Source: a phage
Sequence record: PX068454.1
DNA: 64,000 bases
Strand: one strand, 5' to 3'
Part shown: piece after piece, positions 1 to 64,000 of the stretch
How the letters are laid out: every line of letters starts with the position of its first letter
Position numbering within the stretch: the first letter of the stretch is position 1
The notes under the pieces: generated by a model
The model's input: only the letters and a program-made list of their open reading frames with translations
Database searches by the model: none
Told to the model about the DNA's origin: nothing
Translations under genes and position numbers: made by a program

Positions 1-788
1 TCCACGCAGATTGCAGGGTAATCGGTCAATGTCTCCAGGAACTTGGAGCGGTAAGGTTGGTGACCCATCACAACACGGCTCTCATCAGAACTGGTATAAC
101 CTTTCAGGATGGTCATTTTCCAGCCATCCTTCTCGTAATGATACTGTGCCTCAACCTTGTCACCTTCTAACATCTTACTGGTCATGGGATCGGTGACAGT
201 GAACGGAAATTTTGCATAGCGCAGGCATGATGCAATAGCGGTGCGATATTTCAGAACATGCTCTTTCTTAACATGAAACTGAACTTTTACCCCGTTGTGC
301 TCTTCAGTCTTCCGCTCACGGATCTTGGTGACATTTGGGATACCCTGGTCCAAGAACAATAGGTATGTGCTTTCCACACCGTTGTGCACACTGATTACAT
401 CGAAAGTGTCCACCATGCTGAACGGGGCCTTTGAACCAACACCTTTATTGCCTACCAGAGCGTTGCTGTTGCGCTTGGTCGACTCACCGAGGTTCATGAA
501 AGTGTTACGGACCATCTCTTCTGACATGCCTAATCCAACGTCCTGCACAAAGAAGTATGGTTCAAGGTCTGTAGGAGAGTGAATGATGATCGGTACATCA
601 CCTCGTCCAGACTCAACATGTGAGTCCACAGCATTGAAGATCGGTTCACGGCAGCTTGCCAGTACCTTATCTTCATAAATCCCTTTGATGATTAGCCCAA
701 AAGTCTCTTTGTTCAGAGAAATTGATCCCCTGGTTACCTCCATATTCCCAGTTAGCACCGCTTTAGTTTCATTGCTGTTTACAATCAT
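1..788 (-). CDS. rIIA: rIIA-like GHKL (Bergerat-fold) ATPase, N-terminal 262 codons only; 3' end lies beyond the window start
   Basis: Minus-strand frame open from ATG at 788-786 to position 1 (absent from ORF track because the stop is off-window); SD AAGGAG upstream; motifs REPIFNAVDS (N box), DVGLGMSEE (G1), GNKGVGSKAPFSMVDTF (G2) resemble T4 rIIA N-terminus as I recall it; start overlaps upstream stop (ATGA). Confidence 0.6.
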   Translation of the reverse strand, partial: MIVNSNETKAVLTGNMEVTRGSISLNKETFGLIIKGIYEDKVLASCREPIFNAVDSHVESGRGDVPIIIHSPTDLEPYFFVQDVGLGMSEEMVRNTFMNLGESTKRNSNALVGNKGVGSKAPFSMVDTFDVISVHNGVESTYLLFLDQGIPNVTKIRERKTEEHNGVKVQFHVKKEHVLKYRTAIASCLRYAKFPFTVTDPMTSKMLEGDKVEAQYHYEKDGWKMTILKGYTSSDESRVVMGHQPYRSKFLETLTDYPAICV

Positions 789-1285
789 TTATTGCGCTCC
801 TTGTAGTAGATATGGCTCCCGAATTGAGCTGTCCTCTGCATCTTTTTTGCCCATTTCGGTCGTACTTTTGTTGTATGGTAGTGTGTTGCTCCGCCTGTTA
901 TATCCATAGCCATGTATGCAACATGGTTGTTATTATAGACCTTTAGAAGCATCTTTGCAAGACTTTTAGCGTGATCCCATGAATCTTTTTCTGTCACCTT
1001 AAAAGTTTTGCCGTGGTTTGTCCACGAAAACTGGTTAGGTTGGTAGACAATCTTTCTTATAGTGTCTGGGTATTTGGGGTGAGATTTCCTGTTTAGTGTG
1101 GCAAATCCGGATGCCAGCATACCCATCGTGCCATCCCCTCTAGCCTCCCTGTAGATATTGCATGCTAGAATGTTTTCCTTAGTATCCGACGGCTTGCAAG
1201 TGTGATATACTTTTTGTTTTGGTGCTGCAACAACAGGCAGCGATAAAAATGCGCTCAAAATAATAGCAAAGATTTTAATTTTCAC
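785..1285 (-). CDS. SleB-type cell-wall hydrolase (Hydrolase_2-like) with N-terminal Sec signal peptide
   Basis: N-terminus MKIKIFAIILSAFLSLPVVAAP is signal-peptide-like; NIYREARGDG...QPNQFS...GGATHYHT...FGSHIYY matches SleB/CwlJ family motifs. Confidence 0.7.
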   Translation of the reverse strand: MKIKIFAIILSAFLSLPVVAAPKQKVYHTCKPSDTKENILACNIYREARGDGTMGMLASGFATLNRKSHPKYPDTIRKIVYQPNQFSWTNHGKTFKVTEKDSWDHAKSLAKMLLKVYNNNHVAYMAMDITGGATHYHTTKVRPKWAKKMQRTAQFGSHIYYKERNK

Positions 1286-1289
1286 AATA

Positions 1290-1321
1290 ACTCCAAATAG
1301 AAAATCCCCGCCGAAGCGGGG
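1290..1321 (-). terminator. rho-independent terminator, UUCG-tetraloop hairpin
   Basis: CCCCGCCGAAGCGGGG perfect hairpin followed on minus strand by T-rich tract; just downstream of stop of 1335..1715. Confidence 0.6.
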
Positions 1322-1334
1322 TGTGTCTTAGAAA

Positions 1335-1715
1335 TTAATCGTAGTGTGCCAAAATCTCTCCATCGTTGCAAGTCCCCTCTACGAAGTTGTGAAGATTCAT
1401 GCATTCATCTTGATAGAAGAATTTACCGCTTTTCAGCCGTAGACCAAACAACTCCGCATCTCCACGATGGCAAGCCTCTACAAGTTCATAGATTTCATAC
1501 GGTAATTCCCCATCGTCATGGAAGAACCCCGCTTTATCGTTGACATAGATGAAGAAATAGTCACTGCTGTCGCAAGCGTCCAGTATTTTAAACCAGATTT
1601 CATCCACATCTTTTTCTCGGATATCGATCACACAAGTGGAGCTGCATTCGTACTCCTTCTCCGGCTCCTCGGTCAATACCACCAAGTAGTTTCCCCGCTT
1701 ACCTACTTTAGCCAT
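1335..1715 (-). CDS. hypothetical protein
   Basis: 126-aa ORF, co-directional, followed by terminator. Confidence 0.55.
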   Translation of the reverse strand: MAKVGKRGNYLVVLTEEPEKEYECSSTCVIDIREKDVDEIWFKILDACDSSDYFFIYVNDKAGFFHDDGELPYEIYELVEACHRGDAELFGLRLKSGKFFYQDECMNLHNFVEGTCNDGEILAHYD

Positions 1716-1724
1716 ACAACCTCC

Positions 1725-2909
1725 TCAAGCTTTAGCTAAAATGGCGCTAAACTCTTCACCAAACTCTTTTACAATCTTCATCAGGTTTGGGTATGCTTTG
1801 ATCAGCTGAGCAACGATCTTGTCCCTGCCTTTACCAATAAGTAAGGCATTTCCTAAGGCGTTAGGTTTCATCATCGCCATAAAGACTGAGAATACAAAGT
1901 CTCGGTTCTCATCCTTGAAATTTTCCCAAAGGAAATCAAGGAAGTTTGCCACACAGCTGACGAGATCTTCGTCGGAGATACTTGCATTTTCCATCATATT
2001 ACGAATAGCGATACAACCTTCAGACCCCAGAATCCACAAGATGTCTGGCTGCTTAGGACCTACATATTCTTTGCAGCCTCCTGCCATAATCCGACCGATT
2101 TCTGGCAAGTTTCGTTTCTTGGTGTGGTAGGTCCAAATTTCTACCGCTGCAGTGTGACCAATGGCACCTTGTAGAAGGACACGGGCCATAGCGTCAGAAA
2201 TAATACCGCTGTCAAAATCGTGCAAGATGTCAGATGCAGCAACCCAAGAGCGCGGTGTAGCAAAAGATGGACAATTAATCTCAGCCATGGCCTCATAATT
2301 ATCGATGGCCGATGGGACTCTTTTCAGATATCCAATTACCGAGGAGTGCACCCCATTAAGGAATGCATAGTCCTCAATAAACACCTCTGCACTGCTTGTA
2401 ACTTCTACAATGATAAAGCGGTTAGCTAGAGGAGCTTCGAGTGCCGAAAGAACAGCACCGTCTGTAGCACGGTTACCTGCAGCTACAAAAACAGAGCCTT
2501 TAGGAAATGCATAGGTGCCGCACTTGTGGTCGAGCATAATTTGCATTGCAACCTTCTGCAGGTAGTTATCTGCATGAGTAAGCTCGTCTAGAAAGATAAT
2601 TCCGCTCCAGTCCGGATCTGCAGGCCAAAATTCTGGAATTGCAAACACTGTACGTGTAGTTCCATCTGCCTCCACAGGGATAGGCAGTCCAGATAAGTCA
2701 GCAGGATCTTTATCTGACAACCGCACGTCAACCAGGTTGTCATCTCGCTCACCGAACATATTATCAGCAATCTGCTTCATCACCTGGCTCTTCCCCACGC
2801 CCATCGGTCCTAAAATCAGGACAGATCGGTTATGACGCTGGGCAAATTGAACAATGGCTGGCAACTCGCGGACAGTGATTTGACCACTTTCGAATACGTT
2901 TCTCGACAT
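1725..2909 (-). CDS. MoxR-like AAA+ ATPase (AAA_5 type)
   Basis: Walker A GPMGVGKS, Walker B IIFLDELTHA, arginine-containing sensor region AAGNRATDG; 394 aa. Confidence 0.8.
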   Translation of the reverse strand: MSRNVFESGQITVRELPAIVQFAQRHNRSVLILGPMGVGKSQVMKQIADNMFGERDDNLVDVRLSDKDPADLSGLPIPVEADGTTRTVFAIPEFWPADPDWSGIIFLDELTHADNYLQKVAMQIMLDHKCGTYAFPKGSVFVAAGNRATDGAVLSALEAPLANRFIIVEVTSSAEVFIEDYAFLNGVHSSVIGYLKRVPSAIDNYEAMAEINCPSFATPRSWVAASDILHDFDSGIISDAMARVLLQGAIGHTAAVEIWTYHTKKRNLPEIGRIMAGGCKEYVGPKQPDILWILGSEGCIAIRNMMENASISDEDLVSCVANFLDFLWENFKDENRDFVFSVFMAMMKPNALGNALLIGKGRDKIVAQLIKAYPNLMKIVKEFGEEFSAILAKA

Positions 2910-3178
2910 TAGTAAAAGTCCTCTACTTGTGTGTAAGTGTTTTCAAAGTTTTCCAAAACAGACATCACATCGGATCTGTCAATATCATACGCAACTCTCC
3001 AGCCATATGCAACCCTTTCTGCTGTTGCCTCTTCTGGCGCTAGTCGTCTGCTGGCATAAAAGAGTGTTGGAGTACACTTTCTTGCTTGCCCTCTAACTTT
3101 CCCATAATAATATCTGTGAATATCTTTGTCAAAATTTAATTCTTTTTCTGCACGAAGTTCGTACTGCTGGTATAACAT
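2909..3178 (-). CDS. hypothetical protein
   Basis: 89-aa ORF abutting MoxR gene. Confidence 0.45.
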   Translation of the reverse strand: MLYQQYELRAEKELNFDKDIHRYYYGKVRGQARKCTPTLFYASRRLAPEEATAERVAYGWRVAYDIDRSDVMSVLENFENTYTQVEDFY

Positions 3179-3222
3179 CTCTACTGCTCCTTAAGCAGCA
3201 TCCTTGCTGCCATCCATACCCA

Positions 3223-3603
3223 CTAAAATGCAGTCCGAATCCAGACAAGGTTCTTATCCGCCCAATCATAGAGGCAAGTCATTGCACTATTGAATTGCTC
3301 ACACGGAGGATAATCTTCTTCCATCTTGCGCATAGCAGAGCCTTGTGGGTAAAGCTCCCGTGCTGCAAACCACGCGTCGTAGTCATCAACGGTATCGAAG
3401 TAGTATACAACATCCTCCAACTCAGGATCGAACTTTGAACTATCAGGATCCAGCTGTTCAGGGAACTTGGAGCGTAACTTGCCAGCCACAATACTTGCCA
3501 ACTCGCTAACATGCTTGTTGTCCCACTCTACCAGTTTCCCGTCTTCAGTTATGCGTCCTAACCACTGATCATGAAGGTCAACTGTTGTCTTCCACTGGGC
3601 CAT
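3223..3603 (-). CDS. hypothetical protein
   Basis: 126-aa ORF in minus-strand early operon. Confidence 0.55.
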   Translation of the reverse strand: MAQWKTTVDLHDQWLGRITEDGKLVEWDNKHVSELASIVAGKLRSKFPEQLDPDSSKFDPELEDVVYYFDTVDDYDAWFAARELYPQGSAMRKMEEDYPPCEQFNSAMTCLYDWADKNLVWIRTAF

Positions 3604-3605
3604 TA

Positions 3606-3857
3606 TCAGTCTACCTCTTCTTCTCGTTGCAGTTCAAGATACCCATAGGTCTGGATATCTTCAAGGGTGTGGAACTCTCCATCTGCTGCTAAGGCACGGA
3701 CAACCTGGCATAGAGTTTTATAAGGTACTTTCTCCAAACCCAGATTCAGCGCAGGAAAAAACTTATCTAAGTCAACAAAATATACAAACTGTAGCTCACC
3801 AGTTTCAAAAGGCGTATCTTCGATAAACATCTTCTCGGCATTAGTCAAGATCTGCAC
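3606..3857 (-). CDS. hypothetical protein
   Basis: 83-aa ORF, tight spacing to neighbours. Confidence 0.5.
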   Translation of the reverse strand: MQILTNAEKMFIEDTPFETGELQFVYFVDLDKFFPALNLGLEKVPYKTLCQVVRALAADGEFHTLEDIQTYGYLELQREEEVD

Positions 3858-3862
3858 TTTTA

Positions 3863-4219
3863 TTATTCTACCCCCTCTTCTTTTTCTTCAGCATTAGTTT
3901 CAGTGCTACCCCACTCTGGAGTTTCCACCTCGATAGTGAACTCACGCACTACACGGTAATTGCCCATGAAGCGCTCCACTTCTTCAAGGCTTATGGAGAG
4001 GCCATTGGCAACCAAATCTGCAGCACCCTTCTCTACCAGGTAGTCCAGATTGGCTTCCAAGGCTTCAGGCTCAAACCCTGTCAATGCAATCATATAACCT
4101 TCCCCTTCATCAAGGAGGGCAATACAGCCCAACTGATTTTCTTTAAAAAAGCAGTGACCATCACTATTGATTGGTTGCTCATTGCAGTAAATAGCTGCAC
4201 GATAAGTAACTTTAGACAT
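3863..4219 (-). CDS. hypothetical acidic protein
   Basis: 118-aa ORF, acidic C-terminus. Confidence 0.55.
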   Translation of the reverse strand: MSKVTYRAAIYCNEQPINSDGHCFFKENQLGCIALLDEGEGYMIALTGFEPEALEANLDYLVEKGAADLVANGLSISLEEVERFMGNYRVVREFTIEVETPEWGSTETNAEEKEEGVE

Positions 4220-4231
4220 TGGTAGGCCTCC

Positions 4232-4510
4232 TTAGGCAACTGTCATTTTACATTCTTGAAATTTTAGCACAAGACGGTGATTGTGTCTAGTGTCTAAAAA
4301 GATTTTTTCAACCATCAGGCACACGGTGTAACCGTCCATCTTGTTGACAACAAAATCCTCAGGGTGAGGGAGAATGTCCCCAGGATTGGGGAAACATAAC
4401 CCGCTCAAGAAGGCATCATCGGTGGTGGACCTGATGGATTTCCACACACTATCTGCCTGGACACTCTCACCAACATAATATACACTACCACATGCCTTCA
4501 TCATAGTCAA
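4232..4510 (-). CDS. hypothetical protein
   Basis: 92-aa ORF, overlaps upstream gene by 4 nt. Confidence 0.5.
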   Translation of the reverse strand: MTMMKACGSVYYVGESVQADSVWKSIRSTTDDAFLSGLCFPNPGDILPHPEDFVVNKMDGYTVCLMVEKIFLDTRHNHRLVLKFQECKMTVA

Positions 4511-5406
4511 ATCTCCGCGTAAATTAAACTGGAATCAGTATACTTCTTTAGTGGGTAAATATCCTGTCCATAGATGCCGTCATTAAACACCTCATCTACC
4601 CAAAGGCTACACTTATATCCCATCATCTCTAAAACACCCATCTCTTCTTCGGTAAACTTATCACCGCTCTTGCAAGATGTCAACACCTCATTCTGTACTC
4701 TTGCTACCTCGAAGCGATTATTGGCAATATCGCTATTAGCGATCAAATACTCACCCAAAGGGTGTGCGGCATTAAAGATGCACAGTGGACGGTTGACGTA
4801 ATAGTCTCCAGGTGTATAAAAATTATTGAGGTCTTTCACTAGAACATTCTTATCAGTCACTTCATTTATAACATCATGCATATCGCACATCTTTATATGT
4901 TTGAGGATTCCATCCCCCATCACAAAATAAAAACTTGCTGAAACACTTTCGGCATAGATCTTACTAGATCCGTTGTAGTTGTATTTTACTCGGATGCTAA
5001 CGGGGGTTTTTCCTGTCGCGTTAGCCATCATCCAAAGAAATGGCAGCTCATACTTCTCCTCTGAGGAAACAAAAGGTGAAGTAGCCAGAGATCGAAAACC
5101 TCCAGAGAAGTTGAAAGTTACAGAACCGCTCCGGCGGTATGATACTGCGTATTCTACTTTTATATCAACGTATCCGTTGGAGTAAGTATGCCCTCCATTA
5201 TCAAGGTATGTCCACTTATCAGACCCGGATACCAACCTCCGCTCAATTACCTTCATCACCATAGGAATTAGCGGATTAGTACAAACCGATCTTGAAGTAG
5301 CTTTATCATCCAAAGCCTCGTAAATTGCAGAAAGGATATCTCCAGCTGAAAGATTGGTTGTTATATCCTGTTGCCACCTGGTGCTAAAACTGTTAAGATT
5401 TGCCAT
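4507..5406 (-). CDS. hypothetical protein, first gene of minus-strand early operon
   Basis: 299-aa ORF; SD AGGAG 8 nt before ATG at 5406; promoter immediately upstream. Confidence 0.65.
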   Translation of the reverse strand: MANLNSFSTRWQQDITTNLSAGDILSAIYEALDDKATSRSVCTNPLIPMVMKVIERRLVSGSDKWTYLDNGGHTYSNGYVDIKVEYAVSYRRSGSVTFNFSGGFRSLATSPFVSSEEKYELPFLWMMANATGKTPVSIRVKYNYNGSSKIYAESVSASFYFVMGDGILKHIKMCDMHDVINEVTDKNVLVKDLNNFYTPGDYYVNRPLCIFNAAHPLGEYLIANSDIANNRFEVARVQNEVLTSCKSGDKFTEEEMGVLEMMGYKCSLWVDEVFNDGIYGQDIYPLKKYTDSSLIYAEI

Positions 5407-5445
5407 GAATAAGTGCTCCTATGTTAGTTTTCTTTCGAATGGGTG

Positions 5446-5475
5446 CACTATATCGGAGATTTAGAGTAAAGTCAA
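5446..5475 (-). promoter_or_regulatory. sigma70-like promoter (minus strand): TTGACT - 17 nt - TATAGT
   Basis: Read on minus strand: TTGACT ttactctaaatctccga TATAGT, about 40 nt upstream of ATG at 5406. Confidence 0.6.
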
Positions 5476-5488
5476 CACGTTTTTGAGG

Positions 5489-5517
5489 TTGACATCTCCC
5501 CAGGCTCTTGGTAAGAT
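5489..5517 (+). promoter_or_regulatory. sigma70-like promoter (plus strand): TTGACA - 17 nt - TAAGAT, A/T-rich upstream
   Basis: TTGACA at 5489-5494, TAAGAT at 5512-5517; -35 hexamers of the two divergent promoters form inverted repeat GTCAAC/GTTGAC 13 bp apart. Confidence 0.6.
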
Positions 5518-5548
5518 TTCTCCACCCACAGAGAACAAGAGACAACTC

Positions 5549-6538
5549 ATGAATCTTGAAAAATATTATACACCAGAAGAGTTAGAGCGCTTGCTCAAAA
5601 AATACAGACGCAAACAGAATAACGCACGGAAACGGGATATAGAGTTCAACCTGTCATGGGAAGAATATCTCCTATTTGGTAAAAAACTTTTAGGAGAGGG
5701 AGTATGCGACTATACCCTTATACCTTTCGACATGCACACAGATGAAAACGGACTGGGAAATCCTTTCTACCCATCTCTGGAGCGGATAGATGATGAAGGT
5801 CCTTATGCGGTTGATAATTGTTGTGTGGTGGGATTGAGATGCAACTCCCTAAAGGACTGCCTGGTAGATAAAAAGACCGCAGTCTTGATTAAAGACAAAA
5901 CTGATCGAAAAATTGTCCAGCAGATGATGCTCCACCTGAGCGAAGAGCGTATGGAGAAATTGAAAGGTGATTACACTTTTGAAGATTTCATCTTGCAATA
6001 TGGAACGGAAGAGGATAAACTGGCACTCTTTGACGAAGAATGGGAGGAAGATATGTCACCAATGCAGGATTTTAAAAACTTCATGGCTAATCGTGGAGCC
6101 AACAAGCACATTTCTGACATTGTAAACGAGCCTGTAGTAGAGGAGATTGAAGAGATGACGCAACAGGCTTACGAAGAGGAAAAAGAGCCTCAAGGGGTCG
6201 AAGAAGAGCTTACAGAAGAGGTTCCTGCACTGCCTGACGATGTTGAGATTGCCAAAGCTTACACTTTCTATTGCCAGACGTTCTACGATGCAGGTATGAA
6301 AGTTGATCTGTCCTTCAGCCAGTTTAAGAGCACATACATTCGAAAATGTTGTGCTTTAACTGGTGAGCGTCTCGGGGCCGGACTTAAACCACTATTAGTT
6401 ACCGACTGGAACAAAGGTTTCACCAAAGGTAACTTCATGGTAGTATCTCCAATCATGGAAAAGGCTATGACAGACCTTATGAAGACCACTCGCATGACAA
6501 TGACCGAGTTGGCTGGTATTTTCAAGCACGTTAAATAA
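5549..6538 (+). CDS. early protein with internal duplication and central acidic linker; function unknown
   Basis: ORF-track start 5483 lies upstream of the promoter -35, so start moved to in-frame ATG 5549; N-terminal segment (FNLSWEEY...GEGVCDY...) and C-terminal segment (DLSFSQF...CCALTGERLG...) look like repeats flanking an E/D-rich linker. Confidence 0.55.
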   Translation: MNLEKYYTPEELERLLKKYRRKQNNARKRDIEFNLSWEEYLLFGKKLLGEGVCDYTLIPFDMHTDENGLGNPFYPSLERIDDEGPYAVDNCCVVGLRCNSLKDCLVDKKTAVLIKDKTDRKIVQQMMLHLSEERMEKLKGDYTFEDFILQYGTEEDKLALFDEEWEEDMSPMQDFKNFMANRGANKHISDIVNEPVVEEIEEMTQQAYEEEKEPQGVEEELTEEVPALPDDVEIAKAYTFYCQTFYDAGMKVDLSFSQFKSTYIRKCCALTGERLGAGLKPLLVTDWNKGFTKGNFMVVSPIMEKAMTDLMKTTRMTMTELAGIFKHVK

Positions 6539-6542
6539 TGAC

Positions 6543-6568
6543 AGGGGCCATTGGCCCCTTCTGGAGTT
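6543..6568 (+). terminator. intergenic hairpin AGGGGCCATTGGCCCCT, attenuator or terminator-like
   Basis: Perfect 7-bp GC stem between 5549..6538 and next gene; near-identical palindrome recurs at 12562. Confidence 0.35.
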
Positions 6569-6571
6569 TTA

Positions 6572-8032
6572 ATGGATAGCAGAAGTTCAGAAATCATTAC
6601 CGCACAAAAAGATGATGCCTTGCGAATGCTGCAGGCCGCTCGCATGTACCTTCTTGAAAAGCTGCCGTTTTATGGCACACTGTTGTCAGGGTTGCAGTTC
6701 GTAGAAAACCACACATGGTGCTCCACTATGGCAACAGACCATAAACGCATCTACTACAGCCCTGAGTTCATTATGGGGTTGGCAGATGAGCGTAAAACCA
6801 TTCTTAAAGCATCTCTGACTGACAAGCAGTTTGAGATGGCTGAGGTTTTCTATTCCCCAAAATCTGTGAAAGAGGTGGCCTTTCTTCTGTCACATGAGGT
6901 GGGGCATATTATCTGTGATCATCTGGTCCGTGGTAAAAGCTTTGAGCCGGAACTGTTCAATATTGCTTGTGATCACGTTATCAACACAGGTCTTGTGGTT
7001 GACTTTAGCAAGCCTCCTTGTGTTTTCTTCCCGAAGGGGAAAAGCACTGAGTTCGTAAAAGGTAAGCCTTTTGGCTTCTTAGCTAGTTGCTACTGTGACA
7101 TGAAGTTTCATGGATGGATTGCTGAGAACGTCTATGCAGTTCTTGATAAACAAAGAGATCAGAATGGCGGTAAAAGTAAGAACGGTAAAGGTGAGAACTC
7201 CCAAGGAGATAAACGACAAACCGATGATCACATGAGGGGGAACGGTGGCACCAGTGATGATCTTGGAAAGGCTATGGGGTATGATCAGCCGCAACCAGTA
7301 ATCAGTCAATCTGATAAAGATCAGGCCATGCAGGACTCTGGTGACATGTTGGAAGCAGCAATGCAAGCTTCAGGAGGTCGTTGCCCTGAGGCGGTGCGCG
7401 AGTTTGTCAAAAACAAAGGCAAGCCTGTAATCAACTATATAGATATTATTAAGCAACGTATGTTGTCTAAACGAAAGGCCGAGCTAACCTACAGAAAACC
7501 TGGTCGCCGATCTGGGTCTTTGACCACCACAATGCGAAAAGTTGGAGCTATAAACAAGAATCAACACGTTATTGTTCCTGGTCGTAATCCGGAAAACACC
7601 ATAGATATTGTAGTGGCTTTGGACGTTTCTGGATCGATCTCGCAAAGAACTTTAAAGAAAATGTTCAATGAGATCACCGGGTTGTGCAATTTGTATAAAG
7701 AGTTTAAGGTTACGATGTTCTGTTGGTCAACCGAGGTTGGAGAGGTTAAAGTATACACTCGCGGTAACATCGATGAGATGATCAACTATGAGGTCCACTC
7801 AACATGGGGCACAACAGCCGCCTGCGTGTTCGAGTATCTGGATGCTAACATACCGAATGCAAAAGATGTCATCGTCCTTACCGACCTCTACTTTGAGCAT
7901 AACTTTGAACAAAAGGCTGTTGACAACAAGTGGAAAAAGTACGATACTTTATGGGTTCTCACCGAAGGGTATAATAAAAATTATATCCCGAGCTTTGGGA
8001 AAACTGTGGAATTAATCGAGTATGCTAAGTAA
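6572..8032 (+). CDS. VWA-domain protein with N-terminal HExxH metallopeptidase-like domain (DUF2201-type architecture)
   Basis: HEVGHIICDH zinc-binding-like motif in N-terminal half; MIDAS motif VALDVSGSIS in C-terminal half; start taken at ATG 6572 (SD GGAG) rather than 6551 inside hairpin. Confidence 0.7.
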   Translation: MDSRSSEIITAQKDDALRMLQAARMYLLEKLPFYGTLLSGLQFVENHTWCSTMATDHKRIYYSPEFIMGLADERKTILKASLTDKQFEMAEVFYSPKSVKEVAFLLSHEVGHIICDHLVRGKSFEPELFNIACDHVINTGLVVDFSKPPCVFFPKGKSTEFVKGKPFGFLASCYCDMKFHGWIAENVYAVLDKQRDQNGGKSKNGKGENSQGDKRQTDDHMRGNGGTSDDLGKAMGYDQPQPVISQSDKDQAMQDSGDMLEAAMQASGGRCPEAVREFVKNKGKPVINYIDIIKQRMLSKRKAELTYRKPGRRSGSLTTTMRKVGAINKNQHVIVPGRNPENTIDIVVALDVSGSISQRTLKKMFNEITGLCNLYKEFKVTMFCWSTEVGEVKVYTRGNIDEMINYEVHSTWGTTAACVFEYLDANIPNAKDVIVLTDLYFEHNFEQKAVDNKWKKYDTLWVLTEGYNKNYIPSFGKTVELIEYAK

Positions 8033-8047
8033 GAGAGGATAGTATTT

Positions 8048-8305
8048 ATGGCAACAGAGGTAGTAATTAAAGCTGAACGCCCAGTTAAAAAAGCTATCAA
8101 CACGTTCCCTGTAGGAACCATTGTGAGCATGATTACAGAGTCAGGCCGTGTATCTACACTGCTAATCGTGAAATCTGCATGCTCATCTTGTGTGTGGGCA
8201 TACGATCTTGACGAGAAAGAACTGAAAGATTTTGTCGGGGAGCTGAAAGCAACAGAGCTTGACGCTCGTATCGAAGTATTTGGTGAAACTATGGAGGAAG
8301 AGTAA
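8048..8305 (+). CDS. small early protein, tandem paralogue 1
   Basis: 85-aa ORF; sequence pattern shared with next two ORFs. Confidence 0.5.
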   Translation: MATEVVIKAERPVKKAINTFPVGTIVSMITESGRVSTLLIVKSACSSCVWAYDLDEKELKDFVGELKATELDARIEVFGETMEEE

Positions 8306-8568
8306 TGACTACAAAAATCACCATTGCAGAACCAAAAGCTAACACGCAACCTATCGAAAAGTTTAAATGCGGTGAGGTGGTAACATTCACACCAGATAAT
8401 GAAGATGCCAAGATTTTTGCCATGGTTACAGCCGAGTGGATGTGTGACAATACCACACAGGTGCTGCGTTTTGACACCTATCTTACAGATGAAATCAGGA
8501 ACGACAAGATCGTGACTGGTGTGGATACTGAGATTATTTTCTACAAGAGCTTTTTAGAGGGTTTCTGA
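8305..8568 (+). CDS. small early protein, tandem paralogue 2
   Basis: 87-aa ORF; TAATG overlap with previous gene. Confidence 0.5.
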   Translation: MTTKITIAEPKANTQPIEKFKCGEVVTFTPDNEDAKIFAMVTAEWMCDNTTQVLRFDTYLTDEIRNDKIVTGVDTEIIFYKSFLEGF

Positions 8569-8569
8569 T

Positions 8570-8803
8570 ATGGCAAAAATTCGTAAATTATCCAGCAATC
8601 AGGTTGTGAAAGACTTTGAATCTGGAGAGATCTTGTATGTCCGTGATGCAGATGATGAATGTGAAGATCTTGTTATGCTGGTAGGGTACGCTGAAGACGG
8701 ATGCATCCAGGCTGTTTTTCTTGAAACAGCGATGGTGCACTGGATAGAGCTGGACCTGAAAGCACGAAAACCTAAAGCAGAAATCATTATTTACGAAGAT
8801 TAA
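8570..8803 (+). CDS. small early protein, possible tandem paralogue 3
   Basis: 77-aa ORF, 1-nt spacing. Confidence 0.45.
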   Translation: MAKIRKLSSNQVVKDFESGEILYVRDADDECEDLVMLVGYAEDGCIQAVFLETAMVHWIELDLKARKPKAEIIIYED

Positions 8804-8819
8804 CAAGAAGGAGAGAGCC

Positions 8820-9269
8820 GTGTTGAGCAAACGTGAATGCGACAGCATTAGCCTGAATTCTTATAAAAAACAATGGTTTGGGGTAGAAGTTTGCCGACTA
8901 CGGCTGGGCTCCTACTTGAACTTCGTCCATTATGAGAGTGACAGTCGTATCGTTTCTTATGAAGTGTTCTACACTAAGAATACATTCGAGCTGAGACGTA
9001 AGGTGGATGGCGGGAGATCTGCCGCCCAGAATAATTGGGAAACTATTCTGCCTCCAGATGTTATAGGAAGTCCCCTGAATGTATCTGAAGATGAAAATCT
9101 TATGGTTCATGCTATGATGGGACTTGACAGCTTAGAGCTGGCGATCTATGATATGTCCATCGAAGCAGTTAAGTTGGACTACATCGAAAACACTTTAGAG
9201 GAAGGTATCAAGAAGTTTCTCGGTGAGAAATTGAAAGCCCACTTTCATAAGGAGCTATATCTGTTATGA
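8820..9269 (+). CDS. hypothetical protein
   Basis: 149-aa ORF, GTG start with SD AAGGAGAGAG. Confidence 0.5.
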   Translation: MLSKRECDSISLNSYKKQWFGVEVCRLRLGSYLNFVHYESDSRIVSYEVFYTKNTFELRRKVDGGRSAAQNNWETILPPDVIGSPLNVSEDENLMVHAMMGLDSLELAIYDMSIEAVKLDYIENTLEEGIKKFLGEKLKAHFHKELYLL

Positions 9270-9511
9270 AGACCCGTAAAGAACGTAACAAGATTTTACC
9301 TGGCGCTCTCGAACACATGATGAAGTGCAGATCTATCTGGCACTCTGCCAAGGAGGGCCAGCATGTGGTCGTGGTTAGTGATAATGTCAACCCGTTCGGT
9401 GATTATGTCACCATGATGACTCCATACATCCGCGACGGTGTTGTGGAAGTGGTTCCTTATAACGGTCTGCATGAGAGGCATTTTGAGAGCACTTTGCTAG
9501 TGGAGCTATAA
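9266..9511 (+). CDS. hypothetical protein
   Basis: 81-aa ORF, ATGA overlap. Confidence 0.5.
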   Translation: MKTRKERNKILPGALEHMMKCRSIWHSAKEGQHVVVVSDNVNPFGDYVTMMTPYIRDGVVEVVPYNGLHERHFESTLLVEL

Positions 9512-9513
9512 TT

Positions 9514-9834
9514 ATGGCGGTCAATGTGGCTTACAACACAGGAAAGCTTGACAGAGACATTGGGTGTCTTGTCCTTTCAGATACAGAGGAGTATTGGGGT
9601 TATGGGTTGCTGTCAGACCCACACCCGAGCAACCTTGTATCAACGGTGCTCTATCGCTACGACCCTGTACCAACGGTGCACGACAAAGATATTCACGACC
9701 TTCGGATCAAGTGTCTGGAAGATCTTCTGAACAATGGCTGCAACGATCTGCGGGTAGCCAAGGAGAAGCTTACAAACATTCACAAAGAGGAAGTGATGAG
9801 CACCCTCAGTAAGAGGTCAGTGCACAAAAGATGA
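9514..9834 (+). CDS. hypothetical protein
   Basis: 106-aa ORF. Confidence 0.5.
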   Translation: MAVNVAYNTGKLDRDIGCLVLSDTEEYWGYGLLSDPHPSNLVSTVLYRYDPVPTVHDKDIHDLRIKCLEDLLNNGCNDLRVAKEKLTNIHKEEVMSTLSKRSVHKR

Positions 9835-10079
9835 TGTTAAACTTTGCGATGGGTATCTACATGGATGGGTATAAGGGAGGGGATCCGATCCTCAAGCTTC
9901 GCTGCCCAACACTGTGGGAAAGAGTGGTTGACAGTAAAGACGGTACTGCCCTGCTAGAACTCCACACTGCAGGTTGGATTTGGCGGTATGTAGACGGATA
10001 CCCTCTGTGGGCATGTGGGCCTGGGGAATTTGTTGACAGACCTAGCGCGGTAGTGGATTTGCTATTGCAGTTTGAATAA
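9831..10079 (+). CDS. hypothetical protein
   Basis: 82-aa ORF, ATGA overlap. Confidence 0.45.
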   Translation: MMLNFAMGIYMDGYKGGDPILKLRCPTLWERVVDSKDGTALLELHTAGWIWRYVDGYPLWACGPGEFVDRPSAVVDLLLQFE

Positions 10080-10135
10080 AAGGTGAGTTATAAAGCATTC
10101 ATACACCTATCAACAATACAACAAGAGAGACTGAG

Positions 10136-10411
10136 ATGACGAAAGAAGAAGCTGACGTATTAGACTTTGCACTGGAGGCTACGCAGGAGGCTTTGGTGTT
10201 AGCTTGGAAAATGAACCAGCGTGCTGCAGAATGCAACCGCCGCATCAATGAGATCCTGGGTATGTCTATGTATGATTTCACCATGCATGCTGGAGAGATT
10301 CCTGAATTAACTGCTGAGATGAATGATCTTGACAATAAAATTAATATCATTCTGAAGACAGCAGAAACAACTCACCAAACCGCCCGTAAATTTATCAACG
10401 AGAAGGTGTGA
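10136..10411 (+). CDS. hypothetical helical protein
   Basis: 91-aa ORF. Confidence 0.5.
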   Translation: MTKEEADVLDFALEATQEALVLAWKMNQRAAECNRRINEILGMSMYDFTMHAGEIPELTAEMNDLDNKINIILKTAETTHQTARKFINEKV

Positions 10412-10878
10412 ATATGGACTACAGCTACTGCGGAGAAGAAGTACCTTTTAACTACAGCAATCTCACCACGAGTAATCCATATGAGACTCGTCACGGCACA
10501 CACATCATTGCTATTGACTTTGATGGAACGTTTAATGCGAGCCCTTTCATCTTCTCCCGCCTTATTAAGGACCTGAAGAAGGAAGGGTGGACAGTCTATC
10601 TTGTGACTTCCCGATTTATCACTCAAGACAACGTGGACATCGAATACTGGCGCAAGGAGCTTGATGTTGGTGTGTTTTATACTGGGGGTGTTCAGAAGGC
10701 AGCCTATCTGGCGCAGTTTGATATCTACCCAGATATCTGGATTGATGATTCTCCGGCATGTATTCCGGCTAAGAATCAGTTAGAGTTTGCAATGAAGGAG
10801 ATCGAGTATAAGTCTGAGGCTAAGCGGAACGGATGGCCCTTTATTATTGAAGATTACCCAGATCCTGAACCGGAGTAA
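10408..10878 (+). CDS. HAD-superfamily phosphatase (nucleotidase-like)
   Basis: Motif I HIIAIDFDGTF (DxDGT), later S/T motif LVTSR and C-terminal IWIDDSP acidic motif. Confidence 0.6.
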   Translation: MNMDYSYCGEEVPFNYSNLTTSNPYETRHGTHIIAIDFDGTFNASPFIFSRLIKDLKKEGWTVYLVTSRFITQDNVDIEYWRKELDVGVFYTGGVQKAAYLAQFDIYPDIWIDDSPACIPAKNQLEFAMKEIEYKSEAKRNGWPFIIEDYPDPEPE

Positions 10879-10883
10879 GAGCC

Positions 10884-11054
10884 ATGAGGCGAAGATATTA
10901 TTACCTGATGTGGAAGTTATATCAAAATGCTGCCAAAGCCTATCATACCATGTTTGGCAATGACGATCACTACATCATGTTACATCTCACCGCTATTAAG
11001 CATCACAATGAGTGGATTCATGCAATCGTGGCAGGTGATAAAGACTTTAAGTAA
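10884..11054 (+). CDS. small ORF (56 aa), basic/aromatic, not in ORF track
   Basis: ATG at 10884 preceded by GGAGTAAG; below the 60-aa track cut-off. Confidence 0.3.
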   Translation: MRRRYYYLMWKLYQNAAKAYHTMFGNDDHYIMLHLTAIKHHNEWIHAIVAGDKDFK

Positions 11055-11180
11055 AATATGCCTTAAAACGCAACAGGAGTCCCTGTAGCGCACTTAACTC
11101 ACCGCAGGCATAAGATTGCATTGCTAGGTAGTTTTGTGCATCATTTTAGTTACAGAGCTTTCTAGACGGAGACTGATTAA

Positions 11181-11561
11181 ATGTGCAAGTGTAAATCCTA
11201 TAATTGGAAAGTGAAAGGTGCCAAGCATCCAAATGTTATCGTTGATGTGCCTAAAAAACTTCGAGACGGCAAAAAACGTGTGTGCCTTGATAAGTGCATG
11301 GCTAAGCCTATCATGAGTCTATGGGCGGCAGGATTGAAAACTCTAAACTGCTGCTGTGGTCATAACAAAGATGTTCCAAGCATCATTATCCCAGAGGATG
11401 CAGACCCTAAAGCTTATGCCAAAATATTGACCCGCTACCCCAGCACCTTTCTGATCGGAAAATGGTGTCACGATGAACTTCAATGGTGGATAGCGTACGG
11501 CAGTGTAGGTGCTGCTTTTGGCTTCCCAGCTTTGTCAGAGCGCTACGTCAAAGCATCATAA
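11181..11561 (+). CDS. cysteine-rich protein, probable zinc-binding
   Basis: 126-aa ORF with CKCK...CLDKC...CCCGH clusters; SD GGAG. Confidence 0.55.
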   Translation: MCKCKSYNWKVKGAKHPNVIVDVPKKLRDGKKRVCLDKCMAKPIMSLWAAGLKTLNCCCGHNKDVPSIIIPEDADPKAYAKILTRYPSTFLIGKWCHDELQWWIAYGSVGAAFGFPALSERYVKAS

Positions 11562-11666
11562 TCTGTTTTAAGGCCTCAAACGAGGCCTGTGCCTTCAATA
11601 ACTCTACCCTCTCTTGTGATTACACTCACCTTTCAAAAAACTTCCCCAAAACGCTTAAAAATGTTG

Positions 11667-11696
11667 TTGACAGCAAACACCCCAGTTTGCTATTCT
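11667..11696 (+). promoter_or_regulatory. sigma70-like promoter TTGACA - 18 nt - TATTCT with palindromic spacer
   Basis: Spacer contains inverted repeat GCAAAC...GTTTGC; SD GGAG and ATG 11730 downstream. Confidence 0.4.
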
Positions 11697-11729
11697 CATT
11701 ATCACAGATACAGAACGGAGTAACAAAAA

Positions 11730-12059
11730 ATGGCACATGTGAATATTAAACTACATTATCATGGTAGAAAACCAAAATATCCAATGCATAAAGTATTTTG
11801 GGGGTTGCATATCCAAGAAAAAGAAGGTATTGGTTACTGGTTTTGTGACCACGATAGACAATGGCATACCCATGAAGAAGTGTGCACTATGATGGAGCAG
11901 GGTATTAAATTTAATTTCTCAAACTATGATCATGGTGTTAATTGCATTCGAAAATTGAAACGATTTCTTAGAAAGAATCCTGAACTTAAAGGGCTTACAT
12001 TCTTTATGTCTCATAACTACATGGGGTATAGCGCTACTGTAACTGCAAGGATTAAGTAA
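11730..12059 (+). CDS. hypothetical protein
   Basis: 109-aa ORF. Confidence 0.55.
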   Translation: MAHVNIKLHYHGRKPKYPMHKVFWGLHIQEKEGIGYWFCDHDRQWHTHEEVCTMMEQGIKFNFSNYDHGVNCIRKLKRFLRKNPELKGLTFFMSHNYMGYSATVTARIK

Positions 12060-12060
12060 T

Positions 12061-12279
12061 ATGAGCAAAGTAAAATTTGTTAAATTTAAAAATCCTAACG
12101 GAATAACAGCCCTTATGATGGGTGTACACTTTACACCGGGCAAAGAGTATGAGGCAGATGTATACAATGGGATAGATGGTAAAGTTGGGATAGGTGTGTG
12201 GACAAACCGTGGAGAAAGATACTTTATCAAGGATATGGATGCTCACTGGGGTATTTGGGAAGTTGTTGGAGATCTGTGA
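12061..12279 (+). CDS. hypothetical protein
   Basis: 72-aa ORF. Confidence 0.5.
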   Translation: MSKVKFVKFKNPNGITALMMGVHFTPGKEYEADVYNGIDGKVGIGVWTNRGERYFIKDMDAHWGIWEVVGDL

Positions 12280-12348
12280 TGATGAAATGAAATACTGTTT
12301 CTTCGGCAATATGTAATATAGATTGGTTAAATATGGAGACTGATAGAG

Positions 12349-12549
12349 ATGGCTGATTTTTGTAAAGACTGTTCTGAAGAGTTGTTTGGTTTTGACTGCA
12401 AAGATTTGGAAGGTCTGATCACTGAGGATCAGTGGAAGGAAGGCTATGCAGCACCTGTTATTTGTGAAGGTTGTGGCTATACCTATGTTGACCATAAAGG
12501 TAAGCGCGTCAAGCCGTCTGAAGATGGGGCATGTTGGGAGTATTACTAA
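12349..12549 (+). CDS. small zinc-ribbon-like protein
   Basis: 66-aa ORF with CKDC ... CEGC pairs. Confidence 0.5.
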   Translation: MADFCKDCSEELFGFDCKDLEGLITEDQWKEGYAAPVICEGCGYTYVDHKGKRVKPSEDGACWEYY

Positions 12550-12553
12550 CTAT

Positions 12554-12587
12554 AAAAAGAAAGGGGCCATTTGGCCCCCTTTTTTAT
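12554..12587. terminator. bidirectional rho-independent terminator
   Basis: AGGGGCCATTTGGCCCCT hairpin flanked by A-run upstream and T-run downstream, between convergent genes. Confidence 0.7.
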
Positions 12588-12597
12588 CTACTCCTTG

Positions 12598-15500
12598 TTA
12601 AAGAGAGAAAGTCGCGTAGGCTCCCAGACGATACTGCTGGTCACCAGGGAACATAACACCTATAGAGGCTGTCCCTAGAATCCTGCCTTCCTTTCCAGAC
12701 TCCATTCTGAACCCTACCCATCCTGAACTCCTTGCAGCCTCGATGTTGTCGCTATACCCGAAAGTGGCAAGATCGTCAACACCAGCCCCAAACAGCAACT
12801 GAAGCTGACTTCTCGGAAGCCCTATAATTTCAGGAATATACGCACCAAAGTACACCATCTGCCCTACCTTAGGACCGCTGCCGTACTCCATCGGTTTGCT
12901 TGTAGAGAAAGTCTTCATACCAGAAGTACCTGCCGGATTAGGGTATGCCCCGTTTGTTGCTGTACCTATCCACATTCTCCACTGTGGTGCCATCTGTTTG
13001 ACAGTAAAAGATGTTGAAGACGTTTTGCGACCTGCATCATCAGTAGCTACAAACGTTATAGTGACATTACCAGGAGCTTTAAATGTTACCAGCCCTGTGG
13101 TAGCATCCACTGTTGCAATGTTGGTATTACTGCTTTCCCAAGTCTTTCTAATCCCAGACACATTGGAAGGGGTAATAGAAGGTTCCTGCATCTGCAGTTT
13201 ACCACCTACAATCCCTATGCCGTTACCGGGGTTATACAACACACCAACTTCATCTATAATGTTACCTGCCTTGAGACTATACTTCCTTGAGAAGTTGTAA
13301 GTTCCGTTATAAGTGTGTGTCCCTGAGAAGGTGACATCTGCTTTTCCGTAAGAGATGCAAACCAAAGCATACTTCCTGTCAGGCAACGTTTCTCCAGTCT
13401 CTGGGTGAGTTTTACCTACCTGGAACACACCCGGGTCAGTGGAGTCGTGGCTATCACTAACGGAGCTTGGACCACCCATCAGCTGTGACAAGCAATTCCT
13501 TACCCATGTCCAGTTATTATCGCTGGAGAAGTCCACAGTCAAATCAAACACAACCCACTCATTTGGCTTCCACACAGGTGTTGTAATGGACTTGCCTACG
13601 CCACCCCCTTGGAGTGTTGCCGACTGTTCGGTGATCAGGGCTGCATAGGCCAGAGTCCCTAAACTCAGAGTCTGGCTTGCTGTCCTTACTACCTTAGAAT
13701 CAGCATCTGTGAAGTTGTTGATTATTTGGAATGTGCCATAAGTGTTTTTACAGGTAATTCTGGCGTTCAGTGTGTCAATCTTCCTCACATCTGCCATAGC
13801 AGCGTTAGACACAGAGAAGTCAGAAGCTTTAGCTGAGTTTGCCGCAACAGCAGGATCAACGTTAAGAGTTGCGTTGAACTGACAGGCAGGGGTAACCAGC
13901 AGCTTGTTATCACCTATTTGCTTCCATGAAACACTTTGAACAGGAAGATTCCATTTAATACCTGAGAAAACTTTAGCAACCCTTGGCCCCAAAGCTCCAG
14001 TCCTGTTGTCTTTACAGCACATAGACATGGTGATCGTTGACGGAGCGGCTTGACCAAACAATTGCTGCGCTTTTGCAGAGGACATAGTGTAGAAATTGTC
14101 CTTAACAAACTCATCAGCAGCTAGAGATCCGTCAGCCCTCCACCACTGAACCTGATACCCTGTTTTATCCCAGCCTCCGACCTGCTTCAAGTCCTCCCAA
14201 GAGATTTCCAGATCCCCCGTGGTCGGGTTGATTGCAGCGGTCCCTGGTGTACCGGATGACCACAATGGGATATCAAACCACGCAGGTTTAACAGATTGCA
14301 CTGCATTAGGACCTATTGCAGCAGCAAGTTGTTGACCCATCAGCACGCGAGCATCTTTCACCAGGCCCCATTCTATCATAGATCCAGAGTAACCTTCTTT
14401 CTTGTAGGCAGAGGATCCGTTCAAATGGATGAGCCTGCTGCAGTCGAAGCCATACGCTCCACCACCGTTAGGATCTGCAAAGTTGGTTATGATTCTATCC
14501 CTAATATTTTTCCATGCCCTACCTCCAATCTCGTAGTCATGGTCATAACATCTTTGCAACGTTGTCCAGCAAATGATTGCCATTCTTCTGCCACCTGTGA
14601 ACCCGAAAGCGCCGTCATTCAGCTCTTTCCACAGGTAACAGTTGGTTGTCCACATAGCCCTGTGGATATTGAACCAGTTTATAGATTTAGCGGAGTTGTT
14701 CCACTGAGTTCCGGGTAATTCAGGCCACACTGCATTGACTAGCATGTCCTCTGTACCGGCATCCATTAAGAAACCTCTTACCTTCTTGCCCATACCTGCC
14801 CTGTCTTTAGCAATCCAATTGCCAAACAGTCTCAGTTTTGGACCATAAACAACATCCTCTGGGTGCTCAAAAGAGACATACTTTAAGTAGATTGTTGGGT
14901 CACCGTGGGTGCCATCACAAACACTTTTGTGCATGTTTTCGCCAAGGTCTAGACGAAGCCCCGTCACTACTTTAGACGTGTCGGTGAATTTGTCTGTTAA
15001 GTCAAATTCATACCACCACCACCCACCACCTAGCATAAATTTCTTGCATCGCACAGCGTCTGTGTCAGATATTCTCTTATCCCCTGCAAAAGGTGAATCA
15101 GCAAACTGATAGTGCAGAGCAGTCTCAAATAGGTGGGTGGAAGTTCCGTTCTCTGCAAGAACTTGCTTACCTATCAGATCGCACTTAATGATCATCACAA
15201 CACGCTTGTATCCGTTTGTTACCGGAACTTGCATAGATATGGATGTTCCATCCATGTTCGATCTTAGATCACTCATGATGATATAGGGGTCGACAGCGTT
15301 ACCTAAAGTTTCAGGCCCTGGAATTATCTTGTATTTCTTGACCTGGCCCATAAATCTGTCACTGGCGTAAGTTGCAGCCTCAAAACAAGAGCCACCACCA
15401 GGTAATTCTCCGGGTCCCCAGAAAAATGCCCCATAGCAGTTATAGAACCACTTATTAGGGTCGTATTTGTTCTTGAAGGTCTGGACCTCGTTGGCCTGTT

Positions 15501-18234
15501 TTGTCAAGAAAACCTGCGTATCTGTAAAGATTGCAGGATTTACCCTTGCCTGACGCGGAGGGTAACCTGTAGTTTGGTTAAACCACAAATTACAAGAGTA
15601 ATCCCTCATATAGTCATAATCAGAGTATTTGTTTACATCTTCGTTCCAACACATGTTTAGGTTGGTACCTCCCATGCATACAATATATTCTGCGACATAC
15701 TTATCACTTCTGGTAGGAATACCTATGAACCATCTGTTAACAGGCTCATCCCAAGCTGTGCGCTCATCTTTAACGCAGATAGCAATCCAGTCATGTGTTC
15801 CTGTTTTCTTGCACACATCTCGCTTCATACCATAGTAGAACTCTTTAGTATTTGGCTCAGGTGCATTTATCAGGTAACTCCATGCCTGATTTGCATAAGT
15901 CCCATTGGTGCGCGGATCATGGTCAAAGGCATACATGATGATCCTTTCCCCACCAAGATGTTCGCCAAGAGTAACTTTGACATTCACATCGCCGTAACCG
16001 TTGCGAACAACATCCATATTGTCAATAGAGATGCCTCTAGGGGTATAGGCAATTTTCAGTGAGTTATCCTCACTAGTGCCACCAAGAGTGATCCCTATGT
16101 TGTTTGTTGTCCCGTCGGCATATCTTACTGTAGCTTCCCAGCGTATTCCGAAATATCCTACATCATGGCTGACAATTTTCAATGTACGAGCGCCAGGGTG
16201 AGGTTTTCCAGGATCAGGCCAAGGGTCTGGGTGTTCGTGGACAGTCAACGACGTTCCGTTTTGCTCGTTAACCTGCAACATTTTACCACCTCTACCGTTA
16301 GGGTTGAACTCCCATACGGCCTGTGTCTGCACCAAGTTGTTGTAGGTATTTCGTCTCTGATCATAAATCTCTTGGGTAACATCATAAGTGACTGATCCAG
16401 CATCCATTCTGTGGAGTCGGACCATATACGATGTATCCCCTTCTACTGCAGGCTGAGTCCCATTCAGTCCGAAGTATACAGTATCGTTAACATGGAACTG
16501 CTTGTTTCTGCCAACGGTATGCCACTTGCCGTTGGACGGATACGCAGGAACTATGGTGTTCCAGTTCAAAGTCCTTGTCGTGTGAGTTCTGCCTGTGCCA
16601 TGCTTGTCATGATAGGTTATTTTTACAGAGTACAGGCCACGTCTGTTAACATTTCTGTTATACTGGGTAACAACAACTTCGTTGGCCCCGCCGTGGTTCC
16701 AGTTGGCGGAGAATTGGTAATTTGCATCTGTAACAACCGTACCTGCAGCATTCACCAGTTCAATCTTGTCAATAATGAACGTAGCCCCATCTGGCTGAGG
16801 CTTCAATTTCATCTTGACCGTGTCACCAATGTAGATATTGCTAACACTGCTAACACCATTAACGTCAAAAATATCCTCAACACCCCAACTGTCTACTGGG
16901 ACATTTTTATACCAATTCTCAGGAACCTCTGTGAACCCCTGACTGTTAAGTCTGCCGCCAAACAGGTTGTTAGAGCCTGCAAAACTTCCCCTTGGGACTC
17001 CTGACCACCAAAGTTTACCATTAACAACAGTGAAGGTTCCTAAGAAACCTTCCCTGTGGATGCCTTGGAAATAAACACTCTCTGTCCAGCTAACTGGCAG
17101 GCGTTGCTCAACATATTTAGCTGTAGCAAGAGCTTGATAGTGGATAAAATCGGCCCTAGGACTATTGTTTGCAGATTGTGCACCAATATCATTGCATAAG
17201 TTGCGAGAGAACCCACGATACTGCTTAGTGCCATTATTGAAGAAAATGCCACTTGTGCCGTACCCACGAGCCATTATTACCTCATGGGTGTAGGTGATAT
17301 TCAGTTCCCGCCATGTATCATCTCCCCAAATGTTTTGACCATAAAATACGTTAACAAGCTGCTGGTCATCGGGTCTGTGCATCCTCTGTGTGGCAATTAT
17401 TGCCCCGTTAGGACCGCACATAAACCCTTTCCACTCCTCATCTGCAGGAATGCCCCTCAAATCGTTACGAGTAATCTGCACAGGAGGCCAAACAAGGTCG
17501 TTTCTACTGTTATTTCTCAGAAAGTCATATCCAGCAATCCAGAAACCTCTAGGACCACCGAAAATAACAGAGTTGTCATGCACCTCGCAGTTGATGCTTG
17601 GGTTTTTCCAAGGACCTGTTTCAGGATTTTCCGATGTTTCACCAATCTTTACAGGGGTTGCATGCTGATTTTTATCTACATGCAAAGATCCGTAGGTGTT
17701 GTTACCAGATCCATACAGGTTAAGTATGCCAGTGCCTTCTGCCTCTGCAATAACCCAGACAGTGTTGTTAATACCACCCATCACCTCAATAAGGCGCTCT
17801 GGGTGGGTGTCAAGGTGCAACCCTTTAACGATCTGTTCAGGAAGAGGTGTCCACTCTCTTACACAAACATCATTACCGCCTGCAGCATCAGACCCAATAA
17901 GCCCTGCAGTGCAGCCGATGTAGAAAAACTGGTTATCAAAAGTTCGGATCACAAACGCACGGTCTGCTCTCCACACATGATCAACGTTCCAGGCAGCCTC
18001 GTTGGGATAGTTTATCGTGTCAAGATCCCCAGTGCGGCACTCTCCGAACCTGTTATAGCCTGTGATATTAAGTTGACCATCATCAAAAAGTATAGCTAAG
18101 CTATTTACATAGGATACTGTAGTGCTTGTGCCATCACTGTTGTCTATTGGGTATGACAGAACAGCAAGTTCCTTAATTCCACCCCTCTTATCGAGGAAAT
18201 GACGACCAAGTTTTAGCAAAGGGATTGGAAGCAT
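12598..18234 (-). CDS. giant virion/tail-fibre-like protein (1878 aa) with Ig-like Big_2-type domain
   Basis: Single uninterrupted ORF; Big_2-like segment NIATVDATTGLVTFKAPGNVTITFVATD near C-terminus; sits at distal end of tail-fibre block. Confidence 0.8.
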   Translation of the reverse strand: MLPIPLLKLGRHFLDKRGGIKELAVLSYPIDNSDGTSTTVSYVNSLAILFDDGQLNITGYNRFGECRTGDLDTINYPNEAAWNVDHVWRADRAFVIRTFDNQFFYIGCTAGLIGSDAAGGNDVCVREWTPLPEQIVKGLHLDTHPERLIEVMGGINNTVWVIAEAEGTGILNLYGSGNNTYGSLHVDKNQHATPVKIGETSENPETGPWKNPSINCEVHDNSVIFGGPRGFWIAGYDFLRNNSRNDLVWPPVQITRNDLRGIPADEEWKGFMCGPNGAIIATQRMHRPDDQQLVNVFYGQNIWGDDTWRELNITYTHEVIMARGYGTSGIFFNNGTKQYRGFSRNLCNDIGAQSANNSPRADFIHYQALATAKYVEQRLPVSWTESVYFQGIHREGFLGTFTVVNGKLWWSGVPRGSFAGSNNLFGGRLNSQGFTEVPENWYKNVPVDSWGVEDIFDVNGVSSVSNIYIGDTVKMKLKPQPDGATFIIDKIELVNAAGTVVTDANYQFSANWNHGGANEVVVTQYNRNVNRRGLYSVKITYHDKHGTGRTHTTRTLNWNTIVPAYPSNGKWHTVGRNKQFHVNDTVYFGLNGTQPAVEGDTSYMVRLHRMDAGSVTYDVTQEIYDQRRNTYNNLVQTQAVWEFNPNGRGGKMLQVNEQNGTSLTVHEHPDPWPDPGKPHPGARTLKIVSHDVGYFGIRWEATVRYADGTTNNIGITLGGTSEDNSLKIAYTPRGISIDNMDVVRNGYGDVNVKVTLGEHLGGERIIMYAFDHDPRTNGTYANQAWSYLINAPEPNTKEFYYGMKRDVCKKTGTHDWIAICVKDERTAWDEPVNRWFIGIPTRSDKYVAEYIVCMGGTNLNMCWNEDVNKYSDYDYMRDYSCNLWFNQTTGYPPRQARVNPAIFTDTQVFLTKQANEVQTFKNKYDPNKWFYNCYGAFFWGPGELPGGGSCFEAATYASDRFMGQVKKYKIIPGPETLGNAVDPYIIMSDLRSNMDGTSISMQVPVTNGYKRVVMIIKCDLIGKQVLAENGTSTHLFETALHYQFADSPFAGDKRISDTDAVRCKKFMLGGGWWWYEFDLTDKFTDTSKVVTGLRLDLGENMHKSVCDGTHGDPTIYLKYVSFEHPEDVVYGPKLRLFGNWIAKDRAGMGKKVRGFLMDAGTEDMLVNAVWPELPGTQWNNSAKSINWFNIHRAMWTTNCYLWKELNDGAFGFTGGRRMAIICWTTLQRCYDHDYEIGGRAWKNIRDRIITNFADPNGGGAYGFDCSRLIHLNGSSAYKKEGYSGSMIEWGLVKDARVLMGQQLAAAIGPNAVQSVKPAWFDIPLWSSGTPGTAAINPTTGDLEISWEDLKQVGGWDKTGYQVQWWRADGSLAADEFVKDNFYTMSSAKAQQLFGQAAPSTITMSMCCKDNRTGALGPRVAKVFSGIKWNLPVQSVSWKQIGDNKLLVTPACQFNATLNVDPAVAANSAKASDFSVSNAAMADVRKIDTLNARITCKNTYGTFQIINNFTDADSKVVRTASQTLSLGTLAYAALITEQSATLQGGGVGKSITTPVWKPNEWVVFDLTVDFSSDNNWTWVRNCLSQLMGGPSSVSDSHDSTDPGVFQVGKTHPETGETLPDRKYALVCISYGKADVTFSGTHTYNGTYNFSRKYSLKAGNIIDEVGVLYNPGNGIGIVGGKLQMQEPSITPSNVSGIRKTWESSNTNIATVDATTGLVTFKAPGNVTITFVATDDAGRKTSSTSFTVKQMAPQWRMWIGTATNGAYPNPAGTSGMKTFSTSKPMEYGSGPKVGQMVYFGAYIPEIIGLPRSQLQLLFGAGVDDLATFGYSDNIEAARSSGWVGFRMESGKEGRILGTASIGVMFPGDQQYRLGAYATFSL

Positions 18235-18244
18235 TGTGTTCTCC

Positions 18245-18275
18245 AGATAAGAAAACCGCCCCGTCAGGAGCGGTT
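18245..18275 (-). terminator. rho-independent terminator-like hairpin
   Basis: AACCGC...GCGGTT stem then T-rich run on minus strand, between 18283..20028 and giant gene. Confidence 0.4.
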
Positions 18276-18282
18276 AGATATA

Positions 18283-20028
18283 TTAACGTTGTGCAATTAC
18301 CACGTCTACGATATCACCAACACCGCAATACGTTAATTGCAGCAAGGTAACACTGTTAGCCTTGTTGTTAATAACAGGTGTTGCCGACAGGATAGCATAC
18401 TTATCGTGCAAAGTCACGTTGTGACCTACAGCATCCTGAATTACATAGATAACTGCAGTGAATGGATAAGGTTTATCTTCCGCTGATGTACCAGGCCATT
18501 GTCCTATTGTAAAATCCCCTTTCGCGTGGACAACATACATACTGGCCTGCCCGTTAGGTGTCCATGTCCCACTGGACGCGTCAACCTCCTCTAAATCAAA
18601 ATCTACCTTTCCTGCGTGGAAAGTAGGGGCAGTAATGGTTTTACCCGCCTCAATTTCTTGAGAGGTGGTTATCTTGCCACTGGAGTTAATGCCATTACAA
18701 ACAAAGTTGACATTGGAGAAGTCTGGCAGCCACCCAGTCACTGTGCCGGATATTTCAAGGTTGTGAAGGTGGGTGGTGCCCGTCCCTGCTGCGTTTAAAC
18801 TAACATCTCCATCTACCTGCAAGTTTCTGGTAACGTTGCAGTTTTCAGAGTTTGCAGTTGTTGCAGTTAAAGTAGTGGTTGTCAGCTCGGTAATTACACC
18901 TTTGTTGGCTGTAAGCCCTTCCCCTTCAAAAGTTGCACGCTCATTGACTCTTAGGGTATTCAGAGCTATGTTTTGGATAGAGGCTGTACCTCGAATAACT
19001 ACAGATCCGCCAACTTCTAAATCACCATTTATTAATGCGTCCCCCGTGCTTTCAATATAGCTAGGGTAAATCATGGTGCCATCGACAGAGTAGGTTATCC
19101 CTGTAACAGTACCTGTCACCTCAAGGTTCTTAACCCTGGTGGTCCCATCTACCTGCAATGTCGGTTCGGTTGCTGCCTTCATGGCATTACCACGAATGTA
19201 CACGTAGTCAAAAAAGTTATTACCTAGACCATCAAAATGCACATCGTTGTTATTAGCCACTGGTTTCCCAGAAGTTATAGTGTCAGCTATAACTCTGTGA
19301 GTTGATACTTCATGAGGTTGCAGCTCTGTGCTTCTCCAGTCTGCATGCTTAGGATCGCTCCACGCAAAAGTTAGTGTAGAAGTATTTGCCGTAAGGATTA
19401 GGTTCCTGAAGCGTGCAGTAGAATCTGCTCCATTAACAGGTCCGTGTAAGGTAAGGGTGCCCCCAACTATGGTGTTGGCAAGTTCTGTAAGACCTTTTAC
19501 CACCAAAGATCCTACAGTAACTTTCATCCCCTCCATGGCTTTAAATATGCTATCCACATAGTCAACAACAAACTCTGTGTTTGCTATAGATTCGGACTTA
19601 TCGTCCATTGGAGGTGTAGGTACTCTCGGGTCACCTTCGAACCTTGGACTGTTAAGTTTTGCGTAGTATTTTGCCATTACTGCAGAATCGGTATATAATC
19701 TCCAGTTCGGAGATTGTGAAGGATCTGCTGGCATCCTAACCGGGTTAGATTTTGATGCTGCTGGGGCGTACCACCACTGAGTGCCTGTATCCCCTTTAAA
19801 CTCGTACAACTGGTTAAAAACTGTTGTGGATGCACCATACGCCCAAGGGATTGGTGGCGTTTTAAAATAAAGGGTGTCAAGCATGGCTTTTCGTACCGTA
19901 GGGATAGTGGTCCCATCCTCTACGACAACTTCATCCACAGCGTTACCGTTGACAATCAAGTGCAAACGTTCAGAATCAACAATTACTTGATCTACCGCCT
20001 GCTCGAAGCTTGTCATGTCTTGCGCCAT
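18283..20028 (-). CDS. tail fibre / tailspike-like protein
   Basis: 581 aa, Gly/Thr/Asn-rich beta-type repeats (LEVTGTVTG, LEISGTVTG). Confidence 0.65.
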   Translation of the reverse strand: MAQDMTSFEQAVDQVIVDSERLHLIVNGNAVDEVVVEDGTTIPTVRKAMLDTLYFKTPPIPWAYGASTTVFNQLYEFKGDTGTQWWYAPAASKSNPVRMPADPSQSPNWRLYTDSAVMAKYYAKLNSPRFEGDPRVPTPPMDDKSESIANTEFVVDYVDSIFKAMEGMKVTVGSLVVKGLTELANTIVGGTLTLHGPVNGADSTARFRNLILTANTSTLTFAWSDPKHADWRSTELQPHEVSTHRVIADTITSGKPVANNNDVHFDGLGNNFFDYVYIRGNAMKAATEPTLQVDGTTRVKNLEVTGTVTGITYSVDGTMIYPSYIESTGDALINGDLEVGGSVVIRGTASIQNIALNTLRVNERATFEGEGLTANKGVITELTTTTLTATTANSENCNVTRNLQVDGDVSLNAAGTGTTHLHNLEISGTVTGWLPDFSNVNFVCNGINSSGKITTSQEIEAGKTITAPTFHAGKVDFDLEEVDASSGTWTPNGQASMYVVHAKGDFTIGQWPGTSAEDKPYPFTAVIYVIQDAVGHNVTLHDKYAILSATPVINNKANSVTLLQLTYCGVGDIVDVVIAQR

Positions 20029-20037
20029 GATTTCTCC

Positions 20038-20304
20038 TTAAGCTTTTTGCTCTTCGTTTTTAACGTGGTCAGGGTGCTGGCAACCCCACCGGAGCGAGAT
20101 GAATTTGCTAATAAGCTGGGGGCAAGCTACCGAAGGTGCGTATATCCACGCATACCATTCAGGAAGCGTATCATTATACCCCATATGAATAAACACCCCA
20201 GTCATCACTGCCATGCCTATGTTTGACCATAGCTTAGATTGGGACACTTTCGTAGGGTCATCAGATGCCGCAACCAACCCCCATAAAAACTGAGTTAATT
20301 TCAT
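20038..20304 (-). CDS. small hydrophobic protein (membrane or fibre-assembly candidate)
   Basis: 88-aa ORF with hydrophobic segment NIGMAVMTGVFIHMG. Confidence 0.45.
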   Translation of the reverse strand: MKLTQFLWGLVAASDDPTKVSQSKLWSNIGMAVMTGVFIHMGYNDTLPEWYAWIYAPSVACPQLISKFISLRWGCQHPDHVKNEEQKA

Positions 20305-20313
20305 TTACCCTCT

Positions 20314-21360
20314 TTAAGCATAAGATATCGTGATCCATTGACCGTTTACAAATTTTTGAATAGCACCAGTCCAATAGTCACCTTGATACGGGTGTTTATA
20401 GGCGTAATTGCCGGAGCACATTACATGCCCAGGGTATACTCTTGATTCTCTGTAGGTGGTTCTGAAACGGTTTGCTATCCTTACATCTTCAACACCCCTA
20501 CTAGGCATAGGGATAGTAAGGTTACCACTGCTATCTGCGCTACTACCATTTACCCTGCGGACCACGTTTCTCCCACCAACTGTTGCATATTGACCTCTGG
20601 CGGTTTTATCGTTACAATCTACTCTTCCACCTATTTGAGCGCTGCCGCAGGATTGTTGTCCATTAACAGTGGCTCTTGGTATCGTTACCGCATTGGCATT
20701 TGCAGAGGAGCTTTTTGCATCATTGCATTCAAGATTTCCTTGGATAGCCAGTCTTGCACGGTTGGCAGTTATAGCATTGAGCTTCATAGCCGAAAACACA
20801 GGCTGCCCACCAGAAGGTTGAAATCTCCAACGGAAACCGTCTATTTGGTGAGAAGGATCATCAAGGTCTGTGCCGTCAGCGCCACCGATGTTGTCCATAA
20901 TCCAGAAATCCATCATCGTCTTGTCTGGAGTTATGGTGGTGTATATCGCCGCATTGTCTGTTGACGCAGATGCAAACTCAATTCTTTGAAGACCTAAAGT
21001 TTGAGTCTGGATCATTGTGTCTCCAGTCTTGTCAACATAAAGGTCATCCATTTCTTCAGGCGAGTATACATTGAGGACTTTACGTGCAGCAGCTTTGTCT
21101 GGAACGTCTGCCAGATTATTAGTGACCCTTAAGAATCTATTGTCCCATCCGGGGACAACATCTTCTGTTAAATGCTTTAGCCACGCAGAGAGCATGTGGA
21201 GTTCAAAGTTAACAACTTCACATGCTATCCTTTGTGTCATATCCCAACCTTTCAATCTCTCTTCTTTGTTCGGTTGAGACTTGTTCAACTCTCCTGTATT
21301 TTCAAGCACAACATCCTGATTGGCCCAAATATCAAGAGGGATAACTGGTTTAGTCATCAC
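20314..21360 (-). CDS. tail fibre / receptor-binding protein, paralogue A
   Basis: 348 aa; shares N-terminus (PLxIWAxxD, KGWD) and C-terminus (VNGQWIT.SYA) with 22373..23413. Confidence 0.7.
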   Translation of the reverse strand: MMTKPVIPLDIWANQDVVLENTGELNKSQPNKEERLKGWDMTQRIACEVVNFELHMLSAWLKHLTEDVVPGWDNRFLRVTNNLADVPDKAAARKVLNVYSPEEMDDLYVDKTGDTMIQTQTLGLQRIEFASASTDNAAIYTTITPDKTMMDFWIMDNIGGADGTDLDDPSHQIDGFRWRFQPSGGQPVFSAMKLNAITANRARLAIQGNLECNDAKSSSANANAVTIPRATVNGQQSCGSAQIGGRVDCNDKTARGQYATVGGRNVVRRVNGSSADSSGNLTIPMPSRGVEDVRIANRFRTTYRESRVYPGHVMCSGNYAYKHPYQGDYWTGAIQKFVNGQWITISYA

Positions 21361-21447
21361 GTTCTCCTGAGAAAATTCCTTAAGGACTATTTTAACACTT
21401 TAGAGAACAAAATGCAAGAACGGCATCCTTGCCGTTCTGGCCTTTGT

Positions 21448-21762
21448 TTACCTTTTACTATGCTCTACAAGCATGTGTAAAATCTTTTGCACATCAGCTC
21501 TGATACCGGAGACATCTGTCCTGACATCTTGCTTAAGGTCGTTAATATCGGCCTCTAGCTTACTTAACCGGGTCTCGATAATGGAATCAAGTCTATCTTT
21601 TGTAACCATGCTATTTTTCACTAAAATGAGGTCTTTCTCCAGCTCATCCAACCTCTTGGAAATGCCTTTCCATTTGGTGTGCCACTGGTTGAAAGCCCAT
21701 ACACAGATCGGGACAACGGTACCCATGCAGATACCGTACAATGCCGCCAAATCCAACTCCAC
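21448..21762 (-). CDS. membrane-anchored coiled-coil protein
   Basis: 104 aa, N-terminal hydrophobic helix LYGICMGTVVPICVWAF then heptad-rich region. Confidence 0.5.
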   Translation of the reverse strand: MELDLAALYGICMGTVVPICVWAFNQWHTKWKGISKRLDELEKDLILVKNSMVTKDRLDSIIETRLSKLEADINDLKQDVRTDVSGIRADVQKILHMLVEHSKR

Positions 21763-21773
21763 AACACCTCCTC

Positions 21774-22358
21774 TTAGAGGGTAGGTCGTTCCGGGAAGAA
21801 AATGTCAGGGGCTTTAGATGTATCTATTTCAAGAAGTTTTACCCTGTACATTTTCAAATCTCTGATGTTGCGTTTTTGGTCATCAGTAAGATCGTATTCA
21901 AGGTCAATCATGTCTTGATAGGCACCAATTCTAGCAGTAGCCCAAGCAAGTTCTGTCTCTATGACACCCTCTGCCTGTTGAACAAAGAATTCATTGTCTG
22001 TGACAAATTCATCACCAACTAAACGCAAAGCGTCGTGGTGGAGCATAATGTTTTCTGGTACCTCTTCTTTTTTGGCGATAACCACACGAAGACCTGGAGC
22101 AGGCCACAAGGCATCAGGTTCTTCTGTAGATGTCTTAAGAATACCCTTCTCGTCAACAAGTAAGAAGATACAGCCTGGATTTTCTTGTCGCAGTGTTCGT
22201 GATTGCACATACCAATCGCCATCATCATTACGTAAAAAATATCCAGTGTATGCTGTGTAATCCTCAACCTCCTGAGGAGTCAGCTCCTTGGTCTCCTTGT
22301 TGGTGTAGTATTCGCCAGATCCCGGCTGGTAAAGTTTAAACTCTTGAAGTATTTTCAT
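21774..22358 (-). CDS. hypothetical protein between fibre paralogues
   Basis: 194-aa ORF. Confidence 0.55.
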   Translation of the reverse strand: MKILQEFKLYQPGSGEYYTNKETKELTPQEVEDYTAYTGYFLRNDDGDWYVQSRTLRQENPGCIFLLVDEKGILKTSTEEPDALWPAPGLRVVIAKKEEVPENIMLHHDALRLVGDEFVTDNEFFVQQAEGVIETELAWATARIGAYQDMIDLEYDLTDDQKRNIRDLKMYRVKLLEIDTSKAPDIFFPERPTL

Positions 22359-22372
22359 GCTAGTCCTCCGAT

Positions 22373-23413
22373 CTACGCATAATTAACAGTGATCCATTGA
22401 CCATTTACAAGTTTTTGTAAAGGTCCTGCCCAGTAGGTTGAACCACGCATCTCTTTTTTATCACCAAAATGCCAACCTGTGACAACGTAGCCGTTGCGAA
22501 CTGGAGATTCAGAAACACCATCAACAAGTCTTGCACCGATTCTGATATCCTGTACCCCTGTCTGCGGGATGGTGATCGTTACATCGCCGTTACCGTTAGC
22601 CGTCACTCCATTCACAGAGCGCACCACATTTCTGTTACCGACAACACAATGCTGGCTTCTTACAACCATACTGTCACAACTTGCGCCGCCATTAACATAT
22701 ACGGACCCAGCTGTCAACTGACTAGCCACATTACAGTTGGTGAATGTTGCTGTGCTGCTAATGGTAAGGTTGTTACACCGCATGTTATCGACAACTTCAA
22801 CATTACCTACCACTTTCAACAGCGCACGGTTAGCCGTGATCGCGTTCAGGTACATCAAAGTGAACTCTGGATTAATGTCTGGCTGAGTTGGCTGGAATCT
22901 CCAACGAAACGCATCTACTGTAGATGTGCCACCATCATCAAACGCCCCAGTGTTATCACTTAACCCAAAGTCGAGAGTTGTCTTATCTGGACCAATAGTT
23001 GTCTCTATCCAAGCCTTATCTGTCTCGGCAGCTTTAAAGTTGATACGCTGCAAACCTAAGGGGCCTGTCATTGTATCGCCTGTAACTTTTACATACCTGG
23101 CGTCTGCCTCTTCCTTAGTAATAATCCCAAGGTTTCTACGGGCAACAGGAATGTTCAAAAGATCGCTCAGGTTATTATCACGTACCAGATAACGGCCCTC
23201 TTGGGCAGGGATCTGCTCGTCAGCAATATATTTTGCCCAAGTCCCGAGCATATTGAAAATATAGTTAAGTTCTTCACATGACGGCTTTTGACCAAGATCC
23301 CAACCTTTTCTCCACAAATCATCAATCGGGCGTAGCCTGTTCTGTCTGTGGGTGTTAGGCAGAACCTGATCCTCCTCTGCCCAAATCTCTAATGGAAAAC
23401 TAGGTTTTGACAT
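22373..23413 (-). CDS. tail fibre / receptor-binding protein, paralogue B
   Basis: 346 aa; conserved ends with paralogue A, divergent centre. Confidence 0.7.
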   Translation of the reverse strand: MSKPSFPLEIWAEEDQVLPNTHRQNRLRPIDDLWRKGWDLGQKPSCEELNYIFNMLGTWAKYIADEQIPAQEGRYLVRDNNLSDLLNIPVARRNLGIITKEEADARYVKVTGDTMTGPLGLQRINFKAAETDKAWIETTIGPDKTTLDFGLSDNTGAFDDGGTSTVDAFRWRFQPTQPDINPEFTLMYLNAITANRALLKVVGNVEVVDNMRCNNLTISSTATFTNCNVASQLTAGSVYVNGGASCDSMVVRSQHCVVGNRNVVRSVNGVTANGNGDVTITIPQTGVQDIRIGARLVDGVSESPVRNGYVVTGWHFGDKKEMRGSTYWAGPLQKLVNGQWITVNYA

Positions 23414-23425
23414 TTTATCTCCTGA

Positions 23426-25498
23426 TTATGAGAAGTCTGGCGGAACAACATCTTCTACATACCCTTTCAGAGCAACCTGCCCCATATGCAGAACAGTAGA
23501 ATCTCTGGCGGTAACAGTGATGCTGTCAGACATTACTTGCGGGTATGCCCACACATACTGTTTTACCTCAGGGTATCTATACTCTATGGTTGCCATGTTT
23601 CCGCAAATACATCTCCATAAAAATTCTTGGTAATTCCTGGTTGGGTCGTAGCCATATACCGGAGCAAGCTCTTTGCTAGGAACGAACCCTGCAAGGTATT
23701 GTATTTCAGACGGTTTCCAACCTAACTTAACGATAGGTATGTTTACAGACTCTTTTGCCTTTTCAATACCTCCCTGCATCACCCAATCGTAGCACTCAGT
23801 GCAGAAGAAATCAAGAGCACCTGCTTCCTTTTTATATTGGTCAGCAAGGTTCAGTTTTTGCGTAAGCTCGGTTTCCATAATAGTGGGGAAAAACAGTAAA
23901 GCTGTCATCTGAGCTGATGCAGCGTGTGCTTTTATTGCCTTTGAAATAGCTGCAATACGAGCGCCAAGCTTACCACGACAAAATGCTACATACTTGTCAT
24001 AAACACCGCCAGTTTTAGGATCGTCAATAGTCCCAATGTCTAGTGCATATTCACCAGTCTCATCATAAAACGCCTGCTTTGTAGGGTAGTCATAAATACA
24101 AGGCTTACGAGTATCGGTATTGAACCACCACCACGGTTCACCAATCTGCATAATCACTGGCAGGTTGTTTCTCATAGCGGCTGATGCAAAATTCTTAAAT
24201 ACTGCAGTAAGGAAATTCATGCCCTCTTCAATGGTTGGAGACAGGAGGTAACTACAAGGCGTATAGCCTGTTTTAGCATAGTTATCGTTCCAGTCTCTCT
24301 GGGTCCATTCCAACGGACAGGCATCGCTATAAAGCTCAAAGCTTACAGACTGCATAACGTCGAAGTCATGCCGTTTGGCGTTGTACATAAAATCATCATG
24401 CCATTTATAAGCTGCAGCGTTTAGAGCTCCTGTTTTGTTTATAGACCATTGGGTTCCTGACCATGTGTAGTCATAATAATGGCTCATACCAACATAATGG
24501 TTTATGGTTCCTGTATAGCCCAGACGCTTGATATTACTCAACACCCTTAAAGGGGATACGTTCCACATATCGTCATATGCTGTGCAGATCCCAACATCGT
24601 GTTCTTTCACCTGAATATTGTTAAGTTGCATCATTTTCCAGCCTGTGTCCGGCTGAAGAAGATCTAGACGCAACTCACATTCTACATTTTCCGTTCTCGG
24701 GTCTGTACTATTACCTACCCAATCTTTAGGCATAAGTGGTATTAGAATCCTTCTCACCTGCCGAGGATCAACACCCATCATGTTGTTGTTCTGGTCCATC
24801 CCGACGCAGTCCTCGAAATCAATATGAATTTCTGCAACATTCTTATCCTCTGAGATGCTGACAGCATATTGAGCTAAAGGAACATAGATGATTGTACCAT
24901 CAACAAGGTCTACAGTCATAATCATCTTTTCAGGGGTGGAGAAGTTGCTGGCATTGGTTATTGACATTCTGAACCAAAGCTTGGTGTTTCTCATCTCGTA
25001 GTGATCATCAAATCCAATGCCGAAATGGTCATACTTGTCAACTGTTTCCCAAATGCACCCAGCCATGCCTCCATATGTTCTTGACACTAAACGGTTAATA
25101 CAGCAGTTATTATCCGCAACAATACAGGTGCTTTCAGTCTGCTGTGTGGTTGTAACCCAGTATCTTGGGTGAAACATTCTCTCCTCAACGGTATCCCAAG
25201 ATATTCTGTCAAGATTCTCATCTGAAACTATTGTACATTTCGCTCTTTGTGTTCCAATCATAACCCCTTGGGAGTTTGATGAAAACTCCATAAAGAAGCT
25301 TCTTGGCAACCTGTTTGGCAATTTGTCAACAATTTCTACAGGGATCTCAATACTGGTTGCCCCAACCGGGATAGTTACATCGCCCTCAACATGATCATAA
25401 TCCCTACCCGGAACTGCAGTATCCTGAACTGTGCGGTAATGAAACCGTGCAGCCATTGTAGAGTAATCACGGTAAGGTTTAAAAACAGCTGTTGCCAT
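23426..25498 (-). CDS. tail-associated protein with N-terminal Calx-beta-like domain
   Basis: 690 aa; DYDHVEGDVTIPVGATSIEIPVEIVD resembles Calx-beta motif. Confidence 0.65.
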   Translation of the reverse strand: MATAVFKPYRDYSTMAARFHYRTVQDTAVPGRDYDHVEGDVTIPVGATSIEIPVEIVDKLPNRLPRSFFMEFSSNSQGVMIGTQRAKCTIVSDENLDRISWDTVEERMFHPRYWVTTTQQTESTCIVADNNCCINRLVSRTYGGMAGCIWETVDKYDHFGIGFDDHYEMRNTKLWFRMSITNASNFSTPEKMIMTVDLVDGTIIYVPLAQYAVSISEDKNVAEIHIDFEDCVGMDQNNNMMGVDPRQVRRILIPLMPKDWVGNSTDPRTENVECELRLDLLQPDTGWKMMQLNNIQVKEHDVGICTAYDDMWNVSPLRVLSNIKRLGYTGTINHYVGMSHYYDYTWSGTQWSINKTGALNAAAYKWHDDFMYNAKRHDFDVMQSVSFELYSDACPLEWTQRDWNDNYAKTGYTPCSYLLSPTIEEGMNFLTAVFKNFASAAMRNNLPVIMQIGEPWWWFNTDTRKPCIYDYPTKQAFYDETGEYALDIGTIDDPKTGGVYDKYVAFCRGKLGARIAAISKAIKAHAASAQMTALLFFPTIMETELTQKLNLADQYKKEAGALDFFCTECYDWVMQGGIEKAKESVNIPIVKLGWKPSEIQYLAGFVPSKELAPVYGYDPTRNYQEFLWRCICGNMATIEYRYPEVKQYVWAYPQVMSDSITVTARDSTVLHMGQVALKGYVEDVVPPDFS

Positions 25499-26184
25499 TA
25501 ACCCTCCTGTCTAGTTGCGTTTACTGTAATACTTTCACAATAAATAGTTGTGGTATCCCAATCAGGTCTTACGTCAGGAACATATAACAAAGTAGCCAGC
25601 CCACCAACCCCGAACTGGTTTTCTTCCCACACTGATCCGAAGCCGAGAGCTGTAGAGTCTCCTTCAAAACCAAAAGCTTGCCCTTGCGACTCCGTAAGAC
25701 GCAAATGACAAGGCAATGGCAGCATATCTAAGATCTGGTCGATAGACTGCAATATGTCAAAGCAAGTTTTTCTAATGTTTATGTCAAACCTGAAATTGTC
25801 ACCTTTCCACGTATCGAAATTGTCTCTTCCGAACAATTGTCGCAAGGTGGAGATGACATCTTCGCGAGTCCCACCCCTTGATGCTGCTGCTTGCTGAATA
25901 ACCAGGGTAGCACGAAAATCCGCATCTGAAAGCCCATTCCGAAGAATACCGAGTTGATTACCAACTTCGTCAAGGTATCTCCCGCTGGCATTGTTAAGCA
26001 ATCTTCCTTCAGCCAAGCCTACCAGCATTTTATCAACATTCTCCAACCTTTTAAGGTACACGGTTAAGAATGTGACTAAATTAACCTTCTCAGCCAGAAA
26101 ATCTCCAGGCAGGTAATCAAGACCTCCCTGAACAAAATCTGGCAGAGTGTGGATGTGGTTGACATCCGACTTAATCTCTGCCAT
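25498..26184 (-). CDS. structural (baseplate or fibre-associated) protein
   Basis: 228-aa ORF, start overlaps upstream stop. Confidence 0.55.
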   Translation of the reverse strand: MAEIKSDVNHIHTLPDFVQGGLDYLPGDFLAEKVNLVTFLTVYLKRLENVDKMLVGLAEGRLLNNASGRYLDEVGNQLGILRNGLSDADFRATLVIQQAAASRGGTREDVISTLRQLFGRDNFDTWKGDNFRFDINIRKTCFDILQSIDQILDMLPLPCHLRLTESQGQAFGFEGDSTALGFGSVWEENQFGVGGLATLLYVPDVRPDWDTTTIYCESITVNATRQEG

Positions 26185-26195
26185 ATCTCACCGCC

Positions 26196-27686
26196 TTAAA
26201 TAGTTTGTTGGAAAGTTATATTACTTTCGTCTAGGTCAAACACCTCAGTCATGTTTGCAACAATATCGTTTGTAGTGTAAGCCTCATCAGAGGCTCCCAC
26301 AGGTTTGACTTGAATTACAAGTCTGTTAAATCTGCCTATTGACACAGCAGCCGATGCAGCACCAACCAATTGGATATTGTACAACGTATCTGCAACATCC
26401 AGTCCGTTAACAACCTGCAAAAGAGCCTCTACAATGGCATCTTTTTCGGTTGTGGAAAGCGCAGCACCTGAGTAGGTAATTCTTACATCTAGGCGGTAGG
26501 TATTTGCCTTGGAGTAATAAATCCTTTCAGTCTGACCGTCTGATGTGGTAATATCGTAGAAGATATTCCCATAAGTTCTGTTTGTGCAAGCTATGGTTTG
26601 ATACAGCGCCTGACAGATATCCTCTGTTGCACCACCAAACACCACCACTTGAAACTTATAAGGTGGTATACCTTTCGCATCCGTTTTATCGGTGTTGTTG
26701 GAGAACACTCTTACTTTCTCAACACCTTTCACCTCGCTTACAGCGCTAAGGATTGCAGGACGGGTAGCTTTAGATGTCAGCTGTTTAGTGCTGGAAGCTC
26801 TTAAGCGATACTCAGAGTCTTTCTCAACATCCCTACCCTCATTGAATCTTTCTCGGTTGGTAAGCTTGATAAATCCACTGGGAGTAGGTGACATTGTTGT
26901 CACGGTTTCTGCCTCTCTTGACAGCTCACCAGCCTCGTTAGCGATAACATCTAGGGTGATAGTTCTTTCACCTACAATCGGGGATACTCTGAAATCTACT
27001 CTGCTATTAAGCCCAACTTGATCAAGATTTGAATTGTATCCTATCCACAACGTTCCTGTCAACATATCTATCTGAATTAAATCGTCGTTCAACAGGGTTG
27101 TATTATCTACAATGAATTGCTTAATCTCTCCGTAAAAGCTTGGTAAATCAGAAGAGTCCAGAGACTTATCGGTTAAAACCAGACTTTTTGTTTTGATACT
27201 TCCATCTGTCTGGTTAGTAATTTGAAAGTTGTATTTACCGATTCTTAGGTCTGGAGCGTTTATTCTGTGAGCAATAAGATTTCCCGCCACCTGCACGTCA
27301 CTGCTAAGAACAAAGTTACCACTATCCAGCGTGTAGGTTTTGGAATCATAAATCATATTGTACGGCACAGTTGTGTTAATTGTCAACTGGCAAGTACCTG
27401 ATGATTTAGAACGGCCTCTTCGATAAATACCTTGCCTTCCAAGAAGTTCATCAAGGTAAATACCTTCTGCCCCATAAAGCGTCTGCGATGCGTATACAGA
27501 TGCTGCCATAAGAATAAGTTGATACTCTCGCTCGTTGAAGATAGTGGTCAGCTTATCTGCAACGGAGTTACTTTGTACGTTGAAGTTTTCGCCAAAAGCA
27601 CGGATCAGGCTTTGCTTAGTTTCAACGATTAGGTCATTTAGAGTTGGTATAACGAAACCAGCCTCTGTCAATCCATACTTAGCCAC
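26196..27686 (-). CDS. structural protein, possibly baseplate J-like
   Basis: 496-aa ORF; assignment by position and size only. Confidence 0.55.
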   Translation of the reverse strand: MAKYGLTEAGFVIPTLNDLIVETKQSLIRAFGENFNVQSNSVADKLTTIFNEREYQLILMAASVYASQTLYGAEGIYLDELLGRQGIYRRGRSKSSGTCQLTINTTVPYNMIYDSKTYTLDSGNFVLSSDVQVAGNLIAHRINAPDLRIGKYNFQITNQTDGSIKTKSLVLTDKSLDSSDLPSFYGEIKQFIVDNTTLLNDDLIQIDMLTGTLWIGYNSNLDQVGLNSRVDFRVSPIVGERTITLDVIANEAGELSREAETVTTMSPTPSGFIKLTNRERFNEGRDVEKDSEYRLRASSTKQLTSKATRPAILSAVSEVKGVEKVRVFSNNTDKTDAKGIPPYKFQVVVFGGATEDICQALYQTIACTNRTYGNIFYDITTSDGQTERIYYSKANTYRLDVRITYSGAALSTTEKDAIVEALLQVVNGLDVADTLYNIQLVGAASAAVSIGRFNRLVIQVKPVGASDEAYTTNDIVANMTEVFDLDESNITFQQTI

Positions 27687-27754
27687 GTCACTCCTCCGGT
27701 ATGAAAATCTCTACAAGGTATTTTACCAAATTTTGTAACAATAGTCAATCTGAG

Positions 27755-27782
27755 CATAAAAATAAACCCCGCCGAAGCGGGG
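27755..27782 (-). terminator. rho-independent terminator, UUCG-tetraloop hairpin
   Basis: CCCCGCCGAAGCGGGG then T-rich tract on minus strand, downstream of 27791 stop. Confidence 0.6.
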
Positions 27783-27790
27783 CTTTACTG

Positions 27791-30700
27791 TTAGTCATGA
27801 GACTCGTTCCAAGGTCCCTGGAAGCTAGAGTTTGAACGACTAACTATTACGGTTGGACAAGATATTGTAACCCCTGTCACACTTGACGTTGACCATGGTG
27901 TGTAAATCTCGACGATAATGTCTATAGTTTGTTCACCAAGACCTGTTATCCCTACCGCACACATGCCGTTGTTGTCGTTTCCGTACTTCTTGCCTGCAAG
28001 GATTTGATGTCCGGCTATCCAAACGTTAAGCTGGGAGCTGGCAAGAGTACCATTCAGTTTAAAGAAGAATGTTACGTTCTTACCCTGACCTGAAACGTTA
28101 TCTACATATCTCCACCTCCAACGGCAAACCCTTTGCTGGGAGTTGTATACTGGAGCACAATCTCCGTAAGTCCTGTGTGCAACAATCGCACCTTCGAACT
28201 GGTTAGCACGGATAACGGAAGCTTCTACACGTCCACGGAATGTACCTCCTGTTGCATCTATGGTTCCTCTAAAGCTACCATTGTTGGCATAAACATCTCC
28301 ACGGAAGGTGCCACTGGTAGCGTTAACTGCCCCTGTGAAGTTACCTGCACTAGCGTTGATGTTACCTTTCACCCACACATCCATAAACTGGGCGTGCCCG
28401 TTCTTGTTAATATACCAACCGTATTTGTGGTACCCATTGCCATCGTAGTTGTTTGACGAAATTTCTTGTGCGATCTTGGCAGATGAAATCGTCCCGTTCT
28501 CTATAAAAGCATCTTTCAAGAACGCTTGGTTGTTCTTGATTGCGAAAGCAAGGGTTGCTGTTCCATTTCCAGGGTTGTATACCGCAAAATTGTTTGCACT
28601 AACCATGAAGTAGGATTGAACTTGGCCTCCAGACCCTTCCATCCCCAACTGGATACCTGCAACATATTTATTCCCTGCGGAGTCTACCTGTATTTTTGTG
28701 CCCCATTGAGCATTTACTTTACCCTCTAAGTCGGTTACAGCCTTAGATGTTGTAGCTACTGCAGCCCTGATCTCGGACACATCCCCAACATCATCAATGA
28801 TCTCCTGCTTAGCAACAGCAAGTTCTTGACGAATAGCTGACGCTGTGCCGTTGATAAGGTCCACAGTAGCTTTGTTGGTATCGGAAATTGTAGCATCCAG
28901 CGCTGTTTTTGTGGAAGTCAGTTTTCCATCCAAAGCATCAATCGCCTGCTTGTTGGTAGAAATCTCCCCACGTGCAGAAGTTATCTGCTCTGACAGTGCA
29001 GATGTTTTCTGATTCAACAAGTCAGTGGTGGCCTTGTTGGTATTGGCAATCAAGGTGTTGAGGTCAGTTTTTGCGGTGGTTATCTTGCCATCCAGGGTGG
29101 TATAGTTTTTAGATACCGTCGCGTTTGTCTGACTGATCTTTTGATCCAGAGTTTCAGATGTCCTGTTCAAAAGATCCACAGTTGCCTGGTTAGTGCTCAA
29201 GATGCTTGCGTCAAGTTCTGTTCTCTGAGTATTGATCTTACCATCCAGAGTTTTATCTCCGGCTAAATACCCGCTCTCAACTCCCTCTATCTGCTCTACC
29301 AGCTCACCTTTGGCGGCAACCAATTTCTCATCTAAAGCCTCTGTCTTTTTGTTCAGAAGATCAGCAGTTGCTTTATTGGTTGTCTCGATCAGAGATGCCA
29401 GTCTGCCACTTTCAGTGTTCAGATCGTTGGTGAATTTGTTCTGTGCAGCAACAAGTTTCCTATCCAGCGCTGTAATGTTACCATTGACATCTTCAAACTT
29501 CTGAGTTGTTTCTGTAACTACCGCACCTATTCTGTCCCCAAGTTGTTGGAACGCTTCATCTACCCTACCATCCATGTACCTGTTAAGTTCTGTGACACGA
29601 TTTTCAACCTCTTCAATAGAGGAATCCAAAGTGCTCATCAACTCTTTATAAGTTTCTGTCTTTTTGAATTCAGCATCTATCTGAGGCATCAAATCCTCAA
29701 TAGAGGTATAGCAGCGTGCAGCGCATTCTACAAACTGAGAGCTACCAAAAGCGTTTGTGGTTCGAATATACCAATAATAAACCTTATCGTTCTGCAGACC
29801 TTCAGATGTCCAAGTCGAACCAACACCCATACGGGTGGCTTCTGAAGTAACGGTTGCATCACTAGTGTCTGGCAACCTTGTCATACCAGATGTCCAAAAG
29901 TCATACTGGGTGCTTACACTTGCTAAATCCCTGCTGTGTGGAATCAAGGTGATAGCAAAGTATCCTTGCTTAACCTCTACAGAAACAGGAGCTTCAGGTG
30001 CCTGAATGTTAAACTCGCAGTACGCTTCTGGAGATACACCACCTTTATAAGATGTTGCAACCACGGTTGCTGTGTATGACCCTTTGGTCAAGCCTTCTAC
30101 TCTGACAAACTGCTCAACTGTCTGTGCTGTCCAAACAATCTCTCCGTTCTTTCTTACCTGCACAATATTTTGAGCGTAAGTTCCAACGTTGTCCCAAGCC
30201 AAAACACCGTGAGTTACTTCCCCAGCTTGGAGAACGGAGTATCTGAAGTTTTGCGGTTGAGCTACACCGGATGGGGATATCGGAATATCTACATCGCCGG
30301 AATCCGGAAGTTGCCCTGTGGCATCATTCCACTCTTTAGCATCTTGACGAAGTTTTACCTTGACACCGCCCTTTTTGGTGAACTCCCATTCAAGAACCCT
30401 CATTTCTTGGCCCACTATACCAATACTTGGGAGATTCATTGTAACGTAACGGCCAGGTTTAAATTTAAAACCTCGCATATTGCAGGTGACTTCAATAATC
30501 CTGCCAGCTCTAGCACGTCTTAAAAATATTGCAGAAACACGCTGAGCTTGATAAGGGCTGGTAACAAAGCGGTAGTCTATATCGATTATCTTTCTTTCTC
30601 CATCCTTCTCTATCCACTCTGGGACAAACACTGATGGAAAATCTGTTTCAGAATACCCTTTGGTCGGACTGGTGAATCTGCCAGTTATTGTGTTGGATCT

Positions 30701-31630
30701 TTTGTCAAACGAGGCTTCCGGATAGATCTTAACCTCACCACAGACACAGTCCTCACTCAGTGTCATTGTTGCCGGACCATAATATGCACCTACCAGCAGT
30801 CCATACTTACCAGCTACATAGCTGAGATCTGCACCACAAGCTTTCAGCATTTCTGCCATAATACTTGCTGGGGCCTCATCCATATCGAACTCGCCATTAA
30901 TGGTGTAACGGCGCTCACTAGTTCCGTCCGCGTTTCTTACCGCCTCATCGCATATGTTAGCAGCCTCCTTGAAGGACTCCCAGTTGATGGTTTCGTCAGG
31001 ACATTTAAGGTACGTTCTTAAATAGTCTAGAATCACCAAGGCCGCGTTATTGGTATACACCTCTTTACTGATACGAGGATCATAGCATTTTTTACCAACC
31101 TTGACGAGTGTAACGTTTGGCAACCCAAAAGGGAACTTGTTAGGGTCAAACCTGAAGCTGGCACGTAGCCAACTGATCCCTCTACCTATCATGTCTGGTG
31201 ACCACGACGGGCAGTGTGTACCCATGAAAGGATCAGATGTTTTTCTGTCGTTATGTAGCTCCCACGATATCAAATCTCCATACGAGGAAATAGGATTACC
31301 GTCGATGAGTATATCTTCTATACCTTCCAGGGGATGATTGGCAAGAACAATAGCACAATGGAGGGTCCTGTCCCTGTCCTGCTCCAAAAACGCAAGTAAT
31401 CCAGATGTGCGTGTCTTCCCATACACTACAGAGCAAGGTGCAGCAGAAGATCTGAGAAGCTTTTGTCTATCTTGCTGACTTCTGTAAGATTTGTTGCCCT
31501 CAAAAATCTTATCCAGAGTTCTGGTGGTAACAGTGTTCAGGCTGTCAGCCAGAGCTGCCTTGGATGCGTTCCAGTCATAACTTGAAGATCTTGCAGAAGC
31601 AACGATGTTATCAATCATTGCAATTGGCAT
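27791..31630 (-). CDS. central tail fibre / host-specificity J-like protein with coiled-coil repeat region
   Basis: 1279 aa; N-terminal region resembles tip-attachment J-type proteins; tandem repeats LDGK...TNKAT.DLLN; C-terminal G(T/S)FRG repeats. Confidence 0.7.
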   Translation of the reverse strand: MPIAMIDNIVASARSSSYDWNASKAALADSLNTVTTRTLDKIFEGNKSYRSQQDRQKLLRSSAAPCSVVYGKTRTSGLLAFLEQDRDRTLHCAIVLANHPLEGIEDILIDGNPISSYGDLISWELHNDRKTSDPFMGTHCPSWSPDMIGRGISWLRASFRFDPNKFPFGLPNVTLVKVGKKCYDPRISKEVYTNNAALVILDYLRTYLKCPDETINWESFKEAANICDEAVRNADGTSERRYTINGEFDMDEAPASIMAEMLKACGADLSYVAGKYGLLVGAYYGPATMTLSEDCVCGEVKIYPEASFDKRSNTITGRFTSPTKGYSETDFPSVFVPEWIEKDGERKIIDIDYRFVTSPYQAQRVSAIFLRRARAGRIIEVTCNMRGFKFKPGRYVTMNLPSIGIVGQEMRVLEWEFTKKGGVKVKLRQDAKEWNDATGQLPDSGDVDIPISPSGVAQPQNFRYSVLQAGEVTHGVLAWDNVGTYAQNIVQVRKNGEIVWTAQTVEQFVRVEGLTKGSYTATVVATSYKGGVSPEAYCEFNIQAPEAPVSVEVKQGYFAITLIPHSRDLASVSTQYDFWTSGMTRLPDTSDATVTSEATRMGVGSTWTSEGLQNDKVYYWYIRTTNAFGSSQFVECAARCYTSIEDLMPQIDAEFKKTETYKELMSTLDSSIEEVENRVTELNRYMDGRVDEAFQQLGDRIGAVVTETTQKFEDVNGNITALDRKLVAAQNKFTNDLNTESGRLASLIETTNKATADLLNKKTEALDEKLVAAKGELVEQIEGVESGYLAGDKTLDGKINTQRTELDASILSTNQATVDLLNRTSETLDQKISQTNATVSKNYTTLDGKITTAKTDLNTLIANTNKATTDLLNQKTSALSEQITSARGEISTNKQAIDALDGKLTSTKTALDATISDTNKATVDLINGTASAIRQELAVAKQEIIDDVGDVSEIRAAVATTSKAVTDLEGKVNAQWGTKIQVDSAGNKYVAGIQLGMEGSGGQVQSYFMVSANNFAVYNPGNGTATLAFAIKNNQAFLKDAFIENGTISSAKIAQEISSNNYDGNGYHKYGWYINKNGHAQFMDVWVKGNINASAGNFTGAVNATSGTFRGDVYANNGSFRGTIDATGGTFRGRVEASVIRANQFEGAIVAHRTYGDCAPVYNSQQRVCRWRWRYVDNVSGQGKNVTFFFKLNGTLASSQLNVWIAGHQILAGKKYGNDNNGMCAVGITGLGEQTIDIIVEIYTPWSTSSVTGVTISCPTVIVSRSNSSFQGPWNESHD
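28825..29473 (-). repeat. in-frame tandem repeats encoding about four coiled-coil units of roughly 50 aa
   Basis: Protein residues about 720-935 of the J-like gene; DNA shows matching periodic similarity. Confidence 0.5.
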
Positions 31631-32067
31631 TAATACCTCCAGACATCAACAACAATAGAATCTTTCATGTCGAACATAAAGACCCCTTTATCACCTTTCG
31701 CCCAAATCTGGTTGTTCCAGAACACACCCGCGGTGAGTCCGTTCAGTCCTTCGAAAATAACAATATCCCCACGCTGAACCTGTTTAGGAGTGTCCAGTCG
31801 AGTCATAAAGAAATCAAAAATAGTAGGCAGGTGTGTGGTTTTGAAATGAAGCATGCACCATCTCTTGCTTTCCAACTCTGTTTTATACGTTCCTTCGAAG
31901 TTAGAAAGAAAATCTGTTCCGTATTGGGCATCAACACACTTAGCCGCAAAGGTGCAACAATCGTGGAATCCCCATTCAAAAGGTATGGTGGCCTCTTCGT
32001 CAAACACTTTCCACAACCTTTCTTGCCAGTCCACTAGACGAGGATGTGTGCTCATTAAACCTCCCAA
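31630..32067 (-). CDS. tail assembly protein, possible papain-like (NlpC/P60-type) fold
   Basis: 145 aa; GFHDCCTF candidate catalytic Cys, later His residues; immediately upstream of J-like gene. Confidence 0.4.
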   Translation of the reverse strand: MGGLMSTHPRLVDWQERLWKVFDEEATIPFEWGFHDCCTFAAKCVDAQYGTDFLSNFEGTYKTELESKRWCMLHFKTTHLPTIFDFFMTRLDTPKQVQRGDIVIFEGLNGLTAGVFWNNQIWAKGDKGVFMFDMKDSIVVDVWRY

Positions 32068-32621
32068 ATGATCGGGCGGCTCGCCACCTGATCCACATAT
32101 TTAAAAAATCTGTCGTTATCGTTTCTTGAGCTGTGGCTTTCCTCCGTGTACCGATAAGGAAAACCTCTTAACCAGCTGTTGAAGATGGAAGAGATGGATA
32201 TGGACAAAGCACTATTCTCTCCTGTCTGGATAGCCATATCTGTTATAAGGCCGTCAAACAAGCCATTAGTTGTGACAGGCAGACCATTCTCCATAGCGGT
32301 AATGTACAACGTGGCACGACAACCAGAATACTCCGTCTTCAGCAGATCACCCACATACTTAGGATCAAACCCGTTCAATGTTGCTACCACAGATCCGAAG
32401 TTGGTGGCATCTTTCTCAGACACAGCGGTCAATGTTGCTGATCCGCCTATCCCTATAAAATGTTGACCCTCAATTACTACAACACCAGTGCCTGAGCACA
32501 CCCTGACAGTACCTGTCGGTAGCTCCAGCTTTGCAGCAATTAAGATCTCAACACCATCAAGCTCTAGCTTTTCAAGAAATAAATTATCTAATGGCGCTCT
32601 GATCATCTTAGAAATCCTCAA
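32055..32621 (-). CDS. tail tip/assembly protein
   Basis: 188-aa ORF, overlapping junctions in tail operon. Confidence 0.5.
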   Translation of the reverse strand: MRISKMIRAPLDNLFLEKLELDGVEILIAAKLELPTGTVRVCSGTGVVVIEGQHFIGIGGSATLTAVSEKDATNFGSVVATLNGFDPKYVGDLLKTEYSGCRATLYITAMENGLPVTTNGLFDGLITDMAIQTGENSALSISISSIFNSWLRGFPYRYTEESHSSRNDNDRFFKYVDQVASRPIIWEV

Positions 32622-33198
32622 AGAAGTTGATAACTATATTATCACCTTTTTGCATAGCATCGACTTTTTGCTTAATTTTATAAATATCTCTGATATGGAA
32701 CCTACCCTTCGGGGATTGAGTTATTATCTTCATAGTGTCCCCTGCGGCAATAGGTTTTCTAAGTCTTGGAGATATGCTTATAACAGCAGACCCAACACCA
32801 TCACTACGCACTGGAGCTGTTACCACTTTCAATTCATCATTGACAGATATTTTATCCCCAGCTCTGGCTATGTCTCTGTTTGGCTCCCATCCGACCGTAT
32901 TCAAAAAATCGTCGTTGCCAGTAGGCCCAAGGGCGATTGGCTCATTAGCTGTTACTGAGTGACCGTAAGTTTTAATGAGAAAGATGTTCCCATCTTTATA
33001 CACCTGATCAACAAAGCTTTTAAGCTCTAGCAACTGTGACTCGCTGATATTGGAGACCGTCAAAGTGCCTTTCCAGTTAGGTGTGGCATAGGTTACTTTT
33101 TGCGTCTTACCTGTAAACGGACTTTTAAACGTAACAATATCTGCCAGCAGCTCCAATCTAATATCTGGAAGGTATCTAGGCCTTTCCCATAAAAACAT
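32608..33198 (-). CDS. tail protein
   Basis: 196-aa ORF. Confidence 0.5.
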   Translation of the reverse strand: MFLWERPRYLPDIRLELLADIVTFKSPFTGKTQKVTYATPNWKGTLTVSNISESQLLELKSFVDQVYKDGNIFLIKTYGHSVTANEPIALGPTGNDDFLNTVGWEPNRDIARAGDKISVNDELKVVTAPVRSDGVGSAVISISPRLRKPIAAGDTMKIITQSPKGRFHIRDIYKIKQKVDAMQKGDNIVINFFEDF

Positions 33199-33260
33199 TG
33201 TGCCTCCAGGTTAAACAATCATGATAGTTATTTTACCAGATTTTGAGTTAATACGCAATA

Positions 33261-33290
33261 CAAACAAAAAGCCCCCGCCGAAGCGAGGGC
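33261..33290 (-). terminator. rho-independent terminator, GAAG/UUCG-loop hairpin variant
   Basis: GCCCCCGCCGAAGCGAGGGC hairpin then T-rich tract on minus strand after fibre gene stop. Confidence 0.55.
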
Positions 33291-33297
33291 AAAACAG

Positions 33298-36200
33298 TTA
33301 CTTCAATTTCTCTTGCAATCCAGTAACAACCTCTGTCAATTTTTTAACCTGCTCCTCAAGGGCGGTTATTTTATCGTCCTGTTCCCTGCAAACCTGGACA
33401 AGCAAGCCTGTTACAGCTGCGTAGTCAACGTTATAGAACCTTTCCTCAGTCATTAAAGGAATGCCGTCTTGAGTAGGACCTTCTATTTCCTTCCTTTTCA
33501 CGAAAGATCCTACTGCCTCTGGCAATGCTTCCATAACCTCTTGAGCAATCACGCCTGCATAAGGCATACCATTCTCTTTCAAGGTGTAGGTATAGCCTTT
33601 CATCTTTCTAATTGCTTCCAGAGCGTTAGGTATGACCTCTATGTTATCCTTCAGGTCCCTATCGGAACTTTGACTAACAGTAGTACATTCTACCGTGCCG
33701 TTGACAGCAAAATATCTTGATTTAGCCTCATCTGCCTTAGCACCACAGTGGAATACCCAGCTGGCGACTGTTGAGTTATCACTTATCTGAAACTCCAGCA
33801 CATTCTTCCTATCTGCGCCATTACCCCAATAGTACAACCTACCTGTATTAGAAGGCATGTTGGAAGTGTTGGTAACATCCGTACCACCACCTGTGTGTAT
33901 TGTGAACTCCGGTTCAAGATTGGATCCTTGAGTTTTTAAAGTGATACCTTTACCACCAAGCTGCTGCCAATGGCCCCATGTGAAAACACCACCTATCGTT
34001 GTTCCATAACGCAGGAATTTTTCTCCAAGATATGTCGTATATTCCTGTACGCAACTCTCTGGAACGTTGGCATAGTTTCTGTAGACAACGAGAGTACCTG
34101 CCTGGGAGCATGGGTAGTTTTTATCAAGTGCGGCCTGAGCATTAGCCTCCTGATGATAAAAACCCTCTCTATCCCCTTTGTAGTCGTTAAGGTCATTAGT
34201 CCCCAGCCCTTGACCACGGTGCTGAATAACTTTGTTCCATGCCCTATGGTTACCACCCTCGATAGATCTGGTGTATAGCTGATCAAGGCGACCAGCCATT
34301 TGGAAGGCATAGTTTCCAGAAAACGCCACAGACAGCCCACCAACAACCATCGAACCTTCAGGTCCGTTGACATTGCCTGCCATTATTTTAGAAGGGTTGT
34401 TAGGACCAAACTGGTTGTTCCAGTCTGCACCAGTATGGCATACAAAACCACCTGGAGCTGAGAAAGTACCATCCTTGTTGAAGTTGTAGAATCTATGAGC
34501 TGTGCCTACAACATCGCGAACAATAACTTGACCAGCTTCCGGAGTAGATCTGAACTCTGCCTGGCCTTTGAGACCAGCACCATTACCGCATTTAGAGGTA
34601 AACGTACCGTTAGTCAGATCCTCTGTCCCATCAGATGCACACTGGAATCCTGCATTAGAGAATAACGCCTTTCTAGGACTGCCGTAGCACAAATAGTCAA
34701 GACCGTCTGCCCATAGCTCGACTTTTGGCATATTCATTTTGCTCATCACAGCATAGCGTTCAGCAGTGCCTATATAGTGCCACTGTGTGCCGCCGCCAGT
34801 GTAGAACCCTGAAGTACCTTTAAAATCAACAATAGGTCTGGTATTGGTGTTGTTATCTCCAAGAATGGCAAGATTCAAATCTGCTGACTGAAGAGGTGCA
34901 ACGAACTTAACCCCATCCTGATTGTCTGTTACAGAGCCAACCTGGTAATCTTGCTCTCTGGTAAACACTTCGACAACATTTCTACTTGCGTATATGCTGA
35001 CAGGGAAAGCACGAGCCTCTACATAGAAAGCAACATACTCTTGTTTACCCCTTGTTGGAGCAACCATCCCAAGAAGTGCTTTTTCATTCTGGTAGAAATT
35101 TACTACCCCGTAGAAAGCGTCCCCTCTGTCTGTCCAACCACCAGTTCTATAGTGACACTGTAAGGTAGCACAGTTCATAGGGTCACCGCCGGATGACGAT
35201 CTGGTAACTATGGTAATATCAGTGCCAGTTGCTGGAGCATAGTACGGATCTGTTCTAACGATAATTGGGTAGTATTTCCCATCTTCCATCCCTGCGGTTC
35301 TTGGCAGTGTTAAGAAGTCTTTTACACCTGCTGCTATAGGAACTTTGAACAGATTCTGAGCATCTGCTAAAGTTGTGGCTCCAGTACCACCTGCGGCGTG
35401 AGGTAAAGGTTCCCACTTGGCCTTCCGGTTGTTATAAACACCCCATTCCAAACTGCCGTTACCGGATTCGTCCATCCCGCCATCCCAGATAACCATCTTG
35501 GCGGCTTTCTTGGACCCCCAAAAGCCTCTTTCTGCTCCTGAACTACGGATCCACTCCCCAAGTCCCCAGTTTGTCAGCTGACCAGTAAGATCCCCAACCT
35601 GCATATATTTAGGACAGTCTAATACACCGTCCTCGCGGAAACCTAAATATCTATGAGTTTCAGATCCTTTTGCACCTTTGTGGAGGTGGATTGTCAACCA
35701 AGCCTTATTGTCGTTTCTTACCTCAGAATAGATCCTATAACCATGCTCAAGAATACCATCAGTATTATATTTATCTCCATGGAGAATACCTGAGGCCGAT
35801 TTAACATCTCCAGAGTATTGAGCTAAGTAAAGGTGCCCGAAGGCTGGCGAGTTGTTTTTACCAAGGCCGATATGAGATCTGAAAGTATCATCGTTACGAG
35901 GTCTGACCATCGGCTGCCATGCAGTCCACTGGTTTGTGTTGGCCTGATAGGTTCTCAAATACCAAACATCTACGTTAGAAAATGGATAGTATTCCTGACG
36001 ACAACCTGTACCGCCGTTAGCATTGTTCTGCCAAACAATCAAGTGACCAGCACCAGAACCTGCAGGGTAACCATTTGCCTCAGTTGCATAAGCAGTCATC
36101 GGCTGGTAGTATACGCCATCCTGATTACCAGTCAAGTTATTGATATTGAAATTTGGCTCAAGGGCTGCACGTTGCTTATAGAAAGCACCGATATTGATAC

Positions 36201-37098
36201 GGACTCCAGCGGCATCTCTAGCCCCTGTGCCGCCTTGCTCTATAGCAAGAGGTTGCCACGAAGCTGTTTGTTGGTTCCACATACCCCAACGGCCTGTTGC
36301 GTCAAGCTGCAAGTACCCTGCCGTGTTTAAATCATCTCCAGCACGGATAACTGTTCTTGTTGGGTTATTTGCCTCTAGGCGTTTAAATTCATCACGAAGT
36401 GCTATTCTTTTTGTTGTTGCTACACCGTTGGTTACTGCAATGGTATACATAGCTCCTGAGGTAGCGCCACGGAAAATACCATCAACAGTTGTAGTATCAC
36501 GACGAGATACCACACCGTTCAGAAATTTTTCACCAGCTGCTACAGAAGGGTAGTTGGTGGTTCTTCCCTCTTCAATAACTGCAGGGCCAACAAAGTTATC
36601 AAGGTGAATAACATCGCCTACGGTGTGCACTGTACCAAAATCTACACGCTGTGCAAGTGCTTTAGCATCGTTAGCTGTCTGAACAGTAACATCCATTACA
36701 TCCTGGACAGACTGCCCTTCGGCTGTCATGATCATAGATGCGCCAATGGTAGATTCCAGCTCCTCCCTTAAGGACGGGTCAGTATATACCATCCATGCAG
36801 CGTCAGTAATCCCACCATCGGAGTACGGTGAAGACAGTGCAGGAACAGTGTGTGGAAATTCGCCTTTCCAACGCAGGTAGAGGTCTTCCTCTTCGAAGTA
36901 GGCAAAATCCATTGGGCCGTTTAACTTACCACCTTCCTTAAAGGAGATTACATGAGAAACAGTCCCATCAACATGGACAACATCGCCAATTTTTACACGA
37001 CGGGTCAGGTCTGGTTGTTGAACAACCAGGTAATCATCCTCTGTCACTGCGGTAGTGGCAGGAAGAGATTCAATTCTGACAACTTTAATATCAGCCAT
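33298..37098 (-). CDS. long tail fibre with C-terminal S74-type intramolecular chaperone (self-cleaving) domain
   Basis: 1266 aa; C-terminal SDRDLKDNIEVI...GYTYTLKENG...GVIAQEV matches peptidase S74 auto-chaperone signature; N-terminus paralogous to 39734..40402. Confidence 0.8.
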   Translation of the reverse strand: MADIKVVRIESLPATTAVTEDDYLVVQQPDLTRRVKIGDVVHVDGTVSHVISFKEGGKLNGPMDFAYFEEEDLYLRWKGEFPHTVPALSSPYSDGGITDAAWMVYTDPSLREELESTIGASMIMTAEGQSVQDVMDVTVQTANDAKALAQRVDFGTVHTVGDVIHLDNFVGPAVIEEGRTTNYPSVAAGEKFLNGVVSRRDTTTVDGIFRGATSGAMYTIAVTNGVATTKRIALRDEFKRLEANNPTRTVIRAGDDLNTAGYLQLDATGRWGMWNQQTASWQPLAIEQGGTGARDAAGVRINIGAFYKQRAALEPNFNINNLTGNQDGVYYQPMTAYATEANGYPAGSGAGHLIVWQNNANGGTGCRQEYYPFSNVDVWYLRTYQANTNQWTAWQPMVRPRNDDTFRSHIGLGKNNSPAFGHLYLAQYSGDVKSASGILHGDKYNTDGILEHGYRIYSEVRNDNKAWLTIHLHKGAKGSETHRYLGFREDGVLDCPKYMQVGDLTGQLTNWGLGEWIRSSGAERGFWGSKKAAKMVIWDGGMDESGNGSLEWGVYNNRKAKWEPLPHAAGGTGATTLADAQNLFKVPIAAGVKDFLTLPRTAGMEDGKYYPIIVRTDPYYAPATGTDITIVTRSSSGGDPMNCATLQCHYRTGGWTDRGDAFYGVVNFYQNEKALLGMVAPTRGKQEYVAFYVEARAFPVSIYASRNVVEVFTREQDYQVGSVTDNQDGVKFVAPLQSADLNLAILGDNNTNTRPIVDFKGTSGFYTGGGTQWHYIGTAERYAVMSKMNMPKVELWADGLDYLCYGSPRKALFSNAGFQCASDGTEDLTNGTFTSKCGNGAGLKGQAEFRSTPEAGQVIVRDVVGTAHRFYNFNKDGTFSAPGGFVCHTGADWNNQFGPNNPSKIMAGNVNGPEGSMVVGGLSVAFSGNYAFQMAGRLDQLYTRSIEGGNHRAWNKVIQHRGQGLGTNDLNDYKGDREGFYHQEANAQAALDKNYPCSQAGTLVVYRNYANVPESCVQEYTTYLGEKFLRYGTTIGGVFTWGHWQQLGGKGITLKTQGSNLEPEFTIHTGGGTDVTNTSNMPSNTGRLYYWGNGADRKNVLEFQISDNSTVASWVFHCGAKADEAKSRYFAVNGTVECTTVSQSSDRDLKDNIEVIPNALEAIRKMKGYTYTLKENGMPYAGVIAQEVMEALPEAVGSFVKRKEIEGPTQDGIPLMTEERFYNVDYAAVTGLLVQVCREQDDKITALEEQVKKLTEVVTGLQEKLK

Positions 37099-37134
37099 TC
37101 TTTCTCCTGAAAGGGGGCAAACAGCCCCCCTATG

Positions 37135-39732
37135 TTAAAGGTACAATCCACGGTATTGAGCATAAAGGCCCAGACCGCGAAGGATTTCGCCAGAGTGATA
37201 GCCAACCGGATCAGAAACTGCCCAGCAGCCGTTTAAAATATTATCCCCATTAATGAAGTGGTGCTTTTGCAGTAGCTTCACACAGGCTTCCACAACAATA
37301 TCTATTTGAGGTATTGTCTCTGAATACCCGCACAGACCTAGCCAGCAGCAACCTGCAAGCCATTCACCTACCACCCACATCCTGTCTCCTCTGTCCTGAT
37401 AAGAATATCCCCCCGAGGTGTTAAAGTCTGTAGGCAGATTTCCTGAATGAGATGACTGGAATCTGTTGAGGAACCATGCCCATTTCTGGCAGAACAGGAA
37501 TAGTCTTTCATCAACAGGTTCTTTATGTTTCTTGAGCTCATATATTGTGCGGCACGCAGCAACAAAAGATCTTGACTGGAGCTTAGAGTTATCTACCATC
37601 TCCCACCAACCAGTCAACCCTTCATTACCTCTTTGCCATACATAACGTGAGGCAACTGGACCCTCTGTCTTAAATGTATTATTATACCAGACTTGAGCGT
37701 CATACAGAAAGCCTATTGTATTTGACAATCTATGGCGATCTATGTTTTCTGCACCCATGCAGTAGACTGCTGGGTATTGCATGCCTGGGTAGGGCCAATT
37801 TGGCCTTTCCTCTAAGAGATAGTTTTCCTTATCTATCACCTTTCCGGCAGGGAACACACCTGGTGTGTGCCTGTATGCACCTTGCTTGTAGTTTCTGACA
37901 TAGCAATCGCCAACCTTAGCGGTTGATTCTGTCTTGCTTGCCATCCACACGCTAAACCAGATTAGATAAGCATCCCTATCTGCAATATAGAATTGCGGCA
38001 GCGTGTTGACGCAATACAGATCAAACAAGCCATTACCTATCTGCCTGTCGCTTAGGCTGAAATCTACAGAGGTGAGTCCCTTAGGATTAGCAAAGAAAGG
38101 TTTAATCTCTTCTTCAGTGTGATGAGGTTGTGTCGGATCTAGTTTGAAATCTCCTAGAGTAAGAGTTTCTGTTATCCATTGTCCATTAGTGGCATATAGA
38201 TCAGCATACCATAACCACCTGTCTTTGTCAAGAAATTTGACCCTTACCATCTCATCATCTGATCGATAAGTTACTGAGTTTAAAGAAATCTCTCTTCCAA
38301 AATTGAAAGTTACTTTGCCTCTTGCTATATTACAACGGGTGAAGTTGTCAGAGTGGTTGTAAATGTCAGTATCGTACTGCATACTAACACTGGCACCACC
38401 GCTCACGGCAATATTTTCCTCTTTAGGTAAGAGGTACGGATTACCGTCTTTACCAACTACCTCTACGAAATCAGTAACCTTGGCAACTATTTCTGTTACC
38501 TCTGCCCCTCCAAAAGGAACCCCTATCCTGTACTGTTTTTTGTTATTGTTGCCATCATTAAGGATGAAATGTGGCTGGAACAGAACCCCTTCTCCTCCGA
38601 AATTCATAACAATTTCAGCATCTCTGCCTATTTTATATGTAGTCCCTTTTTGAATTATTTCGCAAGGCTGGCGTGCGTTCATCCTAAAATTGATATACCC
38701 GTCACTGTCCCTACTCATGACAGGAACTGTTCCTGCAACAAGACAAGTACCATCTGTGAACGGTGCCTTAATCAACGTGGTCTTTCTAAACAGTTTGTCG
38801 TAGGCGTTTATGTCACTGAAATTAAGCAACTTGTTGTAAGACTGTTTAAACGCGGTGTAATACTTTTCTTCACCTGTCAAGGTGTAGAGTTGATAACAAG
38901 CGTCACACCACATTTCTTCCCCGTCCAACTCTGGGGCCTGATTATCTGCAACCACGTTTATAGGATTTACAATTACAGGGGATCCAGCAGGTATCACCGA
39001 TCCACCCTGCTCTTGAGGTAATCTCACACAATAGGTTACCTTGTGGCTGCCTGTAACACCCTTATCTTGTAATTGGATTGTGCCGAACTCTATAGACGTA
39101 TGCCCACTGTCGGCTATGCTCCCGTTAGCCCAATAGCGGTTACCATCCCATGCTATGTACCACTCAACCCACCAACTTAATCCGGATGTTGTCCAATCTG
39201 GGTTAGCATCTGTGCCACCGTAAACATCAGAGTCTACAGTGTTTCTTCCTAACACACCGTTATACGCTTGGAATGCCTTGTCCAGGTATTCCCCCCATGT
39301 CGGAGCTCCCGCTGGGATTTTTCCTCTACCGTTGGTAAAAGACACCACCACATCTTTAAACCCACCGTGTGATGGAACCCCATCTGTGGATAGAGGGTAG
39401 TGGGACAATCTTTGCATTTTACTTTCTACGGCATATGCACCCAGAAGATGACTATTGTAAGCTTCCCAAGCATCTTTTGCCCTATCCAGATAGAAATCGC
39501 TTTTCGATGCCCTGTATGCTTCAATGTATCCCAGAATCAACACAGCTTGGGACTCATGCATTGCCCAATCGTTATTTATCTTATTACCTGCCCACCCTGC
39601 AGCTATAAGACCATCAGGGTTTACTAGCTTATTTTGTGTAGGTGTGTTGGTAATACCTGTGTTGTTATCGAGGCACTTCCTGTGCCCCTCAATCATCTGA
39701 AATACGTTATCAATGTTGTGTTGAATACGCAT
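37135..39732 (-). CDS. tail-associated protein, candidate polysaccharide-degrading (alpha/alpha-toroid-like) enzyme
   Basis: 865 aa; helical N-terminal region; own SD AGGAG; follows anchor-domain gene by 1 nt; enzymatic assignment is tentative. Confidence 0.6.
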   Translation of the reverse strand: MRIQHNIDNVFQMIEGHRKCLDNNTGITNTPTQNKLVNPDGLIAAGWAGNKINNDWAMHESQAVLILGYIEAYRASKSDFYLDRAKDAWEAYNSHLLGAYAVESKMQRLSHYPLSTDGVPSHGGFKDVVVSFTNGRGKIPAGAPTWGEYLDKAFQAYNGVLGRNTVDSDVYGGTDANPDWTTSGLSWWVEWYIAWDGNRYWANGSIADSGHTSIEFGTIQLQDKGVTGSHKVTYCVRLPQEQGGSVIPAGSPVIVNPINVVADNQAPELDGEEMWCDACYQLYTLTGEEKYYTAFKQSYNKLLNFSDINAYDKLFRKTTLIKAPFTDGTCLVAGTVPVMSRDSDGYINFRMNARQPCEIIQKGTTYKIGRDAEIVMNFGGEGVLFQPHFILNDGNNNKKQYRIGVPFGGAEVTEIVAKVTDFVEVVGKDGNPYLLPKEENIAVSGGASVSMQYDTDIYNHSDNFTRCNIARGKVTFNFGREISLNSVTYRSDDEMVRVKFLDKDRWLWYADLYATNGQWITETLTLGDFKLDPTQPHHTEEEIKPFFANPKGLTSVDFSLSDRQIGNGLFDLYCVNTLPQFYIADRDAYLIWFSVWMASKTESTAKVGDCYVRNYKQGAYRHTPGVFPAGKVIDKENYLLEERPNWPYPGMQYPAVYCMGAENIDRHRLSNTIGFLYDAQVWYNNTFKTEGPVASRYVWQRGNEGLTGWWEMVDNSKLQSRSFVAACRTIYELKKHKEPVDERLFLFCQKWAWFLNRFQSSHSGNLPTDFNTSGGYSYQDRGDRMWVVGEWLAGCCWLGLCGYSETIPQIDIVVEACVKLLQKHHFINGDNILNGCWAVSDPVGYHSGEILRGLGLYAQYRGLYL

Positions 39733-39733
39733 C

Positions 39734-40402
39734 TTAGATAGCTCCTGCGATAATCAGTGCCCCGTACCAAGTTAACCCGTTGTCGTAGGTTTCCAACTTG
39801 AAAATGTCTGTTGCACCAGCTGTAAATGTTAGGATAGGATCTCTTCCGTAGGACCATTTAACATTACCAGGCCAATAGACTTTGTTGCCGCCAGAGGTCT
39901 GAGTAATGCATACGGTTATAGTTCTCGCCACCCCTTCAAGACCTTCTGTTTGATTTTCAAAAGAGATTGTGGTATTTGAAGTTAGTCGAACCTTAAAGGT
40001 ATCCGCAACTTCAAGATCCATATCAAGCTGACCACCGATAGATCCGTAATCAACTATTCTGCCAGAAGAAGTTGCAGCAAGCTCACCAAAAACAGACCAG
40101 GCGTTTGCAGACACACCCCCAGCACCCTCTACAGTGGAGTCTGGGAGGATTATTTTAGGATAATCCCCGTTCCACGTGTAGTAGCGCTTAGTTTCTGGAT
40201 CATAAGCAAAGTCCTTCTTGCTCTTAAGATAACCACCCTCTGTGAAATAGACTATCTTAGTAATGCTAAGATCGTTGACAACATCGTCAATCTTAGCCTT
40301 TCTTGTCCCATCAGTCTGGTTGACAACCAAGAAGTCATCACTCAGGACTGTTTCTGCATCTTCAAGATCTGGAATTGGTATTGTAGGATAAGCTACAGCC
40401 AT
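39734..40402 (-). CDS. fibre N-terminal anchor-domain protein
   Basis: 222 aa; N-terminus (DDFLVVNQTDGTRKAKIDDVV...FTEGG...DFAY) aligns with N-terminus of the 1266-aa fibre. Confidence 0.6.
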   Translation of the reverse strand: MAVAYPTIPIPDLEDAETVLSDDFLVVNQTDGTRKAKIDDVVNDLSITKIVYFTEGGYLKSKKDFAYDPETKRYYTWNGDYPKIILPDSTVEGAGGVSANAWSVFGELAATSSGRIVDYGSIGGQLDMDLEVADTFKVRLTSNTTISFENQTEGLEGVARTITVCITQTSGGNKVYWPGNVKWSYGRDPILTFTAGATDIFKLETYDNGLTWYGALIIAGAI

Positions 40403-40411
40403 GATTTCTCC

Positions 40412-41128
40412 TTAGTTAACATCAATAGCACGACCAGACTGGTTGGCAATAGCCTCATCATTGGAGGTAGCAATAACACCAGAGTATTCGCGCTCATCTG
40501 GAGCAAGAGTCCAGGTATTGCGGTTAATGGTTTGTTCTGCATCGGTCATCAGCAGATCTTTATCCTGAGTCAACAGAGAGCCTACAGGGATAGGGTTTTC
40601 CATCTCAGGACCAGCATACTGGTTCCACCATGTGGCATCTCCGGTTCTAGGCAATCTGAAGTTGATCAGGTAGTACAGTTTATTGGCCCACTTAATCCAA
40701 CCTTCATCATCACAGAGAGAGGTTGTCCCAGAATCAGGCTGTGGGTAGGTAAACTGATCAAGACCTACGAAAGCCAGCCTTACAATCTCGTTCTCTTTGG
40801 TAACAACCTCAAAGAACGCTTGGTATGTTCTCGATCTTCGATCCATGGTAGACTGGAAGTTTACGATGTTTAGCACATCCGGCTCTTGTCTTGCCACTTC
40901 CATAATCTTGTTATCAAGAACAGTCTTCATGACCTTCTTACTGAGAAAGTCCATATAAGGGAAGCCAAACAACTCGTCAAAGTACCAGCTCCCCTTCCAC
41001 GTATTAAACCTCATCCACAAGCGCTGGCGCAGACTTACCTGGTTTGAATCTATCAACTCAAGACCTTTGTCTATCGCCAAATCGCCTGTCTGTGGGTCCA
41101 TCAATATATCACTATAAAGCGTAGCCAT
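40412..41128 (-). CDS. baseplate protein
   Basis: 238-aa ORF in baseplate block; position-based. Confidence 0.5.
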   Translation of the reverse strand: MATLYSDILMDPQTGDLAIDKGLELIDSNQVSLRQRLWMRFNTWKGSWYFDELFGFPYMDFLSKKVMKTVLDNKIMEVARQEPDVLNIVNFQSTMDRRSRTYQAFFEVVTKENEIVRLAFVGLDQFTYPQPDSGTTSLCDDEGWIKWANKLYYLINFRLPRTGDATWWNQYAGPEMENPIPVGSLLTQDKDLLMTDAEQTINRNTWTLAPDEREYSGVIATSNDEAIANQSGRAIDVN

Positions 41129-41140
41129 GAAAGCCCTCTA

Positions 41141-41818
41141 TTAGTGCGGTCCACTTGTCTCGCCATCAGGGCAAGAGTGGGTATGACCTTTATATTCTGC
41201 ATAGAATGAATCCAAATCCACACCAGCAGCAGTTATAATTCTACCAGATGGGTCTATTGTGGCACCATTCATTCTGATATTTCCATCCACAGCAGCTCGC
41301 AAATTGGCAGCACCGTTAGTGAAAGAAAACTCCCCGCTGCTGTCGCACCGTAATGTCCCACCCGGTGTTTGAAGCTCAAAATCTCCAGAAGGTGTCAGTT
41401 TAAAATAGACCTTATCATTCCATAACTCTACGTTATCAGGATCGATCTGTAAAGCGTTTGAGTCTGAATGAACAGAGGTTATTGCCCACCCCGGAAACAG
41501 ACCGTGAGTTTGTTGATCGTCGTTATTGTTTTCATTTCTCTCTGAAAACTGCAATCCTACAACATCTCCAGCCTTAATAGGGAGTGTTAACCTTGCCTTT
41601 CCGCTGTTTGCAGACATCACCTGAATTGGAACGTCATAGATAAGAGGGTATCTCTCTACATCCCCGTCATCAAACGTGGTTTCAGCAATTGGCTGCACGG
41701 CTGCAGAAGGGATACTGTAGTCTACACTGACAACTCTGGCCCTGATACTGGTGTGATAGTCCCTCATTATTTTTTCTATGAAGGATCTTACAGCAGCATC
41801 TTTCCTATTTATTGCCAT
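41141..41818 (-). CDS. baseplate spike protein (P2 gpV / Mu gp45-like)
   Basis: 225 aa; C-terminal KGHTHSCPDGETSGP resembles the HTH...PGG.T..P tip motif. Confidence 0.55.
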   Translation of the reverse strand: MAINRKDAAVRSFIEKIMRDYHTSIRARVVSVDYSIPSAAVQPIAETTFDDGDVERYPLIYDVPIQVMSANSGKARLTLPIKAGDVVGLQFSERNENNNDDQQTHGLFPGWAITSVHSDSNALQIDPDNVELWNDKVYFKLTPSGDFELQTPGGTLRCDSSGEFSFTNGAANLRAAVDGNIRMNGATIDPSGRIITAAGVDLDSFYAEYKGHTHSCPDGETSGPH

Positions 41819-42822
41819 TATACCTCCTCAGTTTTGTCAACAACTCCACCCACTGTTTCCCCAAGGCCAAGCTCTGTAGTGTAATCACCTCCTTCTATGG
41901 TGCCCTTATGATGCACCGTGATCACCTTATAGAATCCTGTATATTGCTTGCTTTTAAGATAAATAGTGGACTCTGGGAGGATAGCTCCGTTAAGGCATGT
42001 GGTTACAGTAAGGCCAACATCCTCTCTCGGGTTTTTCTTTTTCTTTTTAGATGTCGAACCACCTTTGGCAGCAGCTTTAGCTTTTCGTTTTTTAGCAGGT
42101 TCTGGATTTTTAGGGGTAGGAGATCCATGCATCCCAGACTCTGCACTTATTTCAAACACAGAGTCCTTGAACCTTTTTCCAACCTTGGTCCAATATAAAG
42201 CTCCGTCCTGAACGCTAAATGTGGAGTTGGTCAGCCTTGCAAACCTGCGGAGGTTCTCTGCAGTGTTTCCGGAGAAAGCCATAGAGTATTGCAAAGTCTG
42301 GTTTCCAAAACCAACAACCCTACCTTTTGGCAAGTTCATATCCTTCAGTAGGTCATTAAGCACAGAGTTCAGAGGTGTGCCTTTCTGATAAGATCTTGTG
42401 CTTTGGCACTTAATGATGTTCTCAGTGCCATCCCCAAAGATGAACTTAGTTTTTCTGGTCGGACCTTCCCATCTGTCTTCAACAAACTCCACAGTTCCGG
42501 AGAATATCAACTGGTTCTCATTATCATAGCCAGCTTCAAACATAACTGCAAGGGCATCAGCCTGATGCATATCCAAATAGTTAACTGTATCGTCAGACAG
42601 GTTGTAAACTGTCACATAACCTTTGTTTGGCTCTTTGGTATTGTCCTTTTGTATGTCAAACTCTATATTGGCAGCACCAGTGTCCGAGCTAACTTCATAA
42701 ACTCCGGAATCACTCTCCCCTTTCTTTTCAACAGATTTTGGGATATTGGTTTTTGATTTGCCGCCATGTTCTACAGGACGACCAAACAATAATCGCCATG
42801 TTCTACGTCTGTACTCTGCCAT
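41818..42822 (-). CDS. tail/baseplate protein with Lys-rich linker
   Basis: 334-aa ORF, overlapping junctions. Confidence 0.55.
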   Translation of the reverse strand: MAEYRRRTWRLLFGRPVEHGGKSKTNIPKSVEKKGESDSGVYEVSSDTGAANIEFDIQKDNTKEPNKGYVTVYNLSDDTVNYLDMHQADALAVMFEAGYDNENQLIFSGTVEFVEDRWEGPTRKTKFIFGDGTENIIKCQSTRSYQKGTPLNSVLNDLLKDMNLPKGRVVGFGNQTLQYSMAFSGNTAENLRRFARLTNSTFSVQDGALYWTKVGKRFKDSVFEISAESGMHGSPTPKNPEPAKKRKAKAAAKGGSTSKKKKKNPREDVGLTVTTCLNGAILPESTIYLKSKQYTGFYKVITVHHKGTIEGGDYTTELGLGETVGGVVDKTEEV

Positions 42823-43202
42823 TATTCTAACCCTTGCTGTTCCTTGTAAAGATCAACCGGGGTGCCGTATACAAGTTGTAGCTCAGATCTTGCCCCAAGG
42901 TTATATCTTCCAACCCTGCCCCAATATTGATCGTCTTTAAACGACAGCGCCATCAGTCTACCTTTCGGTAAATCATCTCTGTAATGCAGTCCGTCTAAAA
43001 TATCTTGACAAGCTGTTACTTTTCTGGTTACTAAAGGGCTATCACCTACTGGACCAAGAGATAACCACCAGGACTCATCCCTCTCATTCCATTGCATACG
43101 CATTTCATACGTTTCATTGTCTAAAACAACACGCATGGTTTGATCAGGAAAGCCGTCAATGTCCCACACAAAGGTGATTATGCACCAATCTTTAAGCTCC
43201 AT
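42822..43202 (-). CDS. tail protein
   Basis: 126-aa ORF. Confidence 0.5.
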   Translation of the reverse strand: MELKDWCIITFVWDIDGFPDQTMRVVLDNETYEMRMQWNERDESWWLSLGPVGDSPLVTRKVTACQDILDGLHYRDDLPKGRLMALSFKDDQYWGRVGRYNLGARSELQLVYGTPVDLYKEQQGLE

Positions 43203-43214
43203 TATACGCTCCCC

Positions 43215-44099
43215 TTATTTCCCGTTAACTTTGTTGTAGTTTCCCTGCTCAGATGGGACTATGGTAGAAGGTCTTCCATATTCCTGATAATACCAATCCG
43301 CAGCCGATTGGGTAACACCGTTTTCATCTGTCCACATCATAGATTTGTATGGCTGCCACTCCTCTGCAGCGTTTGTGGATGCAGTGTCTGCGAATGCTCC
43401 TGTGTCCCTCTTGTTACCTACGTTACTACCATTCTTACAGTCGTTGACAGCGCCTTTTTGTTGGGTCTTGCCTACTTTCTTAGGATTGCTGTATACAGTT
43501 GCATTAACAACCTTATTCAAGTAGAATGTGCGGAACTCTGTAAGTTCTACATCAAACACCATTGCAGCGCCTTCACCAACAGACTTGTTGGCAGAAAGAC
43601 TGGTTATGATGTAGTTCTCAAGAAGTCTCTCCTCGGTAACCAAAGAAACCAACTGGCGCTTATTAATGATCTCAGTCAAAGCCTCCAGTGCAGCGCCCGG
43701 TCGCATAGATGCTGCAGGGTTTTTAGAGTCAGTATTCCTGTCAATGTAGTTTTGCTCATAGATTATATGTGGTGATGTATTTACCCTACCAGTAAAAGAA
43801 AATACACCATCTTTAATTACAGCGTGGTCTGACAGGGTAGATTTATCTTCCACCGCAAACCCAGTCTTATCAACAGAATGTTTGAAAGAGTAATTCTCAA
43901 CCTGATCGAAGATAATGGCAAGATCGTTAGTAAAGTTTTTACCCTTCATCTCCGTATTGCGACCACCATAGTTAAGACCGCTGACAAACATAGTATACTT
44001 TACATCGCTTTCAGTTTGCTGCTCTGCCTTTTCAGCCTTTGGAGATTTAACCTCTTGAGGCTTGTACAGGTCTTTTTCATCAACTATATTGCTTGGCAT
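43215..44099 (-). CDS. tail protein
   Basis: 294-aa ORF directly downstream of tape-measure terminator. Confidence 0.55.
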   Translation of the reverse strand: MPSNIVDEKDLYKPQEVKSPKAEKAEQQTESDVKYTMFVSGLNYGGRNTEMKGKNFTNDLAIIFDQVENYSFKHSVDKTGFAVEDKSTLSDHAVIKDGVFSFTGRVNTSPHIIYEQNYIDRNTDSKNPAASMRPGAALEALTEIINKRQLVSLVTEERLLENYIITSLSANKSVGEGAAMVFDVELTEFRTFYLNKVVNATVYSNPKKVGKTQQKGAVNDCKNGSNVGNKRDTGAFADTASTNAAEEWQPYKSMMWTDENGVTQSAADWYYQEYGRPSTIVPSEQGNYNKVNGK

Positions 44100-44164
44100 A
44101 ACCTCTCCAGGACACTCCTATACCATCTAGATATTGTATCATAAAATAGCCGTTTTTACAACAC

Positions 44165-44192
44165 CGATAAAATAAAGGGGGCCGGAGCCCCC
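44165..44192 (-). terminator. rho-independent terminator
   Basis: GGGGGC(CGGA)GCCCCC hairpin then TTTATTTTAT on minus strand. Confidence 0.55.
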
Positions 44193-44203
44193 TGCACAGT
44201 TTA

Positions 44204-46540
44204 TTACCAAAGGTCGGTAGACATGAAGTTGATATCTTTATTGTTCTCCCACTCAAGTTTTGCATCAAATATTTTGTTAAACTCGCCCTCATCTATTGAA
44301 ATCGTGATTTTCCCATCACTGATCTCTAAAGGTAGCATTTCCATAGTTCTTAATTGAGAAGCAAAACCAGAGCCACCCGGCAACGGAAGAGTCCCGCCCG
44401 GTAAGGTGTCCAAAGGATTAACAAACCCGTTACCTCCCGATATGATATCTTTGCGAATCATATCGCTGATAGTATCCAGCTGCTGATTTCTTTCACTTAG
44501 TGGGTTGTAACGGTCATTAAATAATTCCCCGGCGCTTAGTATTGTACCGATAATGCCCAGCTTACCGAGCAGACCAACTTTGCCACCAGGTGTCTTGAGG
44601 CCACCCCCACCTTTTCCTGCCGGAGCTCCACCACCAGATCCTTCTGTAGTAGCGGCACCCGCTGCTCCAGCTGCACCCCTTAGAGAGTTAAGGAATTTAA
44701 AGGTTTTTACAAGCATGGATGCCATGACAAAACCTTTTGTTAGGGCATTGACTACCAGTATGATGGCAGCAGCAAACCCTGCCCATTTAGCATAGCTAAA
44801 GGTGTCATGAAGCTCTTCAGAATATTCCTTCGTCTTAGCTGTTATGAATCCCCATTTAATCCCCCATTCAAGGAAAAACATGCGGATCTTGACTATGGTG
44901 TTGTTTAGCTCACCAACTACCCAGTTAAGGCCTCTCACAAACCCGCTAACAAAATCACCAGAGGCATCCCACACAAATTGCAGAGTCTCACCAGTGCGGA
45001 TTAGTGTATAATAGAACTCTGTTAGTTCGTCGGACCAACGGGTGAACAGTTTCTGACGAGTCAGTTCGATGAAGGTTTTCAGTCTGTTTTCTGCCAGCAC
45101 GTTAGACTTCTGCATTCTTTCATAACCAGCTGCAGATGCCTCGTTCATGTACTTAGCCACATACTTCATGATCTTGGCTGTTTTAACCTCACCTTTCTTC
45201 ATCATGTCCATGAACTGATCCATGGAGAGTTCAGAAAGACCAAAAGCCTCTTTGGTGGCCTTGATAAAAGGTTCGTATGCACCGGGCAATGCTTCAGCAA
45301 GTTGTTGCTTCAGTTCTTCGGACATTACTTGTCCCTTGCCAAGCATCTGTTGGATAGCCATAATACCGCGCTGGTATTTTACCTCATCGGCACCATAAGC
45401 AGCAGCATACTGTGAGTATGCAGAAAACAGCTCATGCACTTCCTGATTTGTCATCTGGTTTTTGGCGTTTACCGACATCTGGGCGTAACCTTGAAGACCA
45501 GATTTGAGATCAAAACCAAGACGCATAGCCTCTTGCTGGACAAACGCAACCTCACTGTTGGCTTTGTTTGGATCTCCAGTAACAGCAGTAAGAGCAGCAC
45601 TTGCCCCCTCCATCATGTGACCGGATCTGTTAACCGCAGCAAATCCAGAAAAAGCCGTATACGCAGCTGTTGCATTAATAACAGATCTACGTAAGTCTCT
45701 CATGGCATCGCCTAGTGTAAGCGTTTGGCTGGTGGCGCTTTTAAACCCAGACTGCAGCGCTGACAGGTGGGCGTTAAAGGTTGACTTCTTCATCTCCCCG
45801 CGAGCAAACCTGGACTCTAACTCTGAGTATCCTGGCAAGCTTCCACGGAATCCGGCCCCATACTTGGCAGAAAGTCTTATCGCGGAGTTGTAGAGGTGGG
45901 TTCTCCTTGCCTCACGATCCGACATAAGCTTATTATCCATACCAGCTTTACTGTCTCTTCTTAGCTGTCTATGATAACGATTCATAGCGGCTGTCTGAGC
46001 TTTCACAAGGTTAGGGTCGGAAGCCACACCACCCATATTAGGGTTACCGGGGATATACTTGAAAGATTTGGCATTAGCCAAAACTCTTGCCTTAGGTGCC
46101 TTATAACCACCGTAAGACACTGGTGCAGATTTGGCAGCCTTTTTGGCCTCTTTAGCTTGCTGCTGGTAGAACTTACGCATCCTAGCCATTTCTGGATTTT
46201 TAGCGGTAAGATTACCTACAGCTTGTTTACGTCTCGCATTCTCCCTACGTTCTATTGCAGCCCTTACTGCAGCCTCTTTCTTGGCCTGTGCTACGCTCTC
46301 TCTGTGCAGTTTAGCATTTGCCTGAGATTGCTGTCTGGCAACCCGCTGCATTGTCTGCTGGGTTTTAACAGCTACCGCCTGCCATCTGCTCATGGGGTTG
46401 GCTGAGTTAAAATCTTCGCCCAGTTTCCTGAACTCCCTCCCAATACTGCGAATTTTCTCTACAGCTTTTTTGTAGGAGGAGTTCTCTATCTCAAAGCCAA
46501 TCTTGTTGACTGTTGTGGCAACTATTTTGTTTGTAGCCAT
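44204..46540 (-). CDS. tail tape measure protein
   Basis: 778 aa, A/Q/K/R-rich helical, Gly-rich C-terminal segment, downstream of chaperone pair. Confidence 0.7.
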   Translation of the reverse strand: MATNKIVATTVNKIGFEIENSSYKKAVEKIRSIGREFRKLGEDFNSANPMSRWQAVAVKTQQTMQRVARQQSQANAKLHRESVAQAKKEAAVRAAIERRENARRKQAVGNLTAKNPEMARMRKFYQQQAKEAKKAAKSAPVSYGGYKAPKARVLANAKSFKYIPGNPNMGGVASDPNLVKAQTAAMNRYHRQLRRDSKAGMDNKLMSDREARRTHLYNSAIRLSAKYGAGFRGSLPGYSELESRFARGEMKKSTFNAHLSALQSGFKSATSQTLTLGDAMRDLRRSVINATAAYTAFSGFAAVNRSGHMMEGASAALTAVTGDPNKANSEVAFVQQEAMRLGFDLKSGLQGYAQMSVNAKNQMTNQEVHELFSAYSQYAAAYGADEVKYQRGIMAIQQMLGKGQVMSEELKQQLAEALPGAYEPFIKATKEAFGLSELSMDQFMDMMKKGEVKTAKIMKYVAKYMNEASAAGYERMQKSNVLAENRLKTFIELTRQKLFTRWSDELTEFYYTLIRTGETLQFVWDASGDFVSGFVRGLNWVVGELNNTIVKIRMFFLEWGIKWGFITAKTKEYSEELHDTFSYAKWAGFAAAIILVVNALTKGFVMASMLVKTFKFLNSLRGAAGAAGAATTEGSGGGAPAGKGGGGLKTPGGKVGLLGKLGIIGTILSAGELFNDRYNPLSERNQQLDTISDMIRKDIISGGNGFVNPLDTLPGGTLPLPGGSGFASQLRTMEMLPLEISDGKITISIDEGEFNKIFDAKLEWENNKDINFMSTDLW

Positions 46541-46594
46541 GGTTTCCTCATAATAAAAAGGGCCAGATCCCAGAAAAGGAATCCGGCCCTTAGA

Positions 46595-46843
46595 TTATCC
46601 TCTCCTGCGCTTAGCTTTCGCAGCAGCTGCGGCAGCCTTCTGCTCCCGCTCCATTTCCCTGTTTTGGACGGTATCTAGGAATTCTTCGATATCAAGATAC
46701 TCGCAGAGCTTCAGGAAATACGCCATATCTGCAAGATTTAGCGATTCAAAATTTTCCCCTTTGAAATTCTTGAGCACCCTGCACCAAAGAAAGTCGAACC
46801 AGTTGAGTGAACTGTTCTTGGCTGCCCACTCACTGGCCCTCAC
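46595..46843 (-). CDS. tail assembly chaperone, -1 frame extension ORF
   Basis: Frame is -1 relative to 46855..47328 and stays open through the overlap; G/GT-like arrangement. Confidence 0.4.
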   Translation of the reverse strand: MRASEWAAKNSSLNWFDFLWCRVLKNFKGENFESLNLADMAYFLKLCEYLDIEEFLDTVQNREMEREQKAAAAAAKAKRRRG

Positions 46844-46854
46844 AACAACCTTAC

Positions 46855-47328
46855 TTATTCCTGCTCTTCCGGAGTCTGATCCAGGTTGTTCACCTGCTGA
46901 ATCATACCCATCTGCTGTAACATCTCCAGAAGGCTTCCTAAACCGTCTTGTGTGAAAAAACAGCCGTAGTTAACCTCCAGAACCTTACCTGCCAGCTTAA
47001 TCATCTCCAGCAGATGCCCTGCAAACACAACATCCGGGTTAAGCTTATCCACACCATCTACGGTAATATCTTCGAACAAAATTTTAAATAACTCTTCAAT
47101 AGAGTTATCATCAAGTTCTTGGAACAGGTAAGCCAGAGCAGTAGGAAGGACCTCTGCCATGTTTTGACCGCCTGAGATAATAGATCCACCTATAGCACCT
47201 AGCGGGACAGCCACAATCTTACCGATTTTAGGCATGTTTTTCATTGCTTTCATCGGTCCCCAGTGGGTGATCACAAAGTTGTGCCCTGCTAAATCAATCT
47301 CTGTTGTAGGTCTAAAGTTTATAGCCAT
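46855..47328 (-). CDS. tail assembly chaperone
   Basis: 157 aa, acidic C-terminus, between tube and tape measure. Confidence 0.5.
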   Translation of the reverse strand: MAINFRPTTEIDLAGHNFVITHWGPMKAMKNMPKIGKIVAVPLGAIGGSIISGGQNMAEVLPTALAYLFQELDDNSIEELFKILFEDITVDGVDKLNPDVVFAGHLLEMIKLAGKVLEVNYGCFFTQDGLGSLLEMLQQMGMIQQVNNLDQTPEEQE

Positions 47329-47492
47329 TTTATAGCATCCTTATTAGTCATGTTGTGCACCATATTTGTGTATTTTACCATGATTATGGTGCATTGTCAA
47401 TTTAACCTTTCAAGCAATTCAAGAACGTGTGTCAAAACCATAAAAAGCAAAAAAGCCCCACCCGAAGGTGAGGCTTATGCTAAAGTGTGCCC

Positions 47493-47966
47493 TTAGATAA
47501 TACCTGCAAGACCTGCGAGGCCAGTGAGAGCACCAGTGATGTTGTCACGGTTGAGCCATGCATCCAGAATACCGATATCCCAGTCCAGTTGACCTACTTC
47601 GGTTCCGTAAGTCAGGTCAGGCTGTTTCTGGATCCAACCGATTGTGGAAATACCAGGGCCCTGGCTACCTTCCAGCAGAACCGGGAAGAACACCAGGCCA
47701 GTAATCGATGCCTGTTTCTGCCAGTCAGAAAGGTAAGCGTTCCATACAGAAGTGTTCTGCAAAGACACAGTCATAACACCAGATTGGTTACGAGACAGAG
47801 CCGCAGACATTTCACCATCCACACCGACGTGAGGATAAATGTTGTCTTCGTTTCTTGAAACAACAATCTTGGTGTCAGCAGCGAAGCCAGTGACACGCTG
47901 CTGCATCAGATACAGTTTGACCTTTTTAGGGTCATACGCATAAGGAGTTAAAATTTGAGTTTCCAT
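47493..47966 (-). CDS. putative tail tube protein
   Basis: 157 aa; position between 458-aa protein and chaperones. Confidence 0.45.
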   Translation of the reverse strand: METQILTPYAYDPKKVKLYLMQQRVTGFAADTKIVVSRNEDNIYPHVGVDGEMSAALSRNQSGVMTVSLQNTSVWNAYLSDWQKQASITGLVFFPVLLEGSQGPGISTIGWIQKQPDLTYGTEVGQLDWDIGILDAWLNRDNITGALTGLAGLAGII

Positions 47967-47976
47967 CTAGGCTTCC

Positions 47977-49353
47977 TTATTCAGTCATTGCAACAGCATT
48001 GGTGGATTTAGAACCAACTTTGTCCAGAAGGACGTTGATCCGGATACGAACGAAGTGCAGGGCGTTATTATACACCAGTTCTACTTTCACACCTTCCAGA
48101 ACACGAGCAGCCAACTGATTGGTTGGGATTTCTGCACGTTTAGGAACTGTGATGATCGGGTCGTAGAACACATTATTGTCTTCGTCGAAACCTGTCAGGA
48201 TCGCACCATTCTTAATGCCAGTGTTGATTGGGTTGTTCATCAGGACAGACTTGATAACCGGAAGATCATCATCAGACATCTTCATGCTTAAACCCATATT
48301 GGAGCGACGATGCATGTACCCAAACATGGACTCTTCAGATCTGAACTTGATCCAGTGTGCAAAACGAATAGCGTCTGCATACTGACCTGAAGCACACTTA
48401 CCTTCCCAGAAAGCACCAACACCGTTGATTGTTCTGTAGAAGTTAATGTTGTTCTCCCAAATCGCCATGCGCTGGGTCAAGGTCAGGGATGGTGCAAGAA
48501 CACCAGGCATCTGTTTTAAGTGTAAGCTGTCGCCGTATGACGGATCGTTGGATGCCATAGCACCGATAATACCGCCCTCTGGGAAGTCTTTGTCTGCGCG
48601 AGGGTCGTACATACCAACACTGTCATATTTTGCAGCTTTCAGTTTAGTGGCAATATTGCTGTCTTTACCAGTCACATCTTCTGCAGTAGAGTAGACATGC
48701 AGTTTGTAGTTAGCCTGAGCCCACTTAGCACACGCTTCAATGTCCGTGTGGTCTTCATGACACAGGAAGTACCAATTATCCTGCTCAGCGTTGATCTTGT
48801 CGATCACGGTAGAAGGTTTTTCACTATTAGCAATGTTTTTGATCGTATAGTTACCAGTATGATAACCAACAGTACAATCACCAGTGATGGTGATAACACC
48901 TTCTTCGGCCTGCACGGTGATACCGTCTAAGCTATCATCAGCCTCAATTTTTTCCTTCATTGCCTCTGCGATCTGAGTTGCCCCTGTTCCACCAGAGATA
49001 GGGACTATCAAGGCAGTATTGTAGTCACCTTTTGCAATAGTCATTACAACATCGGTATCAGCTGCGGCAGCAATACCTTTAAAATCTACAGTGGTCTTTT
49101 CTTTGGCCTGTCTGCCGATCATAACGTATTGTGGAGGGAATACACCACCAAAAGCTTTTGCTGCAAACTCATACGCTGCAGAGCCTTGTGCGAAACCATC
49201 TTCCACCATCTGATCCAGCTCCGCATATACGCGAGCTCGCTCAGTAAAGTTATTGTGGATAGCGATGAACAGGGGAGTTTCGAAACCTACAGTGTCAATA
49301 GGCTGGGTTCCGAGGTTAACTGTAACATCTACCACTTTATCTAAATATGGCAT
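47977..49353 (-). CDS. putative tail sheath protein
   Basis: 458 aa; precedes tube gene as in contractile-tail operons; position-based. Confidence 0.4.
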   Translation of the reverse strand: MPYLDKVVDVTVNLGTQPIDTVGFETPLFIAIHNNFTERARVYAELDQMVEDGFAQGSAAYEFAAKAFGGVFPPQYVMIGRQAKEKTTVDFKGIAAAADTDVVMTIAKGDYNTALIVPISGGTGATQIAEAMKEKIEADDSLDGITVQAEEGVITITGDCTVGYHTGNYTIKNIANSEKPSTVIDKINAEQDNWYFLCHEDHTDIEACAKWAQANYKLHVYSTAEDVTGKDSNIATKLKAAKYDSVGMYDPRADKDFPEGGIIGAMASNDPSYGDSLHLKQMPGVLAPSLTLTQRMAIWENNINFYRTINGVGAFWEGKCASGQYADAIRFAHWIKFRSEESMFGYMHRRSNMGLSMKMSDDDLPVIKSVLMNNPINTGIKNGAILTGFDEDNNVFYDPIITVPKRAEIPTNQLAARVLEGVKVELVYNNALHFVRIRINVLLDKVGSKSTNAVAMTE

Positions 49354-49425
49354 TTGTTTCCTCTTAATATCTGTGCACGGATATCAAACACGCAGTGTAA
49401 TCATTACACTACACAATTATAACGA

Positions 49426-49977
49426 TTACTGACCACTGTCTGTAACCGCTTTACCAGAATTGGGTGAAGGGAAGTGTGTGGTTATTTCAGCCTTAATTCC
49501 CTGAAGATCCTCAAAAGCCCCAATGTCTGTTTCAACAAACCTTACGTTAAATGTCAGCATCACAGTGGCTCTATTTTCATACGTCTGCTTATTCAACGGC
49601 ACTCTTTGGGATGAGATTGTTGAATTGTTAGAGTAGGCAAAGCACGATCCCAGAGGGAAATACTTGTCATAAAACATTGGAAGGTTTATTGCTTGCAATA
49701 CTCTGCTAAGTGCAGCATATGCTCTGCCACGATAAGCTGTTAACATATAAGTAACAGTGTAGCTGTGGGTGACGTAAGCATTACCCTCCGCATCTTGAAA
49801 CTCATTATCTTCCCAAGTGGTGGGATTGATCGCCAAGGTTTGTAAAAGTACAAACTCACCTTCCGGCTTCGGTATGGTAGAGCTTTCTGCCAGAACTACA
49901 GTTCTTCCTGTGGCAACCTTGACGAGCTTAGCAATGGTTGTTTCAAGATCAGAAAAAACTTTTTCGAAAGCTTCCAT
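49426..49977 (-). CDS. head-tail joining/completion protein
   Basis: 183-aa ORF between capsid and tail genes. Confidence 0.5.
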   Translation of the reverse strand: MEAFEKVFSDLETTIAKLVKVATGRTVVLAESSTIPKPEGEFVLLQTLAINPTTWEDNEFQDAEGNAYVTHSYTVTYMLTAYRGRAYAALSRVLQAINLPMFYDKYFPLGSCFAYSNNSTISSQRVPLNKQTYENRATVMLTFNVRFVETDIGAFEDLQGIKAEITTHFPSPNSGKAVTDSGQ

Positions 49978-50402
49978 TAGTTTTCTCCTTCAGGCTCTTC
50001 TACCACAAAAAATCTATATCTCCCACCACCAGAGGTAACATATGCATCGCATTTTAAAACGGTAAACCATTTCAAGTCACCACGGATGTCAGGAAGTTGA
50101 ATTTGATCAGCCATTGCATATGTTCCTTCATCCGGACTATACAACTTGGTTGAGGAGTAAACTGTAAAAGCCTCGTACTGTCTGTCACCTTCAGGGTTTA
50201 TTTGAGAGGAGTAATCTTTGGCTGCCCTTCCTGTCAACGGCTGCACAACACACTCTAAGACATCAAACTCTTCATACTCAAGTTCTAACCCCTCGTTGGC
50301 AAAAGGGCCACCAACTGTTTTGTTATACACTCTGTGGCGACCTTTGAATGTTTTACGAGGTATTAGTCTGTTCTTTCCTATCAGCTTATAACCTGCTGCC
50401 AC
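49977..50402 (-). CDS. head-tail joining protein
   Basis: 141-aa ORF. Confidence 0.5.
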   Translation of the reverse strand: MAAGYKLIGKNRLIPRKTFKGRHRVYNKTVGGPFANEGLELEYEEFDVLECVVQPLTGRAAKDYSSQINPEGDRQYEAFTVYSSTKLYSPDEGTYAMADQIQLPDIRGDLKWFTVLKCDAYVTSGGGRYRFFVVEEPEGEN

Positions 50403-50417
50403 TCAACCCCCTTATTT

Positions 50418-50888
50418 TTACTGTCCGATTTTAAAGGTTGCAGATTCAAGCAGCACATCGTAATGCCGCATAGCCTCGTTGAAGCCCTTTTCTTGTGCCC
50501 ACTGCTCACTAACAGTAGGATTACTAAACTGACCAGCCTCAATAACAAACTGGATAGCTTTGGCCCCTGTGTCCCCCATCTGCTTAAGAATAGCCTCTGC
50601 ACTTGATCCTCTAGCCATAGCTCTCAACAATTTTTCTGTCAAGGTCTGTAGTTGAGTGCTGTGAAATGCAAAGGCTGTCTCCATGAAATTGCGAACAGGC
50701 AGCCCGTTCCAACCGAAGTTGTGAATGGCTGCCAATGTTGCCATATTTAAGCCTGACGGGTGAGGTTCGTCATAAAAGCCGTAGGTTATTGTTTTACTTT
50801 CAAGTCTCACAAGTTCTTTGTAGAAGCGATCTAAACGCTTTAGGTTGAACCTTGTTTGACATTTAACCTTTAGCATTATATCCCTCAC
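50418..50888 (-). CDS. head-tail joining / morphogenesis protein
   Basis: 156-aa ORF. Confidence 0.5.
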   Translation of the reverse strand: MRDIMLKVKCQTRFNLKRLDRFYKELVRLESKTITYGFYDEPHPSGLNMATLAAIHNFGWNGLPVRNFMETAFAFHSTQLQTLTEKLLRAMARGSSAEAILKQMGDTGAKAIQFVIEAGQFSNPTVSEQWAQEKGFNEAMRHYDVLLESATFKIGQ

Positions 50889-50929
50889 TAATGTATTTTA
50901 CCACAAAGATACATCAAAAGCAACAATTT

Positions 50930-51550
50930 TTAAAAACTGCGTTTGCGTCTTGGGTGGCGAGGAGGTTGGTTATTTAGACCACTGATAGGTGTAATACCCT
51001 GGACATCGAACGGCCCGTTGCTGTTTTCATTAAATTTAACCCGAATTCCTTCATCTACACGAACACCACCAATGATAATCATTCTGCTGTAAGCATCTAG
51101 CTCAGAATCTACATAGTCGGGGTGTGCCAGCAGCCAATCAAGGAAATCTTTCCATTGAGCGTAGGAAGATCCACCACGAATCTCTATGGTCTCATCACCT
51201 ATTTTTTCCAGACGGGAAGTTATACTTGCATTACCGCTGGACACTTCCTGCATCATCAGCCACCGCACAAGTTGCACAAGCACATTGTATTTAAGTAGAG
51301 GTAGCTTATCAGGATCTGCCGGATAATTTAGTTTCAACTTCTCCATGTCAAGGAATGTTTTAATTACCTCATCAGGGAGAGTTTCCTCATCAACATTGCC
51401 GAGCAACAACCTCATAATATTAATAAGAGGTTGGTCTGGATCAGGTTCTGGAGGTACAGGATCTTCTTTTGGTGGCTCTTCTGGGGTATCGACTACACCA
51501 TCATGGTTAGGCGGTGACGGGATAATCTCTTCATCTTCATACCATGCCAT
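50930..51550 (-). CDS. structural protein with Pro/Glu-rich N-terminus
   Basis: Start moved to ATG 51550 (MAWYEDEE, SD GAGG); the track start at 51607 is a TTG upstream of a hairpin. Confidence 0.5.
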   Translation of the reverse strand: MAWYEDEEIIPSPPNHDGVVDTPEEPPKEDPVPPEPDPDQPLINIMRLLLGNVDEETLPDEVIKTFLDMEKLKLNYPADPDKLPLLKYNVLVQLVRWLMMQEVSSGNASITSRLEKIGDETIEIRGGSSYAQWKDFLDWLLAHPDYVDSELDAYSRMIIIGGVRVDEGIRVKFNENSNGPFDVQGITPISGLNNQPPRHPRRKRSF

Positions 51551-51609
51551 TTGAAAATACCTCGTAAAAATAAAGCCCCATTCCTGATTTGGAAGGGGCC
51601 TTAACAAAA

Positions 51610-52437
51610 TTATGCCAGTGCAGCCTCAAAATCTTTCATCATATTTTGGAAAGTTTTTGCCTTACTTAAGGTAACACCGTACTCTTTAGCGAAGGTTTGG
51701 AGTGCATCTTTTGAACCACTTTTGTCATCTTCGTTGTTAAGAGCTGCGGCCTGTTTAAGGATTTCATCCTTATTCTCAATGGCTACAAATGAGGAAGATG
51801 ATACAGTCACATCTTGCGGATCTGCTACAGTAACTTCACCGTCACCACCAGGTTCAGTAGGACCTACAGGCGGCTCCGGCTCTGGTTCAGGCGGTGGAGC
51901 TATCGTAGAGACCAGTCCAAGATTTACAACCTGAGAACGTTTCTTAGGCCACTCAATGGTGAAAGTTTGGGTATCTTCTTCATAAACAATGTTGCATTGC
52001 TCATCGTTTATGGTCACTTTTTTAGGCATCCCTACAGGGTCCCATAAATGGCCCTCTGCCACGGAAACTTGGAAAGCAGCATCTACCTCTTTAAACACTG
52101 ACGGAGTGAGTGTGATATTGACATCCCCGCTTTGCAGTGTTAAAGTGCTTTCATCAAGGTTCTCTGTGAAGAACAGAAGAATAACACCCATACGGATAGT
52201 TGAAATACCAGTATCAATTGGCAGGCCTGTATGTTTTGCAATCTTCTCGAAGAAGTCTACAATAGTTCTGCATGGATAGCGAACACTGCCAATAACGAAT
52301 TCTGTTGGTGGCAGCAGGGCTGATAAACCAACATTGATTTCTGGGTTATATTGTGCTAAAAATTGATAGAAACTTAACTGATTGTTGAAAACTCTTAATA
52401 GAGGATCATACTCAACTGGATATACGGCTCTCTTCAC
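51610..52437 (-). CDS. structural protein with PEPEPEPP linker
   Basis: 275-aa ORF directly downstream of capsid gene terminator. Confidence 0.55.
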   Translation of the reverse strand: MKRAVYPVEYDPLLRVFNNQLSFYQFLAQYNPEINVGLSALLPPTEFVIGSVRYPCRTIVDFFEKIAKHTGLPIDTGISTIRMGVILLFFTENLDESTLTLQSGDVNITLTPSVFKEVDAAFQVSVAEGHLWDPVGMPKKVTINDEQCNIVYEEDTQTFTIEWPKKRSQVVNLGLVSTIAPPPEPEPEPPVGPTEPGGDGEVTVADPQDVTVSSSSFVAIENKDEILKQAAALNNEDDKSGSKDALQTFAKEYGVTLSKAKTFQNMMKDFEAALA

Positions 52438-52458
52438 GGGACACTCCTGTTAAACCCT

Positions 52459-52494
52459 AATAAATAAAAAGGGGAGGGGGAGAACCCCCTCCCC
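52459..52494 (-). terminator. strong rho-independent terminator
   Basis: GGGGAGGGGG(AGAA)CCCCCTCCCC 10-bp hairpin then TTTTTATTTA on minus strand after capsid gene. Confidence 0.7.
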
Positions 52495-52518
52495 ATATGG
52501 GATGAATCACCTTAGTGA

Positions 52519-53526
52519 TTATTCACTTTTCAGAGTTGCTTTAACAACCAGCTCTGGACGGGTGTTAACTGCCAGCATGGAAGTTTCAGATTCAATCTTC
52601 TCTTCACGCAGGTATGCAGAGTGTTTATACCACATGTACAGTTCCTGTGCTGGAGTGTTTGCTTCGTTAACATCGTCTGCCGGAGCAAAGTGCAGCTGGA
52701 ACATCTGATCAATACCCATCGGCAGAATGCGAGCTTCTTTCGTAGGAATATTACCAGAGATATCTTCGATAAAGGTGATACCTTTATGTTCAAACACACG
52801 GTATACGCTGTCTTGACCGCCAGCACCCAGACGGCGACGCAGAGGTTCCTGAGCAGAGCCGTAGTAGGTGTATGCCAGTTCTACCAGCGGGTGATGAGTA
52901 ACAGCACTGAAGAACTCCGGTGAGCACAGGGCTACGATGCGATAGCCAGCTGCGTTATCACCAGCTTGCAGCGCGATGTGCAGACGAGCTTCTTCCAGAA
53001 CCTCCATAGGATCCTGATCTGCTTTTGCAGGGTCAATCTCAACAGACTTCTGAGACACACCCCACAGAGTGTAGTAGTCATACTGACAGGTGGTGTCACC
53101 AGGTGCATAGGATTTACCCAGAATAGCCTGGAACAGTGCTTTCTCACGCAGTGCTTCATGAGAAACACGGATACGGCGAACAACGCGGGTTACTACATCC
53201 TGAACAGTTTTCGGAGCATCAGGGGTGAAGTAACGACGGAAGTTCTGAACATCTGCGGCGGTGATGCCTTTGTCCAGAGGGAAGAACGGGATGTTCAGGT
53301 TTTTAACCTGAGCACGTTCATTACCAACGTAGTTACGCTCACCACCACGACGGCGTGCCGGAATGTCGGTTACAACTTCATCAACACGCTCAATCTGAGC
53401 AATTGTTGAGGTGCCGAGACGAGTTTCGAACAGATCCATACCGGTGATCAGGCGAAATTGACGCGGAACAAGGTCCAGAGTAGCACCTAAATCAACAATG
53501 CCAAATTCATCTTTACGAGTAATCAT
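52519..53526 (-). CDS. major capsid protein
   Basis: 335 aa; position after scaffold-like gene; followed by strongest terminator in window; lambda gpE-like resemblance is from memory only. Confidence 0.6.
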   Translation of the reverse strand: MITRKDEFGIVDLGATLDLVPRQFRLITGMDLFETRLGTSTIAQIERVDEVVTDIPARRRGGERNYVGNERAQVKNLNIPFFPLDKGITAADVQNFRRYFTPDAPKTVQDVVTRVVRRIRVSHEALREKALFQAILGKSYAPGDTTCQYDYYTLWGVSQKSVEIDPAKADQDPMEVLEEARLHIALQAGDNAAGYRIVALCSPEFFSAVTHHPLVELAYTYYGSAQEPLRRRLGAGGQDSVYRVFEHKGITFIEDISGNIPTKEARILPMGIDQMFQLHFAPADDVNEANTPAQELYMWYKHSAYLREEKIESETSMLAVNTRPELVVKATLKSE

Positions 53527-53574
53527 TTATTTCTCCAAAGTAAAACTTAAATATTTTCCCGAACAATTTAGGGC

Positions 53575-53964
53575 TTACTCTTCACCAAGAGTCTGGACGT
53601 GAACTTTGTTACCCAGAGCTTCCAGCTTTTCAAGAACAGCCTGCTTAGCTGCTTCACCGTTAGACCCCAGCAGCTTATCTTTTGCAAAGGTAACACCGTG
53701 AACTGCAACAACCAGTTTATATTTCTGACCTGTTTGCAGAGGCTCAGCTAGATGAACTTTTCCTGCATCTTTTACCAGAGCTCGGTCTACAAGAACACCA
53801 TAAACATCTGAGCCATCATCGTTAGCGATAGTGCCAGTTTTTGTTACAACAGTACCAGCATGATGGTGCTCTGTCAGTGTAATTTCCATCTCTTTAAAAT
53901 TGTAGCCAGCATCGCTAGAATCAACTTTGCCGAGCACGATATCAGAATATTGAGCGGTAATCAT
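53575..53964 (-). CDS. putative head decoration or capsid-associated protein
   Basis: 129 aa between scaffold-like and capsid genes (lambda D position); position-based. Confidence 0.4.
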   Translation of the reverse strand: MITAQYSDIVLGKVDSSDAGYNFKEMEITLTEHHHAGTVVTKTGTIANDDGSDVYGVLVDRALVKDAGKVHLAEPLQTGQKYKLVVAVHGVTFAKDKLLGSNGEAAKQAVLEKLEALGNKVHVQTLGEE

Positions 53965-53984
53965 TTATTTCCCCCGTTAATGTC

Positions 53985-54962
53985 TTATTTAGTAGATTCT
54001 GCACGTGCACGAGCAAGTGCTTTTGCAACGTTTTCAGCAAGAATTTCTTCTGCGGATTTTGCAATATCATCCACAACAGGTTCGCCATCATTACCATGTT
54101 CAGTGGTGGCAAACTCTTCTTTGGTTTTATGCACCTCTGCTTCCAGCTCTTTAATTTTGGCTTGAGCTTTCTCCAGCATAGCTACAATAGGTTCGTTAGC
54201 TTTTTCCAGCATGAAGTCAACCAGGGTTGCATGATCTTCTTCACCAACAAAGCTTAAAGCTTGAGCTTTAGTCAGCATTTTAGCTTTTTCAACTTCAACC
54301 TGGGCCTTGATGATTTCTTCAGCTTTGCTCTGGGTTGCTTTCAGCTCTTCTACTTGCTTCAGCAGATCCAGATACTCTTTAGTTTTGGTTACGTCCACCG
54401 GATTCTCCTCGGTATTTGCGGATTTTGCAACATCATCTACCTCGGTAGTTTTATCCACCTCAGTAGGTTCCTGTACCGCCTTGATCAGGTTCCCTTCTTT
54501 ATCGAAGAGATCAGCGGTTACTTGTTCAAAAATCTGTTGTGTTTTTAACAGGCTGTACTGATCTACCACACTAAGCTGCTTGCCTTCTTTTGCAGCTTTA
54601 TGAATGGTCACGTTATCACAACGCTCTTCCAGCCATGCAATGCAAGACTCTGCGTCAGCTTGCGCCCATTCCCAATCAGGATGCTCTTTAGCCCAAGCTT
54701 CCTCTTCAATCTCAAAACCAAGCATGTGTGCGAGTGCTTTGGCATCGTCATACCACATATCGAAGAAACGACGCAGGTATTCTTCAAAACTCAGCTCCAC
54801 AGTAACTTGGCGAAGTGCCTTAACAATATCGTCTGTTAACTGCTCAGGCTGAAGATCACTCTTCATCAAAAGAGATACAGGTCTGTTGTTAGCGCTATAG
54901 CCTTGCGCCTTATGGCACAGGGCAATCCCCTTCTCTTTAATAGTGATTGTTTTTTCAGACAT
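53985..54962 (-). CDS. putative scaffolding protein
   Basis: 325 aa, E/K/A-rich coiled-coil composition, between portal and capsid. Confidence 0.5.
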   Translation of the reverse strand: MSEKTITIKEKGIALCHKAQGYSANNRPVSLLMKSDLQPEQLTDDIVKALRQVTVELSFEEYLRRFFDMWYDDAKALAHMLGFEIEEEAWAKEHPDWEWAQADAESCIAWLEERCDNVTIHKAAKEGKQLSVVDQYSLLKTQQIFEQVTADLFDKEGNLIKAVQEPTEVDKTTEVDDVAKSANTEENPVDVTKTKEYLDLLKQVEELKATQSKAEEIIKAQVEVEKAKMLTKAQALSFVGEEDHATLVDFMLEKANEPIVAMLEKAQAKIKELEAEVHKTKEEFATTEHGNDGEPVVDDIAKSAEEILAENVAKALARARAESTK

Positions 54963-55393
54963 TATTCATTGCCCTCTTCTACAACACTGATCCCGAAATT
55001 TACGTTGGTAATTTCGCCCGTCTCTTCATCAACATTGCCTGTTGCCTGAATGCTTAGGCCACCAACAATGCCAGCCTTCTTAGCTTCCCATAATTCAGGA
55101 TTATTGTATTTAACTTTAGCAACCCAAGAGCCAGCCTTGATGACCTGCTCAGTACCAATTACTACAACATCAAACTCTTCTTGAATCCACGTCTTTTCAA
55201 TAGTGAAAGCATCTGTAGAGGTCAAGTGGAAAAGGTTTTCAGAAACTAGGCCTGCGGCGTATGCTGCGTCCCAATTATCTTTAGCCTTTTTGATGGTGTC
55301 TTTACTCATCCACTCACCGTGAGCGTCTTTAGTGTCCGGTTCGTAGATGATTTCGTAGGAAATCATTTCTTCCTGTGGCATATTATTCCCCAT
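54962..55393 (-). CDS. hypothetical head-assembly protein; start uncertain
   Basis: ORF-track version (to 55537) overlaps portal C-terminus; first ATGs after portal stop are 55393 and 55381; no clear SD. Confidence 0.4.
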   Translation of the reverse strand: MGNNMPQEEMISYEIIYEPDTKDAHGEWMSKDTIKKAKDNWDAAYAAGLVSENLFHLTSTDAFTIEKTWIQEEFDVVVIGTEQVIKAGSWVAKVKYNNPELWEAKKAGIVGGLSIQATGNVDEETGEITNVNFGISVVEEGNE

Positions 55394-55448
55394 GTGGATT
55401 ATTTTATCACGCCAAAGGAGGTTTTGCAACCCCCTGTGTTGATAATTT

Positions 55449-57005
55449 TTAATTTTCCATGTTGGATATGGAATTATCTCTGGTTGATGACATCTTAGAA
55501 GTGCCGTTGCCAGTGGATCCTGCAGCCATACCATCACCAGCCCTGCTGATATCCTGGCCCAAAAGCTTCATCAGCTCTTCTTGATCCATGTCTTCGTCAA
55601 ATCTTTCATCAAACCCGCCTACTTCAAGAATCTTATTAATTACTGCAGGAGTTTTTGGCAAGTAACCTACAGCACCGATCCTCTGGACAAACTTGGAGAA
55701 GCTCTCCATGTCCACTTCTTCAATCAGACCAGGTTTCAGTTTAGGCATATCATCATCTTCAAGGATGATACCATTCAATGCCAGAAGCTGTGGAATAAGA
55801 TCTTTATTGAAGGCCTCAGTGATAATATCTATATCACGCTGAACAAAATGCCCATGGATGGATTGTTTTGACTCAGACAGAGAGAAGGACCCAACGTTAT
55901 CGTTACCAAGGTTAATAAAGCCAGCACCGAAACGGTCAAGAATCGCCTTCTTACGGGCATCAATCAAATCTTTAGTGGAATACTGCTTACCCATACCATC
56001 AACCCCCTTCAGGGTCATGGAGTAAAGCTCTTTACCAGACTTATCTCTATCAGACGGAAGTATAAAGAAACTTTGCTCCCCACTATGGGCGTTTGCTGCG
56101 TCCAACATAAGATCTGCAACCATTCTCCCTTCCATCGAATTCGGGTCAATGCTGGCCTTGTTCAAAATATTGGAAGGAATTTTCAGCTCAAGCACACCAC
56201 CAAGGTCTTTGGAGCAGCCAACAACCTCAAGGTTTTCAATCAAAACTTTCTCACGGAAAGATCTGTAGCAACCTATCATCGGTGACACACCTGCAGGATT
56301 AGATTCTGTTCCTGACAGAGTCATGAGCATAAGCTTTTTAGCAGGGATGAAAATTTCAGGCTCATTAAAGCCTTTTGAAGGCATTGCAGCGAGAGGTCCA
56401 GCCCAGCGTGCATTCTGAGTGTTTAGAAATGCATTAGGTGACTGATAAATACCTGTCAGTGTTCTGCTATTCTTGTCAAAGACAAACGGCTCTGATCTGG
56501 ACAAACTGGCCTGTGGTCGGAATGCAATTTTATCAATAAGAAGCATCCCGGCATATTTACCTTCTTTCTCTCTGCGGTATACTTTCTCAAACAGTGAAAA
56601 ACCATACTCGTTAAAGGTAGCTGCGCTTCTTGCAATATCTCGAAGAGTTTGTTGGTTTGCCAAATTACGCAAAGAATACTCTATAAGCTCGGCGGCTTTC
56701 TTAGAGTCTTCACTTTTAACATTATAAAGGATCTTAAAATCATTGAATGCTTTCGTGATGAAAACATATTTTGTATCTAAGGCAGTAGCAACTGTGGAAT
56801 CACATTTCATAGTCTCCACTGTGGCAATCAGCTGAGGCCAACGCAATTCCTCAACCATCATAGATTGTGATTCTGCCATAATTTGGGAAAGTGCGCCAGA
56901 ACCGATCTCACTCATACGAACATTATGAGTTGGTGCGCCTGCGTTCCCAGATTTATTCACAGTTTTGGCTGTGGCGTTGTGTTTCCTGCGGTTCTTTTTG
57001 GACAC
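55449..57005 (-). CDS. portal protein
   Basis: 518 aa immediately downstream of large terminase; acidic C-terminus. Confidence 0.6.
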   Translation of the reverse strand: MSKKNRRKHNATAKTVNKSGNAGAPTHNVRMSEIGSGALSQIMAESQSMMVEELRWPQLIATVETMKCDSTVATALDTKYVFITKAFNDFKILYNVKSEDSKKAAELIEYSLRNLANQQTLRDIARSAATFNEYGFSLFEKVYRREKEGKYAGMLLIDKIAFRPQASLSRSEPFVFDKNSRTLTGIYQSPNAFLNTQNARWAGPLAAMPSKGFNEPEIFIPAKKLMLMTLSGTESNPAGVSPMIGCYRSFREKVLIENLEVVGCSKDLGGVLELKIPSNILNKASIDPNSMEGRMVADLMLDAANAHSGEQSFFILPSDRDKSGKELYSMTLKGVDGMGKQYSTKDLIDARKKAILDRFGAGFINLGNDNVGSFSLSESKQSIHGHFVQRDIDIITEAFNKDLIPQLLALNGIILEDDDMPKLKPGLIEEVDMESFSKFVQRIGAVGYLPKTPAVINKILEVGGFDERFDEDMDQEELMKLLGQDISRAGDGMAAGSTGNGTSKMSSTRDNSISNMEN

Positions 57006-57020
57006 AAGCTTTACCCCTCA

Positions 57021-57057
57021 AAACAGTATAACAAAATAGCCCTCTGACACGAGGGCT
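57021..57057 (-). terminator. hairpin plus T-tract between terminase and portal (attenuator or processing site)
   Basis: AGCCCTC(TGACAC)GAGGGCT stem followed by ATTTTGTTAT on minus strand. Confidence 0.4.
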
Positions 57058-57107
57058 AGTATCTCCGATTACTCTATTCTACCACATCTAATTAAGATTG
57101 GCAACAC

Positions 57108-58655
57108 TTAGATAAAACGCTTGAACATAGAAGGTGATGAGATTGATGGAATCACACAAGGCAGCGCTACCTCCTCTTTCTCCAGGAAATTAATCGCAGA
57201 AGCTACACAGTCGGCCCAGTCGTCTTTTCTGTTAAATGTTGATCTTTCCCCGTTGAACTTTTCAAGTTCAGTTAGAAATGCTTCCAGAGTGTCAGGATGG
57301 AAACTGGATTTTACAATCCTCACCATTCCTTGTTGGGCAAGATTGGCAAAGGGTGAGAACCTTGTCAGTTTAGATTTGTTGGAAGGCATTGGATCTTCTT
57401 CAACCCTGAACCCTTCGGCGAGCAAGGATCTGGACGAGGTTAAGAACTCGCTCTTACCTGCCTGACCGGGGTCCACAGAAAATACGATTATGCAATCATC
57501 TCCATCAAACTGCGCCTGTTTCCTGATGATCACATCTCGTTCCCCAGCCTTTTTACAGAACTTTCCTTCCAGACCTGTGGAATACCTACCGTCATCCACG
57601 TTCTCAGGACAATAATCCCCGGACAGGTAATAAAAGCCGTCGCTATCTTTACTTACCTTAACACTGGCGGTAAAGTCAGGAAATTTATTACCGGAAGTTC
57701 TCTCGGTTCCTGCTTTATCCCATGCCCTGCAAGATACTGATCCAAGAGGTACTCTATCGGCATCACGAAGGAAAGATCTTTGGAAATAGTTTGCACCTTC
57801 AGGTTTGGCAAACCAGTTGCCATGAAGAAGCTGGGCTTTTTCAAGCTCGGGTAGACCTTCAAGGAAAGCAAGGTATTCTGGGTTATCCCTCAAGCATACA
57901 GGATTATCGAAAATTGTTGCGCCTATAAACGAGAATGACAACGGTCTTGGCTTGATTTCCACACCCAGTCCATTGACCGTGGTGTATTTCTCTATCAACT
58001 CTTCTTTAGAGTCTCCCCAGATAAATTCACCGTCGCGTCGGATAAAATATCTTTTCTTACCACATTTCTCCGGATCTGGATACCCTTCATCGTCCAACCA
58101 CCACCTAACCAGTTTGGCAAGCATGTGTTCTGAGTCGGGGTTACAGCTGATAACCATTCTTGACGGATATTTTGACTGAGATCGCAGACGCGACATCAAA
58201 TAGTCTATCTGCTCCCATTCGAACTGTGTTCCCTCATCGAAGCAAACCATGGTATACTCAAGCCCTTGATGGTTGAGCTTATCTTGGACATATTCCATGT
58301 GACAGTATTTTACAACAGCGCCTTTTTTGCTCCTGTCCCACTTACCGGTGCTCGGATCAAACCGTGGAAAAATAAATTTATGATCCTTCTCTCTGAATTT
58401 TGGTTTGATGTTCTCAGGGAGATCGCTGTAGATAGCCACTGCTTTAGGCCATAGGCCTCCTTCACCCTCCAGCTGCGGGGTTGTTCTTCGGAACATAACC
58501 ACAGAGCTGTGCGGGTCATCAATAATTTTAAGCGGCATCAGCTGCAGGAGGAACGACTTACCTGATCCCGCTGCACCACCAATGACAAGAATGTCTGCAT
58601 CGTTTTCAAGGATCATCTTCTGCTTTTCAGAACACGGTCCGTAAATCTTAGACAT
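57108..58655 (-). CDS. terminase large subunit
   Basis: Walker A GGAAGSGKS, Walker B MVCFDE, C-terminal nuclease-like IVFSVDPG; 515 aa. Confidence 0.85.
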   Translation of the reverse strand: MSKIYGPCSEKQKMILENDADILVIGGAAGSGKSFLLQLMPLKIIDDPHSSVVMFRRTTPQLEGEGGLWPKAVAIYSDLPENIKPKFREKDHKFIFPRFDPSTGKWDRSKKGAVVKYCHMEYVQDKLNHQGLEYTMVCFDEGTQFEWEQIDYLMSRLRSQSKYPSRMVISCNPDSEHMLAKLVRWWLDDEGYPDPEKCGKKRYFIRRDGEFIWGDSKEELIEKYTTVNGLGVEIKPRPLSFSFIGATIFDNPVCLRDNPEYLAFLEGLPELEKAQLLHGNWFAKPEGANYFQRSFLRDADRVPLGSVSCRAWDKAGTERTSGNKFPDFTASVKVSKDSDGFYYLSGDYCPENVDDGRYSTGLEGKFCKKAGERDVIIRKQAQFDGDDCIIVFSVDPGQAGKSEFLTSSRSLLAEGFRVEEDPMPSNKSKLTRFSPFANLAQQGMVRIVKSSFHPDTLEAFLTELEKFNGERSTFNRKDDWADCVASAINFLEKEEVALPCVIPSISSPSMFKRFI

Positions 58656-58942
58656 TAACCTCTCTCCTTTGGAAACAGTGTTCTAATATAGTCTTGCAAA
58701 ATGATCAATTTAGCCCTATCATTACTGCAAGACAGGTTATTATCCCTCATAATGCCAGAATTCACCGCATCAGGCGCACCTTTCTTTAAAGGTATAGCTT
58801 TAGCAGGAGGCTTCATAGCACCTTCGGGCGGTTTAACAATCAATCTTCCCACATCCGGAGGATCAATCTTATATTCTTTTTCGACACTTGTCGCACATCC
58901 GCACAGCAGCAAGCAAGTAACTAACAATACGGCGGCTCTCAT
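58655..58942 (-). CDS. o-spanin (outer-membrane lipoprotein, Rz1-like)
   Basis: Lipobox-like LLLCGC, proline-rich mature region, C-terminus KERG like lambda Rz1 SERG; TAATG overlap with terminase start. Confidence 0.7.
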   Translation of the reverse strand: MRAAVLLVTCLLLCGCATSVEKEYKIDPPDVGRLIVKPPEGAMKPPAKAIPLKKGAPDAVNSGIMRDNNLSCSNDRAKLIILQDYIRTLFPKERG

Positions 58943-59337
58943 CTACCCTCCTGATTAATGCTCTCGTTATAAATATCTATAAGCTGGTCAGGTAGTGTTG
59001 ACTTCTTACCCTCAGGCGACTGAAGGTAGATAATCTGCTTTTCTTTACCTGCCATCTTAGCTGCCTCCAGCTTATCCTGTAAGTCAGAAAGGGATTTTTC
59101 AAGGTTTTTCACCTCCTCGGCATGTCCCATTTTAATCCTGTCGGCTCGCTTTTGTTGCTGGTCAAGGATCTGCTCCCACTTCAACTCTGTTGCTGTTACA
59201 CCTTCCTGATAAGCAGCGTTAAGCTTAGAGTTAAACCAATACACGGCCCCCAGGTATGCTGTGCCTAGAGCAGCTGCAAAAACTAAACCTTTTATGATCC
59301 CTCTATACCTACTCAGCCATGTTAAAAATGAAATCAT
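58939..59337 (-). CDS. i-spanin (inner-membrane, Rz-like)
   Basis: N-terminal TM helix GLVFAAALGTAYLGAVYWF then coiled coil; ATGA overlap with o-spanin. Confidence 0.65.
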   Translation of the reverse strand: MISFLTWLSRYRGIIKGLVFAAALGTAYLGAVYWFNSKLNAAYQEGVTATELKWEQILDQQQKRADRIKMGHAEEVKNLEKSLSDLQDKLEAAKMAGKEKQIIYLQSPEGKKSTLPDQLIDIYNESINQEGR

Positions 59338-59350
59338 TTTAAGGCTCCAG

Positions 59351-59390
59351 AAACGAAAAAACCCCGCAGCTATACAGCTAACGGGGCGGG
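59351..59390 (-). terminator. rho-independent terminator
   Basis: CCCCG...CGGGG hairpin with inner AGCT palindrome, then TTTTTTCGTTT on minus strand. Confidence 0.65.
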
Positions 59391-59442
59391 TTAAAATTGA
59401 GTAACCTAAATAGATCGAAACTAACTAAAAGGAGACTAATAC

Positions 59443-59712
59443 TTATCGCGGCACTCGGTGGATGATTCTAACAGTAACTGCATTTTCATTCATCAAGTAT
59501 GCATCTACATCTCTGTAAATATAAAACTTCTGCTCACTATCGACAACACAAGCTACCGCCCCTTCAGAGTTGTCTTCAAAAAAGACCACCACTGCATCGC
59601 AGCTGAGTTCATGATATGACTCTCGAAGATTTACAGCCAGAGGATTGAAATCGTCACGAAAATCTACAGTATGGGTTGGATTTACACGCTCTACAATTTT
59701 AAGTGTATACAT
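59443..59712 (-). CDS. hypothetical protein co-transcribed with tRNA cluster
   Basis: 89-aa ORF, SD AAGGAA. Confidence 0.5.
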   Translation of the reverse strand: MYTLKIVERVNPTHTVDFRDDFNPLAVNLRESYHELSCDAVVVFFEDNSEGAVACVVDSEQKFYIYRDVDAYLMNENAVTVRIIHRVPR

Positions 59713-59758
59713 TTTAAAGGTTCCTTTTGTGTGTATATGTTTAAAGTATAACTAAAGG

Positions 59759-59835
59759 TGGTCTCCACGGAGTGATTCGAACACTCGACCTCCTGATCCC
59801 AAATCAGGCGCTCTACCAAGCTGAGCTACGCGGAG
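59759..59835 (-). tRNA. tRNA-Pro (anticodon UGG)
   Basis: Manual cloverleaf: 7-bp acceptor with one G-U, T-arm GAGTG/TTCGAAT/CACTC, anticodon loop UUUGGGA, encoded CCA. Confidence 0.7.
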
Positions 59836-59846
59836 TATTTATAATT

Positions 59847-59921
59847 TGGTGGCCCTGGGTGGAATTGAACCACCGTCTGGCGATTATGAGTCGCTTGCTT
59901 GAACCTTCCAGCTACAGGGCC
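59847..59921 (-). tRNA. tRNA-Met or tRNA-Ile2 (anticodon CAU)
   Basis: T-arm GGTGG/TTCAATT/CCACC, anticodon loop CUCAUAA, encoded CCA. Confidence 0.65.
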
Positions 59922-59922
59922 A

Positions 59923-59998
59923 TGGTGCTGATGGCAGGACTTGAACCTGCAACCTATTGATTACAAATCAATTGCACTGCCAATTGTGCTACATCAGC
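59923..59998 (-). tRNA. tRNA-Thr (anticodon UGU)
   Basis: T-arm GCAGG/TTCAAGT/CCTGC, anticodon stem ATTGA/TCAAT, loop UUUGUAA, encoded CCA. Confidence 0.7.
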
Positions 59999-60002
59999 AA
60001 AA

Positions 60003-60102
60003 AGGTGCTAGGTGGTGGAATCGAACCACCTATGTATTCAACGACTACCTCGTCTATTTTCAGGATTAAAAATCCTCGCCCTTGCCAAAGGGCTTACCTA
60101 GC
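60003..60102 (-). tRNA. atypical tRNA-like gene (about 100 nt; UUU in anticodon-loop position; about 31-nt variable region; no encoded CCA)
   Basis: Perfect 7-bp acceptor GCTAGGT/ACCTAGC, D-arm GCCC/GGGC, T-arm GGTGG/TTCGATT/CCACC, only 4-bp anticodon stem, extra hairpin GACGA-GGTAG-TCGTT. Confidence 0.4.
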
Positions 60103-60200
60103 GCAATATGTTGACCATGTGGCTAGTCGGCGATGACGACTGTAACATTTGGTAATCCGGTTCTGCTTCCGGCTTTCGCTTAATTACATAGTCAACAATA

Positions 60201-60291
60201 TGGAGGAGGGTAATGGAATCGAACCATCATCGAGTCATCCTCAACGGGACGGTTTTCAAGACCGCTTGAGCACCATTGCTCCCTACCCTCC
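60201..60291 (-). tRNA. tRNA-Ser (anticodon UGA), class II
   Basis: Anticodon arm GCGGT/CUUGAAA/ACCGT, long variable arm, T-loop TTCGATT, encoded CCA; 91 nt. Confidence 0.75.
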
Positions 60292-60405
60292 TTTATAAAC
60301 AATACTGATAATGACACTGATTTTCGAGCAGTTAGTGACTAGTATAAACGACGATAAATATCAATGCCATTATCTGTATGATTTATGCATTTAAAAATAT
60401 AAATT

Positions 60406-60492
60406 TGGTGGGGAGTGGTGGAGTCGAACCACCCGAGTCGCAATGACAATAGATTTACAGTCTACACCGCTACCTCTACGGGATAACTCCCC
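60406..60492 (-). tRNA. tRNA-Tyr (anticodon GUA), class II
   Basis: Anticodon arm GTAGA/CUGUAAA/TCTAT, long variable arm, T-arm GGTGG/TTCGACT/CCACC, encoded CCA; 87 nt. Confidence 0.75.
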
Positions 60493-60496
60493 AATT

Positions 60497-60571
60497 TGGC
60501 ACCCCGTACTGGACTCGAACCAGTGTCAACGGCTTAGAAGGCCGCTGCTTTATCCACTAAGCTAACAGGGC
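60497..60571 (-). tRNA. tRNA-Arg (anticodon UCU)
   Basis: T-arm ACTGG/TTCGAGT/CCAGT, anticodon loop CUUCUAA, acceptor with two G-U pairs, encoded CCA. Confidence 0.65.
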
Positions 60572-60629
60572 ACTGGGTGGCTTTCTTTTACACCTGAGCC
60601 GCCAGAAAAGGTGGGAGACCATGTTTACA

Positions 60630-60658
60630 ATATTACATTGTTAAGCAAAGTTTGTCAA
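60630..60658 (-). promoter_or_regulatory. sigma70-like promoter for tRNA cluster: TTGACA - 17 nt - TAATAT
   Basis: Read on minus strand about 50 nt upstream of tRNA-Arg 5' end. Confidence 0.6.
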
Positions 60659-60667
60659 GAAAATATT

Positions 60668-61006
60668 TTAACTATTGCCAACAGGCTGTATCTCTGTGGT
60701 AAATGGCATAAAAGGTGCTGGTTTTTCAGCCTCTTCTACTACCACCTCTTCCTCTTCACCAAACATCTCATCATATTCTTCCTGCATTCGGTCTGCCTTA
60801 TCAAGGACATACTCTGCAATGCTTTGACGAATATTTTGCTTGGTTTTCGGATCCAACATCAGCTCTCTTAAAACTTTGTGAGCTTCTGGAACCATCGCTA
60901 TAAAAGATTCCTTCATATCAAGAATGTTCTTCTCTAGCTGAATGGCGTTGGACTCCTCTTTCAGAGGTCTGCCTCTACGGCGACGCTTTTTAGTTGTATC
61001 CGCCAT
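60668..61006 (-). CDS. small DNA-binding-like protein (Arg/Lys-rich N-terminus, acidic C-terminus)
   Basis: Start set at ATG 61006 (SD GGAGGA), not track start 61063; N-terminal KKRRRRGRP. Confidence 0.55.
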   Translation of the reverse strand: MADTTKKRRRRGRPLKEESNAIQLEKNILDMKESFIAMVPEAHKVLRELMLDPKTKQNIRQSIAEYVLDKADRMQEEYDEMFGEEEEVVVEEAEKPAPFMPFTTEIQPVGNS

Positions 61007-61021
61007 GTTTCCTCCATTATC

Positions 61022-61063
61022 ACGTGATAGGTGGATTTTATCACGGCAAATACTGATTGTCAA
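61022..61063 (-). promoter_or_regulatory. sigma70-like promoter TTGACA - 17 nt - TAAAAT with overlapping inverted repeat (operator-like)
   Basis: -35 at 61058-61063, -10 at 61035-61040 (minus strand); palindrome CGTGATA...TATCACG (61022-61046) overlaps -10 and start site. Confidence 0.55.
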
Positions 61064-61090
61064 GTTCGCCGCAGGGTGGTATTCCCTGCG

Positions 61091-61351
61091 ACTTGCCTAG
61101 CGTCCTAGACCAACAAGACCCAACAAGTGGGTTACCAGATACCCATTACCGCGCTCTGGCTCGACCTTATTACAGGTTGGCTGGGGTCACATCGTCATGT
61201 GCTGGCTGCCCCTACCATTTTAAGTGTGGTGCACTATCAAGCCCTCTAAGGGGAACTCAGACTTCTCCGAACCCTGTTTCAAAGCATCCGGAGATAAAGC
61301 CATCAAACTCATCTTTAAATTGGATATTCATCATGATACACGAAAACAACC
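61091..61351. other. GC-rich structured intergenic element A (candidate small RNA)
   Basis: About 260 bp with no ORF of 60 aa or more, locally GC-rich in an AT-rich genome, several stem-forming segments; adjacent 7-bp-stem hairpin at 61070-61090. Confidence 0.25.
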
Positions 61352-61594
61352 TCATTGTAAAGCACAAATAAATAAAACATACTTAATTTGTTTGTTATCG
61401 GGCTCAGGGTAGAAGTAGAAGATCTTGCTATCACCAATCTGAACACCACCATCCCAACAACATAAACCATAACCCGTATTCATACAAGCTAAGTCGTTGG
61501 CAAAATCTATTGCATCATCTAGTGCACGAAATTCACCTTCATCTTCTAAATAATCCTCATTCATGGAACGGAAAACGAGCTTAACCTTAAACAT
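61352..61594 (-). CDS. hypothetical protein
   Basis: 80-aa ORF. Confidence 0.45.
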   Translation of the reverse strand: MFKVKLVFRSMNEDYLEDEGEFRALDDAIDFANDLACMNTGYGLCCWDGGVQIGDSKIFYFYPEPDNKQIKYVLFICALQ

Positions 61595-61670
61595 AGCATT
61601 ACCTGTAGACCTCGTAAGTTAAAATTGTATCACATCATATTGCAGATCTTATCAGGTAACATTATTTTTG

Positions 61671-61859
61671 TCAACAGATTCCGGCCTTATCCCTCCTGTC
61701 TGCGTATTCTTTAATCGCAACCTCACCTGCATTGGTAACCAGATCTTCAAAGTAATTCTCAAGCTCCTCGTCAATGTCCGGTGACCAGCTCTTTTTCCTG
61801 TCAGTGTGAATTGCAGACTTGTTGAACTTATTACAGTTCTTTGCTACCGGATTGTTCAT
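61671..61859 (-). CDS. hypothetical protein
   Basis: 62-aa ORF. Confidence 0.4.
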   Translation of the reverse strand: MNNPVAKNCNKFNKSAIHTDRKKSWSPDIDEELENYFEDLVTNAGEVAIKEYADRRDKAGIC

Positions 61860-61869
61860 TAAGCTCTCC

Positions 61870-62448
61870 TCAACGTTCGTAGTAAATCTTATTCAACATT
61901 ACCTCATCGTTTGCAGAAAGGATATCAAGATATGCATCACCAAATCTGCCTGCAACAACCTCTGCATGATACATCACTTCGTTAACATCGTCAAGAGTGA
62001 TAACCGGATGACCATATCTTTCTGAATATTGCCTCAGGGTGCGATGTAACGAGTCGTCATCATATGCAGACTTTTTAATATCACAAACACGACGAATGGC
62101 CTTGATGTCGAAAAAACCTGTGCGATACCACCCAAGAAAAAAGTTCCGTGTAGTGTCAACATCTACATCAATACCATTAAGAACCTTATCTACAAGATAG
62201 CTGTCATCCTTTGGACTAGCGTCCTTAGTGCGAATGTAGTTGCCATCTTTTCCAGGTGATAGCTCCTTCTCATCACCAACCTGCATGCCATCATTTGGCG
62301 GTGTTAGCCACTTATCCGGATGCTTACGATCACTAGCGTTAGAATGATTACGCTGGAAACCTGGCTTCCACTTGAAAGTTTTCTCCATCTGTTCTTCATT
62401 CTGATAACGTTTTGCAATCTTTTCACTGGCATCTTTGCGTGAACTCAT
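61870..62448 (-). CDS. hypothetical protein
   Basis: 192-aa ORF with strong SD AGAGGAGG. Confidence 0.6.
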   Translation of the reverse strand: MSSRKDASEKIAKRYQNEEQMEKTFKWKPGFQRNHSNASDRKHPDKWLTPPNDGMQVGDEKELSPGKDGNYIRTKDASPKDDSYLVDKVLNGIDVDVDTTRNFFLGWYRTGFFDIKAIRRVCDIKKSAYDDDSLHRTLRQYSERYGHPVITLDDVNEVMYHAEVVAGRFGDAYLDILSANDEVMLNKIYYER

Positions 62449-62559
62449 AGCAGCCTCCTCTTCAAGTTATAGAAAAACTCACTGTATCGCTTTGTAACGA
62501 GCTTTTCTATCAAACTGGTGCGATTGCCTTACTTGGTATAGTTTATATAGCTGTGGAGC

Positions 62560-62815
62560 GATTTAGGGGCCTTCTTGTCAGTTTCCACACATAAACTTTA
62601 TCCGAACTCGCGCGGGAGGCTCTCAACCGACTCCTTCCGGCGCTGGCAAGCTTTCGTCGGTGGTCCACATTAGTGCTCGGCCTTTGGCCTGCGCTATCGC
62701 TTCGCTCCCACACATGTTAACAGGCCTGCATGTATGCACTTCTGTCATTGTGTGCACTACGGAGGCCCGGCATCTCGCCCCTCGTAGGCGAGTGCCAATG
62801 AAGGGCCGACACTAC
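62560..62815. other. GC-rich structured intergenic element B (candidate structured RNA or cis-element)
   Basis: No ORF; nested hairpins e.g. GGCCC-GCA-CTCGCC(CCTCGTA)GGCGAG-TGC-GGGCC at about 62752-62800, and GTGCAC...GTGCAC palindrome. Confidence 0.3.
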
Positions 62816-62839
62816 CAATAATAAGTAATAAATTTAAAA

Positions 62840-62915
62840 CATGGTACTTAGGATCTAGTATATTCTACATAAGTTAAGTATATGTACTTTAGTACCATAA
62901 GTACTAGATCTTTTA
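62840..62915. repeat. AT-rich block with inverted repeats (GATCTAGTA / TACTAGATC; GGTAC / GTACC)
   Basis: Direct reading; extreme AT content next to palindrome array. Confidence 0.45.
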
Positions 62916-62952
62916 TTTTTTATTATTTAGTTATTTTAGTTATATTCTTTAT

Positions 62953-63035
62953 GTGTCCGTATCACGGACAGTTAGTGTCCGTATTACGGACAGATGTGTC
63001 CGCGTGACGGACAGTAGTGTCCGTATCACGGACAG
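62953..63035. repeat. array of four 17-bp palindromic sites TGTCCGT-nnn-ACGGACA at 21-22 bp phasing (iteron/operator-like)
   Basis: Sites at 62954-62970, 62976-62992, 62997-63013, 63018-63034; first and fourth identical, others differ only in the central 3 nt or by one half-site position. Confidence 0.7.
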
Positions 63036-63109
63036 TTACTAACCTCTGTTCCATAGTGAACATAAAACATACAAATCCTTATAGTACAGATGTTTAAGTT
63101 TTTACTGGT

Positions 63110-63460
63110 CTAACCAGTTGTTGACATTCGAATAACTTCTTCTGGTGGCAAAACTTTGGAAAATGTGCATCTTTTACCTCTCCCTTGTGTGGATATTTCA
63201 ACCACTCCTGCACATTCTAAAGTTTTAACGCACGCTGCTGCTTTTGTTTTCTTTATCCCAACATCTGCTGCAATTTTCCTTGTGCTGGGTGTGAAGCGTG
63301 AATTTTCTCCAAGCTTATACCAGTTGTGCAGGTAGCAGTATACGATCTTGTCATATAAGTCAAGAACAACAACCTCCCCAGTTGTGTCATTCAAAACTTT
63401 TGACATAGACAGTATTTCAAGGGGGACTTTAAGATATAGCAGCTTATCCCCATCTTTCAT
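63110..63460 (-). CDS. winged-helix / HTH DNA-binding protein
   Basis: 116 aa; HTH-like TRKIAADVGIKKTKAAACVKTLECAGVVEI; SD AGGAG; adjacent to palindrome array. Confidence 0.6.
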   Translation of the reverse strand: MKDGDKLLYLKVPLEILSMSKVLNDTTGEVVVLDLYDKIVYCYLHNWYKLGENSRFTPSTRKIAADVGIKKTKAAACVKTLECAGVVEISTQGRGKRCTFSKVLPPEEVIRMSTTG

Positions 63461-63507
63461 ATCTCCTGATTCTCCTTGTGTGGCAATTTTCTTTAAAATA
63501 GCAGGGA

Positions 63508-64000
63508 TTACTCCCCGCTGTCAATAGCAAGACTCATTGCAATACGGTATGCCTCTTCTAATGGTAAGAGTCTCCCCCACACATCCCAACCGACATCAAA
63601 CTGCCTGCCAAACAACTGCTGTGTGGTTCCGTGAGCATGACCGAACAGTTGGACTGATCCGTGAGGCTTTCTGTTCCACTTTGCAAACTGGTAATGGCTC
63701 ATACAGATCAAATTCTTGTTGTGGCGAAGCTCGTAATAATCTACAACCTCATGACCGAACTCTTTCATAATTCTGACAGTCGTCCTTGTGTCATGGTTAC
63801 CACGAACAAGAATAATATGTCCGTTCAACATATTTAGAACATCTGGAAGCAATTTGTTGATATTCTTATCATTAGTGCACGCAATATCCCCCAAGTGAAA
63901 CACAGTGTCTGCAGGTGACACAACAGAGTTCCACTTGGTGATGATTCCCGCATTCATACTGTCAAGATTGTGATCATACTGAGATCTGTGTTTTTGACAT
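63508..64000 (-). CDS. metallophosphoesterase (calcineurin-like), 5' end beyond window
   Basis: FHLGDIA and VRGNHD motifs; reading frame stays open upstream of the track start 63957 to the window edge. Confidence 0.6.
   Translation of the reverse strand, partial: CQKHRSQYDHNLDSMNAGIITKWNSVVSPADTVFHLGDIACTNDKNINKLLPDVLNMLNGHIILVRGNHDTRTTVRIMKEFGHEVVDYYELRHNKNLICMSHYQFAKWNRKPHGSVQLFGHAHGTTQQLFGRQFDVGWDVWGRLLPLEEAYRIAMSLAIDSGE

Follow-up and report, generated by a model that had tools for sequence, protein, structure and literature searches.

The DNA analyzed here (the window) is a stretch of 64,000 nucleotides of sequence record PX068454.1. It was 95 to 98% identical to the genomes of S127 BCL3, ECP26, FV3, and other Vequintavirus phages; judged by this identity, the phage is an rV5-like/FV3-like Vequintavirus of Escherichia coli, and the window is part of its genome. 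In the closest relative, S127 BCL3, identity was 99.3% across the final 1 kb of the window and 95.8% across the first.

The open reading frame at positions 785..1285 (minus strand) starts with GTG, is preceded by GGAG 7 nt upstream, and encodes a 166-amino-acid homologue of rV5 gp2. The protein matched Pfam Hydrolase_2 (PF07486; 70 bits, cutoff 27), PHROG_938 "endolysin" (E value, 1.7e-27), and the structure of SleB (PDB 4F55; E value, 2.5e-6) with the catalytic Glu aligned. In its AlphaFold model (pLDDT 88), the only fold matches in the PDB were SleB catalytic domains, and E47 was invariant across homologues. Residues 1 to 20 (MKIKIFAIILSAFLSLPVVA, followed by AP; 1226..1285, minus strand), read from the sequence as a signal peptide, start with a basic n-region, continue in a hydrophobic core of 16 residues, and have Pro at position −4 and V-x-A at −3/−1, with SPase I cleavage predicted between VVA and AP. 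The segment contains no Gly, reaches a Kyte-Doolittle maximum of 2.6, and was modeled with a pLDDT of ∼51. AXA-type cleavage sites were kept in orthologues, and most of 80 homologues from viral contigs carried an N-terminal hydrophobic export segment. The N terminus thus looks like a cleaved signal peptide rather than a membrane-tethered SAR domain, and the product is probably an exported peptidoglycan hydrolase of the lytic transglycosylase type. This agrees with an earlier, sequence-only reading, which had described a SleB-type hydrolase with a Sec-type signal. Like Bacillus SleB (PDB 4F55 and 4FET), the phage protein has the same catalytic-domain fold (TM-score normalized to target, 0.75 to 0.78) and retains the catalytic Glu of the Y-x-E-[AS]-R-G motif. 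However, identity is ∼24%, the N-terminal peptidoglycan-binding domain is missing, and the phage host lacks the muramic-delta-lactam cortex on which the spore-cortex lytic transglycosylase of Bacillus acts.

The stop codon of the hydrolase gene overlaps the start codon of rIIA (ATGA, 785..788). The rIIA gene (2..788, minus strand; PHROG_612 "RIIA lysis inhibitor," E value, 1.3e-91; also Pfam HATPase_c_3) is cut by the left window end, leaving its N-terminal 262 codons, and is followed by rIIB in the annotated relatives FV3 and S127. Immediately upstream of the hydrolase gene, a GC-rich hairpin with a U-rich tract (1306..1321, minus strand; dG −17.5 kcal/mol, z −3.7) corresponds to terminator t003 of rV5, which is listed in Table S4 of the rV5 paper and placed upstream of gene 2; a transcription unit 10-1-238-164 is described in the same paper. 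Behind this terminator, the hydrolase gene lies at the head of the rIIA-rIIB-helicase-replication transcription unit. It had been proposed that the hydrolase is translationally coupled to rIIA. The overlap itself was confirmed, but not a special coupling: rIIA has its own Shine-Dalgarno sequence (AAGGAG), and start/stop overlaps of 1 or 4 nt were present in 13 of the 61 same-strand neighboring gene pairs in the window. Since such overlaps are common and each downstream gene carries a Shine-Dalgarno sequence of its own, those at rIIA and terL represent normal, compact gene packing and not a dedicated regulatory fusion.

At the other locus, the genes for an i-spanin (132 amino acids; 58939..59337, minus strand) and an o-spanin (95 amino acids; 58655..58942, minus strand) overlap by ATGA, and the o-spanin stop codon overlaps the ATG of the gene for the large terminase subunit, terL (TAATG). 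The latter (57108..58655, minus strand; 515 amino acids), assigned from annotations in relatives, is uninterrupted. The i-spanin matched PHROG_4297 "Rz-like spanin" over its full length (E value, 5.8e-48) and has an N-terminal transmembrane domain (TMD; about residues 13 to 35) followed by a charged helical periplasmic domain. The o-spanin matched PHROG_1267 "Rz-like spanin" (E value, 7e-22) and has a lipoprotein signal (lipobox L13-C14-G15-C16) and a mature part that is rich in Pro and contains one periplasmic cysteine (C72). Coordinates and PHROG matches therefore bear out the spanin-terL arrangement noted earlier. The pair is a member of the rv5 separated-spanin family (Kongari 2018), and its location next to terL has been published. 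A strong intrinsic-terminator-like element (59355..59387, minus strand; dG −21 kcal/mol, z −2.4), consisting of a hairpin with an 11-bp stem and one bulge (59361..59387) and a U6 tract (59355..59360), precedes the ATG of the i-spanin gene by 17 nt. Each of the two blocks, hydrolase-rIIA and spanin-terL, is preceded by a terminator hairpin. No late-promoter motif was found upstream of the i-spanin gene between this hairpin and the tRNA cluster; joint translation of the spanins and the late packaging genes is plausible.

The exported hydrolase had been taken for the only recognizable muralytic enzyme. This held for classical endolysins inside the window, but not beyond it: S127 BCL3 carries, 5,398 nt past the point matching window position 64000, a gene for a lambda-R-type lysozyme that has no signal. 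The GH104 protein of S127 and FV3_00082 matched lambda lysozyme (PDB 1AM7; E value, 1.5e-48), and neither showed an N-terminal signal. With 121 related phage records carrying it, versus 125 for the SleB region, the R-type lysozyme gene is by its distribution a core gene of Vequintavirus. Its purified ECP26 homologue, LysECP26, is muralytic and lyses outer-membrane-permeabilized Gram-negative cells (PMC9728275). Extrapolating from relatives that are 95 to 99% identical, the main endolysin of the present phage is probably a lambda-type lysozyme encoded ∼5.4 kb beyond the right window end. A conventional endolysin-holin cassette elsewhere in the genome had also been considered; in relatives, a lysozyme gene does lie outside the window, but not in such a cassette.

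None of the membrane proteins of the window that were tested matched a Pfam or PHROG holin family, consistent with the earlier failure to recognize a holin. Two products of the late tail-fiber cluster are candidates only. One, an 88-amino-acid homologue of rV5 gp29 (20038..20304, minus strand; PHROG_1322 "membrane protein"), is conserved in 369 phage records, with no holin annotation among 40 listed, and is a candidate holin. The other, a 104-amino-acid homologue of rV5 gp31 (21448..21762, minus strand; PHROG_5345, unknown function), has one N-terminal TMD (residues 5 to 23) and a coiled-coil-like tail, is conserved across Vequintavirinae genera, and is a candidate holin or antiholin. A search for holins in the rest of the genome had been suggested, and relatives indeed carry a putative one ∼27 kb beyond the right window edge. 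This protein, rV5 gp129 (78 amino acids, two TMDs), is encoded among small early-region genes, was put forward as holin in 2013, and is the most often proposed holin, although no holin has been validated for any Vequintavirus in the literature examined.

The dispersal of lysis functions claimed in the sequence-only reading is thus real, with hydrolase, spanins, and off-window lysozyme lying apart, yet it is already in print for rV5/FV3-like phages: papers on Vequintavirus have reported gp2 as a cell wall hydrolase, spanin genes next to terL, and the failure to identify a holin (PMC3606486, PMC6658697, PMC6139136, PMC9728275). We consider it likely that these loci are three separate parts, each described before, of the scattered, T4-style lysis machinery of such a phage, that is, an ordinary and known system. 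The genes are 93 to 99% identical to those of rV5, FV3, LL12, and ECP26, which share gp2 ("cell wall hydrolase") overlapping rIIA, i- and o-spanin genes abutting terL, t003, and the lack of a validated holin; their lysis sets show no functional difference from that of the window, whereas terL is split in rV5, LL12, and HMD-6. In T4 (e, t, pseT.3/pseT.2, rI, rIIA/rIIB), the genes for endolysin, holin, and separated spanins are likewise unlinked and spread over the large genome of a myovirus. The stop of its i-spanin gene also overlaps the start of the o-spanin gene, periplasmic cysteine is confined to the o-spanin, and rIIA and rIIB are present. In contrast to the present phage, T4 has no exported Hydrolase_2 enzyme, has a known holin (T), and does not carry its spanin genes beside terL.

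Sec-dependent, holin-independent export is known from secreted and SAR endolysins (Lys44 of Oenococcus phage fOg44, Lyz of P1, and R21 of phage 21 with its pinholin S21), and export of a muralytic enzyme in this way implies control by membrane energization and not by hole size. The SleB-like protein is also predicted to be Sec exported without a holin. However, its N terminus is cleavable-looking, strongly hydrophobic, and Gly-free, with an AXA site, whereas SAR endolysins have a Gly/Ala-rich anchor; and unlike in phage 21-type systems, its gene has no adjacent pinholin gene and coexists with a second, cytoplasmic endolysin. For timing, control, and the division of labor between the two hydrolases, we infer the following order. 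At a set time, a putative holin would make the inner membrane permeable and depolarize it, setting free the cytoplasmic R-type lysozyme as main endolysin. The SleB-like hydrolase, already periplasmic, would supply a second muralytic activity; up to that point, weak expression through terminator read-through, the energized membrane, or both would presumably restrain it, as for other endolysins of the secreted or SAR kind. Fusion of the inner with the outer membrane by the spanins would follow, with outer-membrane disruption as the last step of lysis.

In sister genera, the surroundings of the hydrolase differ. Pectobacterium phage CB7 (Certrevirus) and the Seunavirus and Mydovirus homologues share an orthologous signal-peptide Hydrolase_2 protein, spanin genes next to terL, and the absence of a classic cassette. 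In these three genera a small two-TMD open reading frame follows or overlaps the hydrolase gene, whereas Vequintavirus lacks this frame and has the start of rIIA within the stop codon of the hydrolase gene. In Seunavirus and Mydovirus, as well as in one metagenomic relative, the tiny holin-like frame lies between the exported hydrolase and rIIA, which is one small addition to the published picture. In CB7, the class II holin candidate CB7_82 overlaps the SleB-like CB7_83, which has a signal peptide; Certrevirus has kept the hydrolase but lacks rIIA and rIIB.

The hydrolase might instead be a periplasmic factor of the early or middle phase that is made with rIIA and rIIB, lysis being left to the R-type lysozyme, holin, and spanins; limited peptidoglycan remodeling, protection against superinfection or lysis from without, and countering of a host envelope defense are possible roles. 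We regard this as rather unlikely, even though the gene sits behind t003 in an early/replication-type unit (rIIA-rIIB-helicase-polymerase) that starts at a sigma-70-type promoter, and E. coli copes with several lytic transglycosylases in its periplasm. In Stephanstirmvirinae and T5-like phages, such a hydrolase is likewise present in addition to another endolysin, with no holin-like neighbor. Within Vequintavirinae, the hydrolase is reported in all genera while the classical endolysin is swapped for non-orthologous types, which suggests a nonredundant role, maybe other than end-of-cycle lysis. However, Hydrolase_2 is a common domain among phage endolysins, and most homologues resemble signal-peptide or SAR endolysins. 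The holin-like gene in three sister genera argues in the same direction, as do the reported toxicity of CB7_83 when expressed in E. coli (given as data not shown by the source paper) and the implication of the CR3 homologue in lysis.

Less probable still, the hydrolase could be the ancestral primary endolysin, secreted or SAR-like with a pinholin-type trigger, whose partner was moved or lost in Vequintavirus and to which the R-type lysozyme was added later as an accessory. The gene order in Seunavirus, Mydovirus, and the metagenomic relative, the class II holin candidate in Certrevirus, and the conservation of the hydrolase against a genus-specific second endolysin would fit. Yet no homologue of the sister-genus two-TMD protein was detectable anywhere in Vequintavirus, the R-type lysozyme is a strongly muralytic core gene product, and, since the N terminus resembles a cleaved signal and not a SAR domain, pinholin control by membrane release is not directly applicable.

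The model of the sequence-only reading, with the hydrolase as sole endolysin, no holin, and coupled rIIA setting lysis timing in place of holin gating, is highly improbable and a window-edge artefact: it drew on the lack of another classical endolysin or recognizable holin within the window and on the overlap with rIIA, and Hydrolase_2, rIIA, and rIIB are also neighbors in a more distant lineage (L048), but a sole-endolysin role is largely refuted by the off-window lysozyme of relatives, overlaps are generic in this genome, and the hydrolase occurs without rIIA or rIIB in Certrevirus and without an rII neighbor in Stephanstirmvirinae.

Inside the window, the uniqueness of the hydrolase as muralytic enzyme is further qualified by a 141-amino-acid DUF6950 protein of the tail module (31630..32055, minus strand; Pfam DUF6950, E value, 4e-33), annotated as "cell wall hydrolase protein" in one relative, phage HMD-6. 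This protein may degrade the cell wall as a component of the virion, and would then have no part in lysis at the end of the cycle.

The lysis genes of this phage most likely form a dispersed system of the T4 style that acts in three steps. A still unvalidated holin would permeabilize the inner membrane and thereby release a cytoplasmic R-type lysozyme; a Sec-exported enzyme with a SleB fold, already present in the periplasm, would act as a second muralytic enzyme upon de-energization of the membrane; and a spanin pair would then remove the outer membrane. Our comparisons show which genes are present, the export signal, the fold, the synteny, and a lysozyme off the window, whereas we infer when each step occurs, how the exported enzyme is kept in check, and how the two enzymes share the work.

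Megablast searches with both window ends against GenBank phages matched ∼125 Vequintavirus (rV5/FV3-like) E. coli myoviruses at 90 to 98% identity, with S127 BCL3 as the closest match, followed by B9-1, ECP26, and FV3. Window position 1 corresponds to position 1196 of FV3 and window position 64000 to position 4841 of the S127 BCL3 locus (99.3% identity across the final 1 kb), so that the window covers slightly less than half of a ∼136-kb genome. Genomes of rV5-like phages have been annotated and studied repeatedly. Every sequence feature of the sequence-only reading was confirmed, and its interpretation was supported in part. The features described here are already in print for this group, so that the sequence was read correctly but the features are known; as found, the observation matters little and restates the published rV5-like picture. 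Between 16 and 23 records labeled "Campylobacter phage" (including MG065682, MG065646, MG065658, and MG065659) were 95 to 100% identical to this E. coli Vequintavirus and are probably mislabeled or derived from contaminated lysates.

The exported enzyme, a homologue of rV5 gp2, is encoded at 785..1285 (minus strand; 166 aa) with a GTG start behind GGAG. It scored 70.4 bits against PF07486 (Hydrolase_2; cutoff, 27), matched PHROG_938 ("endolysin"), and aligned to the catalytic domain of Bacillus SleB (4F55) at an E value of 2.5e-6, with conservation of the catalytic Glu of Y-x-E-[AS]-R-G. E47, which aligns with the Glu of SleB Y-G-E-S-R-G, was invariant in 8 homologues. An AlphaFold model reached a pLDDT of 88, residues 1 to 20 being the sole low-confidence part, and its only significant PDB fold matches were the SleB catalytic domains 4F55 and 4FET (E values of 3e-5 to 2e-4; target-normalized TM-score of 0.75 to 0.78). 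Judged by profile and model, the protein is a Pfam Hydrolase_2/SleB-type member with the predicted fold of the SleB catalytic domain. Bacillus SleB proper has an N-terminal peptidoglycan-binding domain and acts specifically on muramic-delta-lactam cortex, whereas the catalytic domain here follows directly on a signal peptide and ∼15 further residues; identity with this germination-specific cortex-lytic enzyme was ruled out by the missing peptidoglycan-binding domain, and the protein was instead classed as a member of the fold family. By inspection, residues 1 to 20 (MKIKIFAIILSAFLSLPVVA) comprise a basic n-region (MKIK, +2), a Gly-free h-region (IFAIILSAFLSL), and a Pro at −4, and the predicted SPase I site lies between V-V-A and A-P; orthologues retain AXA-type sites. 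These features point to a classical SPase I signal of the tripartite Sec type, as expected of a secreted endolysin. A SAR anchor was ruled out by the Gly-free, strongly hydrophobic h-region (Kyte-Doolittle, ∼2.6) and the AXA site that follows it. The sequence-only reading, which had placed a SleB-type enzyme with a Sec-type signal here, was thus borne out by Pfam, PHROG, PDB, and fold comparisons, with the signal features read from the sequence.

The same reading had taken this protein for the only recognizable muralytic enzyme, which holds only inside the window. Both FV3 and the closest relative, S127 BCL3, encode a signal-less lambda-R-type lysozyme 5,398 nt past window position 64000, and the lysozyme gene together with the 68-aa open reading frame (ORF) that follows it was present in 121 phage records (megablast), essentially the same set as the SleB-rIIA region. 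A tblastn search of the window with lambda R gave no hit, and the lysozyme is therefore truly located off the window rather than overlooked. The central inference of the earlier reading arises because the window ends short of the region in which relatives encode their main endolysin. The R-type lysozymes of the relatives (GH104; 156 to 162 aa) matched PDB 1AM7 at an E value of 1.5e-48 as well as PHROG_90; searches against Pfam gave no hit even at E ≤ 1, so that their identity rests on the PDB and PHROG matches. The ECP26 homologue, LysECP26, has been cloned and purified, was toxic in BL21, and lysed 29/29 Gram-negative strains tested (PMC9728275). In the rV5 paper, gp89, the R-type lysozyme, is "an obvious lysin," and gp2 is listed as "cell wall hydrolase" (PMC3606486). 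The FV3 RefSeq record (NC_019517.1) carries the label "endolysin" on both FV3_00002 (SleB-like) and FV3_00082 (R-type lysozyme); several doubtful names in this record include "DNA methyltransferase" on a prohead protease-like gene and "HNH endonuclease" on a so-called anti-sigma factor.

The 68-aa protein encoded directly after the lysozyme (10773..10979 in L004, the S127 BCL3 locus; 17103..17309 in L003, the FV3 locus; PHROG_4641) carries two cysteines and, at its N terminus, a single segment resembling a signal or anchor. In rV5, a separate sigma-70-type promoter (P090) is predicted for its gene, and in FV3 the lysozyme gene and the 68-aa gene are separated by an inserted HNH endonuclease gene. 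With its single signal-like segment and own promoter it is not a typical holin. Within the window, the "baseplate spike and tail lysozyme" (41141..41818) was rejected as a muralytic enzyme, as it contains only the baseplate-spike N-terminal domain and no lysozyme domain. A 141-aa DUF6950 protein of the tail module (31630..32055, minus strand), named "cell wall hydrolase protein" in the HMD-6 annotation, may be a virion-associated wall-degrading enzyme; the PHROG to which it belongs carries no functional label.

The main alternative is that the exported SleB-fold enzyme has an early, non-lytic role in the periplasm. It is favored by the position of the gene, behind a terminator in the rIIA-rIIB-replication unit: a GC-rich hairpin with a U-tract (1306..1321, minus strand), corresponding to terminator t003 of the rV5 paper, directly precedes the hydrolase gene. 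It is also favored by the strict conservation of the hydrolase while genera swap the classical endolysin; SleB-like homologues occur in all Vequintavirinae genera, whose members have second peptidoglycan hydrolases of different types (PMC7344957). On the side of a lytic role, the Certrevirus homologue CB7_83, which has a signal peptide, was toxic when expressed in E. coli (data not shown there), and the CR3 homologue of the SleB-like protein has been implicated in lysis (PMC7344957). Homologues were found in at least 569 viral contigs and at least 1161 GenBank phage records, including T5-like phages, Phapecoctavirus, Justusliebigvirus, and Pakpunavirus, and at least the T5-likes and Phapecoctavirus encode another endolysin as well. 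Among the best 80 viral-contig loci, most homologues start with a hydrophobic export segment, which marks export as a family trait; some of these segments are clear signal peptides, and many, including those of many marine contigs, resemble Gly/Ala-rich SAR anchors.

The neighbor of the hydrolase gene, rIIA (2..788, minus strand), is truncated by the left window end and matched PHROG_612 (E value of 1.3e-91) and Pfam HATPase_c_3. Its assignment is based on a predicted T4-type N-terminal GHKL ATPase-like region and on rIIB following downstream in relatives (S127 and FV3). Translational coupling of the hydrolase to rIIA, as proposed from the sequence, held only insofar as the rIIA ATG overlaps the hydrolase stop codon (ATGA). 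A simple greedy ORF call gave 61 same-strand neighboring pairs within the window, of which 13 share 1 or 4 nt and 37 overlap or are spaced by ≤15 nt; because overlaps are this common, we rejected them as a sign of special coupling. Moreover, rIIA, the o-spanin gene, and terL are each served by a good Shine-Dalgarno sequence of their own, located within the preceding gene.

The signal peptide-hydrolase gene is followed by an ORF with two transmembrane domains (TMDs), rIIA, and rIIB, in this order, in Seunavirus (L014, identical to GAP31, 4MG, and PVP-SE1), Mydovirus-like phages (L013), and a relative known from metagenomic data (L007). The ORF between hydrolase and rIIA (∼5536..5709 in L014, 5536..5691 in L013, and 6583..6813 in L007) encodes 51 to 76 aa with a basic C terminus and could plausibly be a holin or pinholin; many GenBank records annotate nothing at this site. 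It is missing in Vequintavirus because rIIA starts inside the hydrolase stop codon, and searches for homologues in Vequintavirus returned only noise (E values above 0.04). Certrevirus has a 65-aa two-TMD class II holin candidate overlapping the SleB-like gene (PMC7344957). Whereas the window itself offers nothing new, this often unannotated ORF between the exported hydrolase and rIIA in sister genera is a small addition.

The arrangement varies further: in a more distant lineage (L048), the hydrolase, rIIA, and rIIB are present but the backbone downstream of them differs, in Stephanstirmvirinae no rII or membrane protein gene adjoins the hydrolase gene, and Certrevirus has the hydrolase with rII genes absent (PMC7344957). 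The hydrolase-rIIA link is therefore frequent, not obligatory. It appears quite improbable that the Hydrolase_2 enzyme, rIIA/rIIB, and, in phages that have it, the two-TMD protein act together as a conserved functional module, in which rII would help to keep the membrane energized and the pre-exported enzyme silent until the lysis signal, and that their adjacency in Vequintavirus, Seunavirus, Mydovirus, L007, and L048 reflects function rather than inherited gene order. All genera of the subfamily keep a Sec-exported hydrolase with a SleB fold, encoded in an operon of the early type and often next to rIIA/rIIB and a tiny two-TMD gene, while the classical endolysin is swapped. Explaining why the exported hydrolase is kept could reveal what restrains secreted endolysins in Gram-negative hosts and perhaps what rII does.

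A model in which there is no holin and rIIA governs lysis is essentially excluded. The underlying observation, that no holin is recognizable, was confirmed for the membrane proteins of the window that we searched, and the window contains no canonical holin-endolysin pair (a signal-less endolysin with a small holin of 1 to 3 TMDs and a charged C terminus). The most often proposed candidate in the dispersed, T4-style system is rV5 gp129 (78 aa, two TMDs, basic C terminus), put forward as a holin encoded apart from the lysin "as in phage T4" (PMC3606486). FV3 and S127 both carry a homologue of gp129, ∼27 kb beyond the right window end and beside a 39-aa one-TMD ORF; the two-TMD ORFs of the sister genera showed no significant similarity to it. 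Two membrane proteins of the window, homologues of rV5 gp29 and gp31, are conserved in the subfamily and lie inside the late tail-fiber cluster: an 88-aa protein (20038..20304, minus strand; PHROG_1322 "membrane protein"; 369 phage records) and a 104-aa protein (21448..21762, minus strand) with one N-terminal TMD and a coiled-coil-like tail. Their position recalls T4, where holin gene t adjoins the tail-fiber genes. Searches of Pfam and PHROGs with the 88-aa, 104-aa, gp129-like 78-aa, 39/57-aa, and 68-aa proteins matched no known holin family, and PHROG labels of the candidates were only "unknown function" or "membrane protein." None of the GenBank records sampled for the 88-aa protein (n = 40) or the 104-aa protein (n = 30) annotates it as a holin, and some records name them structural or tail-fiber proteins; we regard both as holin leads only. 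The still unvalidated holin of this phage group, which is widely used in therapy and biocontrol, is a point of modest interest, as is the retention of the exported hydrolase.

The genes for the last step, i-spanin (58939..59337), o-spanin (58655..58942), and terL (57108..58655), all on the minus strand, clearly form one tightly packed block. As had been read from the sequence, the spanin genes overlap each other (ATGA), and the o-spanin stop codon shares one base with the terL ATG (TAATG). The i-spanin matched PHROG_4297 ("Rz-like spanin") over its full length (E value of 5.8e-48) and has a single N-terminal TMD at approximately residues 13 to 35, fitting a predicted type II inner-membrane protein with a helical periplasmic domain. 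The o-spanin (PHROG_1267; E value of 7e-22) has the lipobox MRAAVLLVTCLLLCG↓C16-A17 (LCG↓C16) and a Pro-rich mature part; its small size and the non-Asp residue at +2 fit a lipoprotein of the outer membrane. For intermolecular disulfide bonds, the o-spanin offers a single periplasmic cysteine (C72) and the i-spanin none; this recalls T4, in which only the cysteines of the o-spanin matter (Kongari et al. 2018), although two are needed there. Kongari et al. list FV3, PVP-SE1, and GAP31 in an "rv5" family of separated spanins, and in CB7, rV5, and PVP-SE1 the spanin pair adjoins the large terminase, outside any lysis cassette (PMC7344957).

Another GC-rich hairpin (59361..59387) with U6 (59355..59387 overall, minus strand), absent from the published rV5 terminator list, lies 17 nt before the i-spanin ATG. 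The terminator-like hairpins are strong, and only ∼17 to 20 nt separate them from the start codons of the i-spanin and SleB-like genes downstream; transcription of either block would need read-through or an unrecognized promoter. The rV5 late-promoter motif TGGTAAAATA was enriched in the window (19 hits versus 5.8 expected). A scan of the window found none upstream of the i-spanin gene, the nearest being downstream of terL, before the portal gene. The window terL is a single unbroken ORF of 515 codons, unlike those of rV5, LL12, and HMD-6, which introns or an inserted homing endonuclease divide into parts. Seven tRNA calls (Pro, Met, Thr, Ser, Tyr, and Arg) cluster at 59759..60571 (minus strand); one of them, at 60004..60102, is aberrant with a four-base anticodon, and the annotated subsets differ among relatives.

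Follow-up and report, generated by a model that had tools for sequence, protein, structure and literature searches.

A MoxR-type ATPase and a zincin-VWA protein of a Vequintavirus as halves of a possible counter-defence module

What a MoxR-type ATPase and a VWA protein with an HExxH motif do for a phage was the question raised by two genes of PX068454.1, which lie 3.6 kb apart on opposite strands. Known MoxR ATPases act through VWA partners, and most of the cellular MoxR-VWA pairs serve in metalloenzyme maturation. The 64,000-nucleotide stretch analyzed (the window) derives from a Vequintavirus, an rV5-like E. coli phage, and is 98% identical to phage S127 BCL3.

The gene pair and its transcription units

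The features of the locus were as follows, the second protein being referred to below as the partner.

1725..2909, minus strand: MoxR/AAA_5-class AAA+ ATPase, 394 residues; rV5 gp4, ortholog of bas54_0063
2909..3178, minus strand: 89-residue ORF, rV5 gp5; the last base of its TAA stop is the first of the ATPase ATG (TAATG)
3104..3132, minus strand: internal candidate for a sigma70-like promoter, TTGACA-17-TATTAT (11/12); the ATPase start codon follows 194 nt downstream
5447..5475, minus strand: leftward sigma70-type promoter, TTGACT-17-TATAGT, heading the arm from gp10 through the ATPase to rIIA
5489..5517, plus strand: rightward sigma70-type promoter, TTGACA-17-TAAGAT with an upstream TG, heading the arm of the Srd-like gene, the DUF2201 protein and small ORFs
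5549..6538, plus strand: Srd-like anti-sigma factor gene, rV5 gp11 (PHROG matches to Srd and sigma70-decoy families; GenBank annotation; PMC3606486)
6543..6559, plus strand: perfect GC-rich hairpin with a 7-bp stem, AGGGGCC ATT GGCCCCT, located after the Srd stop and before the partner start codon
6572..8032, plus strand: partner, a DUF2201_N zincin and DUF2201 VWA protein, 486 residues; rV5 gp12, ortholog of bas54_0055

Both ORFs were found where the initial annotation had placed them, and its quoted motifs translate as given (GPMGVGKS at 2787-2810, IIFLDE at 2583-2600, HEVGH at 6893-6907 and DVSGS at 7622-7636). The early-region neighbors that it had named, rIIA and a secreted hydrolase, are also present: the leftward arm is flanked by rIIA, cut off at the start of the window, and by a Hydrolase_2 protein with a signal-like N terminus. 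This Hydrolase_2 match was the sole one when eight neighboring proteins were scanned against Pfam, and no relevant domain was found among them. The Srd-like gene opens the rightward arm between promoter and partner gene and is treated as context outside the module. The fold energy of the hairpin that follows it was unexceptional (z = −1.6).

Back-to-back promoters had been claimed between the two genes. Promoter-like sites were located there, and their paired −35 elements are kept in a clade that is only ∼65% identical in the neighboring gene; the divergent layout stands. A bidirectional promoter was already annotated here in rV5 in 2013 (PMC3606486). The conservation of sigma70-type promoters across clades speaks for an early or accessory character of the genes. 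The top-scoring promoter-like site within positions 1-9000 was the internal candidate at 3104..3132, which is stronger than the divergent pair and had not been reported in the initial annotation. Its position and score are identical in JeffSchatz, BP9, L012 and the 72%-identity clade L013/L014. Being placed within coding sequence, the site could owe part of its conservation to coding constraint. With this stronger conserved site close to the ATPase, transcription of the ATPase gene may not be driven by the shared divergent promoter.

Domain assignment of the two proteins

The gene at 1725-2909(-) is a MoxR/AAA_5-class ATPase of AAA+ clade 7. This assignment was made from its homologs, the PDB profile match and the structure model, not from the direct Pfam score: AAA_5 reached 16.9 bits against a cut-off of 22, every direct match fell under the curated cut-offs, and the Pfam search gave no AAA_3 match. 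Homologs at E ∼1e-44 carry PF07726 and PF07728, marked weak where a grade was shown. The family profile matched midasin best in the PDB (E = 1.7e-10), and the model places beta-hairpins at the clade-7 positions of the helix-2 insert and the pre-sensor-1 hairpin; its closest fold lay within the set of MoxR, dynein or midasin. Searches of NCBIfam and PADLOC returned sub-threshold Walker-A-type matches only. The MoxR/AAA_5 identity proposed initially thus held for motifs, homolog domains, midasin match and model, and failed only as a direct AAA_5 score above cut-off.

Walker A and Walker B are both present, and G37, G39, K40, S41, D108 and E109 were invariant in an alignment of 50 ATPase sequences. 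The Walker motifs were conserved across all lineages sampled; two proteins from jumbo-phage contigs have E-E at Walker B, with the Walker A region outside the alignment. Also invariant were N146 (VAAGN), R164 (LANRF) and P219-R220 (ATPRSW), which by analogy would be sensor 1, the arginine finger and sensor 2.

The partner matched PF13203 (DUF2201_N) over residues 88-314 at 100.7 bits (cut-off 23.2) and PF09967 (DUF2201) over residues 346-481 at 43.9 bits (cut-off 26.4), which bears out the claimed fusion of an HExxH domain with a MIDAS-containing VWA domain. HEVGH lies on helix 99-118, with H108 and H112 invariant and E109 kept in 27 of 28 sequences; D134 and N138, also invariant, lie on the next helix (126-144). 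As read from sequence and secondary structure, the N-terminal domain is a putative zinc peptidase. A disordered Gly/Lys/Asp-rich linker (residues 200-228) follows, and the C-terminal part, from ∼340 to 486, is a VWA fold with a complete MIDAS motif DxSxS...T...D (D351, S353, S355, T414 and D438).

For the partner, sequence searches against the PDB brought up no relative, and its profile gave marginal integrin matches only. Both fold searches returned VWA domains alone, with no solved-structure relative of the N-terminal domain, so the zincin domain has no structural placement. No match to the partner was obtained in NCBIfam or PADLOC. The label 'HNH endonuclease' (PHROG 1314) is a misannotation of this protein, which lacks an HNH domain and matches DUF2201_N and DUF2201.

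The partner family comprises more than 17,000 cluster representatives. Six divergent lineages keep Walker A and B, sensor 1, R164 and sensor 2 of the ATPase together with the HExxH, D134 and five MIDAS residues of the partner; such conservation speaks for probable selection on all three activities, those of ATPase, metal binding and peptidase.

Linkage, gene order and known relatives

Loci came from public records or from searches baited with the partner gene or one of its relatives. Three single proteins served as baits because the full partner alignment had no conserved stretch of 7-10 columns. Among the 51 loci so assembled, which include N4-like phages, Rak2-like jumbo phages, another jumbo-sized phage contig, phage-like metagenomic contigs and one bacterial MAG, 49 have an ATPase homolog no more than 10 kb away from the DUF2201 gene. 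Co-occurrence in related genomes had been named beforehand as a point on which the pairing could fail; with this linkage and the domain assignments, the pairing logic is upheld. One uncultured clade (L017), which has no close GenBank relative, carries the partner gene with no ATPase within 10 kb. A genome-collection scan with the bacterial homolog returned its own genome only.

Both genes are retained in all Vequintavirinae examined. The split, opposite-strand layout of the window recurs in the 61% clade and in GAP31. Outside the Vequintavirinae the ATPase always lies upstream of the partner on the same strand, and the split across the divergent promoter is therefore derived: it is a secondary rearrangement of an ancestral ATPase-partner operon. 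The initial annotation had not recorded this derived state.

The gene pair is already known from the literature and from GenBank annotation, to which the initial annotation had not referred, and the window adds nothing beyond public records. In rV5 the genes, the promoter region and the genus all match the window, and gp4 and gp12 were annotated as ATPase and metallopeptidase/VWA-type proteins in 2013; that paper drew no link between them (PMC3606486). The rV5 record splits the partner into ORFs of 441 and 81 residues, whereas the window has a single ORF of 486. In Bas54 (Escherichia phage MaxBurger) the orthologs are bas54_0063, 'MoxR ATPase', and bas54_0055, 'putative metallopeptidase' (10.1101/2025.11.20.689424). 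The bas54_0063 protein is 99.0% identical to the window ATPase over the full length of 394 residues, and its neighbors match. Gene order and divergent layout are alike in these two isolates of one genus, with no substantive difference.

More distant counterparts are gp24 (AAA ATPase) and gp25 (vWFA) of N4, which belong to the 14-gene core of N4-like phages (Schitoviridae). Profile alignment with hhalign gave a probability of 99.9% (E = 4.7e-35) for the ATPase with gp24 and 99.95% (E = 5.2e-38) for the partner with gp25, which has HELWH and DTSGS motifs like those of the partner. The N4 proteins are shorter than those of the window (352 and 380 residues); the gp24 alignment ends before the C-terminal ∼80 residues of the window ATPase, and gp25 lacks the two Vequintavirinae insertions. 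In N4 the two genes run in one direction with 168 nt between them, and most N4-like phages have them side by side, whereas the window pair is neither co-directional nor adjacent. The N4 pair belongs to the middle or early expression class (gp24 and gp25 are middle transcripts) and has nucleotide-metabolism neighbors in N4; in the N4-like phage PBM-2, rIIA lies further downstream of the pair. Published core-gene tables give the function of gp24 and gp25 as unknown.

Iyer et al. 2021 (PMC7824862) described a 'chaperone-cochaperone' pair of MoxR and vWA proteins in jumbo phages, the vWA protein bearing a metallopeptidase at its N terminus. Its two-protein architecture is that of the window, and the pairs of Rak2-like jumbo phages are direct homologs. 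CbbQ/CbbO, NorQ/NorD, RavA/ViaA, BchI/BchD and midasin belong to the same AAA+ fold class, as seen in the top structural and profile matches. These cellular systems share with the window pair genomic coupling and a MIDAS-bearing VWA partner (midasin has its own MIDAS domain), at sequence identities below 20%. They mature or remodel enzymes and ribosomes and do not serve in virus-host conflict, and their VWA partners lack the zincin domain that the window partner has. A role in conflict is known for the vWA-MoxR-VMAP ternary systems of bacterial defense (Kaur et al. 2020; PMC7159879), which likewise have a MoxR and vWA core, sometimes with peptidase effectors fused to vWA. They differ in being defensive and in having a third component, VMAP, whereas the window module is viral; no VMAP neighbor was found beside the pair among the eight proteins scanned against Pfam.

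In all, the pair occurs in N4-like phages (as core genes), in Vequintavirinae and relatives, and in Rak2-like and other jumbo phages, and few accessory modules of large lytic phages are conserved as widely. The annotations and comparative-genomics papers examined leave its function blank, and a single recent genetic result ties the ATPase to counter-defense.

Counter-defense and the alternative readings

That result comes from an unreviewed HIDEN-SEQ preprint (10.1101/2025.11.20.689424), in which insertions in bas54_0063 were depleted on isolate CFE311 with a log2FC of −7.23 (q = 0). A clean knockout of the gene was reported, in the text and Extended Data Table 8, to be specifically sensitive to cloned DS-28, a two-gene defense system of a hypothetical protein and a HEPN-family nuclease. 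By the preprint, then, the ATPase is dispensable on E. coli K-12 but needed for growth in the presence of DS-28. Counter-defense, one of the candidate roles offered initially, thereby gains experimental backing for the ATPase by way of its 99%-identical Bas54 gene. The supplementary table gives bas54_0055, the partner, a log2FC of −2.20 (q = 0.009), measured on the whole clinical isolate CFE311 and not on cloned DS-28. This depletion is ∼30-fold weaker than that of the ATPase and comparable to that of about a dozen moderately depleted genes (0051, 0123-0129, 0157). No depletion on CFE311 was seen for the genes lying between bas54_0055 and bas54_0063. In both bas54_0055 and bas54_0063, insertions were tolerated on K-12 at 94% of TA sites (10.1101/2025.11.20.689424). 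Further phage essentiality papers made no mention of the ATPase or partner genes.

The best reading of the pair is an early, accessory, ATP-driven counter-defense module. That the two genes are halves of one conserved phage MoxR-VWA module acting as an ATP-driven counter-defense protease is, in our estimate, slightly on the probable side. Under such a scheme both genes would be transcribed early from host-type promoters, and the ATPase would assemble as a hexameric AAA+ ring. As with CbbQ/CbbO, NorQ/NorD and midasin, the partner MIDAS would dock on an acidic residue, either on the target protein or on the ATPase. The target would be remodeled at the expense of ATP hydrolysis and then cut by the fused zinc-peptidase domain. 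The target would be a component or an activator of DS-28. More tentatively, the pair may be one ATP-powered 'grab, remodel and cut' machine that disarms or destroys host immune proteins in general, DS-28 here and other targets in N4-like and jumbo phages. If so, this single machine would be a new mechanistic class of anti-defense factor, and a function would be assigned to N4 gp24 and gp25. Should the partner act with the ATPase, the pair would be an energy-dependent anti-immunity protease, and phage-therapy genomics would gain a label for a very common gene pair.

In Vequintavirinae the ATPase could instead counter DS-28 alone or with the small protein bas54_0140, while the VWA-zincin protein, now in a separate transcription unit, would do something else or only assist. 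Among anti-DS-28 genes the authors of the preprint name bas54_0063 and a small, unrelated gene, bas54_0140, but not the partner (10.1101/2025.11.20.689424). The two effect sizes are far apart, the genes are separated on opposite strands with the ATPase perhaps under its own promoter, and clade L017 has a partner with no ATPase nearby. We nevertheless regard this uncoupled action as rather unlikely: linkage is near-universal in all other lineages, every Vequintavirinae genome examined retains both genes, the MIDAS and HExxH residues are conserved, the partner is still significantly depleted on CFE311, and MoxR ATPases are known to work via VWA partners.

A role in maturing or remodeling phage early enzymes, or in host takeover, after the manner of NorQ/NorD, CoxD/CoxE and the chelatases, would make the DS-28 phenotype indirect. 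The pair adjoins thymidylate synthase and dCTP deaminase in N4, in PBM-2, in 121Q and in metagenomic contigs, a gene annotated as thymidylate kinase stands beside it in GAP31, and maturases predominate among the cellular pairs. Neither gene, however, carries a fitness cost on K-12, the knockout phenotype was reported as DS-28-specific, and a maturase has no obvious need of a conserved peptidase domain; we judge this explanation improbable.

Least probable is a virion-assembly chaperone with a processing protease, a role suggested for the jumbo-phage pair from the analogy with the MoxR-VWA proteins of Acidianus two-tailed virus (PMC7824862) and favored by the position of the 121Q pair directly after a structural-gene block, since the Vequintavirus gene data point away from it: both genes are non-essential on K-12, neither gp4 nor gp12 has mass spectrometric evidence in rV5 virions (PMC3606486), the promoters are host-type, the neighbors are early genes, the N4 homologs are middle genes, and a dedicated prohead protease is listed elsewhere in the Bas54 gene table (bas54_0006).

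The counter-defense module as preferred here probably leaves the 89-residue ORF at 2909..3178 outside its activity: the ortholog bas54_0062 was not depleted on CFE311 (log2FC +0.24), as was also the case for bas54_0056, the ortholog of the Srd-like gene (10.1101/2025.11.20.689424). The label 'ATPase' (phrog_13164) on the 89-residue ORF was dismissed because the ORF has no domain support. In the HIDEN-SEQ tables, the sheet labeled CFE303 carries a '311' command line, and the sheet that follows repeats identical numbers.

Identity and conserved residues of the gene pair

The window was assigned to the genus Vequintavirus (rV5/FV3-like E. coli myoviruses). Over the first 9 kb it shared 98.1% identity with phage S127 BCL3, and 114 phage records each covered at least 80% of this region. 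Two ORFs were confirmed at exactly the positions of the initial annotation:

1725-2909, minus strand, ATPase, 394 aa (rV5 gp4, Bas54 ortholog bas54_0063)
6572-8032, plus strand, partner protein, 486 aa (rV5 gp12, ortholog bas54_0055)

The motifs GPMGVGKS, IIFLDE, HEVGH and DVSGS were read on translation as it had quoted them. Its expectation of Pfam matches held for the partner, which scored far over the cut-offs for DUF2201_N ('putative metallopeptidase domain') and DUF2201 ('VWA-like domain'). It did not hold for AAA_5 directly; every Pfam AAA match of the ATPase, AAA_5 included, was under the curated cut-off and covered mainly the Walker A region, and NCBIfam and PADLOC searches gave no further class support. 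Direct-profile evidence is thus weaker for the ATPase than for the partner. The proposed MoxR/AAA_5 class was nevertheless correct, on the basis of relatives carrying PF07726 (AAA_3) and PF07728 (AAA_5) (E ∼1e-44, about 35% identity), a top PDB match to midasin (E = 1.7e-10) with a profile of 50 family members, and beta-hairpins in the ATPase model at the helix-2 insert and pre-sensor-1 hairpin positions of the AAA+ clade. The pair is securely identified. The label 'HNH endonuclease' was rejected for the window partner, N4 gp25, 121Q gp564 and GAP31_033, which are proteins without an HNH domain; this PHROG 1314 label has passed into RefSeq phage records of DUF2201 zincin-VWA proteins.

Conservation was assessed by aligning 50 ATPase and 28 partner sequences. 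In the ATPase, the Walker A and Walker B motifs, sensor 1 N146, R164 and sensor 2 P219-R220 were invariant or nearly invariant, as were H108, E109, H112, D134 and N138 of the partner and all five of its MIDAS residues (D351, S353, S355, T414, D438). With the same residues retained across six lineages (Vequintavirus-like, N4-like, Rak2-like jumbo, another jumbo contig, metagenomic phage contigs and a Saccharofermentans MAG), all three predicted activities appear to be under selection.

The initial annotation was right in both observation and interpretation, although each level of what it describes was already known. In 2013 the rV5 proteins were named 'MoxR - ATPase' (gp4) and 'CHP; DUF2201_N' (gp12) (PMC3606486), and many GenBank records carry the names MoxR ATPase and metallopeptidase or VWA-like protein. 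The N4-like core set of 14 genes includes N4 gp24 (AAA ATPase) and gp25 (vWFA), which are middle transcripts listed without function. Both are homologous to the window proteins by profile comparison (E = 5e-35 and 5e-38, respectively). In rV5 the partner is annotated as two overlapping ORFs of 441 aa and 81 aa (NC_011041.1 7756-9214; Table S3 genes 12 and 13), and two pieces were required to cover the gene by tblastn, which together imply a frameshift or sequencing error within the VWA domain.

Gene order and promoters

By tblastn, 618 phage records contained the partner and 813 the ATPase. The 51 loci examined came either from bait searches with the partner gene or one of its relatives or from public records; in 49 of them the expected co-occurrence was seen, with an ATPase homolog no more than 10 kb from the partner gene. 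One exception has the partner gene at a contig end (L023). The other (L017, IMGVR_UViG_3300045988_163358) represents an uncultured 136-kb phage clade at 46% identity, with at most 47% identity to any GenBank relative; no ATPase homolog was present within 10 kb on either side, and the order of Srd gene then partner was kept. At E ≤ 1e-3 the partner family comprised 25,485 cluster representatives, of which 17,679 remained at E ≤ 1e-10.

Outside the Vequintavirinae the ATPase was always upstream of the partner on the same strand, usually adjacent (most N4-like phages, 121Q and other Rak2-like jumbo phages, metagenomic contigs and a bacterial MAG), with up to about 4 kb between them in some Rak2-related contigs. 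The N4 genes are 168 nt apart in this order, whereas the window pair is divergent. The opposite-strand placement noted initially was shared by a sister clade at 61% identity and by Seunavirus GAP31, with the genes 3.5-4.4 kb apart throughout this group. Given the same-strand order elsewhere, the split layout is a derived rearrangement of an ATPase-partner operon. Recurring neighbours were thymidylate synthase and dCTP deaminase, plus rIIA in PBM-2 and the Vequintavirinae. The bacterial copy of the adjacent pair (Saccharofermentans sp. MAG, JAZRYF010000023.1; loci L006/L064) is flanked by a 1076-aa SNF2/ResIII helicase, a protein kinase, a PP2C phosphatase, a VWA protein and a JAB peptidase, and this neighbourhood looks like a conflict island.

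The following elements were located near the pair:

5407-5548, both strands, intergenic divergent promoter region with back-to-back sigma70-type sites, each 10/12
3104-3132, minus strand, internal sigma70-like site TTGACA-17-TATTAT, 11/12, within the 89-aa ORF
6543-6559, perfect 7-bp GC hairpin (AGGGGCC ATT GGCCCCT) between the Srd stop and partner start codons
785-1285, minus strand, Hydrolase_2 (SleB/CwlJ-type) cell-wall hydrolase with a signal-peptide-like N-terminus

The back-to-back promoters proposed between the two arms were present. Their -35 hexamers are 13 bp apart, and a clade with only about 65% identity in the neighbouring Srd gene retains the AGTCAA-N13-TTGACA core; in GAP31 an 11/12 promoter-like site precedes the Srd gene. 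The ATPase is separated from the divergent promoter by about 2.5 kb and six genes. The internal site, the top promoter-like match in the first 9 kb, is 194 nt upstream of the ATPase start codon and is conserved at equal distance in a 72%-identity clade. ATPase expression may be independent of the shared promoter. Translational coupling is suggested by the overlap (TAATG) between the ATPase ATG and the stop codon of the upstream 89-aa ORF (2909-3178, minus strand); in GAP31, too, a small ORF is annotated across the ATPase start. The PHROG label 'ATPase' for the 89-aa ORF was rejected, being without domain support. The fold energy of the hairpin was unexceptional (z = -1.6). The secreted hydrolase described near rIIA and the ATPase was identified as the Hydrolase_2 gene, between rIIA and the ATPase arm and at a distance from the lysis genes. 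The ortholog of this hydrolase in Bas54 is non-essential (HIDEN-SEQ, 10.1101/2025.11.20.689424).

Reported requirement for the ATPase and possible role of the partner during infection

Bas54 (phage MaxBurger), whose bas54_0063 shares 99.0% identity with the window ATPase, was probed by transposon-insertion sequencing in the HIDEN-SEQ preprint (10.1101/2025.11.20.689424), and the insertion and depletion figures used here are from its Extended Data Table 8. On K-12, insertions were present at 60/64 TA sites of the ATPase gene and 81/86 of bas54_0055; both were non-essential, as were all genes from 0045 to 0068. On the urinary isolate CFE311, the ATPase (log2FC -7.23, q = 0) and bas54_0140 (log2FC -5.48, q = 0), a gene given without assigned function, were depleted. 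The authors describe these two as 'specifically required to overcome DS-28' (a defence system predicted in CFE311), from assays of knockouts on K-12 with cloned DS-28 (10.1101/2025.11.20.689424). DS-28, a hypothetical protein and a HEPN-family nuclease, originates from the DefensePredictor study. Counter-defence, one of the candidate roles first listed, is thereby reported for the ATPase.

The partner was also depleted on CFE311 (log2FC -2.20, p = 0.0009, q = 0.009), while no change was seen for Srd, the 89-aa ORF, rIIA, rIIB or the remaining genes between the pair (10.1101/2025.11.20.689424). This co-depletion, unremarked in the preprint text, is no more than suggestive, as it was much weaker than that of the ATPase, was similar to about a dozen other moderately depleted genes and came from a whole clinical isolate, not from cloned DS-28. 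The main rival to joint action is that in Vequintavirinae the ATPase acts without the partner, a reading that would agree with the unequal depletion and the split gene arrangement.

An accessory, early-expressed counter-defence module fits the data better than virion assembly, the role proposed for the jumbo-phage MoxR-vWA pair by Iyer et al. (2021) (PMC7824862) and also among the initial candidates. Both genes are non-essential on K-12, have host-type promoters and have middle-gene homologs in N4, and virion mass-spectrometry evidence in rV5 included neither gp4 nor gp12 (PMC3606486). A maturase or host-takeover role is likewise less likely. In the favoured mechanism, by analogy with cellular MoxR-VWA pairs and from the conserved catalytic residues, the ATPase of such a counter-defence module would assemble as a hexamer, the partner MIDAS would capture a target, ATP hydrolysis would remodel it and the fused zincin would cleave it. 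The co-depletion of the partner makes this joint mechanism and its target directly testable questions.

Observations on records and the distal window

In Extended Data Table 8, the sheet 'resampling_K-12_vs_CFE303' bears a '311' command line, and the next sheet holds identical numbers. Sixteen unannotated GenBank 'Campylobacter phage' records with C. jejuni as host (including MG065644, MG065662, MG065672, MG065674 and MG065677) were about 93.5% identical over 9 kb to the window Vequintavirus, and their host labels look doubtful. One further feature was recorded:

59759-60571, minus strand, seven-tRNA cluster (Pro, Met, Thr, Ser, Tyr, Arg)

Within it, ARAGORN calls a 99-nt tRNA gene with a four-base anticodon at 60004-60102.

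Follow-up and report, generated by a model that had tools for sequence, protein, structure and literature searches.

The gene described here lies on the plus strand of a 64,000-nucleotide stretch of phage DNA (sequence record PX068454.1), which was analysed as a whole and is called the window below. Its coding sequence occupies positions 5549-6538, runs from an ATG at 5549 to a TAA at 6536-6538 and specifies a protein of 329 amino acids. A sigma-70-type promoter, TTGACA-17-TAAGAT with the TG of an extended -10 element, precedes the ATG by 60 nt on the same strand (5489-5517), and a divergent minus-strand promoter stands back to back with it at 5475-5447. Bidirectional promoters have been described between genes 10 and 11 of phage rV5 (Kropinski, 2013). 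A longer reading frame from TTG-5483 was considered and set aside, because its start falls inside the promoter, which leaves the ATG at 5549 as the credible start. An earlier, sequence-only reading of this DNA had presented the frame as the first gene after an early promoter, and a real gene in first place behind a sigma-70-type promoter is what we find; it had also called that promoter the strongest on the plus strand, and within the 5 kb scanned a site at 9124-9152 (11/12) outscores it. The 5489-5517 site would probably fire early.

Downstream of the stop codon, the 34-nt gap ahead of the next gene contains a GC-rich hairpin, GGGGCC-ATT-GGCCCC, at 6544-6558, whose stem is kept in phages EmilHeitz and FV3 with a different loop. 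It may be an attenuator or a stem that protects an RNA end, and its part in the function of the gene is uncertain. Three consecutive ORFs of about 80 amino acids that follow downstream have no detectable paralogy among them. A DUF2201 metallopeptidase/VWA gene, also downstream, was considered as a functional clue and dropped, being syntenic in Vequintavirinae and absent in the Acinetobacter and Aeromonas phages.

The DNA of region 5300-6700 is 95-99% identical to that of many Vequintavirus genomes, the rV5/FV3-like myoviruses of E. coli, with ECO111 5-P, EmilHeitz/Bas49 and FV3 among the matches. The counterpart of the ORF is labelled "anti-sigma factor" in Bas49 (Bas49_0056) and "HNH endonuclease; similar to rV5 anti-sigma factor" in FV3 (FV3_00011). 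By its sequence, the product is the Vequintavirus version of rV5 gp11, a protein that the 2013 rV5 paper called "probably a Srd homolog", and it is referred to as gp11 in what follows. The labels attached to gp11 in public records clash, ranging over anti-sigma factor, anti-termination, HNH endonuclease and restriction endonuclease, and a protein of 92% identity is named "type II restriction endonuclease" in one database source. Our literature searches found no experimental work on gp11-type proteins.

The protein was located in 241 phage records by tblastn. All 118 records of the Vequintavirus type carry it at the same locus, with at least 80% of the query covered, and homologues occur as well in Seunavirus and Mydovirus and in phages of Klebsiella, Salmonella, Cronobacter, Erwinia, Acinetobacter and Aeromonas, while the matches in Vibrio and Pseudomonas phages comprise the N-terminal domain only. 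An exhaustive profile search returned 11,634 cluster representatives at E <= 1e-3, of which 495 remained at E <= 1e-10. Among computed families, PHROG 3118 ("HNH endonuclease") gives a full-length match with an E-value of 5.2e-112 (protein residues 3-328 against profile positions 2-286/287), and PHROGs 3322, 1035, 4592 and 1400 also match the N-terminal domain. Both domains of the protein are covered in about 130 of the best 150 representatives at 50% identity from the profile search, with lengths of 225-350 amino acids; PHROG 3118 is a computed family name, and the gp11 lineage is set apart from most of its members by a long acidic spacer. Within the window the domain pair occurs as a single copy.

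The "HNH endonuclease" label in RefSeq and in the PHROGs would suit a selfish homing HNH endonuclease gene, but the gene heads its transcription unit at an unchanged position in 118/118 Vequintavirus-type records and in related genera, and its product has no canonical catalytic His. We consider this the least credible of the readings weighed here, and gp11 appears from its distribution to be a conserved core gene rather than a sporadic homing endonuclease. The upstream region is consistent in this respect as well: a promoter-like TTGAC(A/T)-17/18 site precedes the ATG of the homologue by 59-67 nt in Seunavirus GAP31, Acinetobacter phage ABPH49 and Aeromonas phage phiA047, which makes four genera with the present lineage counted in. 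Judged by these genomes, first place behind a host-type promoter of its own is evidently a conserved property of gp11-type genes.

Profile and fold searches detect a PacI-like beta-beta-alpha-metal fold in both halves of the protein. The N-terminal domain, a predicted beta-beta-alpha-Me (His-Me finger) domain of the PacI/Srd type, comprises residues 8-112 (positions 5570-5884, plus strand) and rests on matches to Srd and PacI and on the AF2 model, where its pLDDT is about 90-97. It is followed by a helical extension, residues 113-164 (5885-6040, plus strand), in which AF2 places helices at pLDDT 84-90 and in which D119 and Y142 are conserved. Residues 228-329 (6230-6535, plus strand) form a C-terminal degenerate copy with the same predicted fold, which keeps C268, T271, D286 and N295. 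In the model of the whole protein, residues 1-164 reach a pLDDT of about 85-97 and residues 228-329 about 89, with an unstructured stretch between them; the packing of the two domains on each other is not confident (pTM 0.51).

Pfam and NCBIfam returned no match for the whole protein or for either half, even at E-values up to 10, and the gp11 domain is still without a Pfam model. Foldseek against viral models retrieved phage "anti-sigma factor" proteins and HNH proteins of giant viruses, and cyanophages and giant viruses have the domain too. In the classification of His-Me fingers, group 20 contains PacI together with giant-virus proteins and has no Pfam entry (Jablonska et al., 2017, PMC5714182); the giant-virus HNH matches from Foldseek and the absence of Pfam and NCBIfam hits are both consistent with that group. 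Profiles and predicted structure place the two halves in the PacI/Srd branch of His-Me finger (HNH) nucleases and show them to be homologous to each other. It had been stated from the sequence that no function could be assigned by motif. Profile and fold searches lead further than that, to the PacI/Srd branch, and the protein had already been published as a probable Srd homologue.

The relationship between the halves was examined with profiles of the N-terminal (8-112) and C-terminal (228-329) domains built from 143 diverged family representatives. Aligned by hhalign over 80 columns, the two profiles gave a probability of 98%, an E-value of 6e-14 and a score of 71; for comparison, 100 column shuffles of the C-terminal profile reached 9.1 +/- 1.6 and at most 13.6, and a reversed control gave 9.2. 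T4 Srd provides a second line of evidence, as its residues 30-80 align to both halves in BLASTP (E 9e-8 for the N-terminal half and 5e-4 for the C-terminal half) and as Srd matches both profiles (E 3.5e-18 and 4.4e-9, respectively). Furthermore, an HMM of the C-terminal domain retrieves the N-terminal domain at an i-E of 0.0015. The two related cysteine-containing segments that had been picked out from the sequence alone, residues 33-56 and 253-276, are exactly those aligned by the profile-profile comparison, so that this earlier observation is upheld. Direct comparison of the N-terminal half with the C-terminal half by pairwise BLASTP was not significant (E 4), hence the repeat is old and detectable by profiles only; a profile of 12 sequences gave P 0.003 only for the two domains, and significance was reached only with the 143 representatives. 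Across these comparisons the internal duplication is confirmed as real but ancient. As a possible support for a heterodimer, gene pairs in which N-only and C-only forms are naturally split were also looked for, and the candidate "C-only" representative, P0053, proved to be a truncation at a contig end.

The two copies are separated by an acidic, predicted-disordered spacer, residues 165-227 (6041-6229, plus strand), with 30% D/E, a net charge of -15 and pLDDT below 50 over residues 165-176 and 178-227, which agrees with the E/D-rich low-complexity linker described earlier. It holds the most acidic 63-residue stretch (net -18) among the 117 window ORFs of at least 100 amino acids, the next reaching -16 and -15. 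No tandem repeat was found in the spacer at the DNA level. Between their two domains, family members have a segment of 36 amino acids and net charge -2 at the median, and only 29% of them reach net -5 or below, whereas in the Vequintavirus lineage the segment measures 84 amino acids with net -22. In this comparison the long acidic spacer is lineage-specific, and it looks like an expanded flexible tether.

This distribution of charge bears on the proposal that gp11 might be an acidic DNA mimic or anti-restriction protein. The protein as a whole is indeed acidic (pI 4.8, net -20), its expression is probably early, and none of the other window ORFs compared has a stretch as acidic as the one in its spacer. 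Known DNA mimics, however, are rigid folded arrays of carboxylates, and the acidity of gp11 is concentrated in a predicted-disordered segment that most relatives have in a short, nearly neutral form; on family average, the conserved domains that do fold carry a mildly basic charge (net +2 and +3.6), and no family of the Ocr or ArdA type was matched in Pfam or NCBIfam. That length and charge of the spacer are not conserved in the family and that the domains are mildly basic speaks against the spacer as the functional core or as a DNA mimic, and we regard DNA mimicry as very improbable. The earlier hint had joined two ideas, host takeover and DNA mimicry; the latter is given up here for the reasons just stated, and a takeover role is retained as the best guess.

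The kinship with PacI is detected through the depth of the family. The profile of 143 sequences finds PacI among PDB sequences (E 6.8e-4, PacI residues 30-123), and a shallow profile of 12 sequences found no PDB relative. PacI works without the catalytic His of its superfamily, a tyrosine of the inter-strand loop taking over, and its single metal ion has one Asp and one Asn as ligands (PMC5714182). By alignment, this metal and tyrosine set corresponds to D92, Y100 (the loop has no other Tyr) and N113 of PacI, which fall on E78, Y86 and N99 of gp11, and more broadly E78, R79, Y86, N90, N99 and K102 align to PacI D92, R93, Y100, N104, N113 and K116, the PacI assignments being drawn from our own alignment and from general statements in the PacI literature. 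The corresponding codons lie at 5780-5854 on the plus strand (E78-R79 at 5780-5785, then D81, Y86 at 5804-5806, N90 at 5816-5818, N99 at 5843-5845 and K102 at 5852-5854). The position equivalent to the catalytic His is occupied by Arg79.

In the 143 relatives, with a mean column identity of 16%, R79, Y86 and N90 are the sole invariant columns. At position 78, 122 of them have E and 21 have D, K102 is kept in 139/143, and at position 99 N is found in 138 and H, the canonical HNH ligand, in the remaining 5. When the PacI, T4 Srd and gp11 clades are aligned together, they show a common motif, C-x-Y-(C/S/T)-G ... (D/E)-R-x-(D/N)-x3-G-Y-x3-N ... N-x-x-(K/R). The pattern of Tyr in place of His with Asp/Asn ligands is present in the N-terminal domain and absent in the C-terminal one, where the columns equivalent to the catalytic set are hydrophobic or variable (F/Y/W/L, V/I, V/I/F, Q/G/A and L/M). 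What the two copies have in common is the Cys and the Thr/Ser of a former CxxC knuckle, D81/D286 and N90/N295. Since the C-terminal copy is predicted to fold alike without the catalytic-position set, this set would not be needed for the fold; being dispensable for the fold and yet invariant in the N-terminal copy, it points to a function, which would most simply be catalysis.

The zinc sites present a different picture. PacI (PDB 3ldy/3m7k), a member of His-Me finger group 20, is a homodimer of 142-amino-acid subunits that has two Cys4 zinc sites, one of them an N-terminal zinc ribbon. In the alignment, the N-terminal CxxC...CxxC ribbon is absent from gp11, and the inner-site ligands C63, C66, C109 and C112 of PacI align to C53, T56, G95 and C98, of which only the first is conserved, so that one of four ligands survives in each domain (C53 in the N-terminal and C268 in the C-terminal domain). 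The two Cys4 sites of PacI thus have no full equivalent in gp11, and the zinc sites have been lost in both halves. Such a loss might compromise the active site, which is a point against a competent enzyme. Compared with PacI, gp11 has two "subunits" fused in one chain, one of them catalytically degenerate. The C-terminal domain is in this respect similar to SMAD MH1 and other inactivated His-Me fingers, which have lost catalysis and retain binding only; there is no sequence relationship between gp11 and the MH1-type domains, and, unlike them, the N-terminal domain of gp11 keeps the catalytic set.

A site- or structure-specific DNA endonuclease or nickase that harms host DNA independently of RNase E, in effect a PacI-like restriction enzyme used offensively, is one reading of this relationship. 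The closest solved structure to gp11, and its only PDB relative detectable by sequence, is a DNA restriction enzyme, the restriction endonuclease name given to the 92%-identical protein points the same way, and a live/dead tandem is the design that might be expected of a nickase. Against it stand the absence of the zinc ribbon and Cys4 sites, which in PacI shape the DNA-binding surface, and the role in RNA decay of the nearest phage relative that has been characterised. We judge a DNA-directed enzyme of this kind to be unlikely.

That nearest relative is Srd of phage T4 (NP_049634), which is labelled "Srd anti-sigma factor / postulated decoy of RpoD and RpoS" in its record. Papers that cite the original work (Qi et al., 2015) describe Srd as binding RNase E, in its catalytic N-terminal half, and as speeding the decay of host mRNA. 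Residues 9-92 of Srd are homologous to the N-terminal domain of gp11 (hhalign E 7e-14; 3.5e-18 in the other profile comparison), and both proteins have the motif string C-x-Y-(S/T)-G ... E-R-x-D ... G-Y ... N ... N. Both are also products of virulent-coliphage genes that are early or predicted to be early. Their architectures differ: in Srd the domain occurs once and precedes a Lys-rich helical region of about 150 amino acids without a match in gp11, whereas gp11 has the helical extension, the acidic spacer and the second, degenerate copy. The C-terminal half of Srd was considered as a hidden second copy or as a counterpart of the helical extension and matched neither, with hhalign probabilities of 0.2-0.3% for Srd 96-248 against the N-terminal, C-terminal and helical-extension profiles of gp11. 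Compared in this way, gp11 is a relative of Srd and not its orthologue, and RNase E binding is for this reason not simply transferable to it. Neither PacI, a restriction enzyme, nor Srd, a host-shutoff factor, is a housekeeping phage protein, the kind of homologue that had been named beforehand as speaking against a takeover role.

The Srd relationship allows gp11 to be seen as a non-catalytic adaptor, which would bind and stimulate the catalytic half of host RNase E, or bind RNA, and in which the "active-site" residues would be there for binding or for the fold. The destabilisation of host mRNA by Srd reportedly depends on RNase E and involves a physical association with its N-terminal half. 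The strength of the match between the N-terminal domain and Srd and the loss of the zinc sites would fit such a role too. On the other hand, the residues kept unchanged in the PacI, Srd and gp11 clades alike coincide precisely with the catalytic positions of PacI, which are dispensable for the fold; the occurrence of the domain in cyanophages and giant viruses implies that RNase E binding is not its general role; and the C-terminal half of Srd is absent from gp11. An adaptor without catalysis is possible and, in our estimate, comes first among the alternatives, although it is clearly less probable than the reading preferred below. Several points also speak against that preferred reading: gp11 shares with Srd the PacI-like domain only, the mRNA effect of Srd needs RNase E, the conserved residues could serve binding or folding, and, as Vequintavirus DNA is not known to be modified, a DNase without specificity would put the phage itself at risk.

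The label most often met, that of an anti-sigma factor, would make gp11 a decoy of sigma-70 or sigma-S that switches transcription. It is found in many records and in the rV5 paper, and PHROGs 4592 and 1400 carry such names; it is nevertheless inherited from an older postulate about T4 Srd. No Pfam sigma-70 region family matches gp11 or T4 Srd at E-values up to 10, no sigma or anti-sigma family of Pfam or NCBIfam matches gp11 at E-values up to 1-10, the fold is a nuclease fold, and the partner of Srd that has been shown by experiment is RNase E. A sigma decoy is accordingly given very little credence. We rank the alternatives in the order of non-catalytic adaptor, DNA nickase or endonuclease, sigma decoy, DNA mimic and homing endonuclease.

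The explanation that we favour, with a probability of roughly 45%, is that gp11 is an early host-takeover protein with one competent and one dead site of the PacI/Srd type, acting on host nucleic acid. It would be made immediately after infection from the host-type (sigma-70) promoter and would be a single-chain, asymmetric counterpart of the PacI homodimer. Its N-terminal half would be catalytically competent, with a tyrosine-type active site, and the dead C-terminal half would supply binding of nucleic acid or of a partner. During takeover, gp11 would attack host nucleic acid, most plausibly host mRNA, feeding RNase E-dependent decay; mRNA is named as the target because T4 Srd, the only characterised relative, acts in this way. 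The acidic spacer may serve as a flexible tether and possibly as a mild auto-inhibitor of the basic domains. In this scheme catalysis, substrate, the involvement of RNase E, the geometry of the pseudo-dimer and the early timing are all inferred, and the pseudo-dimer geometry in particular, given the low pTM of the AF2 model, is only an idea.

A bolder version of this explanation extends it to the whole Srd family, gp11 and T4 Srd included. These proteins would be neither decoys nor passive activators but active, tyrosine-dependent, zinc-less His-Me nucleases, gp11 would be a single-chain live/dead heterodimer working as a nickase or single-cut RNase, and its cuts would start host shut-off, which RNase E would then finish. 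We hold this extended version only tentatively and consider it distinctly less probable than the general reading on which it builds. The gene, the PHROG 3118 family and the kinship to Srd are already on record. In our literature searches, we found no description of the live/dead tandem architecture, of the link between the Srd domain and the tyrosine-type PacI branch with its fully conserved catalytic set, or of the loss of both zinc sites in this family.

The gene stands first in a predicted early unit of a large group of coliphages that are therapeutic candidates (rV5-like, Vequintavirinae), and its contradictory annotation can be corrected to that of a live/dead PacI/Srd tandem in which the tyrosine-type set is intact in the N-terminal copy. 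If gp11 is only a binding adaptor, the finding amounts to an ordinary refinement of annotation. Beyond this, the analysis questions the "anti-sigma/decoy" label and suggests that host shut-off proteins of the Srd type may be enzymes, and if they are, the question of how T4 Srd accelerates the RNase E-dependent decay of host mRNA would be reopened.

In the window, gp11, the homologue of rV5 gp11, is directly followed on the plus strand by a gene (6573-8032, +) whose product is a DUF2201 metallopeptidase joined to a VWA-like part; the Pfam matches have E = 1.5e-28 and 3.3e-11, respectively. The gene for a MoxR ATPase, the usual partner of such DUF2201/VWA proteins, lies on the opposite strand, beyond the divergent promoters, and in locus L001 it occupies 425-1609, among the upstream minus-strand genes. 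The order of gp11 and the DUF2201 gene is preserved in Seunavirus and in one metagenomic contig, and is not retained in the Acinetobacter and Aeromonas phages compared.

Only 34 nt separate the stop codon of gp11 from the DUF2201/VWA gene, and within them lies a GC-rich hairpin, GGGGCC-ATT-GGCCCC (6544-6558), whose stem is identical in the Vequintavirus relatives EmilHeitz and FV3, where the loops are different (AAT and AA). A second, nearly identical hairpin is found at 12563-12578. The hairpin at 6544-6558 could serve as an attenuator, a terminator or a stem protecting the mRNA end. Further downstream, three successive ORFs of 77-87 aa (8048-8803, +) abut or overlap by one base. In arrangement they resemble an array of paralogues; pairwise comparison gives no significant similarity (best E = 5.3).

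RefSeq calls the DUF2201/VWA gene "HNH endonuclease" in FV3 (L002 4239-5732, FV3_00012) and GAP31 (L004 4745-6181, GAP31_033), a name which seems to have been carried over from the adjoining gp11 homologue. Several small neighbours are named "tail protein" or "replication initiation protein" with no visible basis. The minus-strand gene at 4507-5406 is called "putative alpha 1-3 fucosyltransferase" in relatives. Pfam gives no match to its product at E up to 1, and this name looks unsupported.

The gp11 gene also occurs in 16 records named "Campylobacter phage", including MG065654, MG065655, MG065672 and MG065682, with 92-98% identity to Vequintaviruses of E. coli; Campylobacter as the host of these phages looks doubtful.

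Some metagenomic proteins, among them P0128 (852 aa) and P0153 (827 aa), for which the Pfam search returned no match, each contain four stretches matching the PacI/Srd-type domain, and therefore longer tandem arrays of this domain exist.
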